In this document: one piece after another, positions 1 through 64,000 of the stretch | Layout: each line of letters opens with the position of its first letter | Numbering within the stretch: the stretch's first letter is position 1 | NCBI GenBank assembly: GCA_977016875.1 | Contig: CDRNST010000054.1 | Coordinates: 1,550,001-1,614,000, forward strand | DNA length: 64,000 nucleotides | Direction of reading: 5' to 3' | Origin: Pavona decussata | Lineage: Eukaryota | Position numbers and translations under genes: made by a program | The notes under the pieces: model-generated | What the model was told of the DNA's origin: nothing | What the model saw: the letters and a program-made list of their open reading frames with translations, nothing else | Database searches by the model: none

Positions 1-523
1 GCCACCAGTGTAGCTCAGTGAGTGTTTAAAGGATGCAGATTGGTAGGTGTGTGGTTCGCTGGCTGGACTATCCAGTTGGTGTTTGTAACTTCTGTTTCAT
101 TGGTTCAATTCCTGTTGGGAGCCAGATTTTAACCATGCAAGTCCCAAATTGTTTGTGATTTGATAAAGATAACATCGTTATTATTTTTCTTAGCTCAAAA
201 TTTAGCATCCTCCTTAATTTATCATAAAAAATGTGCTTGCATGTAAAGGTCATTGATTTGACTTGTGTCATGGAAACAAGACATTTCCTTTTTGAGCACT
301 CTTTCTTTCTTTCTGGGCTTAGCATGTCCTATCTTTGTCTTTGTCACTATATTAGCTGCTTTCAACATTACTTTTCTAAAAATTAGCTTTTGACAACCCA
401 GTGTAAAAGCAGAAAGGGCCAAAATGGCCTGGGCCAGAAAAGTGTCCCTTCTTATGATTTTCAGGTGTTCATTGACTTTATTCTGTGACTCAAATATTGT
501 TTTCTAATCTAATTTTCAATCAG

Positions 524-764
524 ATCCTTGTTGTGATGACTGGTGGAGCATGGCAAGATGACAGTGACTCAAAACTATACAGAACTAGAGTGTTAACGTC
601 AATCAAGGGCAGAGGCATTGAAGTGTATTCTGTGGGTGTAGGCCCAGATACCACTGCAAGCCAAATGAGTGATGTTGCTTCTGGAAGGAGATATTGGTTC
701 CTGCCGAACTCATATGATGATTTAGACAATGTTAAACTAAGGCTATTACAGTCCATCCAAGGAA
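524..764 (+). CDS. exon 1: vWA C-terminal half (phase 0-1)
   Basis: cag|ATC...GGA A|gtaagt; ILVVMTGG...[10 protein letters not shown]. Confidence 0.85.
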
Positions 765-3700
765 GTAAGTACAAAATGATGACAGGGGGAGGGGGCAGCT
801 TAACTTTCCACTTCAATACCTTAACTAGTGGTATTTTGAGCTTCTTTATGGTTTTATAAATGGCTTTTGTAAGATACACTATTGCTTTGAATAAATGCCT
901 GGAACATTGATTACAAACTCAGTACCTTGGTATAAGCATTTATTCACTGGAGGTGTTTAATTGTGACGGAGCATTTCTTTCCCAAGTAGTAATTGTGGAT
1001 GTTTATATTTAATATAAAAAAATTTTTTTTGTGTAACAAAAACAGTACCAAGTTTGACAATGATAAGTACGTACAGAGGTTAGAACTAAAACATTTGATA
1101 CCATTCTAAGTTCACAACTTTAGAAAGAGAAAGAAAAATTTGTTGTTATGTGTTTATGTCCTCCATAAAACGTCCCATCAGGAAATTTCACGTCCTAATC
1201 GTGCAGTGATGGCAAAGAAATTTACCAAAAAGTGTTATGGACATGCAGAGTTTTTGTTTTGGTTAGCAAGTCTTTTGCTTTTTAGACGTTCTTGTTGCTG
1301 TTGTTATTGCTAAAGCTCCCTACCATCCTCTATCACACCAATGTGGTTTCTAGTACCTGATCAATGGTATGGTGGAACAAGGGTCTCTGATATGTAGCTA
1401 CCTTGAAATTCAAGGGTCATAGTTGTCTTATTCTTGTGTTCTCATTTGAAGATGGCAATTATTTCTCAACTCAGCGACTATGTAATCTTCTCAACAACTT
1501 AGCATTAAACTGTATGTTGCTCATCATTATAGCCTGCAGATTGCAGATGTAATCCAGTTAGGGCCCATCAATCTTTAGTTTGAATTCTCCATTTTCAACT
1601 GGTCAGTTTGTGTAGGGTATTGCTAAGTAGAACTAAAGTGTTTATTTAAGAGTATGACCCTCCCAAAAAAAATATATAGTTGTGAATGTTACATCACTGT
1701 TCCGTGTGGACTGTAGATTGAAGACTTAGCCAAACTGGGGCCCATCTAATTACTTTGGTTTGCTTAAGTTTACCCTCTGTCTGTAGTCTTCAGTTTACCC
1801 TTAGTGTGCTATATTCGCCAGTGTGTCAATGGCTTTATAAAGTAGAACTCAGGTGTCTTTTTCTTTGATTTTTTTTTGCAGAGTATGATCCTCCCATGGA
1901 CCTTGGCCTGTTAGTAGACTCCTCCTCTGCTGTTGATTGGAGCAAAATGCAGGGCCTGTTGAAGGGTTATGTGCGAACCAGGAACATCTCTCCCGATGGT
2001 GATCATGTTGGCATTGTGACATTTGCATCAAGCAGCAGTGTTGACTTGTCCTTCCCTAAGTCAAGCAGCCCAGACTACAATAAAGGTCGTATCTGGCAAG
2101 CAATTGATGAACTGAGACAACAAGGAGGAAATGACAGGAGAATCGACTTGGGACTTGAAACTGTTTCCAGTGGCTTGTTTGGTTCTCATGCTGGAGCCAG
2201 AAAAGATGCCCGTCAGGTAAAACAAAACAAACGACAACAAATTAGCAAAGAAAGACCAAAACAAAACTATGCTATTGGCACTTTCCTGGTATGTTCTGCA
2301 TCTCCAATAGACGGGCTCTGGACAAGAACACCCACAGTGGCTTTTAAGTTTTAATTTTTTAGAATCTTTCACTTTTTCACCTGAATAAGAACATTCTAGT
2401 CTTATGTCAGGTTTGGGATTATTTTAACAGTAAAATACCCAATTTAACACCCAAACCTTAATTTAAACTTGGGGGTCTATGCCTGGTATATAAAGACCAG
2501 CTCCCTTTAACAAGCTCTCAAAATCTGCCCATTTGAGCCATAGCTGCCACTGGGGATGCTAATTGCAAACCAAATCCACACACCAGATGAAGTGTTCCAT
2601 GCAAACTGCATCGAACGGGGCCCTAATTTCTCCACTTATCATAGTCATGCTCTCTGGTGACACTTGCCTTTCTAACTACTGTGTACTCTCATAATGATTT
2701 TAGGTTTTGGTAGTGTTTACAGCCGGTGAATGGCCATCTATGACTCACCATGGCCAAATGTGGCAAAACACTGCAAAGGCTCTAGTGCAAAGGGGAGTTG
2801 AGATCTATTCGTATGGGATAAAACCAGGAGCACAATTGGAGCAACTACAAAGCATAACTTCCAAAGCTGGAAACAGTTATCTGATAGATGGCTATATGTT
2901 ACCACAGCCCATCCCTACTGGAGTCACAGGTGGGATTCACTTTCATCATTCAAGAGTTCAACTTAACTCTTTTATAACTCCAGTTCCCCAGCACATTAAG
3001 CCCATAGTGTAGACCATGTCATAGTGCCTTTTTAAAAGTAGTGCCCTACAGTAAGTTCACCATTCCCTTGTCAGTTTTTCAACAAGGCTTCTCAAACTCA
3101 TTAATAATTCAAAAGCCAAAGACAAAGGAAATCATGACCGTGACGTGTTTGGAAATCTGATGAAAAACTCCTTGTTTTTGCATCCTTAATTTCTCCTTCT
3201 AAATCAGTTTGTTTAAGAAGTTATATCAAACACTCGTCACAGTGTTTCATCACAATATAAAAAACCTCGAAGTTCGTCAAAAATACTCCGCTATGCATCA
3301 TATTTTCAACTCTCTTCTCGGTGTTTGATATGTGATGAAACACTGTGACTCGTGTTTGATATATGACATGAACAGACATCACTTTTCCTCGCAGGTGATC
3401 CCCGAGGAATGGACATAGGCTTTGTAGTGGACTCTTCAGATGCTGTAGACTGGAGCAAGATGTTAAACTACATAACAAATGTAGTTGAATACTTTTATGA
3501 CAACGTCAACTCAAACATTGGTATTGGACTAGTAACTTATGGTGAGACAGCAAAGGTTGCAATCCCTCTTAATTCAGTGAGTGGACCCAAGAATGATATC
3601 CTGAAGTCGATTGGAGATATCCAACAGCAGGGAGGATCACGTTCAGGTTTTAGTCAAGCAATGCAGTTGGTACCAAGTTTCTTTTCACCTCAGCAGGGCG

Positions 3701-6700
3701 GAAGAGTTGGAGTAAGAGAGGTAAATCTCTATGGCATAAATGGGTCGCTTACTGGTCTTTAACTTTATCAATAAAATATTATTTTTGAGTGTATGAGGAT
3801 AAGATTAGGAACATATTAAGGCATGAGTAGTTGCTGCAGTTAGTCACTCTTGATCTTACTCTACTCTCCTAACCCATGAGTGAAAGTACACAGGCCAGAC
3901 CACAATACAGGTCTATATGTTTTTTTTTGGAACGCCTTGAGTGCTTCTTTGTAGTTTGTTGCCCTTTTCCCTCTTTTGTGCTTTTGACAGTTTAACATTA
4001 CCTGCTCAATAATCTGACTGTCAAACCCAGCTCAGGTAATGAGATTCCCAGTTTACCAAAAGTCCCTTGCAGACTCTGATGCCATCTTCCCTCATGGACA
4101 TCAACATTTGGTTGTGGTTAAATTCCTTCATTCAGGGTGAAGAGAGAGAAAGATAGTCGTGATTAATATGCTAGATACTTACAGAAAACATTGAGAAGTC
4201 GTATATACTGAGATGCAATGTACTCTTTTTAGGTATTGATTGTTCTAACAGCATCACCATGGCAAGATCAACAGAGCCTAAACTGGATGCAGAGTGTTCA
4301 GAAGGCCAGAAACTGGGGTATTCAAATTTATTCAGCTGGCTTTGGGCCATCAGTTAAGCTTCCTCAGTTGGCAAGCATCGTCCGCAACCCTGAAAGAGAT
4401 GCCTACATCATGAGCTCATATGATGACCCGGATCAAACAACACGCAAGCTTTTAAATGAAATTGCAAGAGGTGTGTGTAAAAGGATCTTTGGCTACATTT
4501 TTAACCTTGGTTGCATACATTAACACAGGCTATAAAACTATGTAGCTACAATTATTGCATTCCACAAATCACAGAACTTGGCAAACTTAGTTCTTTCTGA
4601 AAATTTGGGTTTGAAGTGTTGACAAAAGAACCTCAAAAGTGTCCAGATTTTACAAGACTGCACGGCTGGGACCCAGTCATATGTTGTCAGTAAATCTCAG
4701 TTTTTGTGCTGATTTCCTTTGTGGGACTAATCCGACCCAGATCACACTACATAAATTATGGTGACTCCTTAGCTCAAACCAGTGACTATTATTTTCACAA
4801 TTGCATTTTTGTCAGGTCCCTTACCACAGCCTGCTTATGTTGATTGGGCATATGTGGTAGACTCATCTCATTCAGTGGATTGGAGTGCCTGGAGGAGGTA
4901 CATACTAGAGAGTGCCTTAAGATACTTCAAGGTGTCTGATGCCAGTTACAGAGTGGGGCTTATTACCTACGGTGACCAAGCACAGGTAGCTTTCCCCTTC
5001 AATGCTCCAGAACCCTGGGATGTATTAATAGCCAAGGCGTCACAACTGGGTGGCTCTGGAAGAAGGGTTGATCTAGCACTAGAACTTGCCAGAGATGAGC
5101 TGTTTACAGAAAAGCTTGGATCAAGGACAGGGGCTAGAAAGGTAACATGAAACTTTGTTCACATTGCATGCTACAGATTGCCAAACAGTAGGCACATTTT
5201 ATTTTATTACCTTGTCTGGTTTCCTTCTGCATAATGTCTAGGCTTTTAGCCCACTTTTCCATTACCAAGTTTGTTAAGGCTATTCCAAAGGTTTGTGGTG
5301 TTACGTTTATGAAAAAGTACTTTTACCAGCTAAATTAAATTCATTTGTTAATTTAAAACATCCCAAAAACAGAAAAATTAAATCTTGAAATCCATGTCAG
5401 TTATTGAGGAAAAATATATTTTAATTACCACTGAAGTGCCTTAATCTCCAAAAGATTCTCATTGAGATAGGAGGCATTTTGCTGTCATGAAACGTTCTAG
5501 AAGGAAAAAAAAGGCCTTGGACACAAACCAGAGCTAAGCCAGGACAGCAAAAGAAGAGAAAAATAAACCTCTTGCAGACAGTGACAAAGGCTCCTGGTTT
5601 GATCAATCATCAACTTAACTTATTTACACATCAAAAACGTTTAGGAACTTCACAGATTGGACAGGAATTGAGGGGGGTGGAATACGGTACACTACTTTGA
5701 TCCTTTTAGGTTTTGCCCTTTGTTGACAATAGCATGCATGCACAGTAGCAAACCTGGTAAAACGTGACCGCTATGCCCTTTCTGTGATAGATTGTTTTGT
5801 CACAAGTCTCACACACACCAATGCACTTAAGTGCACTTAAGGCACACTGTCCACTGTCAGTTCTGCATTTCAGGGTCTGCGTTCAGCTACCAAAGCAACC
5901 GTGTTTAAAATTAGCACTATTTTCAGATTCTACAGTTTATTATCTTTACAGTGATACATAGTTTTCAGATTGGGTTTCTATAAAATTTGTATACAAATTG
6001 TTTTTGTGAGAAACACCTACACACAGGTAAGGAGATGGCTGCTTTCATCATCAAATTATGTAATCTTTGCATTACAAAACCTGTTTATATTATGTTTCCT
6101 TTCCTCTTTCAGGGTATAATTCTCTTTACCAGTGGTCCATGGCCATCCCAATACAGAGATTCTTGGAAATTGGCAGCAAGGCAACTGCGTCAAAAGGGGG
6201 TTGAGATTTATGCTGTTGGAATTGGTTCATCTGTGGATGAGGATCAACTTAATGAAATTACTGAGAACACATATACAGGGAATGATCTGTCTTCCATTAC
6301 ACCTGACCTTGACTATGACATCAGAACAGGTATTCAAAACGTGGACATAGAATATGCATACATTGTACAATCTCAAGCCACCAGGGCGATAACTGGTGCA
6401 AACTACCACATTCGATCAACTGATGTTTTTGCCAATTTAGGTTGGAAAACCCTTGATGCCAGATGCAAACAATTGAAATTAGTCTTAATGTATAAAATTC
6501 AAAATAAACAATTTGCCCCAGATTTGAGTAATTTCTTCATAAGAATAAGTGACTGTAGTAAAGGTCACCATTGATGAAATTCTGAAACTGATCTAGCACC
6601 TCCATAGCTGCGATCTAAGAGTCTTAAACAAAGCTTTTAGTACATCGTGCTATGTTATGGAACAACCTTCCTGAATTGACTAAAAGAGCAAAATCTCTAT

Positions 6701-9700
6701 TGGAGTTCAAGAAAAGTGTTTTCTCTATCTGTTCCTGATTCTGAGTTATGCATACGTGTAGATATATTTTATTTCTATCTCATACTTATCATTCTGCCCC
6801 ACTTGAAAATCAGTATATGTGTTGTAGAGGCTAGCGTAAACAAATAAAGATCATGTATGTATGTACTTGTTTATGCAGTTCGCGTTATCAGCTGTTGAAA
6901 TGGGACACTTCTAGGCGACTGGTGGGATCCTGCTGTACATAATAATATGGACTTGAACATTGTTGACTGTATTGGTGTCCGTATGTGGGGTTTTTTTTTG
7001 TGATGCATCACTGAGATTTTAGTAGAGACAAATTGTTTCTCTCTCATCAGCTAAACCAGGCCAGAAGTTATCAGAATGCCAAAGGCAGTATCAACATGCC
7101 ATCAGCCATTATACACCTCATGCCATGATACCGCAGTGTAAACCTGATGGTAGTTTTAAACCACAGCAGTGTGATATGTCATACTGTTTCTGTGTTGACA
7201 GCAATGGAGATGAAAAACCAAACACCCGTCTTAATGTCAGATATGGAACACCAGTATGCGACGACACAGGTATGAATGTGGGAATTGTTGTGCAAACCTG
7301 TGAACACTGATTTCTACACATTTGGCTTTGCTCTAAGAACTCAAGCTTATTTTCCATGGTGTTTATGGTAAACTGCAAAATTGTGAAGTGATTATGATAA
7401 ATCAATGTATTTGGACAAGGGAACCATTGTAATTTGTGTTGTCTTTGCATTAAAACTATATTAGATGCTTCATATTATTGTCGTCCCAAAGAGAAACGCT
7501 CAAGTTAAAAACGAATAATATTGCAGTTAACCATGCACAGGTCTCGCATAACCTGAAGACTGATACCTGGAATACCCAGGGGCCTCCACTGAGGTCAGCC
7601 AGCCTCCAGATGGGCTACTGCATTGCTGACAAATCCTTCAAAACAGCCATGAGCCTTGCACAGGCAAATGACAAGATTTGTGAGCATTCCGTGCAGTGCC
7701 ATTTTGCATTGGGAGATCTGTTGCTGTCTCACATACTACTTACAACTGATGGCCATCAAAACTTAAATACTGTATGAGAATTGGTGGAACCCTAGTGAAC
7801 ACTAGATTTCTGGACTCTTGAAACTATGTAGTTTTCTAAGTTACCAGTAAGTAACTGTTTGTTAACACCAGATAAGAAGAAGTTTAAGAAGGCACTATGG
7901 CAACGGTAACAAGAACGTCGCAAAACAATTGGATTAAATGAGAAAAAGAAAGGCCCTGCATGCACATTAAAAATGTTGGTGCATTTCTTCACTGTCCTCG
8001 GCCAAAAAACAACGTGAAATTGCCAAATTCAAAGTTTTGTTGAGAACGTGAGCACATGGTGGTAATTTTATCATTTCCTGTCTCAAATTGAATGCAGTTC
8101 CCACCTGTTCTTTTACCGGGTAGTTCAGCCACATTGTACCAGTTGAACGAATTGGAATAGTCACAAACTAGTACAAGTAATGTTAACTTATATTTTCAAG
8201 CAATGTTTTTGTTATGGTTGTTGTGATGGTTTCTTAAAGTGCCAAGTAACAAGAATTACAACATTAGATGGGACATACATCAGCAACTCTGAACTGAACA
8301 TCCAAATAATTAGTGTAACCCTGCTTAGTCAATAATTAGTGTAACATCTGCTTGGTCAAGTGATAGAGGGCCCCATATAGAAATTCAAGTTTACTTAAAT
8401 CAAGAAAACATGTTTGCAGTCCACTTCCAAAACATTTCATGATGACTAAACTGTGTATACCAGACAAAAGTGCTTGATATGAGAGACAATATATTGCCAT
8501 CACAGGTATACAGTCCACAGCTTGTCAGGCTCAGCAGCTCCACTCTCAAGGCTCAATGATGCCTGGTCCAGAGTGTAAACCTGATGGAAAGTTTGAAGAA
8601 GTTCAGTGCAAGTCGCTGACTAAACAGTGCTGGTGTGTGGATGCATCTGGCTCAGAATTAGCTGGGTCTAGAACCACGAAGTATCTCAGGTGTCCACAAG
8701 CTGGTAGGTGCTGTTAAAAAAGGTCAAGGTTCATCCAAAGGCTTTAAAGTTAAAACCGCATAACCACCACCTTAAGGAGGTGCTACTCAATACATGGAAT
8801 GGTTGTACCAAAAGACTAGAACCACTTCAAAAGCACACTGTGTAATCATTACCACAGGAAAAACAAACAAATAAACAACAAAAAAGCTAAGAATAGTATT
8901 CATCTGATTTGTCTCAGTGCAGGATTTCACCCACAGACTTTACAGGTACAGTAGAACCACTAGAAAGTACTAAATTAGTACTTTCTTGTGGTACTACTGT
9001 ACCTGTAAAGTCTGTGGGTGGAATCCTGCACTGAGACAAATCAGATGAATACCATTCTGTTTTGTTGTTTGTTATTGTTATTTGTAATTTGAATTTATCA
9101 TTAAAGCTAAAGAATTCATTCACATGATGAACCATTACAACCACTGACACTAAATGAGTTGTGGGGTGGGGTACCTACTTATGTGATGTACATTTGATGT
9201 CTAGTTGAAATGCAACGTGGATTTTAGGGGTCAATTTTTTGGCAGACTATGCACTGTCCCATTTTATTGGATAACAAGGCACATTTCAAAGTATGGGCAC
9301 AACAAGAGGGGAAATTGGGTTGATTTAAACCCTAGAAATGTCTCTACGAAACCCAACCTCATCAAACCAGGATTCATGTAAACCCAGCATTAATTTGGTC
9401 AATTGCAAATTTCCAGGGAAGCCAGCCACCTCATGTGAAAGGCAATATCAAGGAAGAGATCCTTTAGAGTCTAAAACACCACGTTGCAGAGCTGACGGCA
9501 CTTTTGAGGACACGCAGTGTACAGATGATGAGTGCTTCTGTGTAGATTCAAATGGGGCAAAGATGTCCGGAACTAATGTCCTCTTATCCAATGGAAGACC
9601 TGACTGCACTGCCTCACAACCAGGTAAGCAGTCTATTCTTCCTATTAATCTTCTTGGGTATCTGCGATTGTGATGAAGATTACAAGGCCAATTAATTTAA

Positions 9701-12700
9701 ATGGAACTCTTTGTTGCTCCCAAACTTAACTTTGCCAAAATTTGTAAGATCTGAAATTAAATGTCCTTGAATTAGTAAATGTTTAAAATAAAATGAGCTC
9801 AGTTGTTTGTGCAATAAAATCAAAACGTCTTGTATGCAAAACAGTACAGGCACTATGTGGAGTAACTTGAATTGTTCGGGATGCAAGCGTACGGCCACAA
9901 CACGAATTTAGAGTATGTTCACTTCTTTAATGTCATGAGAGGCTCAAACTCCAAATCATTGAGACACAGACAAAAACTTCAACCTTATCCTCTGCACTAA
10001 ATGTGCTACAGACAACGCTTAATGGACAGATCAAGAAGAAAAGTTAAAATTCTGTGATGAACCTCATGGCATCCCTTGCCTTTGGGGTAACAATATGAAT
10101 TATCATAATTACAAAACCTGAAAAGCTCGTATTTCTGTTTAAATTATAAACCAGCATATAACTTGAATGGCTAAGTGAAAACCCAATTGTATCCTCAGGG
10201 ACTGACACTATATATATTGCGCTAACTATCACTGACTCGTTCATAGGTGGCTTCAGACCCTTAGATGTTGGAATAATTTTTGACCAAACCTTGGCTCTTG
10301 GAGCTGATGACTGGGTAGCTGTTCTTGATTTCTTGAAGAGAATTGTAAATGGCCTTGGTGTCTCTGCTGCACCTGATGGTACAAGAATTGGGCTAGTACG
10401 ATTCACCTCCAGGCCATTGATTTCCCTATATTTCAACACAATAAAGGATGAATACCTCACAGCTGATGTTGTAAACAAGTTCATTGAACCCATTAAACAG
10501 ATGCAAGGTGCAAGACGTATTGACCTGGCACTACAGAGTGCTGCTTCAGGTATCTTTTCAAGCAAGGAAGGTTCAAGAGCAAATGCCAAGAAGGTAAATA
10601 AAATATACAACCACTAACAACCATTAAAAGAACAAAAAGACTTTGTTCGGGAGTTCAGATATTAAGCAGAATTAGAGTTATGATTACAGCAGATGGCAAA
10701 TGGTAGAAATGACTATGTGACCATGTTTACTCTACATCTGCAGCTTGCTGTTTTCAATTTCTCTGCAAAATTGAGTAGTTTTTACCCTACCATCAAACGC
10801 GAGAATTTTTTTGTACTGTTCTCATCTATGCACCCATTTTAACATAATACAAATCTGGCTTTTGCCATTTGCCATAAACGCTATTCTAAATCTCTCTAAT
10901 ATCTAATGCATCATTCTAAAGGAGTGTGCACTGCTGGAAATGACTGATACATAGCTCTTTGTGTCCTTGGATCACTTACTTTTTGCGCAAAGGCATTAAG
11001 TGATAATTTCTGCACAGACTTAATGAGAAAAGGAGAACAATTCCTTGTTGATATTCAAGGCTCGACACTAACAGTAGCAAACTAGGCACAGATTAAACAT
11101 TCTGTTGTGGCTAGAAGGTTTGGTGCTTTCACTAACACTGGAGTATACTGGACAGAAAAAACGAAGAGAAACTGAAACAGGACCTACGTTCAGCCCCTTT
11201 TTGTGCTACATGGTAAAGTTGAAGTTTTTTATGTTATGGTTAAAATTTTGTTTTAACTAGTCAAAATCAGCCACTGGGTTAGTTTTAAAGTTAGTCCTGA
11301 CCCCTGATATTTCGTTTGTGTTTCTTGTGGTCAACGAGTTTTGCAAATGGTTTAATGAGACTGTTTGCATGAATGAGTCAACCAATGAAATCTATCATAG
11401 CATTTTAAAGGGACAGTAGCTAGTAGATTCAATGCACTCTATTTTTCGTTGATGCTTTAGCTTGTTGTCAGTCATGTTAAGGTAGCACCATGATGTATGT
11501 TCTGCAGTGCCTTTCATGTATATTATCTTTAGAGTACTCCAGAAACAACTAAGAGATTTGTTTGTCTTCAGGTTGCTGTGTTAGTCACAACTGGCCCACA
11601 AGACATGCATCAGCCTCTATCCACTCCATTAGCTGATGCTGCAGCTGAACTCCACAATGCCGGAGTGGATGTCTACTCAGTTGGTATTGGGCCAAATGTT
11701 GTACTTTCTGAGTTAGAAGCTGTAGCCTCAAGACCGGAGTATGTGTTTAAAGCACAGACTGCCAGTTTACCCATCATATCCTCTCAACTGACAGATATGA
11801 TACGCCAAGGTAAACCATTCCAGCACCCATAAGTTTATAAGCATGTTCATGCCTGGGGACCACTCATTGATTGCATTTGACATAGGAAGAACGCACTTCT
11901 AATATAGATTGGAGTTGAGATTGTATGGGACAGCCAATCAATCAACTTGGGATTGGGACGTGTGTCTGGCATCCATTGCAGATTTTACAGGGGCGGATGA
12001 CATCATCACTAACTTGGCAAAGAGCCATTTCGTCGAATGCCCTCCCTAATCTTTGATTATTACTAGTCTTAGTAATATTTGTTCTCTTGGGCACTTTTTG
12101 AAGGCAATGGCTCATGAACATTCGTGAAAGTTATTGCCTTGCAATTGTTGCTGTAAAATTAGTGTCTGTAACACGAGTGTGAGTACTCCACTTCTCTGGG
12201 TTATCAATCAGTGGTTTCCTGTTCCCACTTTGTATGCCTGGATGAAGAGAGACTTTGTGAAACAAAGTTTCATGTAATGCAATAAAATACCAGGAAACTG
12301 AGGAAAAGGGCGTGATTGAAAGTCAACATGCCACTGTGTCTTCACTTTGTTAATTGGTGCCATTGGGTTGGGGCTACAGGTAAAATAATGAAAACTTTAA
12401 TAAATATTTCCTTTCTCCTCAGGTCGTATCCCATCATTAGACATTGGTTTCTTAGTGGATTCATCAGATGCTGCAAACTGGCAAAAGACATTGAATGCTA
12501 TCTCCTCCATTGTTGATAATTTGGATGTATCTCAGAGTGGCACCCATATTGGCTTTATCCCTTACAGTTCATCAGCTTCAGTGGCCGTGCCCTTCCCCTC
12601 TGGAGATACTCGACCATACAATCCAAGTGAAGTGAAAAAGCTCATAAACAGTGTAGCCCCATCAGGAGGATCTGAAAGAAGGGTGGATCGAGCATTCCAG

Positions 12701-15700
12701 TTGGCTAATGATGACCTCTTTGCACCAAGAAATGGATCACGCCAGGCTGCAAGACAGGTATGTTAACCCTTCAATCCCTAAGAGTGCCAATTGGCCCATA
12801 ATGCCATAACTCTGTCAATATTTGACAGATTTCTATGAATTTTTGACACTAAGATGGTCTTCTGAAGATCTTCTCATTAAAAGGATGAAAACTTAACCCC
12901 CTCCCATATGTGATATGGTTGACCACCCCCTTACCTTTTCAACTTTTTCCCCCAGAGGTTGTGGGTCTTAAGACATCTCTCACATTATTGAACATGTTGA
13001 GAACTGCAAAATAAGCTATAGTTTAGGGGTATACCTAATGTAATATACACAAGCATTGGGACATTTTTGAGCTTTTAAATTGTTCCGTTTTAAAACTTTC
13101 TATCTCAAAGCCATAACTTTTCTCATTCACAATTGTATCAGTTATGAAATACACTCATGAGTAGCGTTAAAATAGTATATCATGCATGGACATTGAGTTT
13201 GTAGTCCTGGATCCGGAGAAAATGACGTTTTGCTTTAGGGGTTAAAGGGTTAACAGATTACTAGTTTTGAGTTGTTTTGTGACATGCCAGTGTGCACACA
13301 TGTAAACACAAGTGGCATAAAGTGATTAGTTGTAATTGCTGCTGCTTCGGAATTCCTTGTTATTTGGTTGTTGTTATAATTGTTTCAATAAACAAACGTT
13401 CAGAGGAGCAGTCTAGGCTGACAAGAATTACATGTAATAACAGCTGTTTTGCTGTTTTGGTATCTGAAAATCTTGAGCACAGCTTGGAGTCTTGTTTTAA
13501 GTCTGCGTGCGGAGATGTGTTTCATGTGGATTTTAGGAAATAATGTATTCCCATTTCTTTGTCCACCTTTGTACACCAGTGGTCACTTTTGATTGATGTC
13601 ACATGCTCTGTTTTCAAAAGGCTTGTGTTTATTACAAAGTTAAATTTTCTCTGCAGATAGGAATGATTTACGATTTCTTCCCTCTGTTGTCTGCCTGATT
13701 TCATGACCACGTTGTTGTGTTTTTTCCAGATCGTTATTCTATTTATCAGTGGACAATGGCCTGACAGCAAGTGGAGTTACCCTCTGATGCAGCTGAAGGA
13801 CAAAGGTGTGTCAGTGTTTGTTTTAACAACAGATCCCTCAGCTGATACTCCAGAGGCATTGAGAGCTGCAAGTGGAGAAAGATATGTGTTTAGGACGAAC
13901 CCTTACAGTGATGTTGAGGAGGCCCAGCCAAAAATCATCCATGCAGCAACAAAAGGTGTGTATTGAAACCTCATTTCATAATTTGCTTCTTACTGGATCT
14001 TTCTTTCATCCTTTATTAAATGGCCAATCAGCCATTCCCCAAGGGTGACCGCTTAATGCATGTTTGACTGTAACTTTGTGAAATTGGCATATTAAATATA
14101 TATTAAAACTCTGGAAAAAGAAATCCTGAGTCCCCCAATGGGAATGAAATGCATAACCTTCCAGATTACCATTTGAAATGTTCTACTACTGAACCTTGAG
14201 AGCCCTGTGTGGTGACTGAGGTCACATGGGTTCCCCATAGCTTAGTGGTACAACATTCCAACTTGTAATCTGGAGGGTCATGGGCTTGATTCTCGTTGGG
14301 GACTTGAAGTTTCCATTTTCCTTGTAAGATATTTAGAACTGTTGAGAATAATTATTGGAACCAAATTCCTGTTAGCACAGTACAAACGGGCATAAGAAAC
14401 AACACCACAAAAACGTTTTCTGATTTGAATTGTCACACTTAAACTTATGTCAAGATTTAATCCAGATTATGTGTTCCTAGAAAGGAAAATATTTGATTTT
14501 TTCACTTATTAGTGAAAATGTTTTGATCTTCAGAAATCTTCATTTTGTTTTGTTATTAGAATCTAAAGTGACATTGTGTCAAAGGTTCAACAATGATGAT
14601 GATCAATTTGTTGTACCACAACGGCCTGGATCAAAGTGCAAGTCAGATGGAGCTTATGAAGAGCTCCAGTGTGATGCCAACTCAAAGGAATGCTGGTGTG
14701 TTGACCAGAATGGTTATGAAATTACCGGAACTCGAACAACTGGGCCTATAAAGTGTCCTGCAATAGGTGAGTTACTGAGAAATTAAACTGAGCTTGGATT
14801 GTCAGAGTTAAATAACTGCAAAGAAAAAATTCGACATGCCTGAAACCAGTGTCAAAACCACACCCTTCTGCACACTAGTCAGGTGTTCTAACCATTGAAC
14901 TTTAGGGAGGCGGAAATGTTGATGTCTGGCATATAGACTGCTTATTGCTAGGACTGGTACTTACAAAAGTGTCTATATGGTGATATGGAGAGACCATAAA
15001 TGCTATTGACATACAGTACACTGCATCCAGTTTGTTGGAAGTATGTAATTACAAGTAGAAGTCACCAAATAATGCAGCATACATTTTGGATATATTGTTA
15101 ATTTGGACAGCAAGTTTTCTTTACTGAAGGTGATGTTTGATCTTGGGATAGCTTTTTGGTGGTGAAATTATTGTGTCACATTTGACTTTTATTTTCAAAA
15201 AATGCCGTAAAAATTTCACATGATAGTTGAGGTTGTTTACTTTCATTTTGTGGTGTTTCAAATGCAGGTCATGGTGAGTTGCATACAATTGACATGTAAG
15301 TAGTAATGTAACGGTAATGTATCTTTGCATAATTAGGGAGAGACTCTACACCTTGCCAGAAGGAATATTCAGAGAAGTCAAGAAACTGGTTGTTAAAAGG
15401 AAGGGACTTGCCTCGCTGTAATCCAGATGGCAGTTATGCTCCAAAGCAGTGTCACAAGACGTACTGTTTCTGTGTTAACAAAGATGGGGTTGAAATATAT
15501 GGTACCAGGAAGATTATTTCAGATGGTGATGTTATGTGTGGCCCTGATCCAGGTAAATTTTTGGAACTTTAAAAAGCACACAGTAGTTCACACAAAAGAT
15601 TCAGTCTGGCGAAAGGCTAACAGTTGAAACGTCAGCGCTTGAATCTCTTTACATTGGCTAAATTTAACCTTATAAACTCTGTTGATAAAACCAAACATTT

Positions 15701-18700
15701 GTATCACTTGTTATATTTATTTGCCAGGCTCACCTTACTCTCTCCTTAAACTGCGAATAATATGCTTTTCCCTTATAGGTCTTTCAGACAATCATGGACA
15801 AAAGTCTTGGCAAAAACTTGATTTTCTGTAATTGCTATACTTATGCTATGAGGCAGTCATGGCCAAAAGTCTTGGAACATGCTGGATTAATTGCTGTTGT
15901 TGATATACGTATTTAATGCTAAGAGAACACCTTCCCTACTCCTTCAATGGTAGGACCATATAGAATACTCCTTACATGTCAACATTGATTTGGTGGTGGG
16001 GGGGGGGGGGGGGGGAATTACAGAATTTAGATTTTTGAGCAGAAGTATATCTGTTGCAGGTTTAGGTCAGGCACATTCTTGATCTACGCAACATGTTCAG
16101 GTTGTATCTCATATACAGAGACAGACAGATTGATGACAGATCGAGGAAATGTATCAAACTAGAAACGAAGCATAGCCGACATTAACAAATGATAAACTCT
16201 AACTATGCCATCATTGCCAGCTGCTTATAATACATATTAAGCCTTTTTTTAATAACTGGATAAGGTGGTTCCTCTGGCCTGCTATAGTTATTTATTTTTC
16301 TCTGCTTATTTTAGTCTTTGCATTTTTTTTTTAGCACTTACCACCTGTGAGAGTCAACGAGTTGATTATGCAGCCAATCCACTCCCAGGAGCTTTCATAC
16401 CACGTTGTAAGGCAAATGGAAACTTTGAAGCAGAACAATGCCATGGCTCTGTTTGCTACTGTGTTAACAGGAATGGCATACGCATTCCCGGCACTGAAGC
16501 TAACATTGGTCAGGGAAGGCCTAATTGCAAAGATCCGGGTGAGCATGGTTTTTTTGTTAAAATGGTAAATTTTAATCTTTATCATAATTCAGTTTGCTTA
16601 TATATCGGCAGAAATCAGCCCCAATGGCATTGTGTTACTTCTTTTGCAGATGAAACTCTGACAGATTGTGAGAGGCAAGTCCAAAACAGTCTGATTGATG
16701 GTAGTCAATTTGTTCCAAGATGCAAACGAGATGGAGCTTACGAAGATGTACAGTGTGATGCATCAAGCGCTGAATGTTGGTGTGTTGACAAAGATGGCAA
16801 AGAACTACTGCAAACAAGGTCTAAGGACCTAGTGAAATGCCCTGATCAAAGTAAGCGTTAATCAAATCACCTCTTTCTCATTGCATTTATGTTTGATGTT
16901 TTCAGTGGATTCAGGTGCATTTGGAGATTCTCTCTGAATCACGTATAATTATAACTTTTTTGTCTCAATTTTTACTAATTCTTTACCATTTAAGAGAAGA
17001 AGCAGAAAAAGTGTAAGAGTGAATGTCATTGTCCAAAGAGACCACTGTGCTAGACATGCAACAACATTAAAAAAAAAAATTTCACAGCAGAGAAACAACC
17101 AGGACCCAGTCAACCGGCAGGAAAGGGTTAAATGTAGACTTTTCGTCTGGGAAAAGGATGCTGCAACAATTAATACTAGTGCTGCTGATTGCCGGACAAT
17201 ATGGACCACCCACTGATTTTTGTCCACATGATTAATTCCAATTGACTTATTTAACATTTTTTATCACAATTTGCAGAAGACCCTGTGACGTCTTGCCAGC
17301 AACAGTACCAGGAAAGTTGGCGAAATCCTGTCAAAGGCCGTGCTGTGCCATTATGTATGCCAGATGGGAGTTACAGCAAGCTGCAGTGCTACCTCAGTAC
17401 TTGTTATTGTGTGGATGAAAATGGAAACCAGATAAGAGGCACCAGTGTCAATGCCTTGCGGGATGGACTACCAAACTGTGATGACGACCCTGGTCAGTTT
17501 GCTATCTTTATGCTGGTCATGTCCTGCGACATTTAATGCGTTTTTTTTAAATTAAGTTCTTTATCACCTTTGCTTCTTTTATGTGATTGCATTTTGAATT
17601 AATTTGGGCTGTTTTTCGAATTCCTTAATGGCATATTCAACATGTAACGTGTTCAGAAATCGACATAATTCACACTCTTTGACAGCATCATATCGGTCTA
17701 GGTACTATGCTCTCTCCAAGGTGCCTCGTCATAGCCTAAACGCTCTTAAAGCTTTTTTTTGTGGGGGGGGGGGGGGGGTGAGAGGGGGAATGAGATACTG
17801 TTTCATACTGTTTCATCAGATACATTTGTTGAAGCCTGGGAAACATGGGACATTTGTATTATATTTTGTCAATGTGGCTGACAAGCATTCACTGTCTAAC
17901 AGTAGAAGTTTGTAATGTTTTGCAGGAAAGCCCCAATCTGACTGTCAGAGGAGACAAGCTCAGGCACAGCTGTCCTCGTCTCTAACTCCCCAGATCATGT
18001 GTAAACCCAATGGTTCTTTCAGTGATGTACAATGTGACAAGTCATCAAATGAATGTTGGTGTGTGGACCAAAATGGTTATGAGATTCTTGGAACAAGAAC
18101 TCTCAGACTTCTCAAGTGCCTTTCAACTGGTAATAGAATCATGTGTTCTTTGGTAATTTGTTTTAGAATAGTCAAAACAGTGCAAAAAATGCAACTTCCA
18201 AATGAAGCATTCAAGATGTGATTAATAATTGGATCCCCCCATAATGTAAATTGTTATGTTGAAGTTGTTTTTATAGTGCACATATTGCATTATGCCTCGC
18301 AGTACTTTACAAGACAATTATGGAAATGAGATTGGACTTATTTAGTGCATTGTTGATCTCATGATGTCCGGGATGCAACCCAAAAATTGGGTAAAGCATG
18401 GCTTTTCTTGTATTTATATTCTCTGGAACAACTTAGAACAGCCAATTTCCCAGGCCTCTTAAAACTAGGTATCAATGAACAGCCTTCTCCGTTGAAACTC
18501 ACACGTTGTAAATATTATGTAAACCAGTTGAAAGAGTCTTATTCTCTCTTGCAAATACAGATAGTTACGGTGTATAAATAAAGTATTGTTGTTGCATTCC
18601 CTCAAGTGAGCAAGTTTCACTTTGTTTTGTTGTTATCCAGCACCAGTCTCGCCATGCGAGGATCATGTTAAGAGGTCATTTGGAGGAAAGTTGGCGCTTT

Positions 18701-21700
18701 GGTACCATGTTCCTTATTGTAATTCAGATGGAAGCTACCAAGATGTTCAGTGCAATGCTCACACTGGTAACTGCTGGTGTGTGAGCAATAATGGACTCGA
18801 GTTCACTGAAACACAAAGCAAGAAAATGCCAAACTGTGTTACACCAAGTGAGTCACTGTTTTCTTTCCTATAATGTTCCCTGTTAGTAAAAAATAATGAT
18901 TTTGTTGTTAACCTGTTTCCTATTATTACTGCAAGGTGCAGAGAATGTGGAAATACAGAAGGTGCACAGTTACTTGTGTCTTGAAAAGTTTCTTGAATTT
19001 TGGTATTGTTGTTCGTATTATTCACAGTCCCACAGAACAAAGTACCCAATTTTTCAGAAACAGTACTGAAGAAAATTATTGTGAATGTTACGTAGTACAT
19101 CAGGTCACTTTTGTTGATACTTCCATCCTAGTTTTTGCTTTCCTTGGGGTGAACATTTTATCCCCAGCCAGAAGATAACTCGGTACTGCTACCCTCCCCC
19201 TATTGGGGAGGGGGTGAGTAACCCTGTTATAGACTAGCTAGTATTGACATGTGTCAGTTGTAGTACCCCATCACTCCACCAACTTAAACATTGTTTACTG
19301 GTTTCAAGAAAGAACTATTCTCTGACATTCATTGTTATGTTTGCATTTTGGGATTTTGTGGACAGGCGCTAGGTTTGAATACAAGACAAGATCTAATAGT
19401 ATTTTAATTTGCAACAATCTTTATAGTGTGGTACACTCCATGCCAGCAACATAGACAGCAGGTTCTTGGTCCTACGGGCAGTGCTCCATTAGGTGCCTAT
19501 GTTCCTCAGTGCAAATCAGATGGAAGCTATGAGAAGACACAATGCCAAAGCAGTGGGCCGGTCTGTTGGTGTGTTGATGCAAATGGCAAGGAAATACCTA
19601 ATACCAGGCGGAATGGGGATCCAAACTGTGCCAAGCCAGGTAGAAACTTGGTTTTGTGAATTCTACTTTGTTCACTTCGTTTATTGTTTTTGAAGCACCC
19701 TCTGCTCTGTCAGCTAGTTTCTTTGAGGGAGCTTTGAATCCCAGATTAATTGGGATGAGAACTTGTTGTGAGAATTGTTATCCCGGTTTTCTGGGTTTTG
19801 TTTCCCTCACAAAAGGTAACAATTTAAAATTACACTTTTATGTGGATATAGAGAACCAAAACAAAAAGCAGCCATGCATGAGGTGATGACTTTGGCTTCC
19901 TCTTTAATTATGACAAATCAGAGTCCTTTTGGAAGAGGCAATGCTCTGAAACTCTATATACCCTTTTTTGCGTTAATTTCAACTTGTCACTAATAGTAAG
20001 CAGTCACCAGGCCACTTCTCAATGCATTTTCATGTGACTGCCACCGAAACACTTATTTACTGTACACTTACACTTCTTTATATATACTATTTTGTTTTTT
20101 TTGTTTTCTCAGATAATATCACCAGTGTGCCAGTGAAACTTGGCTTCCTTTTTGATGGCTCTGAACAGATTAGTCACCCAGATTTTCTTGCACAAATTGA
20201 CATAGCAAAACAGGTTGTTGACACCTTTAATGTCAGTGATAGCCTCGCACGTGTTGGTGCTGCAGTCTACAGTGATAACCCAAGAGTGCTGTTTAACTTT
20301 ACTGATCCTCTGTATGGTCCTTACAATACTGCACAGGCAGTTAAAGAACTCCTTGACAAGACGCCACATGACCAAGGTGCAGCTAGGCTCAGTTATGGTT
20401 TACAAACTGTAGCTTCAGATTTGTTTAACCTCACAGAAGGAAGCACTGGTGCTCCACAGGTTAGTTTGCCCTGTAATTCCCAAATTCCCAAACTGTGTTT
20501 GCCAAATAATTCTTTGTTATGATGTTAGTGTATTATTACTGGGCTCTCAATAACATGCGAACCGTGACCTTTAAAACCCAACTAATGATGCATATTTTTA
20601 CTGCTAGCAATCATAATTATGGAGACAACTGGCCGACCACAAAAATACAGGAACTAACAAATTTGATCAAAGTGCGCCAATCACAGTGTTTGAATGTGGC
20701 CTTTTCAACGCTCTGAGCCGGACATTTTAGTTTCTAAGAGGTCTGCTGAGCTGATTGATTTTTTTTTTTTTTTTTTTTTAATGCAAATCTTTATTGGAAA
20801 TAACAAGATTACAATTTGTAGTTTTACATTTCGGAAATACACACAGATACACAACACTGGACACATGCACAAAAAACGTACACACAAACACAAGTTGTAA
20901 CAGGCATGTTAAATATAGACTAAGTAGACTAAGTAAATAATGAATACTAAAGAGGTTGAATTATGAAAGGCCTTCAATGCGAAGTTTGAAGGCAATACGT
21001 TGCTTCGATATTTTCAAGTCCTTGCAGCAATTCCGAAACATCTGCGAGAAAAGGCAAGTCAGACCTCGCTTAACAAACGCAAATTCGAAAAGGACAACTT
21101 TATATTCTCTCTGTCGCCAACTGTTTCAATAAACTTACTCGAGGTGAAAAGCAAAGATTTCTATTGGCTTATTACAAAAAAATTTGTAACTAAGGCTACT
21201 GGTTCAAGGAAATGGGGACACGAAATTCAGTCGATGAATTTGAGTTGGCCTTGCTATTTTAGTAAATTGAAGCTAATCTGTAAGGAACCTAAACTTAGAG
21301 AATTCTATTATAAATTTTTACATAGAATTATTGTTACAAAGAAGGAATTGTATTACTTTGGTATTGAAAATAACAAAGACTGTCTATACTGTAATGAAGG
21401 TGACTCGATGGGTCACACTTTCATCGACTGCCACTTTTCCAAGTCCTTTATCAGTAACGTTATGGAATGGTTCAACAGGGAACATGCCACCTCCCTTTCA
21501 CCCTGCACCGAAGAATTTCTATTTGGTAAATTTGGTAATGATCAGTTGTCGTCTTCAGATATGTCGCTTAAAAAATTTAATTATTGCTTGTTATTTGCAA
21601 AATATTATCTTTACTGTCAAAAACTGAACAAAAAACAAATCAACTTTGATGAGTTTAAGCAACGTATTGCTGAGCTGATTGATGGCAGTGGAAAACGTGA

Positions 21701-24400
21701 TGGTTGGTAAATCTTGACTTTCAGAGTCTGCATGTTATTGAAAGGCGCAGTAAGCAAACAGACACCGAGTATGAATTTCCGCTATGGAGTTTGTTTTCTC
21801 AAGCGGTGTCCAGGTACAAATTACTAGCAGCCAGCTAGCCCCTAGAAAGAGCACTACTTTCACTTGATCTTGCCAGTCCCTGCATCCGAACCATGAACCC
21901 CATGCAGGACAAAACATTACACGTAACTGAGTGAAAAGTGAAAGAAAAAGAAAGGCCGGCATGAGACCAAAAAGGTCATGACAGAGAAAGATCATAAGCT
22001 CTAGGTATATTTCAGTTAATATTGGCACAACCTTTTCCCATCTGACTGCTGGAATACCACCCATTGTTGTTAATGTAAACTTGCTGTCAATGTTGCAGTA
22101 CTTACATGTAGATGTTTATGAGGGTACTTTTAAGTGTTAAAAAAATACAACAACAGCAACAGTCAAGGAGTCACACGAAAGGTTTGGATAGTTGCGAGTA
22201 TGGTTAAGAGCCATTAAAACGCTTTTTCAAATAAATTAATATGAGGACATATTGCACGAGCCTAGCAAAGTTTTCAGTTAAAGTTGTTACAGCTATCTAT
22301 TGTTAGACCAAGATGGCCCAAAAGAATGAGAAAGGTGAACTGAAATCGATAAATTAGGGATGAAGAGCACCCATATGAGAAAGTTGCTGTCAAGGTGTAG
22401 AAATTTAACGTTAATTCCGATTCAGCATTAGCTTGTGGACTGTGATCACGCAAGTGAGAAAAACAGCTACCGTAGAATTCCGAAAGTAACATTAATTTTT
22501 TATCTTTCTATTGAGCTCCGAAAGTAACAGCTCCGCCGAATGTAACGGCCACCCGAAAGTAATAGTCCCTCGAAAATGTGATAACTCAACAACAATAAAA
22601 AACTGGATTGTCTTTGATGTAACGTTTCAAGTGGTACTTTTGGATTCCATAAGACCATCCTCCAAATAAATTGTATCTGTTTCATTCGACTTAAAATGTG
22701 ATTAAAGTATTTAATGTAACATAAGTAACTCGGAACACGAAAAATGTCTCCTCTTTCTTACTCGAAAATCACCGATAGGCTTGTGCCATCAGTTGTAATA
22801 ACATTAAATTTGTATCAGCATTTTATTAGATGACGTAGAACAGCCTTCCAGACTTAAATAAGTCACTGAAACAGAAACTCTATGGCCTCAAGGGTAATGC
22901 GGATGGAAAAGCATGAGTGTAGGACTAAACAACATGCAGAATCATTTGTGATTGTATTTCAAACTTAACTGAATCCTACTGGAAACTATCATTCAGAAAA
23001 ACATTGCATGTTTCGGCTTAGTCAAATGATACAGCAGTTAGTTACGGTACAATATAAACATTATTTTCACTAAACAATACAATCATTTGGGGCCTTTTTT
23101 GTTACTCTTTGCTTTGCTCATGGGGGAGTTAATAACATGCAGAAACAGAGTGACCCTTTAATAAATAAACGTTTTTAACCATCCGAAAGTAATGGTTACC
23201 CACCCAAAAGAAACGGCCACCTGAAAGTAGCAGCTCCTTGGTCCTGCAAAATGTGAAAGTAACGGGGCTGTTACTTTCGCAATTCTACGGCACTTGCCAA
23301 ACTTGCAAAAACTCAAAACTAAAAACAACAACTGAATCCACGTTTTATCTGATGGTGTGGGACTTTTCCATGTCATAACATTTACCAAGTGCTGACTTGC
23401 TTGTATCCTTCTTTTCTTTAGGTACTTGTGGTCTTTGTTGGTAGCATTGCAACAAAGGACAATGAATCTGTTCCTCTCCCTGCTTCTGTAGATGAACTTA
23501 TCAGCGGAGGTGTGAAGATTATCCCAGTTGGTATGGGAAACAGCTATGACCCAGCAGAACTGATGGCCATAGCTAGTGATCCCAGGACAGTTTTTCCTCA
23601 GGATGCCGTGGATCAACTGAAGAGTGCAGTGAAAAATGCAGCCCTTCTTCCCACTGATGGAGGATTCCCTGGTAAAGTGATTTTTTTTTCTTCAAGGTCT
23701 AATGTCACATATAATTTGAAGTAACAAATGTTTAAAATTTGCCTCTGTGTTTCCTTATTTATGAACTGCCTCTAGACCACAAAGAGAGCACTGTTGATTG
23801 AACTTTTAGATGGACAGTGAGCTGCAATGTCTTAATTTCATTAAAGAAATAACAGGGGCTAACTTTTTCAAGTTAGATCCTATATCCATCCTGGCCATTA
23901 ATTTATATTTTCTGTGAATTAACAACTGCGTTGCTAAGTGGAGGTTGGGTGCCTGTGATACATAGGAGCTTCCACTTTTGGCAGCCTGCTCCTAGATGGA
24001 GACCGCTCCCATGGCTGCGAAATCCTGGCAACCCAGCCATGAGCCCACATGCGGCAGGGAAGAAAGCAGGCACCCGTCACACTGAGAACATCAGTGAAAA
24101 AGGGGAAGGGAAGGGGGAGGGAAGAAACCACTTATAAACTGAGTCACAATGTTAGTGAAACGCCCACGCTGAATAAAGCACGCTAAAAAGTACTAAATGC
24201 ACTAGACCACGCTAAGATGCATACTGGTCCCAGAGCATGACGGGTCTTGGTAGATGCGCATCTCGCAAACGTGCTGGCCAACGGGATGGAACAGGCCCTC
24301 CTTGTTCTTAACTCCATTTAATTGCATTTAACTGCATTTAACAACTGCGTTGCTAAGTTGAGGTTGGGTGCCTGTGATACCTAGCAGCTTCCACTATTGG

Positions 24401-24432
<32 letters not shown>

Positions 24433-27400
24433 ACTGGGAAATCCTTGCAACCCAGCAATGAGCCCCCACGCCAAGCCAGAGGACCTCAGGGCCAAACGTG
24501 AAAGGCCCGGAGAACAAGGGGTTCATGGTTAGAGGAAAGCTTGAGCCCCAACAAGAACGCCCAAATCCGAAGGCACCCAACCAAGATACATAAAGGGGTA
24601 TAAACACCATACCTGCTAAGATAGTCGACCGGCCACTGAGAGAATATTGTGTCCACTGGAGTCCGCCCATACAGCAAATAAGCTTCGCTTGACCAGCGAC
24701 CCATAGTTTTAATAAGATGGTAGGGAATTCTACGGCTGGCAGCAGTAGTAGCGGCTCCAATTCTAAAGCTATGACCAGAGAAATTGCCAGGGACACCGGC
24801 TGACTGTAGTGTAGATTTTAAGAATGCAAAGAGCTTGGATCTAGAAAGATGAGAGCCATCCTGATAAAGAAATAGAGGTCCAGGGCCTGGTCCACGAAGG
24901 TGAAGGTAATTTACCAAGGAAATCACAGGGCATAGAGGGGCGGAACCACGACTAAGAAAGATGAAGCAGCCCTTTCGGAAAGGGTCTTTCTCGGAGCACT
25001 TGATAACCATGCGGACACTTTGAGGGTTCAAAGGGGCGTCAACCCGTATGTCATCAAGAGTCAAATGCCGAGAAGGATCAAAAGGACTATTGGCTGTAAA
25101 TTCACCCCCTCCGAGGAAGCCAAAGAAGCCAACACAGCAGGCGGCCCATAACATGACGTCAGGATTTAAAAGATCCAGAGACCTGTGTAGGACCAACATG
25201 AGATCTGCAGTCACCGGCTGGCACTGGGTCAGGTTGGAACCCTGGTGACGTTTAATCCCACGAAGGAGACGCTGCAGTTGAAGAGAAGTAGGGAGTGGGT
25301 CAGGGAAGCCATAGTCAATGTGTAGGGAGCGAACTGCTGATAAATAGACTTTGATGGATGAATGATGAAAGCGATCCACTAAATGGGTACAGAAGCGCAT
25401 CAACAATTGTTCGCTGGCTGGCAGTGTGGCCAACTCTAACTAAAAGATACATCCTGGCTGCAAAATTCCGAAAATTGACGCTGGGCAGAGGCATAAACCT
25501 GTCGAGTGGACGAGGCCAAACCATTTGCCAAGTAAAAACGGCATTTTTCCGTCAAACCACCGGAAGCTGGTTCAGCAGTGATGGGGGTACTGGAGTTGCT
25601 CCAGGGACAGCTTGAGGTGCGAGATGACGAAAGCGCTGAAAATCAAAACGGGATAACAAGGCAGCAATGGAATTGTCCGTCCCGGCTGTATGACAGGCAG
25701 TAAAAACAAAGGACTGACAAGCTGCAATGAGCGACAGGTGACCAAGAAGAACCATCATGTTATGATCCCTGGAGGTGCCCGAGCGCAAAACACTGACTAC
25801 AGCCATGACTGACTACAGTCATGACTACAGTCATGACTGACTACAGCCATGAAACTCAACAAATTTTGAGACCCAGAGATGGCCCCACTTATGAGCGGCC
25901 ACTACCACGGGAAATCATTCCTTGTAGGCGATAGACAAAGGTTGTTGAGCAGAAGACCATTTGCCAACAAGCCACTGGTCATTAAAAATGGCCCCATAAC
26001 CCCGTGCACCAGCAGCATCGGAAGAGATGTGAAAGTCAGGTAGAGGCGCCCACTGCGGGGCCAGTAGAAAACTGAAGCCATCCCAGGAATTGAAAAATTG
26101 TCTCTACCAGGTAAGGTCAGAACGAAAGTCACGGTTCAGCCTGATTGGGTGGTCATCCCGTTGAAAGGCGGACAGCAAATTAATCATTTGACGCAAAAAA
26201 GTCCGACCAGGAGGAACCACTTTACAAGCGTGTCGGAGATGGCCAATTAGAGTTTCCAGTTCCTTCCTTGTGCAGTGCTGTTTACAAGAACAGGTGTCTA
26301 AAAGGGCAGCGATACGATCAAACTTCTCCTGAGGGAGGCGAGCCCGAAGGTCCATTGAGTCCAATTTGATGCCTAGGACGGTCAGACACGTGGAAGGGCC
26401 CTCGAGCTTATCAGGGTGAGAGGGGATACCCCAAGCTGAAAACTGACGAACACAGATATCCAGGTTTTGTTGACAAACAGGAGAATCAGAACGTCCTAAG
26501 GTATAGAAGTCATCCAGGTAGTGTAACAGCAATTGAACTTCATAATTGTGTTTGAGAATCCACTCAAGCAGGTCAGCAAAGGAAGAGAATATGAATGGAG
26601 CCGAGCGTAAATCGAAGGGTAGGGCCAAGTCGATAAAGTAGTCCCACCCGCCATTTCATGCCTAACAGGTAACGGTCATGAGAATGGACAGGAATGATAG
26701 GATAAGCGCTTTCTACGTCAAATTTAGCCAAAAGAGTTCCCTGACCTTGGGTCATGATGCCATCAATGATATTGTCCACGTTCATGTACTGAACTGAAAA
26801 CGGGTCTTTGGGAATTCCGTCATTAACACTGTGACCTTGGGGACTAGACAGGTTCAAAATAAGCCTCCACTTTCTGGGCTGGTATTTCTTCGGAATTATT
26901 CAGACCAGCAACACGACCCTTCTCGAGTTCAGTGAGGAGATACTGGTCAATTACCGAAGGCTGAAGAAATGCCGTAGGCATGTTTTGAATTGCAGATTTT
27001 AAGGAAACGGACTCTGGGATGAAACCAAGACGAAAACCAAAGCTAAGGCCAGAAATGACCCAGCCCACCAACGCTTGATTAGGATGAAGGCGTAACTCAT
27101 GCTGAAGTTTGTGGGCGTCAATTGGGGTAACCATGGATGGAGGGACCAGTTCTTGATGCACGGAACGTGAGGAGGACAATGTGAAGCCAGGAGAGCAGAC
27201 TGGCGTTAATTGGCACTGGGCAGGTAATTCGTTAATTGAAAGGGGGGCATTCACCGAATAGGTCAACAGATCACTCGAAGCCAGAACTGAATGTGACGTA
27301 TTTACACTATGTTCAGATGAGAACTGGCACGTGGCAGGTAAATCAGTAACAGAAGGAGAAGCGTTATCAGAAACGGTGAACAAACTGTCTTCAGATTGAA

Positions 27401-30400
27401 CAGAACATAACGTATGTACACTATGTACAAGATCCTTTTGACCAGTACCACTATGAGGAATGGCCACCATGTCAACGCTGCTGGCGCTTACTCTGAGTCG
27501 GGGTAGCCGAGCAGGAGCGCTGGATTTGTGACCCGGATGCCTGAAAAGGACAGTTAACGCGGGGATGATCACCTTCACACTTCTCGCAGCAGTGACGGTA
27601 GCGGCACTGACCAAAGGGCCAGCGGCAGGCCCCATCATTCCATGAACAGCAGAAATTGGACGACAAGGCCGAGAAACGAAAGGGCTGCGGTGAGCCATTT
27701 GAGGAGAAGCCAGACTGAATGGGTGAAGAGCGAGTATGAAAATTGTAAAGATCCAAATTCATGCGGGACTAATCAGTCAGACCAGAAGCAGCTGCATCCC
27801 TACGAAAGGCAATGTCGTAGTGAAACCAGGCTTTTTTAGAGAATTGGCGTGAGGTCTTAATAATTAACAGCTTGTATTTGGTGAGATCTTGCCACCTGGA
27901 AGGATGTGCGCTGCAAAAGATCCAAGAGAAGATGGTGAACACCTCAACCCAGGTAATGATATCTGTAATCTCCTGGACCCTCTTCTCAGAAGATGAAACC
28001 AGAAGTTTGCTATCCAAATAAGTGTGGGGTTCTGATTCTCGAGCCTTAAGGTTTTCTGCCAGCAAGTCAGCCAAATCAAAAAACTGGCCAGATCTGATCT
28101 TCGTCACCAGCTTCTCTGGGATGGGTGAATATCCAGGTCCCACAACAAATGGCCTAATTAGAGATCGCACCGCACAAATAGTAGAAGTAGAAGGGATGGA
28201 AGACCCTCAAAGGGGCAAAGAAGTGCCATAACCGCCAGATGTAGCCAGTGTTCTGCTAGTTGCAACGCCAGAACCACACGAAGATGGTGCCCCCACGATA
28301 GAAGGGTTGCATAGGGACGAATATCTTAAAGTACAATAGGTAGAAATAAAAGAAGGTAATGGCCGGCAGGAGAACGAACCAGTATTAGAAGATGTTGACA
28401 ACGGAGTAACATTTCCCGCCAACGGAGATATCGCCGAAGCTGATGCGGTAGTTGTAGAATGGGCCTGCATAGCCACGAGAATTTGCGGTAAAGACTCGCC
28501 TAACGCTTGAGAAAAAGCAGCGGCCAGATCCTGCTTGGACAGGGTAAAGGAAGACAAGGAAGTCGCTGTAGCAAAACGAGGCAAAGAACTAGTGTTGGAA
28601 GGCGATGAAACCGAGGAGTCCTCATGTGATTCCAACATGGCGGCTACGCTGTTATTCGTGGAACGGGTCGTGCGCCTTTCACCCATGGAAATTACAAGAA
28701 ACCAATGCTAAGAAACCGCTTATAAACTGAGTCACAATGTTTGTGATACGCCCACGCTGAATAAGCTAAGAGACCGCTTATAAACTGAGTTGCAATGTTT
28801 GTGAAACGCCCACGCTGAATAAGCTAGGAAACCGCTTATAAACTGAGTCACAATGTTAGTGAAACGCCCAAGCTGAATAAAGCACGCTAAAAAGTACTAA
28901 ATGCACTAGACCACGCTAAGATGCATACTGGTCCCAGAGCATGACGGGTGTTGGTACATGCGCATCTCGCAAATGCCACTGGCCAGTGGGATGGAACAGG
29001 CGTTCCTTGTTGTTAACTCTGTTAAATTGCATTAAACTGCATTTAAAATAACCATTTCCTTGATGAAAATTGTATTATAAAATTGTCCAACTTGAAAGGT
29101 GGGAAAACTCCCAAAATACAAAGAGAACCTGAAGGCAGTACTACTCAGTGATTTTGATTCTGAATTTTTTTGTACAGCTCAAGTTGCATATGCAGAATGG
29201 TCCCTTTCATTGCTGGTTTTCACTTACTAGGCTTTTCTTGTATAGCATAATGAACAACACCACAGAGAAAAAGTAGTTACTTAACCTGTACTATGATGGG
29301 GCTTTTTGTACAGCACGATAAAAGATACCATGGAAACAAAGTTCTCTTAAGCCTTATCATCATTGTAATGAATTGTGCGACTCACAATCTTATAAGGTCG
29401 GGCCAAACAAAAACAAGAGACTTGAAGAGTTGAAGGATGAGAGTTGGACAAGAGTTTTCATAAGTCTTTAGACTGGGTAAAGTGGAAGGAAACCCTCTAG
29501 AAAACTTTGAAGAGGCTAAACGCTGAAGAAGTGATAAGATTTGAGGAGAGAGTATGAGAGTCTCAGGCCAAACAAGTGTGCTTGCTCATTTTTCTCAGTT
29601 TTAAGGTTAGGTGACTTTTGGTTGACTCTGTGAATGAAAAAAAGAAATTAATGCTGGTTGTTGGTAATGGATTTAAAAGCGAAGGGAGTGTTAATAACTG
29701 ATCAACACTTCTCCATATTTTAGTCCCAGAGGTAACAGCATGCCAAGAAGCAGTTGAAAAGGCCCTTCAAACATCTGCCAGTCCTGAGCGTTTTGTGCCG
29801 CGCTGCAAAGAGGATGGTAGGTTTGAAGAAGTACAGTGTTCAGAGATCACAGGAGAATGCTGGTGTGTTGACAGTCTTGGAGTGGAACTACGTGGAACCA
29901 GGTCACAGGAATTTATCACCTGTCCTGGAATGGGTAAGTGGATGATGACGATAATGATGATGAGATCATGCTGACAATGACATGAGTATGGTGGTTTTGG
30001 TGGGGATGATGAGAGTGACCATGGCGATGGTGTCAATGATGTCATCATGGTGTCAGCATGAAGAAATCATGTTGACATTTCTATCATAAATTTGTTATAT
30101 AAATTAACCTGTAGTTTTGCTTCATATTAAAATGACTATTTGTTGACGAAGTCATGGTGTTAAGGTAACATTTGAGTTTATAGAACATTAGACAAAAATT
30201 TTGTGTATCGGAGTACTTTTGAATTAAATTTTTGTTTCAGCAAAACCAAAGTAATCATTCTAACTACTCTGTATTCTGTTATGTGTTACCCTCTTTAAAT
30301 AAAGTTGTTACTTTCTTACTTACTTACTTACTTTCTTACTTACTTACTTGCTTACTTACTTACAAAAGATGAAAACAGCACGATGTAACCAATTAGAAAG

Positions 30401-33400
30401 CATATACAAGTATGTAGCGGTCAATGCAGGAAAACATGCAAAAAACGTCATGATAGGATAATTAAAAACAAACAAATGCATGAAAGGGTGTTCGAAAAGA
30501 GATAAAAAGACTACTGTGCATGCTATGTGGGTGATGTCACTGACTGAAAGACGTGGAAGCAGCTGTAAAACACACACCTTTAGATTGTACTTTAACAGAC
30601 CTTATGCTCCCCTCATTTCTAGTCTCTGGTTGTTTTCAACAGGTACCGATTTAACCCCATGTCAACAGGAGTACATGGAAGGCCGTTTTAAACCACTGTG
30701 TACACCAGAGGGTGCCTATGAAGATACACAGTGCCAGGGAACTGCTTGCTTTTGTGTGAATGAAAGAGGAGATGAGATAGCTAGGTCCCGAATAGAGTTG
30801 CCTGCTAAACCAAACTGCACCAGTGCAGGTATTTTAAAGGATATTTTAGACTTTAAGAATGCACATCGCCTTTTTACCATGCTTCTCCTAAGTTCGGACC
30901 TTCATGAACAGTCTTTTTAAGTTCTTCCATCAGTAAACTACTGCATAATTGCCTCATGATGACAACGTCCAGCATCTTTGGGAAATCTTTTTTTGTCATT
31001 TGGATGTTTTATCCTTTCTGAGAACCCAAGACATTTGGCTTAAAATTAGAGAGTGAAACAAAAGTGTCATTTGTGATGTCATCATTCTACTGTTACCAGA
31101 AGAAACAGGAAACATTGTAAATTTAGTTCATAGACTAAAATGTCATGTTTCTGGAGTGTGAGTTTTTCTGTATTTACTTTCGAAACAGACTGCAGTGTAT
31201 AACAAAATCATTTCTTGCATTTTTAAAGATGTACGTACCTTCAGTGTGATAAGGTTAAAGAATTTAGTAATTTTGTTTCCTTCAGCAGAATGTTTCCCTT
31301 GGGAATTGTTTCTGGAAACTTCGGTCCTAATGTACCATCAATCATCTGGGTTCAGCAAACTTCTTTTTGTTTCAGTTCTCCGGACCCTATTAAAAGGATT
31401 TAATGCCCCAGTCACAAATGGAGGTTGGGTGTCCAAGAGCCTGGGGGCTGAAACCGCAAACCCAGCCCTAAGGTGGTAGAACACCCAATAACCTGTCCTA
31501 CCCGCAACCCAGCCATGAGCTCCGCCCTCCCATGCCTAACTAGGCACCCGTCACACTGAAGCCTTAGGCTCAGTGAAGATTAAAACACTAACCCTAACCC
31601 TAACTCCGCCCTTCCAATGGTACAAAGGTAGCGCCAGGGAAGGGGAGGGAAGGAAAAATTCTAGACAACCTAGCCATGCACAACAAACTCAACAGCACAA
31701 ACGCAGAGCAACTGACAGCATGTCTGATGGTGCACATGTACACTGCCACTGGCAACTGCTGACCATAACCCTGCCTGCAATAGAAGCAGACAGGATTGCA
31801 GCATACGGACGCTGCTACACTAGTTAAACGGCAAGGCTGGTACACGCCAATACACTAAGTAACACTTACATGCCAAGAACACCAAAAGCCACTATGCTAA
31901 TGTTAACACAGGCGAGTAATGCTAGTGATGCTGTTGTCTGCACGGACAACAAAAACTCCTGCTCCTAGTTGTTAACTAAGTTAAATTGCAGTTAAGTCCA
32001 TATACAGATGTAATTGCCTTAGCCAGTTGTTCTTGTAATAGATCAAACACGAGGAAGAGTGTTTCCTCCGATTTTGGATTTCGGCGCAGCCGAGTTTTTT
32101 TTAACCAACTTCGAGGTGTTTGGAAAAAGGAGGAAACACTCTTTCGAGTGTTTGATATAGCTTCTCAAACTATTGAAAATTTTTGGAGAACATTCGAAGC
32201 AAAAGTTAACAAAATTTTATGATAATTAAGATCACATTTCTAAACCTCCTTCACGGTAGTGATTTGCTTTGTTTTGGCTTGATTAATTATTCATGAGTTT
32301 GAGAAATTAAAATCAAACTAACATTGAACATTGTTTATCACTCCAGAAGAGCAACCCACTGTGTGCCAAAATCAGTATCAACGACAAAGTGAAAATGCTG
32401 TACCAGGAGCATTTGTTCCTCGCTGCAAACCTGATGGTAGCTATGATGACGTGCAATGTCGTGGCTCAGTTTGTTATTGTGTGGATAGAAGAGGTCATGA
32501 GCTACAAGGGACAAGAGTTAGTATGGGACAGGGATCACCTGTATGTGCCACACCAGGTATGTTTGTAAACCTATTTGTCTGCTGGCTTTGTGACTCATTC
32601 ATGAAAAAAAAAAAGACTTTTCCAGTTCTGGATTGTTTGCTTATCTACAAATATGCTTGGAATTCAGTAAAATAATAGAACATGTCCCTCCACAAATCTG
32701 TTGGCCACCCTGTTGGTGTCAGACGACTGGCAAGGACAGAATGAATACAATCATCCTTCAGATAACAGAGAAGTCAACAACTGTAAAGCTTTTAAAGGAA
32801 AACTGAGGGATACTTGTCTTAACTTGTTTTGGTTATATTCTTTTTGTCTTCATTTTTTGTTATTATTCAGTCCTATCTACCTAACGTTTGAAAGTGCTTT
32901 TTGCATTTTTCACCCAGGTTTTATGTAAGAAAATAACAGGTTAGGGTAGATTTTGATCACAAGCCCAAATCACCCTATAGTACATTGCAAGCTCCATTTC
33001 ATTTCTGGTGAAATAGATTCGACTTGGCTGTGTGTGTGCTCAGATGAACTGAAGAGAACGTAGAAATGTGATAAGAACCTCAGTCATGCTATTCACCCAT
33101 AGTGTATGTCTTTGTTCTTACCATGTTTTGACATAATTTGTGTGTTATCAAGATACACATTCATGGTCAAATAGAATCTATTACATAGTTATGAGGGTGT
33201 TTTAGATGTTAGAGTCACTTCAAGAAGTACACGAAGGATGATAAGACCTTTAAAACAGCAGAGAAGAGGTAGCAGGCAATGACGTACAGGTAAAGGGAAA
33301 TGAAACAGTTTTTAGGGCATGACTTCTGACTTTTCAACTCCTCTGCACCCCTGCGCTTGAAAGCTCATTCTGCTCTTCTGCCAGATGAGCCTTTAACCTT

Positions 33401-36400
33401 GGAGGCAGGTTTTGTAAAGATATACATTGTATTAATGTGTCTAAACATTTGTACCCAAAGGTAAAAACCTTACTTTGTGCCAACGACAATACCAGGAGTA
33501 TTGGAAATACCCATCCATGGGGCGCTATGTTCCTCGATGCAAAGCAGATGGTTCATTTGATAGTGTACAGTGCTATGGACCCTATTGCTTTTGCACTGAC
33601 CAAGATGGTAACAGAAGAGGTGGAAGCATCACTCTACAGTCTCTTGTAGCAACAAGTCTTGATTGCACTGAAAATGGTAAGCTCTACATATGTCTCTATG
33701 CTATACGACTTGAGTAACAATTGATTGTCAAGGGATAGGGTTGTAAGCCCTGTATATTTCCCAAGCTTTGAGGAACACGTTCCGTTTTGTTAGTTTGTCT
33801 TCCATGAGCCTGTCTTGTTTGACTAAGCTTGCCAGGAACACACAGCTTCCACAGACACAACTATATAGGTGGAAATGGCGACACTAAATAGGACCCCTCA
33901 TTTTCCACATTCCTTCTGACAATTAAATTTTCACTTTCCAGTTTATTACTTTGCAGCTCACCAGTCTCCAACTTTCTAGTCTCCTTGGTACAGAAATTCA
34001 CAAAAGGTTCAACCTTGAACTTGATTATCCAGACCATTTTTTTTTGTCGTTTCCTTCTAATGTTCACGACACTTGGAGTGCAAAGTATTGTATGTGATTT
34101 ATCTTTTCATATGTTCTTGCCTTCCAGAACAACCACTTACTCCTTGCCAGCAACAACAGGTTGACTTCTTCTCTTCTCCACCGAGTCGCAGGAAGTATCT
34201 TCCAAGGTGTGGCACTTCTGGAGAGTATCTGGAGATCCAATGCAGTGTACAGAGTGATGAGTGCTGGTGTGTAACTGAAAATGGCACAGAAATCCCACAA
34301 ACCAGAACGTCTGGACCAATCAGATGTCCCAAGCCAGGTACAACTATTCTTGGTTTGTCCTTGTTTTTACCTGTTAAGGTCTTTTGTGCAAATTATTTTG
34401 TTCATCCTTTGAGTGTACACACAATTAATGTCACAATGTCAGGACACATTAAATACTGTCTGCATGCACTGAGGAAGAAATGTAAACAAATGTAGCATGT
34501 GGGCCAGAATAAAATTACATGTTTTTATTGCGAAGTCTTTCAGAATGGATGCGTAGTAATCCCTGTTTCTGTTTTTACTTCATCTACCATTCTCTGTATT
34601 TGTTATGTGAAATATTTCTGTTAATTTGTTATAAATACTCGTGTGTTATTGAGTATCAATATATATATTGAATACTGTTTGCAGGGTTTGCAAATGCCCT
34701 TATTTAATACTAATGCTAATCATCATTATCATTTCGTTATCATTTCATTATGAACTCGAAACATGGCAATTGCGTTAACCAAAAGATTGTTTTATCTTGT
34801 TTCTCCTTGTTGTACACAAGTGTGTTCGTGAACATAAACAAATGTATTTCATCTGCATCAAACGTTTGATACACTACTTTTTTCTTGTTTTTGTGATGTA
34901 GATTCTTTCCCTGCCTGTCCTGCTAATCAAATTCAAGATGTTGGGTATTTCACTGCTTTTATTCCTGACTGCAATGAGAATGGTGACTACGAACCTGTTC
35001 AGTGTGACTACAAGTATGGATACTGTTGGTGTTCAGATGAAAATGGCAATCCCATCCCAGGCACCACAGCCAGGGGTAAAGCCAACTGCACAGCACCAGG
35101 TAAGTATATACGTTCTTATTCTTGGTATGGATTCAGTTCATTCTTTGTTGGAACTGCAAGTATCGATGATGTGACAATACTTTTTTAACTTTATCAGCCC
35201 AGGGGCCCGTTTCTTGAAAGTCCCAGTTTCTTACCGGCCCGATAAGTATATCTTATAATGTTTTTTTTTGCCAATTACACAGTGATTATAGACATGGTAC
35301 TTGGCCAATGTTTTCATAGAATTATAAGATTTTAAAATTTATTATTCAAAGCTAACAAAACTTGACTTCTGTTAAGAAACATTTACTACCAAAATCACTT
35401 ATCGGGCTCGGTAAGTTACCAGGACTTTCAAGAAACGGGCCCCAGGTACCAATTTATTCCAAACTAATTTAAATGGAAAGAGCATCACGAGAGGAACATA
35501 TCAGGTGAGTATTTCACAAACTAGCAAACATAGGGAGCAAGAAAAGAATTGAAGAGCTGATATGAAACTATGGCCATCTGGCCTTGGAGTCCAAATGGTT
35601 GGCATTTTGTAGGTTTATAGGTCCTTGAGTTAAAGAAATAGGCTTCAATGTATTTAATAGTCCTTTAATTCTGATTCATGACAATGCTTTAACATTTTTT
35701 ATATACATCATGTTTTTTTATGGCACTTTTAACTTCCTTATTTTTCATTGGAGCTCTTGAAATCACAAGTTTGAAACCTCTTGGTGAGTCATACCCTGCT
35801 GTTACGTTAAAGCAGATGAACTTAAATTAAAAGAGACTGTCAGTTCTAAGCATTTCTGCATTACTGCAATAGCAGAACATTATTAGATTTAAAGATGGTA
35901 ATTACCCTGGATCTCAGTTGTGCCGAATCCTTTTCAGCTAGTAGTGTGACATATGTTACACACACAGTGGTCAGATGCTCTGAGCACTTTGCAGGGTATG
36001 ATTATATCTTACTCTTTGAGGCAAGGGGGTTTTGGCAGGTCACTTGCATCTGGAGTGTATACTTTTTGAAACAGTTCAATCTGTTCTTTTTTTCTCTTAT
36101 TACAGAGAAACTGACCAAGTGCCAACACCATCTTCACCAACTGACAGGCTATTCCAGTCTGGCATCATCTGGGGACTTTGTACCAAAATGTCGTAGTGAT
36201 AATGGTCATTACAGTTCCCTTCAGTGTGCTGTATCCAGTTCTGTTTGTTTCTGCGTTGATACGTTTGGTGGCTATGAACTATCAGGATCAAGGACTGTTG
36301 GCCATCCAGACTGCAAAAAATTTGGTATGTTTTCTTTTGTGTTTCTACATTTGGTCCATGTATATTGAATTTTGTGTCGTTAAATGTGGCTGGCCGAAGC

Positions 36401-39400
36401 GGCGTCACTGTCATGAAAAAGAAAATTAAAAGCCACAGGATGAATGCACTTTTAATAAACAAACGAAATACGAGCGAAGATGAACAGATAACATGTGATT
36501 CAACTGAAATTAGAAATTCACAGGAAACATGGAAACTTAAAAAAGTAATTAAGAACCATGCGAAATGAACAAACCGAAATATACAAATAGACAACTAAAA
36601 GCAATACTTACAAAACTGTGGCAAATAAAAAACTTGAAAGTAAAATACTACAGCGAAAAACGCTAAACTCAGCAGAGAGAACAACAGCTCGTAGGAAAAC
36701 ATGCAAACCAAAGACTTGTAACAATGAACCACACTGAAAAATTCAGCTAATGTACCGACGCAGTATGCAAATGTAATTAACACTTAGTTCCAGGGTGAAC
36801 TCCCTAAGGCATCCTGATTGACTTCTAGGCGCAACATCCGATATCTGACAATTTTGTTGAAGGTCATAGGCTTGACATGCTGAAGTCCAGACTTTTGCCT
36901 TTTCAGTCTCCTGCTAAATGCATGTGACAAACAGGCTACAGCTCACTGATTTGCCATCTGAATATGAAACTAGAGAGAGTAAACTTTGGATCACGGAATA
37001 GACAAAGAAACTCTGCACAATCAGCGGCTTTTCTAAAAGAATTACAAATTCCATTAATCAGGAAGACATGGCTCATTAGTTGGTGTACCTTTAGCTCTTA
37101 CCGTTTTGGCAATCGTTCGGGTACCTTCTTTAGTATGAGCTTTAGAAGAAAATGCATTCTCTGATACACCAACGCTGTTGGTGCTCAGTGGATGTGCAAG
37201 TAGTTTTGTGTTTTGAGTAAACTGGAAACAATAACACAAAACAGTCCTGAACGTTGGATTACCTCTTTCTTTTCCAGACCAAACGCTGATCAGTTGTCTT
37301 CATAATGAAAATACTTCCTGTTTGTGATTGTGTATATTTTTGTAAGTCCATTTGGATAGGCCTGGCAGATGTGTTACGACACATGCTTCTTCAAACTTTG
37401 TTTTGCAAATCAAATTGTGACAAGTGTCTAATATAATTTTGTTTTCATCAATTGAAGGTCTTCCACCACCTCCAAGTGTTCCAGGGTACAAAGTTTATCC
37501 TCATCTGGTGAACCGTGCACCTTGTGCAAGGGCTCGTAAACTTGCTTTAGGAGTACTTACTTTGGCAGGTGTTGGGGTGTATGTACCTCAATGCAGTCAC
37601 AATGGCAATTTTGACCAAATACAATGTCACCAATCTACTGGATACTGCTGGTGTGTTGACAAGTCAGGTGTGGAAATACCACGTACACGCACCCGTGGGA
37701 AGCCAACATGTGATAATGGTAAGTGCCTTTGTAATAACAAATTTACATGGGAAGGTCAATGATATATCTATGTTGTCTTTTGTAAATCAAAAGCGGGAGA
37801 TAGAAAATTGCAATGTATACTGATATATGAATAAGATAGACTTAAAAGTTGTGAAACATTAATCACCTTAACCCTTAGCAAACAATTTCTGAAATTGAGC
37901 ATTGGATAACTTTTAAATTCTTAAGGAGAAATTTATTTGGGTAAAAGGAAACAGTCTGTGGTTTAGGGTTTAAATTGCATTTCAGACACAGTTTCTCCCT
38001 CGATGTAATCGTGTAAAGGGCATATTTCGAATGGAGGATCATTTTTCTAAGAATCTGAAGCATTTTTCCAACTGACTGTTTACTTTAGCTTTTGAATTAT
38101 GTTCTTTTTAACAGACGTTTGTCAGATATGCTAGAAGGTTGGTTGATACTCTGACCCAGTATTCAAAGAATGTTTTGCATTATGACGTTTAGTGGAGAGT
38201 CATTTTGGCACAATATTATTGCCAGAAATCTAAAGCTAATAGTTGAAGCTGTTAAAGTAGAAATAAATATCCTAAATCTTAAGACAGACCTGTCTAGTTG
38301 ATAGAAAACATTCCTTGCTGCTTTGGATTTTCCTCCATTTCTCTCCTTTCAATGGTAATGATAAACCATGTTTCCTTGCAGCTAATTTTACACGTTGTGA
38401 GATGGACCTTTTGCGAGCTCGTGGCTGGCAAATAAATGGCAAAGCAGCTGCAGTGTTCACACCAAGTTGTCGACCTGATGGAAGTTACGTTCCAGAACAA
38501 TGTGACAAATCCACTGGTCAGTGCTGGTGTGTTGACAAAGATGGGAACGAGCTTGTGGGAACAAGAGTCAGTGGGAGGTCTTCTTGTACATCTCATTGTA
38601 AGTTTGTGTGATGTTGTTAAGGTAACACTTCTTAAAATTTGCATGGAAGTGTGAAATCAGATTCATGACATTTTGGAAGGTTTCAGCCCGTTTTATAATT
38701 TGGTTGAAATGGGTGTAATCCATTTCCTCATCTCAAATACCCATTGTATGATAATTCAGAACAATTTATCAATCAGAAAATACCCCTCCAATGTTAACAT
38801 TGGAGGGTATTTTAATGCCTTGTTTATGTAGATGTTAAGACCTGGACTTATGTGCAACTTTGCATTTACTTTGCACTTTTTGTCTACCTGGTGTTTCGTT
38901 CTTCTACATCAGAATTGTTGTTTGTAATGTTCTATCCAGCAATTTTAGGAGAGGATTCTTTTGAACATAATTATTACATAGAGCTTTGGGTTCCACATTA
39001 CATCATCTTTCTGGGCCTTCCGAATCATGAAGATCACTTATAAGTTCATGCTAAACCTGAATAGCTGGTCCTAGTGGCATTGACCTACGAACTTATGTAT
39101 GTTGTGACTGGAAAAATGTGTGGTCTCATTTAGTACACAGCATGTGGTTATGATGATTTCTTTAAATGTTTTACGAACATCTCAACTGCAAGTTCTTGTG
39201 TTTTTTTTTTTTGATAGCTGGTGAGACAACATGTCAAAAAGATTCCAAAGGTGACGAGTCAGGACACAGTCAATGGCTACCTGCCTGTGATAAAACCGGG
39301 GGCTACACCCCCATGCAGTGTGATCAGTCTTCTGGCAGTTGCTGGTGTGTAGACAGGCTGGGCAGGGAAATTCCAAGAACTAGAAACAATGATACAAGAC

Positions 39401-42400
39401 GTAATTGTGATGCAGCAGGTATGCAGGTGTTTGATGTTGTGACACATTCTTCATTCTTACCAATGCATGGGCAACAGTTGCAACAAAAACAACTCAGATA
39501 TGCTTTCTGTAAGCTTCGAAAAATACATGTCCCATTGACACTGCAGTATTGTAATGGATGTGTAACTTGTGCAATTCATTACATTGATGCCCTCTACTTT
39601 TATGGGAAAAAAAGCGAAAATACCGTTTTGAGAATCTTACACTATAGACCAGTACATTTCTACGTGTAGGACAGTGGGAATGTCAAAATAGGATGATTTA
39701 CTTGTGTCTCTTTTGTTGGCATCTCATTGGTTCTTGCACAGTTTTTTGCATTACCAAAGTAACACTGTGGATTGTGGCTAAGTCACAAGTACCGCACAAG
39801 CAGACGTTGGTAACTTTTAGCCACTTGAATGGGCACTAAAGCCTCTTTGGGAGCAGGCATCACCTCTTGATCTACCATTAAAGATAATCATCATTAAGCC
39901 TGGATATTAGCAGCCACAGACAGCTCTCTTAGCCTTATAAGGGCTCATCAACGCTCAGGCTTGGAGTTGTTTGTAAGTTTAATCTTCCATCCCAGTGCCT
40001 GGATGGTTTGATGTAGATATCAAGTACTCTTTTGTGTCATATTTATGCTGTGATTAATCTTTAGCTGGATTAAGACAATGCCAGATTGAACGACAGCAGA
40101 GTTTCCGTTGGAATGGAAAACCTGCTCCTGGAGTGTTTGTACCAGAGTGTGATGCAGAGGGAGCGTATCAAGGCACCCAGTGCCATGAATCATCAGGATT
40201 CTGCTGGTGTGTGGATGCAGGCGGAAATGAAATCCCCAGGACTCGCATCAGGGGGCGTGCTATGTGTAAACCTTCAGGTAAAGTGTCTATACTGTGGGAA
40301 AGCTGTTCTTGAGTTTGGTCTACAACACTGCTCAAGAGGGCGGTTGAGGCAGATATTTTCCAGCCAGCCAGCTGGAATTTTTTGTTTCCTGTTTTACATT
40401 TGTCGACCTGGCTGGACTGGCATTGTGAACTTCACATCAGCTTTCTTTACATGTTTCGATGGTAACTGTTTTTTCATTATTGCACAGTGACCAAATCACC
40501 CTGTCAGAGGGAGCGTCAAAGACATCTAGGCTGGAGTACCCAAGGGTCTGCTGACTATTCATCAGAATGTGCTGATGATGGCAGTTACAAACCTAAGCAG
40601 TGTAACTCATCTCACTGCTGGTGTGTAGACAGTCATGGATATGAGCTTCCAGAAACACAACAGCTGATTCATGCAGATCTTGATTGCTCCAAAGCACCAG
40701 GTATCTGAATGGAAACAATTTACATGTAACGGTGTGTGGTTCTTAAGTGGGGTCAGTTTGAACTACAGTTCTAGGGTTGTGGCTAAGGGATTTTTGTGTA
40801 TGGTAGTTTTTCATAATTATGCGGAATTGCGTTCTGGCTTAAATGACATGTAAACCTGTGATCCCTACAATATTGGTGCAATATTAGCTAACTGAGCTAT
40901 CGAGTCAACTTGGAGCTAGTCATTTTGTAAGTCCGTATTATACCGTTGGAAGATGAATGGTTGAAAGTAAAATATATGAATGTACGTGACCTGCAGATTA
41001 AAGATTTTGTCGTTGAGAGCCCTTTAGCTGTTTTTAGGGAGCATTCTTTAATTTTCTGCGTTTGCTGGTTAAAGTCCATTTTCTATTATACAATTCATAG
41101 GCATTTAATGTTTTGTATCATCAAAATTTATTTCATGTAACTTTTATGTCAAGCTGTTTTAAGCACATGCCAGCGATGGAGAAGCCGCATCCTTGACTTA
41201 CCTGGTTACCCTGTACCTCCTGGTGTATTTATTCCTGAGTGCGAGGAAGATGGAAGATTTAGAGAAGTTCAATGTTTGGGAAGCACTGGAGAATGCTGGT
41301 GTGTCACTGATGATGGATTTATGATTTGGAGCACTGCTGTAAGAGGAAAGCCTCACTGTGTTAAGAAAGGTAAGTATATGGAGACTAAGGAAATTGAAGA
41401 ATGTGTATTTTTTCTTTACTGGGTTGTGTTTATAGGCAAGGCCATTTTCATAAAGGCATGGGTCTCTACGAAGATGTATCATTATATTTACTACCAGCAA
41501 TTTTGTTGATTTACTACTGGAAAACACTACAGATCTGGCATTCATATCAACAATTCCATGCTTCTGCTACAAGAAATAGCTATCTTTTTTCTCCTCTTGA
41601 CTTAAAAAAGAAGGCATTTGATTGGAGAATCCAAGGTGCTTAATAATAGTTACAATTTCAACAGCTAGTTTTGAGCAATTATTTAATCACAACTGGTTCA
41701 CTAACTGTACATTATGTGCAGGTCCAACCAAATGTCTCAGGGAGCAGCAGTTGGCAAACTCAGCCCTTAGTCAAAATAGAAATGGAAATACCTTTATTCC
41801 AAGTTGTAATCCTGCTGGTGGATATGAAAGAATGCAGTGTGACAGTGCAGTTGGAGAATGCTGGTGTGTGAACAAGATGGGTGATGAAGAACCTGGAACA
41901 CGCATAAGGGGAAAGAAGCAGTACTGTGATGCACCTGGTAGGGTTTGTGGATGTGATACTCTATTATCGTTATTGATCAGCTTACATCTCTTGTACCAGT
42001 CACTCACTTCACTTGATTCCTTGTTGAACACATAAGAACACTTCAGAGGGCAGGGCTGCAATGGCTAGGAATCATTTAAAGAAAAACTTCTTAATGATCA
42101 TGAATGGTAAAGTCAGGGCAATTGCAGATGAGGGATTTCATTCGATGCTTCCCATGACAGGGGCTGATAATGTTTTTTATGCAGTTAAATAAATATATAA
42201 CCAAGTTAACAACCATGATCTTAGTGGTCCTGTCCTGTCAGCAGACTTTTTCATTATAACAGTCAGTGGTTCACTTAACACATGCAGGCTCGGATAGCAC
42301 TTCATTGATAAGTTGAAACGTGGTATTTTAGACCTTAAGACTTCTTCAGTGTAATTTAGTGGTGTTCACAGTTGTTTTCCTTAAGCATTTTTGGTAGGGA

Positions 42401-45400
42401 GCCTTTTATCTCTCCCTCACGCTAATTATAAGTTAAACTTACCTTCAAACAAAATAGCTGCTACTTGTTTTGAAAAGCTTTCATTTGAATAGTGCACTTG
42501 AAACTTCTGTTCCCCGGTTTGGTGCAATAACCACTTTTTATTGCAGACATTTAGCACCTCATGAAAGTACCTTATTACTGCATATGAAAGTACTGCTCCT
42601 TAGTGTTCATTGCATGGTCACACTTTTAAGTATATAAGAGGCTCTTAAGGGTTTTGTTCATGAAGTTTAGGTTACTTTTTTATGTCTTACCTAAGAACAA
42701 CAGAGGTGTTTATCCAAAGTTATCACTTAAGCATCTGATTATTTTTGTTATTCCAGCTGGACTGTCATCTTGTCTAAAGGAGCTGCGACGTGCTCTGGGA
42801 TACACCAACCAGGCTATTCCATCACGGTTTAAACCACGTTGCAAGAAAGATGGATCTTATGAAAACATGCAGTGTCTGAAAGATGGAAGTAATGGCGAAA
42901 CATGCTGGTGTGTGGATAGTGATGGGAAAGAGTTAATAGGAACAAGGGTCTCAGGAAAGGCATCGTGCATCCCTGAATCAGGTAGGACAGAATTGAAAAG
43001 ATTATGGTTGATTGTTCTTAAGTACGTGCAGTATTTGTAAGTTTTACTAATGACTACTGAGCAAATTATGGGCTGACTATGAAATTTTAATTGAAAACTC
43101 TCAACCGGAGGCGGAAGCTTTGCATAGCATGGCCAACCATTTGAATACAGGGCCACTGTCGAAGAGATTCGGCTATTGGGCAAAGACTTGAGCTTAGCTA
43201 TGCACAGGGTTCGTACGGGTTATGGAAAACCTGGAAAGTCATTGAATTTTAGAATTTCATTTTCTAGGCCTGGAAAGTCATGGAATTTAGGTGTGGGTCA
43301 TGGAAAGTTATGGAAAATGATGTTTATTAAAAAGTGCAAAATAAATTGGGGTGTTTTGCGAAGAAAATAATAAAAACATACCCAAAATGAAAGATAATTT
43401 CCAAGAAAATGGTCAAATTTAGGTCATGGAAAACTTGGAGAAGTCATGGAAAGTCATGGAATTTTAAAAGCTGAAAGGAGTACGAATCCTGTATGCACCT
43501 CTCGTCAAATGTATTGCAGTTCAGGTTGGAACACATATATTTTGTTATAAATCTGGCAAAGTTTGGTTTCTTTGTGGATAAGAAGAAGATTAATGGTTAA
43601 TTGGTAATATCAAGCACTTTCATTTTCTCATTCAATTAGCACCACTATCTATGTGCCAGAAAGAAAGACGTCTTGCTCTTGGATGGGACAGCAAACCAAA
43701 TGATGGTGTTTTCGTACCAGACTGCAATTCAGATGGATCATACAAGCCTATCCAGTGCTTGCAATCTGAAGGCCCCTGCTGGTGTGTAGATGACAATGGG
43801 AAAGAAGTACCAGGAACGCGAGTAGAAAGTGGCAAACCTGATGATGATTGTCTAGGTAACATAATAACCAAGAAGAAATTTGTTAATTTGTTTGGCACAT
43901 AATTCCATGATTTTCATGTGTGTGGACACTCTCCAGGCCAAATTGGAATTTAAAAATGTTGGTTTTTGAGGATTTGGGAAAACCAGAGTACCTGGAAAAA
44001 AACCTTGGGGAACAACGAGAACCAACAACAAACTCAATCAGGGCCACATTAGTGGGAGGAGAGTGCGCCCACTCCTGTGTCATCCATGCTCCCCCTGGTA
44101 GATAATGTATTCCTTTTGTGGATTTTATACTTGAGAAAACAATTGCATCAACTTAGGCCAGCAAAATGTGGTATGACTAGACAAGGGTTGATGAGAGGAA
44201 GGCTTGGTGATGTGAATAAATTAACATCAGGGTTAGTTGTCTGTAAGGAATTAAAATTTCACCATAAAAGTATATTTTTCTCAAGTTCTCAGTAAATGTC
44301 TGTGGTTGTAATCATAAAATGTTTCTTCTTTTCCTTATCCTGAATGTGTTCGCTTGTGAGAGAAAAACTTTTGTTGTGTATTTATTTACGCTTTGTCCTT
44401 TTTTCGTCTTTCTGTTGAAATCACAATAACTTCCAGCCATTACGGTCTGTAATCTACTCTAGTTCATTTCTTTAATTTGTTTGTTTGAGAAACTAATAGA
44501 TCTGGTTCTTTTCTCACAATAATGGTAGGAACTCATCTTGAAGCAAAAAAACCGACCAGATGTTTGTTGGACAGAGCGAGGTCTTTGGCATTAGAAGTTG
44601 AGGGTTCAAATGGCAAGTACATTCCCAAGTGTACTGGTTATGGACGTTATGATCCGGTGCAGTGCCATCCTGCCCTTGGGCAGTGTTGGTGCGTTGACAA
44701 GTATGGTAATGAACTTGATGAAACAAGACAAGAAGGAAATCCTAACTGCAATGATACTGGTGAGTACTGCTAGTCATTGAGGACTTTTGTCCACCATACG
44801 AGTCATCAGGGGGTGAATTGAGCACGGGTTTACTGAGAGTTACCGGAAAATGGCATTATTTTGAAAAATGTGAAAGCAAATAACAATCTTACCTAAGTAA
44901 GAGCCTTTGAAATCTGTGTCATTTGCAGAATGTCGCTTCTTTTTCGGTATTGGTATTCCACAATTTTTCTGTTACTTTATAATAGTTATGGATAATAATA
45001 TTATTGGTACAAACGCTAAACCAAATATGATTAGATTTACATTTTGATATCTCTGAATAATCGTTACGCGGGAGGCCTTGGCCAAGTTTCTTTTTCATTG
45101 TAGTCACAAATGGTAATGAATAAGTTAATAGACCATTTCCGAGTTGCTGTGAACCTCATTATGAAAGCGAGGCTAAGTGCGAAGTTTTTGTTATGAAAAT
45201 TAGTTTTTATTCATATGCAAACAAAACTAATTTTCATATGAAACGTTTTGCACTTAGCCTCGCTTTCATAGTGAGGTTCACAGCAACTCGGAAATAGCCT
45301 ATTCAAACTTATTAAACCTGGATTAAACTCTCTTCTCCTCTAAAAGTGATATTTTTGTCTTCTATTGTTCCAATTGTCTGCAGCAAACATGGCCTAAGGC

Positions 45401-48400
45401 AGAAACATTATCTGCAGGCATATTTATAGGTCCTGGTCTAGTGGGGTTTTGTGCAGTGAAATATTCCACCAGTCAGTCACAATGGCGGCCATATTCGTAA
45501 ATTTTCAAGACTCAAATGTGTCATTTTCAGAAAGAAAACAAAGTCTTTTGAAGTGGTAACTCAAAAGAACAACTTCTAAGAAGTACTCGACAGTTTAAAT
45601 GTTATAAATTGGAGAACAAATTACTCTTTGAGGGACAGATTCTAGGGACAGATTGTGAAGCGAACCCAAAAGGTCATAATCTTAAACTAGTCAAGTCCCG
45701 GCCACGACTGGGCTAAAATTTATTTTTTCGAATGAATACTTGGTAATACACTTGCAACCAAAGCTCACTATCCGATAACATGAACGTAAAATCGATGTGA
45801 GAGGTTTGACACTATAAAACAAGTAAAGTAAACATGAGTCAGGTCTGTATCTGTGTGGCTCAGTCATTTCGTTATTATTAAAGCAATTCCGGTATGACAA
45901 CAATTAGCGTAACGTAAGGTCATTACGCTTTCTTTCTGACTAAAACTATTCAATTAGCTCAATCGTCAAGGAAGGATAGGTTTAAGAAATCTGCGAAGCT
46001 TACATTGGAATAAATGAGACCGCTTATTAAGCCTGTATGGCTTTCTTGTCTTGATGAAACAAGCCCGGGAAATGAGGACACTTCGTAATCTTACACTTAC
46101 TGACATTATGTAACCAGAATATGATTAGCGCTGACGATAAGGTTTGTAATCGATGCTCATAACAATCACGAGAATTTCTGGTATCTGTCAGATTGCTGTT
46201 ATCTCACGGTATCATTAACAGCTAATAAAATCGATTGATAACTAACTACTAAAAAAGCATTATTTTGTGTAATCAACGATCTCAAACTCCAACAGGTAAT
46301 CAGCCCTTCAATTCAAAGTTAATGCTTACATCGACCAAAGCATCCCACGTAAACCCTCTAAAAAGTGTTTTGTGTCTTCTATAACCCACCACCTTACAAA
46401 ACTCTGTTGGTGAATATGTTTAACTGAAAGTAAAATAACTTCAAAAGAAAGCAGCCATACATGTAGTTTCAGGCTTATCTTTTATGATATACAATTTTCT
46501 GTTGATTACAGAAACCAAGTTGACTTTGTGCCAAAGGAAGAGGAAGGATCTTTCTCAAGCTGTTCTTCCCTTTGGCCATTATATTCCAACATGTTCAAAG
46601 TACAATTCTTTTGAAAGTGTGCAGTGTCATCCTTCAACTGGGTACTGTTGGTGTGTTGATCAGAATGGAAATGAGTGGCAGGGAACAAGACAGCGAGGGA
46701 GACCACTGTGTGACCATACTGGTACGCTGTAGTTGCTTTGGAACCTGCTAAAAAATGTACTTTAGGAGAAGTGAGCCAAACCAAAAGCTACGCACGGTTT
46801 ACAAAGTCACAGCCTTGTGCTTAAAAATCTATGAAATTTAAGTGCCTCAAAATTGCCAGGGTCTTAACAAAGTGACATTGTGATGAAATTGTACTGAAAA
46901 CTCATATTTTTCATGTTTTTCATATTTGTTCAAGAACCAAAATGAAAGGTCATAAATTGAAGACACCGGGAGGCAATTTTTTGACAGCACGGGATTTGTC
47001 TAAGTCTTGCTGAGCATGCTAAGCTTTCTCATGGCATTATTTGCATATGTCCCTTAATTGGTCCCAACACTGGCGCATGATAATGGAATTATTCTACTCC
47101 TTCACAACTGAGGAAGGAGTAGAGCACCTGGTTCAAGTTTCAGGGATATTTTTTAATTAATAGCTTTACAGATGGAAGTCTTTGGCTTATACGATGAATA
47201 AAAAGCACACTACCCTCTGATAATTAGGTGATGTAGCTAATTCACAATGATTTATAACTCTTCTTCAACTTTCCAGCTGGACTAACCCCTTGTTGGAAGG
47301 GACGCCTGGAGGCCTTTGGACTTGACAGAGTACCTCCTCCTGGTCGGTTTGTACCAGAGTGCAAACGTACTGGAGAGTACAAAAGTCTCCAGTGTCATGG
47401 ATCAACTGGATATTGCTGGTGCGTCGATAAAAATGGGCGAGAAATACGTGGAACACGGAAGCAAGGAAGCCCACCCTTATGTTACAAGGAAGGTAGGTTG
47501 CTATTGACACACCGTGACTGAATCTATGTTCTGAGACCTCAACCTACTCTGCTGATTATGCAGATGTACAGGACAACATTTTCTAGTTAGTTTGGTGATG
47601 TAACCTATTGTAGCTGAGAGAGCCTAAACTTGATGAGTATGATCATTAGTTGTACTTGTATGTTATTCGTGGTTAATTGTAATTTAATGTGATCAAAATG
47701 AAATGAGCCGCGAGAGATATGAAGAAAATCTAACTTTATTATAGCAAAGCAAATGTTAATAGCACAAGGAGGCTAACCATGACTTCAAAGTAAGTCTTGA
47801 CTTTCAAATTAAACCCCAAAAGAGGAAAGCCTAAAAACAACAGAAGAATTGGTGACTTTGTTTATCTTTTACTCAAACTAAAATTTGATACTGTTTTCTT
47901 AGCAAAGATGATCTTTGTTTTTAGTGCGACAATTATTTTTTCAATTGGATGGAAGCCAAACGTATCCAACCTTGATGTGAAAATATATGGGTATAAATTA
48001 ACGAAAAATCCTGCTTAATTTTTAAAATGTGACACTTTTTTGGTTCATATCGACAAACAGTGTTACTTTTCCCAAGAAAAGCCTTTTCTTTGGTTTGTAA
48101 CATGCACCTATGCCATCAGGATTTTTTGAGTGTTTTACAAGTTTTTAAAGCAAGCGTGCATTTTCATGTTTGTTCTCACTTGGATGCATTATTTTGCAAA
48201 CCAAATTAAACTCTAGTTGTCGTCTCGTTTATTTTAACAGTTGTAGCTTTTTTTTCTTCCTAATTTGCTACTTTACATTTCTCTGTTAGGCCAACTACCT
48301 CGTTGTCTGCGTGACCGCCAATTTGCCTTGGGTTGGAATGATATTGCAGTGCCTGAAATGTTTGTTCCAGAGTGCACAACTGATGGTAAATATGAAAAAG

Positions 48401-49961
48401 TTCAATGCCACACATCATCTGGTGTCTGCTGGTGTAGTGACAGTGATGGCCACATTTATAGCGGTACCAAGGTTCAAGGCAAACCAGATTGCTCTAATCT
48501 TCCAGGTAAAGCACGAGGAATTTCAAGATAGCTTCGTTTCTATTCTTAGTAAATGAAGTTTCCCATAAAAGAGTTTGTTTCATCAATGATGCTGTTCAGC
48601 TTTGTTCTATCACTTCTTTTATGAATTCAAATGTCATGTTCCAGATTTATGGTTTTCCCATCTAAGGTTTTTCTGCAAAGGAGCTGTAAGCTACAATCCT
48701 GGGCAACTGGTTTAGGGATACTTCAGTTTTGTTACTGTCTGTGTGAAATTTGAAGATAGCTAATAGTTTACGTTCCTAAAATGGATCTTGCAAAATTCTT
48801 TTCCCCACACCCCATGCACAGTGTTGAATTCAACACGCTGTAAAAGATTGTTGCGACATTCTTTACTCCTAACTGTCAACATTGTTTTTTTTGGGGGGGG
48901 AGGGGGGGGGGAGACGAATATTTTTGATGTTTTGATCTAAAATGTCTGTGTCACAAACTCTTTGGTCAGGGTTGTAGGACATCATCTACTTCTAGCATTC
49001 TCTGTGCATGAAACAAAACCATTAACATTTTACCTGTAATTTTTAAAGTATTCTGTTTGGCATGAACATCGCACTTGACAATACTCATCTTTATCTCCCT
49101 TGGGGGGGGGGGGGGGGATAAGGCCGTGACTTGACATTACAACCTCATTACATGTGATAGTGAGGCGTGGTGTAGTCTCATAATGAAAATTGATTGTCAG
49201 TTGTGCCTTTCGAAACTAGTAGTAGGAATTGGGTTGATTATGATAACAAGAAACCTTACATGCCTGACGTAAGGACAAATAACATACCATCTTTTGATTT
49301 TGAAGATGAAGCTAGCCTGTGCATCAAGGACCAGGTGCAAGCTGGTGCATGGTCTGGAGACTTTGCCATTGTCTTTTCACCTGAATGCAACGAAGATGCA
49401 AGTTTTAAAACTGTGCAATGCCAGACGTCTACTGGTTACTGTTGGTGTGTTGACAACAGAGGTAATGAAATCTGGGGCACCAAAATAAGAGGAAAACCAA
49501 ACTGCACTGATATAGGTATGTTACCAAGCCACTGTTTGAATTTCACTTTCTTGTAGTCATTTGTAACACATTTGTTTTATTTGTAAAAGGGACCTAACTT
49601 CTTTGGAGGACAACAACAACTGTGCTGGCTTTATGCTATGTTGTAAATGACATTTCTTTGCAATAATCATATATTATCTTGATGCTTTAATGTGAAAATT
49701 TTAAAGGGATAAGACACTTACAAAAACATGTTCAAAAGAGCATAATATATTGTTTTTGGTATTCAATCACCTTCTGGGTGAAAAGAAAACTGAAAAACAC
49801 ATGCTGCCAAATTTATGCTACCTTTATTTCATGTGGTAATAGTTTGGCGATGAAATAATTCACTTGAAGATATGTTCAATGAAGGCTTTTTTGGTTAATT
49901 AGTAGTCCCTCAAGGATCTTGTGTTGCAAGTGTGACTTCAGTGACAGGATCTTAATATGAA

Positions 49962-50000
<39 letters not shown>

Positions 50001-52159
50001 TAATTAATATGCAACTTATTTAAGTGTCCACAGTTAGTAGAGGCAATATTTCCATGGCTATGATCACTGGAAGAATAGAGTGTTTTTAAAATTAAAATAT
50101 GAAACGGCCACAGTGAAGTTTGTTTGATCATTCATTTGTAAGCCCTAAGGATAAGGGGACACTGGCTGCCATAACGAAGACAAGGTGAAATTTGTACAAA
50201 GAGACGATCATTTATGGAATTCAAACATCAATCCTTAACAGGGTTCATTTTCAAAGAGAGCGACGAAACAGAAAAGCGACCAAACAAATATGCTTACTAG
50301 TATGTATATAGTTGGTTGCAGTGGAAAAGTACGTAAGGGTATAATGTCATGAATCTGTTGTGTTCATTTATTGATACAGCTCAGAAAAAGACCGTCTGTG
50401 AAATGGAAAGCAGCGAGGGTGCACTATTCCAGCAGACACGTTTCCACTTCACTCGCTTTGTGCCATTGTGTGACAGTTATGGTGGTTATCGCAAGGTGCA
50501 GTGTGGATCACTTGGAAAATGCTGGTGTGTGGATCGATATGGCAATGAGTTGCCAATGACAAAGACCAAAGGAGTGCCTTACTGTGGTGTAGATGGTTAG
50601 TATTTCTATGCTTAATTGGTAGAGTGAGTAAATTCACATTTAATGTACATGTAGTGCTGGTTAAGTTGTGTCTTGTAGGAATACATACTACATAACAGAA
50701 AAGAAATATCTCGTTTATGATTTGCCCTTACCTAACAAGCCCTACTTGTAAACAAACTTGCATAATGTCAAGGAACAAGTCGTGGACTAGAATCAGGTTA
50801 GGGGAAATCCTGTGCCCTACCAGGAATGTGACCATGCGCCCAAACCCTTTCTATCCTGCAATATTTGGGGAGGAGTAAAGCCAGGGATTGCACCAGCTAG
50901 AGACATTAGAACATTCCTGTTTGTCTCTTGTCTTATTTCAATGAAAATAATGTGATTCCAAATAAGAAAAGAGAAACATGACTTTTTTGTAACTGCAGAT
51001 GCATTTTCAGTTTGGTAAGTTAATTGGACAGTTTTGCAGGAGCATTTCAGTTATGAGTGAATAATAGTTAATGATAATTTAAACACTTAAGCACTATTTA
51101 CATTTCCTGATCGATGGCTTCTTACAGTGGACAATTTAATATAAAAGTATAAACAATAAACGTAAAAAAGTATCAGCCACAAACAATTCTGCTGATTATC
51201 CCAGATGTATCACACCACAGAGTAATTATCCTCTTTACTTGCTTCTCATTATTGTCTGTGTTTCTTTTAATCACAAACAGCTGGACTGAAGAGTTGTCAG
51301 AAGGAAAGGCTTCATGCTCTTGCCTGGTCTGGATCAGCTGCACCCGGTGTGTTTGTGGCCCAGTGTACTTTTGATGGTGAATTCAAGCCTGTCCAGTGTG
51401 CACCATCTGGAGATTACTGCTGGTGTGTAGATCAGAATGGCAAACCTATTCCAAGGACTTACTCCACGGACAAAATTACTTGCACTGATCCAGGTTTGTA
51501 GATTTTATAGTGTTGGATATTGTTGTCTTTGAATTCACACTATTTGTGAAGTGACCAGTGACCTAAGAGTACTGCTTGTCGACATAAATGTAAATATTTT
51601 GGGAATTTATCCAGGCTGAAAAGTGTGATTCTTTGAATAAAAGGTTAAATGGCATCCATATCTGTATATTCCAGTTACTGAGGAGAAAATTTCTAACCGC
51701 AATATTTTGTACAGCGAATTTAACGGCATGCCAGCTTGAGAGACTCCATGCATCTGGTAGACCTGGTCAGTTCCAGCCTGAATGCACTGTTAATGGGAAG
51801 TACAAGACAGTACAGTGTGAGAGGGGCATTTGCTGGTGTGTTGATCAGTATGGAAATGAACTGTATGGAACTAAGACGTATGGCACTCCACAATCATCTT
51901 GCCCAGACAAATCAACACCAGGTATCCTTGATTCTTATTTGGAGTGTGGAACACTCATTTAATAATAACTTAAGGTTTATGTAAACTGCAATTTAATGTG
52001 TGGTTATTAAAATTGCATTCTGTTGGTTGAGGAAGGGCCTTTTTGCTTTATTTAACTATAAATTAAAATTGTGGCGTTAAGTAAGCTTCAAATGTTAAAG
52101 CCACAAAAGGCCAAAAATTGCGACCCCCCCCCCCCCCCCCACAAAAAAAAATACATCAA

Positions 52160-52198
<39 letters not shown>

Positions 52199-55100
52199 AT
52201 TAAAAAATGGCAGTGCAAGAGCATACAATTTAATCTCTATTTCTGGCATGTGAATGATATCCAGGCAGTGCTGCCTTATAATGTGTGTCCCAAACAGTGT
52301 TATCTTGAAGTTGTGAAAAGGAACTGGGTCAGTTTTAGCCGAAATAAGATGCAGTAAAAATAACCTAACATTGATTGTTTGTCTTTTCCTAGGAGTTAAA
52401 ACAACTTGCCAGAGAGAACGGACAATGAGTCATCTACAACCAGTGGTCTCTATGAAATTGCCACAATTGTTGCGACCAATGCGACCATGGTCATCCTTGG
52501 GGGTGAAGTGTGATGCTGATGGGGGATACAAGCCAGTGCAATGTCAAAGAGGCACACCATTCTGCTGGTGTGTGGACAAGTATGGTCGAGAAGTGCCTAG
52601 GACACGGATTTCAGGAAGGCCCAAATGTGGGCCTATGGGTAACTAACTTGCATTCCTTTCCATCTTCCTTGTACATGTACAAAGTAACAGGCCAAAAGCT
52701 CAGACATTTATCTGTCAAACATATTGCTCTTTCGCCATAAGTGCCTTCAAGTCCTTAAGTGAGAGCCAAAAGCCTGAGTGTCTTTCACTACATCTTTTGT
52801 TACTTTCACTTACACTGTGACCAGAGGATGCTGTGATTGGCAGATTGTTTCTCATAATGACTGCGGCAATGGAGAAATCCTAGAAGTGTCCTTTGCAGGG
52901 TATTATTAACTAGATGTCTTTGTCACAACTTGCCACAGTTTTATTGCAAGGTAAATTATGTAGGTTTTGCAACAAGGAGAAAGTCTGGTGCAGTAGAAGA
53001 GGTGACCACGATATACTAGGTTATCTTTGTTGCTCTGGCAGCAGCCTGTTGAACAGGAGACATTGGTTGAGTGGTTGAGATGAGGCACACAGTGCTCTGC
53101 TAGTGGTTGTTTCATTCACAGGCAGACATCCATTCTCATTGTAGTTATTGTGTACAAAGTTCATGAAACATTGGTTAATCCATATGAGCTTTTAACAACT
53201 GTCCCATGTTTTTCATCCACAGCTGGTCTCACCATGTGTCAGAAGGAGCGCCAAGTGGCTCTTGGATGGAAAGGAATACCATCTCCTGGAAAGTTTGTCC
53301 CCACATGTCAGCCAGATGGAGGATACAATGTTGTTCAGTGTGACATGTCTGTTGGTGTTTGCTGGTGCGTTGATAAGAATGGAATTGAGAAGCAGGGTAC
53401 AAGAACCAGTGGAATGCCCACCTGTGGACTGATGGGTAAGTTGATTGGTAAATTCAGCAAAACTGGCTTATATTTGTAATATGGGTCTTAATGCTTTTCA
53501 CAATAATCATTGAGAAGTATCTAGAAATCTACGCGTTGACAAACTGGCCAAAAATAGGTGTTTTTTTTTCTTCAGCTGAAGTACTTCTTTTTAAAGGTGG
53601 CTACAGCCGTTATGTTTTGTCTCCATACAAGACACGTTACCCCAAAACGCCCCTCAGGGAAATTCAAAAGTTATTGCCTATTTAGAGTAATAAGTTAATT
53701 AGGGGTTGTCCACTGCTTTACTCTCGTTACATTTTGTAACTAGTTACTGCAGTGAAAATGTGTCAAAAAAGAATGTGCAGGAAGTTGCATTGCTGAGCTT
53801 ATTAAACTGATGCTAACCTCACTTTACACAACCAGGCTTAGGTGAATAAGTGGGTACCATCAAACATTTTGGAGGAGGTGACCCCTGTGATGAAGTTAAG
53901 AATTTGTTTTACACTGGGGGTGGAGGGGAGTAGTTATTGCTTTATGTTGTGGTGACAAACTAAGCACCATCCTGATCTGCTACTAAGCTGGCTTTATTAG
54001 GATTGACTTGATTAGGCTTTACTTGTTTCTTTGTAAGAGTTACAGTCTGTAGAGCCTACTACTTACGAAATGACAAATGCCTTCTTTGTTGACTGTGTAG
54101 CTGGCTTGACCAAGTGCCAAAAAGAACAGAGAACTGCACTGGGGCCATTAGGAAATGCACCGCCTGGGAGATTTGCTCCAGAATGCGACGCCAATGGACA
54201 ATACAACAGAATTCAATGCTACTCTGCTACTGGTTACTGCTGGTGTGTGGATTCACTTGGGCGTGAAATACCAGGGACAAGGAGTCGGGGACAAGTTAGC
54301 TGTCCTGACAAAGGTTTGTACTTGATGTTGTTTACGATTTGTCATGGCCAATATCTGGTGGAATTTCAAAAACTGAAGATTATCTACCAATTCATGTTGA
54401 CGAGACTCAACTTTTAGTGACAATGGTCTACCATGGAAGTCATGCTGGTATTTCCATTGATCTTATGTTTAACAACAGCATGCAACTTTTATGTTGAAAT
54501 CTCCTTGCTCATTTCCTTTTAAAGGTTCAATTTCGCTCTACGGCTAGTTTTTAGAACATCCGGTTGTCCCACTCCAGTCAAGACCCTCCTACTGATTCTA
54601 TTTGGCACACAGCAAAATGACTTGAATCACGTGCATTGGTGTTTCTCATCCTTTTTCCTGTCAATAGTTCTTTCTCGGATCCCACCTAAAAATTTATTAT
54701 AGCACTTCCCACTTGCAACTGTGATATTATTTTCTATCCCACGTCCCATCCTCCTTCTGCAAGTCTTGTGGCAATTGAAAGTACAGACAACGGCTCTTGA
54801 AACAAGAGCAGTTGGAATTCACTTAAACAGATTGTTTGAGAGGAGATGCTAACTTAACTTTCTTCCTTTCAGATGAACTTAAAGATTGCATTTTTGAGAG
54901 GGGAAGGCTAACTACTTCCGGAATAGTAGACATTGCATTCCCAGAGTGCGATGAGGAAGGAAACTATAGGACAGTACAATGCAGCTATAGCTATGCACCA
55001 GGATTACATTGCTGGTGTACAGATCGCCAGGGGAATGCTTACTGGAACACTACTGTTTACTCTAATGCTCCGGATTGCTCTGAAGAAGGTACGTTTCTCA

Positions 55101-58100
55101 AGAATTTTTGGGTTTAATTTTTTCTGGTATGGTAATTTTAATCATTTTTACATGGGCTCAAACAATTCTTTCCTGCTCAATAGCACATTGTTGTATTTAA
55201 CTTCAATGAGGAGTTTAAGAAATAGTGAAATCTGAGTTTGAGTTGATCTCAAGTTGAAAGTGATGATATGCAGTTACTCCAACCCAATCTGAAAGCTAAA
55301 TGCAAGTACTAACCTCTTAGTCCAGCTAGACACTGACATCATCTTTTTCCCATAACTCGAAACCCAAAGTCAAGTCAACTACAACCCCAACAACGAAGAC
55401 CGAGCAAAATATTTTTCATAACACAATGTCCCATGCATTGTCACAAAATTTGTTCGATCAACCTTTTTGAAATGCATTACAGCTGTCCCCATTAGCCAAC
55501 CAGGTATTATCCAAAATAAATTTTTATTCCAGATTTTCTTCACAAGGAAATGCTGAAATATTTTTCTTGGTGTTATTCTAGTTTTGAGAGGACGTCCTAC
55601 TGAGTGCCAAAAGCAAAGAGATGACAGTCTTAACTTCCTCCAACAAGATGTTGCTGTTAATAGAGATGTGCCTCAGTGTACTCCAGATGGTAGCTTTGAT
55701 GACATACAGTGCTCTCCAGCCACTGGGGAGTGCTGGTGTGTCTATTATAACAATATTGAAATCAGAGGAACAAGAACTCTGGGAAAACCAAGCTGTCCAC
55801 CAACTGGTAAAGGATTAGATTCTAATGATATTCTTGTAACTGTCTGGTCTAACTAAACGTGACAATTATGGCCTACTTTGGGGAGCAGTTAAATGGTGAA
55901 TTCGGCCCGGACTGGAGATCAGATCTCAGTGGTGTGCAAAAACTGATTAATTGGCTTTTAACCTGGGGTATCCAATCGATGAAATCGATGACAATCAGTG
56001 GTAATCCATAGCAACCGATATCAATTAATTGATAATTGATAGCCATATTGATAATTCATAATTGATAGCCATGCATGCATGCACTAATAGTGTTCTTCGC
56101 TGTAGTAACCATTTTATGTACTTCTTGTTACATCTCCAGCTGGTCTAACATCTTGCTTGATGGAACGTCTAAATGCCGAAGGTTACACTGGTTCAACCCT
56201 CCCTGGCCGTTCATCCCCACAATGTGACATTGATGGCAAATATAAACCTTTACAGTGCGATGTCTCCAGTGGCGTCTGTTGGTGTGTCGACAGCCAGGGA
56301 CTGGAAATCCCAGATACCAGAGGAAGTGGTAAAAGACAGTGTGTTACAACAGGCGAGTTGAGAATTATGTATTATTCAAAGTGACACAGGCATACTCGGA
56401 AAAAGGAATTAAAGTAACCTTCAAATCAGAGTATGACTGTGTAGACAAAATTCCGAACGAGAAATGTAATTTTGAATTTTGATCTCGTAACGTCACCAGA
56501 GCCCTTGTTTCTGCATCTTGGTGACTGTCAGCAAAGAACGTTCTAAGAAGGACATTAATGTTTTGTGTGATAGTTACATACATACATTTATACATATTCC
56601 ATTGACTTTCCCCAAAAGGAGGCTTTTCAATTACAATATGATAGTTGTTTTTGTTATAATAATTATACTGCTGTATCCTTTGCCTTGACTTTGTAAATCA
56701 TATACAGCACAGACACACGTTCATGATTCGCATATTACTTTTGGCACAAACGTGTCAAATGTTCACGTGCTTTAGAGATACATGTATTCATTAAACGTTA
56801 ACTAGATCTTCTGGTTTTTTTAATTAATAATAACAAGTTTTATAAATAATAATAAATCTTCATTTTTATTTCTTTTTATATAGGTGACAGACTAACAAAA
56901 TGTCAAGATCAGAAAGAGAGGGCTCTGCAAAACAGTGCTCCTGGCAGTTTTATTCCACGATGCAAAGAAGATGGTGGTTTTGAAGAGATCCAGTGTCAAG
57001 GCTCTGTTTGCTACTGTGTTGATGAGGATGGTAATGAGATATATGGAACCAAGACAAATCGTCCTGACACACCTAACTGCCTTGTTCCAATACCTAAAGA
57101 AGTTGGTGAGTGAAAACCTACAGTACAGCTCCTTTGTTTCAAGCGCTGGCTTTATATACTATCCTGAACAGAACCTGTGCATTGATTTGGTACTGGCTAT
57201 TTCGTACTCTTTCTATTTCAAACAGCAAGTCATATGAAAGTGACAATAACTTTGTCTAATATGAAGTATCCAATTCAGTGTGACATAAGTGGACATGAGT
57301 GGAAACTATCTCAAACATTATTTTTGGTTTCTCTAATTGTCTGGGATAGCAGGAATCTGAACAAAGTTTTTATTAGATGCAATCAATAATGTGGCCAAAT
57401 TAATTATTTTATTCCCACATCAAACTTATGCTTAATATTTGACGGGAAGGGTTTTAAGTCTGTGGAGGAAATCCCAAGGTGTGATCTTACGAATAAAAAC
57501 TGCTTAGTTGTGGTTGTTCCCACTCTGCGGTATGTGGATAATACCCTAATGTATGGCACGCTGATGAAAACTGCTGAGCAGTACTTCCATTTTGCCCTTT
57601 TAAAACATAGTCTTGGAGATAATTTATTTTTTTACATGTTTGTATCGTAAGCCCTCTTGTGAGCTAAATTTGTTGGGAGCAAGATTATCATAACAGTAGT
57701 TGAGACCTTATTGTAATGTTGTTACCTTTTGATAGATGACTTAATTCCCTGAAAATTAGTTGCTTGTCGGCTTATGAAGTTGTAGATAATATTAAATAAG
57801 ATTTATTTTCTTCATGATGTTTTAAAGGAGTAAACATCGTAACACTGCATTTTGTCGTGCAAATTGCCTTGACACCTGGTAGGATGTTCTTAGTTTGTGG
57901 AAAAAAAATTGATGTAAACTTTCTTTTCCGATCCAACAGAAAGTGCCTGCCTTGAAAAGTACCGTCAGGCAATGGAAAACTACAACATTGGCCGATTTGT
58001 TCCACAGTGCAAGCCAGATGGACGCTATGAAGAGGTCCAGTGTGGAGCTGGCTGGGAATACTGCTGGTGTGTTGATTCTAGTGGCATGGAACTGACTGGA

Positions 58101-61100
58101 ACAAAGACAAAGGGATGGCCTCAGTGTGGTAAGACAAAGCCACACTCAGTAAAAATGCCTTATAAGCTCACTACTGAACTACACTGGTTCTATGTCGGTA
58201 AATGGGTTTTATGTGGCATTGTTTCAAAATCTTTGTTATCCTAAAATACATTGAAAAAAAGTGATTGAAGCCAGAGTCGAAATTGGTGGCTTTCTTTGTC
58301 TATAATCATTCCCTTTCACAAGCCTTAGACTCCAGTTAACTTAATTAGCCTTTTGATAAATTAAAAGCTCTGAACTAGTAAGGCAGACATCACGTTTCAT
58401 TCCTCATTTCCTTTTTTTCTCTATCTTATGCCTTAGGACGTTTTTTTGGGATATGTTATGTGTATTCCGAAAAAGGAATGCACTGAAAAATCTATGTTGT
58501 ATCTTTTGCTCGGTAACGAAAAATATCCAAATGGCCAAAGTAGAAGAATCAAATTGTTATTAATGTTTTAGAAGAATATATTTAATTTTTTTCTAGGTAT
58601 TCCTATTCTGGGATATCTGCAATATTTTTCCCCCACCTAAAATACAAACAAACAAACAAACAAACAACAACAACGCAATAAAAAGGCGTGCCCTTAAAGT
58701 TTCCCTTTCAGGCTTGTCCGCCACAGTTGTATCCAGGTGAATGTACAATTTGTCCTTATTTTGAGTTGATAGTGAATGGCGCTGACTCTACAGGACTTTC
58801 TTTAATACTCCTTGACCTTTTATATCTCGTTTATTTTTAGTTGCTTTTAAACTTGGATGAACACTTCTTTAAACTTTACACTTGCACTGAAATTAAAATG
58901 CAATACGCTGATTTTGCTGATGTAATAATAAGCTCAATGTTAGCTCAATTGGTTGTTGTTGTTGTTGTTGTTTTTTTTTGCAAATAAACTGCATTAAGGT
59001 TATTAAAGTCTTTATGTCACATTGGGTACCGATGGTTTTCCCGTCTAACAGCATTTATGCATTGAGTTGGTTGGAAATGAGGAAAACTATTTTGTTAACA
59101 CAGCAACGCTAATTTGGAAGATAAAAGTAATCTGTCAACCTGTCTGGACATCCTGTACAAATGTAGCGTTGTGGATTGTATACTTTATAATTGTGTAGAA
59201 TAAGACAGTTTCAACAGCAGAGCTGTTTCAAAAACATCAGTAGTTTGACGTCTAGTTGTCACCTTGCAGAACCTTCGTCTGGTGCAGATGTTGCTTTGGT
59301 TATAGACTATGCCACCACTCCTGATGTCATAGAGCAACTATCTAATTTTACCAGCTCTATCATCGATAGCCTGGATATTTCACCAAGTGGTGTTCATGTG
59401 GCTCTCATTGCGTATGGGGCCAATGCAACAATAGTTTTCCCATTCAATAAGTTGGAAGGACTGCTGTTGAACAAGGATGCTGTGAAGAGTCTTGTGGACA
59501 CTGCAACACCAATGCCTGGTAAACCAAGAATTGACAAAGCCTTGGAATTGGCTGACAGAAAGCTGTTCAGTGCAGAGGGAGGTGCAAGGCCAGGAGTTCC
59601 AAAGGTAAGAATTTGAATTCATCATGTCGTTATTTAATGTTTTTGGTGAGAAACATAAAGAGCTCGTAACTTTTGTGATAGCCGAATAAATTGTTTACCA
59701 TTGGTGGTCACTGTATCTTCCTTTGGTTTCTTCACCTGTTATTCCTTGTTATATACTCATTTCTTACACATCTGATCTCACCCCTCAACCCCCTGGTATC
59801 AAGCATGTTCGAATTGATACATATAAATGGTGCTGTTCAAATTACCTCTTGGCACATGTGTACACATTTTAAAGATGCTGTGGCTATCATACAGCCACCC
59901 CCAACAAATGCATGAATCAGGTAATTTTACCACTGGAGGGTTTAAAGAAGATTCCATCTGGCGACTTGTAACGTTGTTGTACTATGACTTCACAGTTTCT
60001 TATTTTGGTATCTTTGGATGCAACAACAAAAGAACCTGATCAAACACCCCTCAGTAAAGCTTCCCAAGGGCTCAAGGACAAGGGCATCAAAGTTTACTCA
60101 GTGGGAATCCAGCCCCGTGTGGACCAAGAAGATTTGGAGGACACGACATCCAAACCTTCCAATGTTTACATCGTTGCAGCAGATCAGTTAGCCAACACTG
60201 GAAGAAGAATAGCTGATACTCTTAATGGATATGTAAAAGATTCTAGCCGTGAATCAGGTGAGTGCCACAGTGCTGTATGTTAGCTATTATTCGCAATTCA
60301 TCAACATTGCCATTATCGTTCTCTTCATTATTATCATCACCGTCGCTGTTATTGTCACTCTTGTCCTTTCCATAATTTTTGTTGTTGTCATTGCCATCTA
60401 TCTGTTATGTTTCTGAGATTTATAAGATAAGGCAGTAAACGATTATTTCCACTTAAACAGATCTGATGGCCGCTGCTGATATTGGCATTGTAATTGCACC
60501 ATCACCACAAACTACGCCATTGAAGTGGTCATCCATCCTTGATGATGTCAACTCCATAGTGGATGCTTTCCCAGTTTCAGACAGGGGTGCACATTTTGCT
60601 GTTTCAACAGTGGGTAATGTAAGCAAGATGGCTTTCAGCTTCAACACTCTAAGAGGTTCAGACTACAATGTGGATGAGGTCAAAAGTAAAATCTCTCAAA
60701 TTCCTTACGAAAAAGTGGACACAACGAGGCTGGATCTTGGTCTCGAACAGGCAGCTGACGAGATGTTTACAGAGGAAAAAGGAATGAGAAAGGAAGCTTC
60801 AAAGGTACCTGCTTAAATGGGACTTGGTGTAGTGCAACATATTAGTTGGATCCCAGTCCATTCAATATGCCCAAAAATCTGGTTCCATTTCTTGTGCCAC
60901 GTTTCCTTTAAAGGAACTCTGAATAATTCTTATGTTGCTTAATGCCCTCTGTAGTCTTCAGTACGTAACCAGTTCTTTTATTACCAAGCTGTTCAAAACA
61001 TAATTGCTTTCTTTCTGGATGGGGTGGAAGTCTGTAGCATTTCCTCAGTATGTTGGGACGAGGGGTGAATGTTTTTTAGGTGGTCCAGTTATACAAATGG

Positions 61101-64000
61101 GCGGCTATTGGGTTTCTTTTTTATATCTATTTTTTAACATGTTTATAAATAACATGTCTCCTGGTGACAATTTGTTAAGAATCTGTAGCCGTAAACTGAG
61201 ATTAAAATCTGCTTCATAGTTCTTGCTGATGGTGACAGATGGAGACCAGACAAAAGATGAGCCGTTTACTCCCCTAGCAAGAGCTGCCGAAAAGGTGAAA
61301 GAAAAAGACGTGGAAGTTATTGCATTCTCCACCAAGTCAGAAGATGAAATCAATGTTGATGATCTGAGGGATATTGCTTCTGGAGATGGAGATGAGAACG
61401 TGTTTCTTGTCACACCCAGTGATCCGGCGCCTGCTATCACTACAAAGATAACAAGCAAAGTTAAGAGCCTAGTGAGAGGTAAGGAGAAGGACACTTACGA
61501 AAAAGGATTGTTTGCCTCATTTTACTCCAATGGTAGCTCTTTGATATGAATCAATGCTACTTTTGTCTTATCAATATTGCCGTAAAAGGGAGGTCGACGG
61601 GTAGTTCCAGTGAAATCCTTATTGTTTTAAACTACTGCCTGTCTACCCATCTTTCAGTGCTGCTTTTCATCTGATCCCTTGCCTCTTCAAATAAACCATC
61701 AAGGAAGACCCTCTCTTGTTACGTAGAAGGCGATGTGGATCAGATGCCCATGTGGAAATAACCCTCATCCTGCCTTTATTGATTTGTAACAGACACAATA
61801 GGTATTTAAAGTCCCTGGGATTCTGGTACAGTCTTGGTACCACCCTCACTAAAAAAGCACCTCTCAGTATTTACCATTCTGAAGATGGCAGTTGTAAGTG
61901 ACGTTCAAGACATTGAGGTTATTAAATTCTTAAAGAAACTACTGTATTTTGTTTGATTTTTTCAGAGCGTATTTATCCAGTGGATATTGCTTTCTTGATC
62001 GGATCTTCTTCAACAACCACCGATGAACAGTGGAAATCCACGCTGGACTTTGTCAAATCGATCGCTGACCAATTCCCAGTGTCTGACATAGGGGCCCGCA
62101 TTGGAGTGATATCCTTTGATACTACTCCAAGAGTTGGGTTTGCATTCGATGCCTTATCTGGCCCTCAGCTAAATAACTTTGAAGTCCGAAGATTGATAGA
62201 CAGCGTTCCCTACGGTAATGGCCCTACCAGAATTGACCGTGCCTTGAAGCTTGCCAGCACATTCCTCTTCACACCTGAAGGCGGAGCAAGAAAGAATTCA
62301 ATGAAGGTATAAACAGTGGCCTTCTTATTTTGGAACATAGAAAGAATTTTAATCCTTAACTCAAAAAATATTGGTTGAGTTAAAATGTGTAAGCAGTCCG
62401 GAATTCTGTTTTGTAAAATATCGAATAATACAGCCCCACCAAACAGCTTCGTTTTCCACAGAGACAAACATTACAATTATGTTACGATAGTTGCCATCAT
62501 CATCGTTATTGTCATCATGATCATCATTGTCAATTATTTTCTTGAATAGGTTAATATATACAACTCTGAAATCAATGAATGAAATAGGAGTGAACTTAAA
62601 CCAAATGGTTCGCTTTCACAATCTAATTGACACGCTTGTTTCCCAAATAACTTCTGTGAGTAATCTGTAAACAAATTATACTATTGCAAAACAAGGGCAT
62701 CGTGAGCAATTACTAGACCTAGAAATGTTCTTACTCACAGGAATTCACAATGAGACGTCTCCGATTTGAGCTTACGGAATAGGGTTGATTTCTTTGAGTA
62801 AATATTTGTGAGACCTTGTTTTGTTCTTGTTGTTCAAGCAAGTGCATGCAGTCGTATTGACTTATTGTTTATGTTTGTCATGGCGACATAACAAATACGG
62901 TGATTGACTGAAATCTGCTTTAGTGGTCGCTTGAGGAAGGTCGTTCCCTCCTTAAGAAAGATATTCTACTAGAATTTCAATCGTTCTTGTTTTTCCTTTA
63001 CTTTTGACTTAAAAAGTCGTAAGGACACTTAATCAAATTCCTCTTTTTTGCAGCTACTATTTGTAATTACTGACTCTGGACAAGCCCCCGATCAAAAGCC
63101 GTCAACACCACTTGACCAAGCTTCTCAGCCTCTGAAGGACAGAGGAGTTCAGATATATGCTCTTGCTATTGGAGGAATGGTTCCTGAAGAGAACTTACGA
63201 GACATTACCTCAAAACCACAGAACATTTTTACTCCTGCAAACTCTGTTGATGATCTACCTCAGCGTCAGCCCAGAATAGTAGATGACTGGAAAACATACT
63301 TGAGAGGTTAGAAAAGTCATTTTGAATTTTGTAATCAGTGTAACTGAATGATTAGCTCTGTTAACCTACTGATATTTTGTCACATGTTGGAAAGAATAGG
63401 TTAAAGATGCTTGAAAGAAGTGTGTGGTACCATGATAGCTCGATTTTTAGAGAAACTAAAATTGTAATTCATTTGCTTGTATCTCTTTAGTTCAAACTTT
63501 TAAAGACTTTTGTCTGGTTATTGTTTCGGGACGTGGAAAACGAAATTGTTCCAAACATAGCACTCTTCCTTTTATGATTCAGCCACAGCATATTTATGTC
63601 TCAACTTTAAGACACATTTGGAACGATCTGTTGGCGCATGTTGTAGTTCCAATGAATGGTCCTGTGATATCAAGGGAAAACTAATGAATATGGTTCGATT
63701 GGAACAGAACATTTTGGTGATAAGGAGATAGCATGATAACAAGCTTGAAATTCATGGACATGAACATAAATGGACGGTTAGTTTTGTAAACCCATTATTC
63801 TCCCAAATTCTTGTTAGATCTCTAGTTTGTTTTCTTTCTTTTGAAGATCGCTGGGCAGGTGTAGACATTGGTTTTGTAGTGGAGGCTTCAGACAATGTGA
63901 CACCAGAGCTATGGACAAACTTCCTGAACATTGTAAAGAGGACAGTAGACCGTTTCCATGTTGCGCCAAGGTCTGCAAACATTGGAATGGTCACTTTTGG
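524..64000 (+). CDS. Giant multi-exon gene (partial at both ends) encoding a vWA / thyroglobulin type-1 repeat mosaic protein: 63 exons in window, 9 complete + 2 partial vWA domains, 43 TY domains, about 4,900 aa
   Basis: Exons joined by hand at AG/GT sites keep a consistent phase throughout, with no internal stops. TY exons carry C-x(n)-P-x-C-x3-G-x-[YF]-x3-QC-x(4-8)-C[WFY]C[VST][DN]-x2-G. vWA exons carry a D[IL]GF[VL]VD-like beta-A strand, RIDLAL and GAR motifs. No start or stop codon of the gene lies in the window. Confidence 0.9.
1882..2216 (+). CDS. exon 2: vWA N-half (1-0)
   Basis: gcag|AG TAT...CGT CAG|gtaaaa; [10 protein letters not shown]...RIDLGL...GAR. Confidence 0.88.
2704..2929 (+). 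CDS. exon 3: vWA C-half (0-1)
   Basis: tag|GTT TTG...ACA G|gtggga; VLVVFTAG...GVEIYSYGI. Confidence 0.82.
3222..3363. repeat. Imperfect inverted-repeat (MITE-like) element; related copy at about 32038-32160
   Basis: tatatcaaacactcgtcacagtgtttcatcac ... gtgatgaaacactgtgactcgtgtttgatata. Confidence 0.65.
3395..3720 (+). CDS. exon 4: vWA N-half (1-0)
   Basis: gcag|GT GAT...GAG|gtaaat; [11 protein letters not shown]. Confidence 0.88.
4233..4470 (+). CDS. exon 5: vWA C-half (0-1)
   Basis: ttag|GTA TTG...AGA G|gtgtgt; VLIVLT...[10 protein letters not shown]. Confidence 0.85.
4816..5141 (+). CDS. exon 6: vWA N-half (1-0)
   Basis: tcag|GT CCC...AAG|gtaaca; [12 protein letters not shown]...RVDLAL. 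Confidence 0.88.
6113..6329 (+). CDS. exon 7: vWA C-half (0-1)
   Basis: tttcag|GGT ATA...ACA G|gtattc; [10 protein letters not shown]. Confidence 0.85.
6365..6865 (+). mobile_element. 5'-truncated, decayed L2/CR1-type LINE 3' end
   Basis: Translates as [24 protein letters not shown]...LMYKI...AP.L, and after disruptions ...LKQSFSY...MLWNNLPE...FKK, the typical C-terminus of CR1/L2 ORF2. Ends with AATAAA followed by an (ATGT)n tail near 6843-6865. Confidence 0.7.
7051..7269 (+). CDS. exon 8: TY domain 1 (1-1)
   Basis: cag|CT AAA...ACA G|gtatga; [23 protein letters not shown]. Confidence 0.88.
8506..8703 (+). CDS. exon 9: TY domain 2 (1-1), absent from ORF track
   Basis: cacag|GT ATA...GCT G|gtaggt; [25 protein letters not shown]. 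Confidence 0.85.
8891..9057. repeat. Near-perfect palindromic (foldback/MITE-like) repeat
   Basis: Arms of about 80 bp (gaatagtattcatctgatttgtctcagtgcagga... / ...tcctgcactgagacaaatcagatgaataccattc). Related non-palindromic copies lie at about 42470-42625 and 57450-57600. Confidence 0.8.
9417..9623 (+). CDS. exon 10: TY domain 3 (1-1)
   Basis: ccag|GG AAG...CCA G|gtaagc; [23 protein letters not shown]. Confidence 0.88.
10247..10593 (+). CDS. exon 11: vWA N-half (1-0)
   Basis: atag|GT GGC...AAG|gtaaat; [10 protein letters not shown]...RIDLAL. Confidence 0.88.
11572..11809 (+). CDS. exon 12: vWA C-half (0-1)
   Basis: tcag|GTT GCT...CAA G|gtaaac; [10 protein letters not shown]. Confidence 0.88.
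12423..12757 (+). CDS. exon 13: vWA N-half (1-0)
   Basis: tcag|GT CGT...CAG|gtatgt; [11 protein letters not shown]. Confidence 0.88.
12767..13249. mobile_element. Non-autonomous piggyBac-like element (MITE)
   Basis: TTAA on both sides (12763-12766, 13250-13253). Imperfect TIRs CCCTTCAATCCCTAA / TTAGGGGTTAAAGGG with CCC...GGG termini. Confidence 0.75.
13730..13955 (+). CDS. exon 14: vWA C-half (0-1)
   Basis: ccag|ATC GTT...AAA G|gtgtgt; IVILFISG...GVSVFVL. Confidence 0.85.
14560..14766 (+). CDS. exon 15: TY domain 4 (1-1)
   Basis: ttag|AA TCT...ATA G|gtgagt; [13 protein letters not shown]. Confidence 0.87.
15337..15552 (+). CDS. exon 16: TY domain 5 (1-1)
   Basis: ttag|GG AGA...CCA G|gtaaat; [11 protein letters not shown]. 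Confidence 0.87.
16335..16538 (+). CDS. exon 17: TY domain 6 (1-1)
   Basis: ttag|CA CTT...CCG G|gtgagc; [11 protein letters not shown]. Confidence 0.87.
16650..16850 (+). CDS. exon 18: TY domain 7 (1-1)
   Basis: gcag|AT GAA...CAA A|gtaagc; [13 protein letters not shown]. Confidence 0.87.
17277..17492 (+). CDS. exon 19: TY domain 8 (1-1)
   Basis: gcag|AA GAC...CCT G|gtcagt; [11 protein letters not shown]. Confidence 0.87.
17926..18129 (+). CDS. exon 20: TY domain 9 (1-1)
   Basis: gcag|GA AAG...ACT G|gtaata; [13 protein letters not shown]. Confidence 0.87.
18641..18847 (+). CDS. exon 21: TY domain 10 (1-1)
   Basis: ccag|CA CCA...CCA A|gtgagt; [13 protein letters not shown]. Confidence 0.87.
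19427..19639 (+). CDS. exon 22: TY domain 11 (1-1)
   Basis: atag|TG TGG...CCA G|gtagaa; [13 protein letters not shown]. Confidence 0.87.
20113..20459 (+). CDS. exon 23: vWA N-half (1-0)
   Basis: tcag|AT AAT...CAG|gttagt; [11 protein letters not shown]. Confidence 0.87.
20744..21683 (-). mobile_element. L1/Tx1-clade LINE insertion, 5'-truncated and 5'-inverted, with 16-bp TSD
   Basis: TSD tgctgagctgattgat at 20744-20759 and 21668-21683. Poly(T) to 20779, AATAAA and the ORF2 end ([14 protein letters not shown]) lie on the minus strand. The ORF2 C-terminal zinc-binding region ([13 protein letters not shown]...CLYC...HTFIDC) lies on the plus strand at about 21006-21670. Confidence 0.88.
22470..23290. 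mobile_element. Non-autonomous Tc1/mariner/pogo-like DNA transposon (MITE)
   Basis: TIRs CCGTAGAATTCCGAAAGTAAC / GTTACTTTCGCAATTCTACGG, TA on the left and CA (decayed TA) on the right. Subterminal GAAAGTAA repeats at both ends. Confidence 0.75.
23422..23671 (+). CDS. exon 24: vWA C-half (0-1)
   Basis: ttag|GTA CTT...CCT G|gtaaag; [10 protein letters not shown]. Confidence 0.87.
24620..25557 (-). pseudogene. Tyrosine recombinase (YR) ORF of the Ngaro element, frameshifted
   Basis: N-terminus [22 protein letters not shown] in a different frame from the body. Motifs [10 protein letters not shown] and [12 protein letters not shown] present. The catalytic Arg box reads GFLGGGEF rather than the usual GFLRxxEF. 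Confidence 0.85.
25552..27470 (-). pseudogene. RT/RNase H ORF of the Ngaro element, multiple frameshifts
   Basis: Fragments in different frames: [45 protein letters not shown]...[14 protein letters not shown]. Confidence 0.85.
27472..28686 (-). pseudogene. gag-like ORF1 of the Ngaro element, two in-frame stops
   Basis: Three ORF-track pieces in one frame separated by TGA codons. [30 protein letters not shown] and a C-terminal Cys/His finger CCSWNDGAC...[20 protein letters not shown]. Confidence 0.8.
28707..28880. repeat. Three tandem copies of a 58-bp unit in the Ngaro 5' leader
   Basis: gctaagaaaccgcttataaactgagtcacaatgtttgtga..cgcccacgctgaataa starts at 28707, 28765 and 28823. Confidence 0.85.
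29724..29933 (+). CDS. exon 25: TY domain 12 (1-1)
   Basis: ttag|TC CCA...ATG G|gtaagt; [25 protein letters not shown]. Confidence 0.87.
30308..30363. repeat. (TTAC)n microsatellite after AATAAA, probable LINE 3' tail remnant
   Basis: aataaagttgttactttcttacttacttac... Confidence 0.6.
30643..30828 (+). CDS. exon 26: TY domain 13 (1-1)
   Basis: acag|GT ACC...GCA G|gtattt; [11 protein letters not shown]. Confidence 0.87.
31400..31995 (-). mobile_element. Solo A+B terminal-repeat remnant (or non-autonomous copy) of a second Ngaro-like family
   Basis: Bounded by TTAA at both ends. Shares tggaggttgggtg, gcaacccagccatgagc, aggcacccgtcacactga and the terminal ttgttaact..gttaaattgca with the 23919-29046 element in the same order. 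No coding remnants. Confidence 0.7.
32347..32556 (+). CDS. exon 27: TY domain 14 (1-1)
   Basis: ccag|AA GAG...CCA G|gtatgt; [11 protein letters not shown]. Confidence 0.87.
33461..33676 (+). CDS. exon 28: TY domain 15 (1-1)
   Basis: aaag|GT AAA...AAT G|gtaagc; [11 protein letters not shown]. Confidence 0.85.
34128..34337 (+). CDS. exon 29: TY domain 16 (1-1)
   Basis: ccag|AA CAA...CCA G|gtacaa; [13 protein letters not shown]. Confidence 0.87.
34902..35099 (+). CDS. exon 30: TY domain 17 (1-1)
   Basis: gtag|AT TCT...CCA G|gtaagt; [25 protein letters not shown]. Confidence 0.87.
35203..35442. mobile_element. PIF/Harbinger-like MITE
   Basis: TIRs GGGCCCGTTTCTTGAAAGTCC / GGACTTTCAAGAAACGGGCCC with a 3-bp CAG TSD (35200-35202, 35443-35445). 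Confidence 0.8.
36106..36324 (+). CDS. exon 31: TY domain 18 (1-1)
   Basis: acag|AG AAA...TTT G|gtatgt; [13 protein letters not shown]. Confidence 0.87.
37458..37718 (+). CDS. exon 32: Pro-rich linker + TY domain 19 (1-1)
   Basis: gaag|GT CTT CCA CCA CCT CCA...AAT G|gtaagt; [13 protein letters not shown]. Confidence 0.82.
38382..38597 (+). CDS. exon 33: TY domain 20 (1-1)
   Basis: gcag|CT AAT...CAT T|gtaagt; [13 protein letters not shown]. Confidence 0.87.
39218..39418 (+). CDS. exon 34: TY domain 21 (1-1)
   Basis: atag|CT GGT...GCA G|gtatgc; [13 protein letters not shown]. Confidence 0.87.
40065..40277 (+). CDS. exon 35: TY domain 22 (1-1)
   Basis: ttag|CT GGA...TCA G|gtaaag; [25 protein letters not shown]. 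Confidence 0.87.
40488..40700 (+). CDS. exon 36: TY domain 23 (1-1)
   Basis: acag|TG ACC...CCA G|gtatct; [11 protein letters not shown]. Confidence 0.87.
41154..41369 (+). CDS. exon 37: TY domain 24 (1-1)
   Basis: caag|CT GTT (the nearby in-phase acceptor)...AAA G|gtaagt; [13 protein letters not shown]. Confidence 0.8.
41722..41937 (+). CDS. exon 38: TY domain 25 (1-1)
   Basis: gcag|GT CCA...CCT G|gtaggg; [13 protein letters not shown]. Confidence 0.87.
42757..42981 (+). CDS. exon 39: TY domain 26 (1-1)
   Basis: ccag|CT GGA...TCA G|gtagga; [16 protein letters not shown]. Confidence 0.87.
43205..43491. mobile_element. MITE with 6-bp TSD (possibly hAT-related; superfamily uncertain)
   Basis: TIRs CAGGGTTCGTAC / GTACGAATCCTG, TSD TATGCA (43199-43204, 43492-43497), many internal (AAAG)TCATGGAA repeats. 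Confidence 0.75.
43640..43855 (+). CDS. exon 40: TY domain 27 (1-1)
   Basis: ttag|CA CCA...CTA G|gtaaca; [13 protein letters not shown]. Confidence 0.87.
43935..44095 (-). mobile_element. SINE-like repeat fragment
   Basis: Minus strand reads GGGGAGCATGGATGAC...CTCTCCTCCCACTAATGTGGCCC...GAGTTTGTTGTTGGTTCTC...TACTCTGGTTTTCCC...AAATTCCAATT. This resembles abundant anthozoan tRNA-derived SINEs (recognised from memory, not searched). Confidence 0.55.
44529..44759 (+). CDS. exon 41: TY domain 28 (1-1)
   Basis: gtag|GA ACT...ACT G|gtgagt; [13 protein letters not shown]. Confidence 0.82.
45127..45303. repeat. Near-perfect palindromic MITE-like repeat
   Basis: aatagaccatttccgagttgctgtgaacctca... 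/ ...tgaggttcacagcaactcggaaatagcctatt, arms of about 80 bp. Confidence 0.85.
46512..46721 (+). CDS. exon 42: TY domain 29 (1-1)
   Basis: acag|AA ACC...ACT G|gtacgc; [13 protein letters not shown]. Confidence 0.87.
47277..47492 (+). CDS. exon 43: TY domain 30 (1-1)
   Basis: ccag|CT GGA...GAA G|gtaggt; [25 protein letters not shown]. Confidence 0.87.
48290..48505 (+). CDS. exon 44: TY domain 31 (1-1)
   Basis: ttag|GC CAA...CCA G|gtaaag; [13 protein letters not shown]. Confidence 0.87.
48694..48974. mobile_element. Decayed TA-flanked MITE with an internal G-run
   Basis: TA|CAATCCTGGGCAA ... TTGGTCAGGGTTG|TA. A related decayed copy with caacattg plus poly-G lies at about 15790-16020. Confidence 0.5.
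49306..49515 (+). CDS. exon 45: TY domain 32 (1-1); alternative in-frame acceptor at 49201
   Basis: gaag|AT GAA...ATA G|gtatgt; [13 protein letters not shown]. Confidence 0.8.
49962..50000. repeat. (AATC)n microsatellite
   Basis: aatcaatcaatc... about 9 units. Confidence 0.85.
50380..50595 (+). CDS. exon 46: TY domain 33 (1-1)
   Basis: acag|CT CAG...GAT G|gttagt; [12 protein letters not shown]. Confidence 0.87.
51281..51493 (+). CDS. exon 47: TY domain 34 (1-1), absent from ORF track
   Basis: acag|CT GGA...CCA G|gtttgt; [25 protein letters not shown]. Confidence 0.87.
51715..51921 (+). CDS. exon 48: TY domain 35 (1-1)
   Basis: acag|CG AAT...CCA G|gtatcc; [11 protein letters not shown]. 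Confidence 0.87.
52124..52200. repeat. Poly-C run followed by an (AAAT)n microsatellite
   Basis: Run of about 17 C, then aaataaataaat... Confidence 0.8.
52393..52638 (+). CDS. exon 49: TY domain 36 with a long first loop (1-1)
   Basis: ctag|GA GTT...ATG G|gtaact; [13 protein letters not shown]. Confidence 0.87.
53223..53435 (+). CDS. exon 50: TY domain 37 (1-1)
   Basis: acag|CT GGT...ATG G|gtaagt; [13 protein letters not shown]. Confidence 0.87.
54101..54313 (+). CDS. exon 51: TY domain 38 (1-1)
   Basis: gtag|CT GGC...AAA G|gtttgt; [13 protein letters not shown]. Confidence 0.87.
54873..55088 (+). CDS. exon 52: TY domain 39 (1-1)
   Basis: tcag|AT GAA...GAA G|gtacgt; [16 protein letters not shown]. 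Confidence 0.87.
55582..55806 (+). CDS. exon 53: TY domain 40 (1-1)
   Basis: ctag|TT TTG...ACT G|gtaaag; [13 protein letters not shown]. Confidence 0.87.
56140..56352 (+). CDS. exon 54: TY domain 41 (1-1), GC splice donor
   Basis: ccag|CT GGT...ACA G|gcgagt; [13 protein letters not shown]. Confidence 0.8.
56884..57105 (+). CDS. exon 55: TY domain 42 (1-1)
   Basis: atag|GT GAC...GTT G|gtgagt; [23 protein letters not shown]. Confidence 0.87.
57940..58128 (+). CDS. exon 56: TY domain 43 (1-1)
   Basis: acag|AA AGT...TGT G|gtaaga; [13 protein letters not shown]. Confidence 0.85.
59270..59604 (+). CDS. exon 57: vWA N-half (1-0)
   Basis: gcag|AA CCT...AAG|gtaaga; ADVALVIDY...RIDKAL...GARPGVPK. 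Confidence 0.88.
59996..60257 (+). CDS. exon 58: vWA C-half (0-1)
   Basis: acag|TTT CTT...TCA G|gtgagt; GIKVYSVGI. Confidence 0.87.
60461..60804 (+). CDS. exon 59: vWA N-half (1-0)
   Basis: acag|AT CTG...AAG|gtacct; ADIGIVIA...RLDLGL. Confidence 0.87.
61220..61478 (+). CDS. exon 60: vWA C-half (0-1)
   Basis: atag|TTC TTG...AGA G|gtaagg; [10 protein letters not shown]. Confidence 0.85.
61966..62306 (+). CDS. exon 61: vWA N-half (1-0)
   Basis: tcag|AG CGT...AAG|gtataa; [10 protein letters not shown]...RIDRAL...GAR. Confidence 0.88.
63054..63306 (+). CDS. exon 62: vWA C-half (0-1)
   Basis: gcag|CTA CTA...AGA G|gttaga; LLFVITDSG...[10 protein letters not shown]. Confidence 0.87.
63847..64000 (+). 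CDS. exon 63 (runs off window): vWA N-half
   Basis: gaag|AT CGC...; [25 protein letters not shown]. Confidence 0.85.

Follow-up and report, generated by a model that had tools for sequence, protein, structure and literature searches.

The window (the whole 64-kb stretch of DNA analyzed here) lies in a real, expressed coral gene that encodes a giant mosaic of thyroglobulin type-1 (TY) and vWA domains. On its contig the gene spans >170 kb and reaches the contig end, and when we scanned 234 kb with our own HMMs, built from window segments, we located 57 TY and 31 vWA domains on the + strand and none on the − strand. The best reading of the product, to which we give a probability of roughly 0.55 on sequence comparison and structural modeling, is a secreted protein that would be anchored in the matrix and inhibit proteases of several classes.

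On its + strand the window has 63 exons, of which 62 are complete and the last is truncated at the window end; 43 encode a TY domain and 20 encode half of a vWA domain. Every one of the 43 TY segments, all of which are stop-free, matches Pfam Thyroglobulin_1 (PF00086; best E = 2.6e-21), and 17 of the 20 vWA half-domain segments match Pfam VWA (PF00092) at E ≤ 0.001. All 20 half-segments also match HMMs built from these same segments, a result that is circular within the window. In a motif count, the CWCV-type motif occurred 40 times on the + strand and 0 times on the − strand; one of these 40 matches is spurious, and four more TY repeats carry CWCS, CWCT or CFCT. The exon design is uniform, with each TY domain forming a single phase 1-1 exon and each vWA domain split between an N exon (phase 1 to 0) and a C exon (phase 0 to 1), making the module 1-1 overall. 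The splice sites comprise 61 GT donors, one GC donor and 62 AG acceptors. Joined together, the 62 complete exons amount to 14,578 nt, or 4,859 codons, with zero stops, and the open frame is beyond chance because just 5.9% of random 70-codon frames within the window are stop-free. The joined model, which was used solely for length, stop and Cys counts while searches and folding were run exon by exon, contains 258 Cys, exactly 43 × 6; the vWA blocks contain no cysteine.

In total the window holds 43 TY and 11 vWA domains, two of the latter partial, and the array runs on beyond both window edges. Numbered from the gene start, the order is the C-half of V5, V6–V8, T7–T9, V9–V10, T10–T17, V11, T18–T49, V12–V14 and the N-half of V15, all on the + strand. 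The V5 C-half exon (524–764; acceptor 524, phase-1 donor 764) was assigned by our own vWA C-half HMM and the Pfam VWA tally, and its partner, the V5 N-half exon, sits before the window start, near −517 to −183. V6–V8 follow in six exons (1882–2216, 2704–2929, 3395–3720, 4233–4470, 4816–5141 and 6113–6329), which match Pfam VWA (for example, 1869–2351 at E = 8.4e-14) and whose splice sites sit exactly at the positions projected from RNA-verified exons. T7–T9 (7060–7269, 8506–8703 and 9417–9623) match Pfam Thyroglobulin_1 and are phase 1-1, and V9–V10 (10247–10593, 11572–11809, 12423–12757 and 13730–13955) were assigned by Pfam VWA, our own HMMs and the splice model. T10–T17, recognized by Pfam and splice phases, occupy 14560–14766, 15337–15552, 16335–16538, 16650–16850, 17277–17492, 17926–18129, 18641–18847 and 19427–19639. 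V11, again placed by Pfam VWA, our own HMMs and the splice model, has its N exon at 20113–20459 and its C exon at 23422–23671. The 32 TY domains T18–T49, one per exon and each identified by Pfam Thyroglobulin_1, run from 29730 to 58128 (first exon 29730–29933, last 57940–58128). V12–V14 span six exons (59270–59604, 59996–60257, 60461–60804, 61220–61478, 61966–62306 and 63054–63306) defined by Pfam VWA and the splice model, with RNA joints backing exons one to four and the beginning of exon five. The N-half of V15 is cut by the window end (63847–64000, extending to 64187) and its C-half lies past it (64745–64997); both were placed by our own HMMs and the splice model. A sequence-only reading of the window had proposed at least 43 TY and at least 11 vWA domains in 63 exons, a single stop-free frame of ~4,900 aa, an uninterrupted run of 32 TY domains, six Cys in all window repeats and a gene extending past both edges, and had suggested a check with Pfam Thyroglobulin_1 and VWA HMMs. 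That check, our own HMMs and the splice model agreed with it throughout, the 32-TY run being T18–T49, and domain exons were found outside the window on both sides.

Expression and splicing were observed directly for part of this region. Spliced RNA contigs from runs X1, X5 and X9 (three studies) join TY to vWA exons exactly as modeled, at TY exons 55582–55806, 56140–56352, 56884–57105 and 57940–58128 and vWA exons 59270–59604, 59996–60257, 60461–60804 and 61220–61478. One 3,622-nt contig covers these four TY and four vWA exons and reaches into the exon at 61966. The RNA-supported joints are GT..AG, except for the intron at 56353–56883, which is GC..AG. The splice model gave 7 of 7 fully RNA-verified exons exactly, with its donor at 61478 set from the RNA. 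This evidence, in the form of assembled contigs, spans 55.5–61.5 kb (~6 kb of the gene) and bridges a TY/vWA boundary, and so upholds within the window the earlier idea of one expressed mosaic gene. The whole array is probably continuous as one transcript.

Outside the window, the gene opens >35 kb upstream with a predicted signal peptide followed by WAP, Kazal, Kunitz, WAP and WAP domains. The Kazal, Kunitz and two WAP exons upstream of the window match Pfam in this genome. A 2,205-nt transcript contig from a related coral (L032; 81–88% nucleotide identity) has a single ORF that runs from a signal peptide through WAP, Kazal, Ig, Kunitz, WAP and WAP domains to the first vWA domain, whose spliced N and C halves together match VWA at E = 5e-24. 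In the related coral, one mRNA thus encodes both the inhibitor cassette and the first vWA, and the signal peptide, which the sequence-only reading had proposed to look for outside the window, bears out a secreted-type protein. The Ig exon between Kazal and Kunitz, present in the related coral, is decayed and stop-broken here. The same transcript puts the gene start upstream of −35.4 kb, and so does not back a signal-peptide exon that we had guessed at about −30,929. In a further contig, L034, a VPS13-like ORF ends in a 94-nt stretch of the first vWA exon; this contig was ignored as probably chimeric. Downstream of the window, the tail includes WAP, two Kazal and two EGF exons, all phase 1-1, with the WAP exon (78126–78287) following the last TY domain, T57. 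The 3' end is off the contig, and the portion glimpsed beyond the contig consists of vWA domains. C306:2.4–7.6 kb is a candidate continuation of the tail, with a candidate stop at C306:7621 and an AATAAA at 7689. Across the contig, 118 TY/vWA domain exons amount to 9,938 codons with zero stops, to which a handful of inhibitor and EGF exons are added.

The tail raises the question of whether two or more adjacent genes in the same direction are present, one with inhibitor, TY and vWA domains ending near 77.6 kb and another with WAP, vWA, Kazal and EGF domains from about 78 kb onward; the actual proteins would in that case be smaller. Public models split the orthologous loci (1,307 and at least 452 aa in Actinostola; 6,838 and 840 aa in Porites evermanni), T57 is degenerate with the new WAP exon next to it, the tail duplicates are very young, unlike the dynamic of the ancient TY blocks, and the RNA evidence is confined to 55.5–61.5 kb. 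However, all exons including the tail WAP, Kazal and EGF exons are phase 1-1 and the frame stays open across the 9,938 codons; no candidate start or stop-bearing terminal exon was noticed in passing between the blocks; and the intervals that separate T57 (77369–77572) from the WAP exon, about 550 bp, and the WAP exon from the next vWA (79055–79398), about 770 bp, have the usual intron size of this locus. The TY/vWA boundary inside the window is moreover bridged by RNA. We consider a split into separate genes unlikely, and it concerns sequence outside the window, so that the window coding would be unchanged.

The TY repeats are divergent and individually well preserved. Exactly six Cys are found in 55 of the 57 TY domains, and an alignment of 55 of them shows no variation in the six Cys columns or in the Q of the QC signature; together with the PF00086 match and the QC...CWCV signature, this places them in TY subgroup 1A. 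Within the T18–T49 run the median pairwise identity is 36%, with no super-repeat. T57 is degenerate, with four Cys. An AlphaFold2 model of T43 (53225–53434; pLDDT 93.4) had as its best Foldseek match the cathepsin L-bound p41 fragment (1ICF chain I; TM 0.76/0.82, 43% identity, 68 aligned columns, rmsd 2.3 Å), and its other top matches were TY domains of thyroglobulin and saxiphilin, in agreement with the wedge-shaped TY fold. Fold similarity to p41 does not show inhibitory activity. A search of PDB sequences with the TY profile recovered 1ICF at E = 7e-20, with thyroglobulin as the top match.

Among the vWA domains, the N and C halves pair regularly along the array. The DxSxS motif of the MIDAS site is present in 9 of 31 domains (V1, V4, V5, V8, V18, V19, V26, V27 and V30), V8 being the only carrier wholly inside the window, and the aspartate of TDG is absent from most. 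A complete MIDAS site (DxSxS plus the downstream T and D) is therefore not the rule across the 31 domains, a shortfall that bears on the mode of binding only and leaves their vWA membership intact. The tail contains six vWA N exons, five of them identical and the sixth (V25) at 93%, and five lie at 1.78-kb spacing; the N exon near 118.2 kb is truncated.

The order of these modules is conserved in a sea anemone. A hypothetical protein of Actinostola sp. (KAK3737699.1; 1,307 aa) carries Kunitz, vWA and TY domains, and its locus reads, in the block order of the coral gene, Kazal, Kunitz, WAP, vWA, 6 TY, vWA, 3 TY, 2 vWA, 8 TY, vWA and at least 6 TY. Among 57 candidates, 16 of 23 Actinostola TY domains found their best match in the same-numbered coral TY. 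The correspondence is evident block by block: the seventh Actinostola TY matches T7 best and the eighth ranks T8 second, seven of the eight domains T10–T17 are the best match of their same-numbered counterparts, and so are T18, T20, T21 and T23. For the vWA domains, the third matches V9 best, the fourth matches V4 best and V10 second, and the fifth corresponds to V11. The second vWA block differs, with seven domains in the coral and one in Actinostola. In Porites evermanni (CALNXI010000707.1), the orthologous vWA tail is covered by two neighboring models, of 840 aa (P0198) and 6,838 aa, the larger of which was placed by its locus; the vWA exons there are 70–83% identical to tail exons of the coral gene. 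The orthologue models of both species are automatic, fragmentary, unnamed and unstudied. The module-by-module conservation between anemone and coral indicates that the repeats are individually maintained and are not interchangeable copies.

This conservation also bears on whether the locus is a decaying, non-functional array produced by exon duplication and held by no selection. The degenerate T57, the truncated vWA N exon near 118.2 kb, the stop-broken remnant of the upstream Ig exon and the transposons in the introns would fit such a history. They are set against 0 of 118 exons with a stop, six Cys in 55 of 57 TY domains, a gene that is expressed and correctly spliced, and repeats that are old (median identity 36%) and yet each have a positional orthologue in the sea anemone. 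We regard decay as extremely improbable, and rejected a pseudogene on the open exons, kept Cys, expression and positional orthology.

Hexacorallians also have a family of paralogues of about 2,250–2,650 aa, represented by a Nematostella 'thyroglobulin isoform X2', a Stylophora 'Equistatin' and an uncharacterized Montipora foliosa protein, and labeled in databases as 'Equistatin' or 'thyroglobulin-like'. Their layout is WAP, Ig and Kunitz followed by 17 TY, one vWA and 9 TY (13 and 8 TY in the Stylophora model), giving 21–26 TY across the family. The coral members are, like the gene studied here, secreted-type and unite WAP, Kunitz, TY and vWA (plus Ig) domains; in the Nematostella member Pfam detected neither WAP nor Ig. 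We considered whether the window gene belongs to this family and rejected this, as this genome encodes the family's orthologue elsewhere (C306:39.9–71.9 kb; 58–76% identity to the Montipora protein) and the architectures differ, with blocks of TY (57 domains) alternating with blocks of vWA (at least 31) in the window gene. It is therefore a paralogue. The sequence-only reading had suggested an undescribed architecture. This stands insofar as none of these proteins has been characterized, and fails insofar as unnamed orthologue models and a conserved paralogue are already in public databases.

By repeat number, the array is the largest TY array that we found by a wide margin. Among the 150 best matches in a library of 1.84 billion representative proteins, the highest count was 26, compared with 57 here and 11 in thyroglobulin. 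With the TY profile, the coral proteins from this library reached about 10 TY at most, but the known 26-TY cnidarian paralogues were also missing from the list, which is for this reason not proof of uniqueness. The homologue searches reached proteins of up to about 4,000 aa. A long echinoderm protein (P0101) was dropped as a possible bridge because it has almost no 5-residue words in common with the coral domains, and a 24-TY protein (P0004) was traced to an unrelated metagenome contig, where its gene has no introns.

Several known systems resemble parts of the gene. Vertebrate thyroglobulin has a long TY array as well, but neither a cholinesterase-like domain nor type 2 or 3 repeats were found among 110 window and 94 flank ORF segments, so the gene is not thyroglobulin proper. 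Predicted 'thyroglobulin-like' proteins of fish and frogs reach 26 TY, those of fish having TY domains only, without vWA or inhibitor domains. Many TY domains are non-inhibitory, for example those of thyroglobulin, nidogen and IGFBPs. WFIKKN1/2 (GASP) proteins are built from WAP, follistatin/Kazal, Ig, Kunitz, Kunitz and NTR domains, and the WAP, Kazal, Ig, Kunitz series of the related coral transcript resembles them in domain order only; no NTR was found in the coral, the Ig exon is decayed here, and the cassette goes on with WAP and WAP and then the TY/vWA arrays. The alpha-3, -5 and -6 chains of collagen VI contain long vWA arrays, with a Kunitz domain in alpha-3. Tandem vWA domains and Kunitz are thus common to both, and collagen VI chains are among the matches of the anemone and Porites proteins. 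In contrast, TY domains are absent from collagen VI, and no triple-helix exon was found in the coral gene: the Pfam Collagen (Gly-X-Y) family had no match among 110 window ORF segments on both strands and 94 + strand flank segments, a scan in which exons shorter than about 70 codons are undetectable.

The closest functional precedents are equistatin and other thyropins (MEROPS I31) and p41 (1ICF), which have in common with the coral repeats the type 1A TY fold, the QC...CWCV signature and a set of six Cys (43% identity for p41); thyropins whose activity has been demonstrated contain between one and three TY domains, compared with 57 candidate modules here. Equistatin, which comes from a sea anemone, has TY domains that inhibit cysteine or aspartic cathepsins, as do those of p41, saxiphilin and testican (PMC10889554). 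In the adult Nematostella mesoglea, thyroglobulin-repeat proteins have been counted among the protease inhibitors (PMC12549020). The idea of a polyvalent protease inhibitor is strengthened in the coral gene because it opens with WAP, Kazal, Kunitz, WAP and WAP, carries further WAP and Kazal domains downstream, and has in T43 a module closest in fold to the p41 thyropin.

Inhibition, targets, anchoring and tissue of the coral protein are what we infer. Following secretion directed by the signal peptide, the protein would present a WFIKKN-like cassette first and then alternating vWA and type 1A TY blocks. The vWA blocks, mostly lacking a full MIDAS and devoid of cysteine, may use protein-protein contacts to anchor the molecule in mucus or extracellular matrix, or to polymerize it there. 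Serine proteases would be the targets of the WAP, Kazal and Kunitz domains, whereas the 57 individually conserved TY modules could wedge, in the manner of thyropins, into papain-like cysteine proteases and possibly also aspartic ones. All domains together would then constitute a stationary, multi-class protease buffer.

A less probable, though still serious, candidate is a chiefly structural matrix protein that forms filaments or networks like collagen VI or matrilins without a collagen helix, with TY domains as rigid disulfide-bonded spacers or ligand-binding modules and WAP, Kazal and Kunitz as accessories, as Kunitz is in collagen VI alpha-3. The at least 31 vWA domains make up over half of the predicted mass, most have no canonical MIDAS (DxSxS in 9 of 31), like many matrix vWA domains, and the tail has two EGF exons; the collagen VI matches of the anemone and Porites proteins point the same way. 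TY domains of thyroglobulin, nidogen and IGFBPs provide precedents for non-inhibitory roles (PMC10889554). Yet inhibitor-type domains occur at several places (five N-terminal, then one WAP and two Kazal downstream), the paralogue likewise unites TY with Kunitz and WAP, the TY fold is nearest a proven thyropin, and ORF scans covering the window and the flanks from −32 kb to 0 and from 64 to 134 kb gave no structural repeat such as collagen or fibronectin. Structural and inhibitory roles are in any case not mutually exclusive.

In a bolder form of the anchored-inhibitor reading, which we consider improbable, the protein would be an 'inhibitor library' of >10,000 residues in which each of the 57 TY domains is kept for a different protease target (its own, a symbiont's or a pathogen's) and the vWA blocks fix the array in mucus or mesoglea as a barrier. 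Distinct targets might explain why each module has retained its identity and position since the anemone–stony coral ancestor, the coral-specific vWA expansions and young 1.78-kb duplications might tune anchoring, and, all modules being phase 1-1, skipping of cassette exons could yield a variable repertoire.

Long repeat proteins do not usually maintain their modules one by one, and that this one does points to partners specific to each module; the product is also among the largest predicted cnidarian proteins. If the protein is indeed an anchored multi-class inhibitor, it would bear on the control of coral proteolysis at the mucus or tissue surface, on matrix remodeling and on microbial proteases in disease. 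The gene also offers a test case for the diversification of thyropin specificity and for the fragmentation of giant phase-symmetric genes by gene predictors.

Transposable elements were found in the introns. The V11–T18 intron holds a retrotransposon on the − strand (23919–29046), non-coding for the gene, with a GC content of 0.49 versus 0.39 in its surroundings and long minus-strand ORFs. One segment of it (24489–25439, − strand) gives a match to Pfam Phage_integrase (tyrosine recombinase) with E = 1.7e-5 and a score of 25.1 bits, short of the curated 27.1-bit cut-off. The 3-kb intron within V11 contains a LINE remnant, in which an ORF at 20967–21707 matches Pfam zf-RVT. A high-copy transposon lies at the contig end.

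Thyroglobulin type-1 (TY) repeats were identified in the window through a CWCV-type motif, which occurred 40 times in stop-free frames of the + strand and not once on the - strand. One of these matches was spurious, and four extra repeats carried CWCS, CWCT or CFCT, giving 43 TY segments, all of which matched Pfam Thyroglobulin_1 (best E-value 2.6e-21). Segments corresponding to the N or C half of a vWA domain matched Pfam VWA at E <= 0.001 in 17 of 20 cases; our self-built HMMs matched all 20, a result that is circular for the window because the HMMs were made from those same segments. With TY (T) and vWA (V) domains numbered from the start of the gene, the window holds the C half of V5, V6-V8, T7-T9, V9-V10, T10-T17, V11, T18-T49, V12-V14 and the N half of V15. 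The ORF scans of the window found no further domain families besides transposon proteins. The nearest database relatives are stony corals, and some of the window, which belongs to a 602 Mb genome, is present in metatranscriptomes labelled 'coral metagenome'.

The exon structure is regular. Each TY domain is a single exon with a phase 1 acceptor and a phase 1 donor lying ~10 nt past the sixth Cys, and each vWA domain is built from two exons, an N exon (phase 1 to 0) that stops directly before a GT that would translate as Val, and a C exon (phase 0 to 1). An automatic splice-site picker recovered all seven RNA-verified exons to the base, and one donor in the exon model was set from RNA. After this correction, the 62 complete exons of the window joined into 14,578 nt, or 4,859 codons, with no stop, while only 5.9% of random 70-codon window frames are stop-free. 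The joined translation was used for counts of length, stops and Cys, and all similarity searches were run exon by exon. The 62 exons encode 258 Cys, exactly six per TY domain; none lies in the nine vWA domains that are complete in the window or in the C-half exon of V5. The structural observation made in the sequence-only reading, 43 TY and 11 vWA domains in 63 exons forming one open frame of ~4,900 aa, with six Cys in every repeat and an unbroken run of 32 TY domains (T18-T49), is thus confirmed, down to the exact domain and exon counts.

We examined transcription over 55500-61500, which was found at least in part in 19 listed public runs, 14 of them RNA or guessed to be RNA. In each of these 14, 12-19% of the words sampled were present, and exons make up ~36% of the interval. 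Four runs from four studies were aligned to it, with assembled contigs over these 6 kb as the evidence, and three of the four (X1, X5 and X9) gave contigs spliced at the modelled sites with GT..AG joints. One 3,622-nt contig crosses four TY and four vWA exons and continues into the exon that begins at 61966. Across the 6 kb with RNA contigs, TY and vWA exons thus share transcripts, with splicing as modelled. Splice sites in the window comprise 62 AG acceptors, 61 GT donors and one GC donor, the last belonging to the GC-AG intron 56353-56883 after exon T47, for which spliced RNA contigs were present in three runs. A segment of this intron (56358-56408) also draws very many unrelated RNA contigs, with a summed depth of ~30,000 in a coral metatranscriptome, and belongs to a repeat or transcribed element of high abundance.

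The array passes both window edges, as had been claimed for the gene, and may be one mRNA throughout, most tentatively across 77.6-79 kb. Searching the window, 100 kb upstream and the 70 kb downstream to the end of contig C54 with the self-built HMMs, we found 57 TY domains and, for vWA, 31 N and 30 C halves, without exception on the + strand and ranging from -21,162 (negative positions lie upstream of the window) to the contig end, which severs the last vWA. The domain string reads V, 6 TY, 7 V, 3 TY, 2 V, 8 TY, V, 32 TY, 5 V, 8 TY, 15 V, and the 118 domain exons joined give 9,938 codons with no stop. ORF scans of the flanks added only inhibitor (WAP, Kazal, Kunitz) and EGF exons, and no other domain families. 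Downstream, these are a WAP exon (78126-78287), two follistatin/Kazal exons (81192-81401 and ~85.7-85.95 kb) and two EGF exons (126733-126858 and 128533-128655), all phase 1-1. Among the tail domains, V20-V25 (90,044-99,270) have N exons 93-100% identical, five being identical and V25 93%, and five of their six intervals have 1.78-kb spacing; they either arose by very recent tandem duplication or are an artefact of the assembly.

A transposon with 95-99% identical copies on dozens of contigs forms the end of C54 (133,180-134,000; L016:9180-10000) and explains the break of the assembly within the predicted gene. Contig C473 and the beginning of contig C306 carry near-identical vWA exons, with three vWA domains up to 97% identical to the C54 tail in C306:2400-7700. 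The final vWA exon of C306 reads into a stop codon (7621), and an AATAAA motif comes after it (7689). If the putative C54-C306 scaffolding holds, this is a candidate for the 3' end of the gene, and it has no membrane anchor. Further vWA exon arrays 80-97% identical to the tail lie on C473 (- strand, ~6.8-83 kb), C251:923-931 kb and C248:339.8 kb; they may represent a haplotig, paralogous copies or a central part of the gene that is missing from C54.

Upstream of the array, Pfam confirmed one Kazal, one Kunitz and two WAP exons. With the first vWA exon as query, a scan of metagenome contigs from JGI recovered L032, an intron-free contig of 2,205 nt that comes from a related coral (81-88% nucleotide identity). 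Its single ORF encodes a signal peptide, then WAP, follistatin/Kazal, Ig, Kunitz and two WAP domains, and finally the first vWA as joined N and C halves. L032 is cDNA-type evidence for a common mRNA of the inhibitor cassette and the vWA/TY array, and a genomic contig from a related coral (L033) has the same order of Kunitz, WAP, WAP, V1 and T1-T5. Of the signal peptide and membrane anchor that the sequence-only reading had proposed to look for outside the window, the former was thus present in the related coral and the latter was absent from the candidate 3' end. Comparison with L032 also located the exon of its first WAP in this genome (-35,417 to -35,238) and did not find a start-codon exon; a signal-peptide exon proposed at -30,929 was withdrawn, the WAP exon lying already further upstream. 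The Ig exon (L007:3491-3750, about -26,509 to -26,250) contains stops and frame changes and is intact in L032; the Kazal and Kunitz exons flanking it here are intact. Either this cassette exon has decayed or the assembly is wrong at this point. Another JGI contig (L034, Ga0099821_1012051) carries a 2,336-codon VPS13-like ORF and, after it at the contig end, 94 nt of the first vWA exon; as a probable chimeric metatranscriptome assembly, it was rejected as gene evidence.

Among the 150 best library matches, a list that is non-exhaustive since cnidarian 26-TY proteins are missing from it, just one protein combined TY and vWA: a hypothetical protein from Actinostola, a sea anemone. At the Actinostola locus (L026) the order is Kazal, Kunitz, WAP, V, 6 TY, V, 3 TY, 2 V, 8 TY, V and at least 6 TY. 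For 16 of its 23 TY domains the best match among the 57 coral candidates was the same-numbered one (~0.4 expected by chance), and for four more it was the second best. Three of the five Actinostola vWA domains best matched V1, V9 and V11; the second and fourth both best matched V4, with V10 second. The block architecture and the identity of individual TY modules are therefore older than the split between sea anemones and stony corals. Coral TY repeats have a median pairwise identity of 36% (maximum 54%), a comparison that revealed no super-repeat, and they are old. V2-V8 occupy the place of one anemone vWA, and the vWA blocks are the expanding part.

A separate, conserved hexacorallian family of 2,250-2,650 aa has a related plan: WAP, Ig and Kunitz, then 17 TY, one vWA and 9 TY. 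The Stylophora model has 13 + 8 TY instead, and the Nematostella model has no detected WAP or Ig; members are labelled 'thyroglobulin isoform X2' (Nematostella), 'Equistatin' (Stylophora) or uncharacterised (Montipora). The orthologue of this family in our genome, with 17 TY, one vWA, 9 TY, WAP, Ig and Kunitz, is a separate locus (C306:39,899-71,904), so the window gene is a paralogue. The C306 locus lies ~32 kb beyond the C306 vWA tail exons on the same strand, and the two genes are probably neighbours. In Porites evermanni, a 6,838-aa model is followed after 1.85 kb by a same-strand, vWA-only model of 840 aa that matches the tail. The highest TY counts seen elsewhere were 26, in fish 'thyroglobulin-like' proteins of the non-exhaustive library list and in the cnidarian paralogue, and a 2024 survey gives 'up to more than a dozen' repeats for Tg1 proteins (PMC10889554). 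The earlier claim of novelty is overstated: public annotations already contain a paralogue and orthologues without names. The protein is uncharacterised and an extreme form of known multidomain inhibitor and matrix proteins, and no wholly new kind of system. More TY exon clusters occur at C15:2.877-2.895 Mb, C486:1.400-1.405 Mb and C54:1.001-1.007 Mb, and also on C28, C86 and C44, presumably as separate TY-containing genes.

We infer that the product is a secreted inhibitor acting on several protease classes and anchored in matrix or mucus, in which vWA blocks would anchor or polymerise and the inhibitor and TY modules would block proteases. It combines the secretory signal of the related coral with five inhibitor-type small domains at the N terminus, three downstream, and 57 type-1A TY domains. 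A TY model (pLDDT 93.4) had as its best solved-structure match the p41 fragment bound to cathepsin L (TM 0.76/0.82, 43% identity), followed by thyroglobulin and saxiphilin TY domains, and the TY sequence profile finds 1ICF (E 7e-20). The TY domains known to inhibit cysteine or aspartic cathepsins include those of p41, equistatin, saxiphilin and testican (PMC10889554). In the mesoglea of adult Nematostella, thyroglobulin-repeat proteins are listed with the enriched protease inhibitors (PMC12549020), and TY and vWA are among the commonest domains of uncharacterised proteins in sea-anemone mucus, nematocyst and tissue proteomes (PMC11857728). A full MIDAS motif is rare in the vWA domains (DxSxS in 9/31). 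The main rival is a chiefly structural scaffold with the TY domains as spacers or binding modules, and it is compatible with an anchored inhibitor. The inhibitor-scaffold interpretation put forward earlier is plausible and is strengthened by the inhibitor cassette.

Several introns carry mobile sequence. Between V11 and T18 lies a GC-rich insert (23919-29046, GC 0.49) with long minus-strand ORFs, one of which (24489-25439) has a tyrosine-recombinase match in Pfam (Phage_integrase, E 1.7e-5). A 247-codon + strand ORF inside the V11 intron (20967-21707) matches Pfam zf-RVT and is a LINE-type reverse-transcriptase remnant. Finally, 1115-1322 is a ~210-bp SINE- or MITE-like interspersed repeat, of which 39 or more additional copies (82-89% identity) are spread over many contigs.
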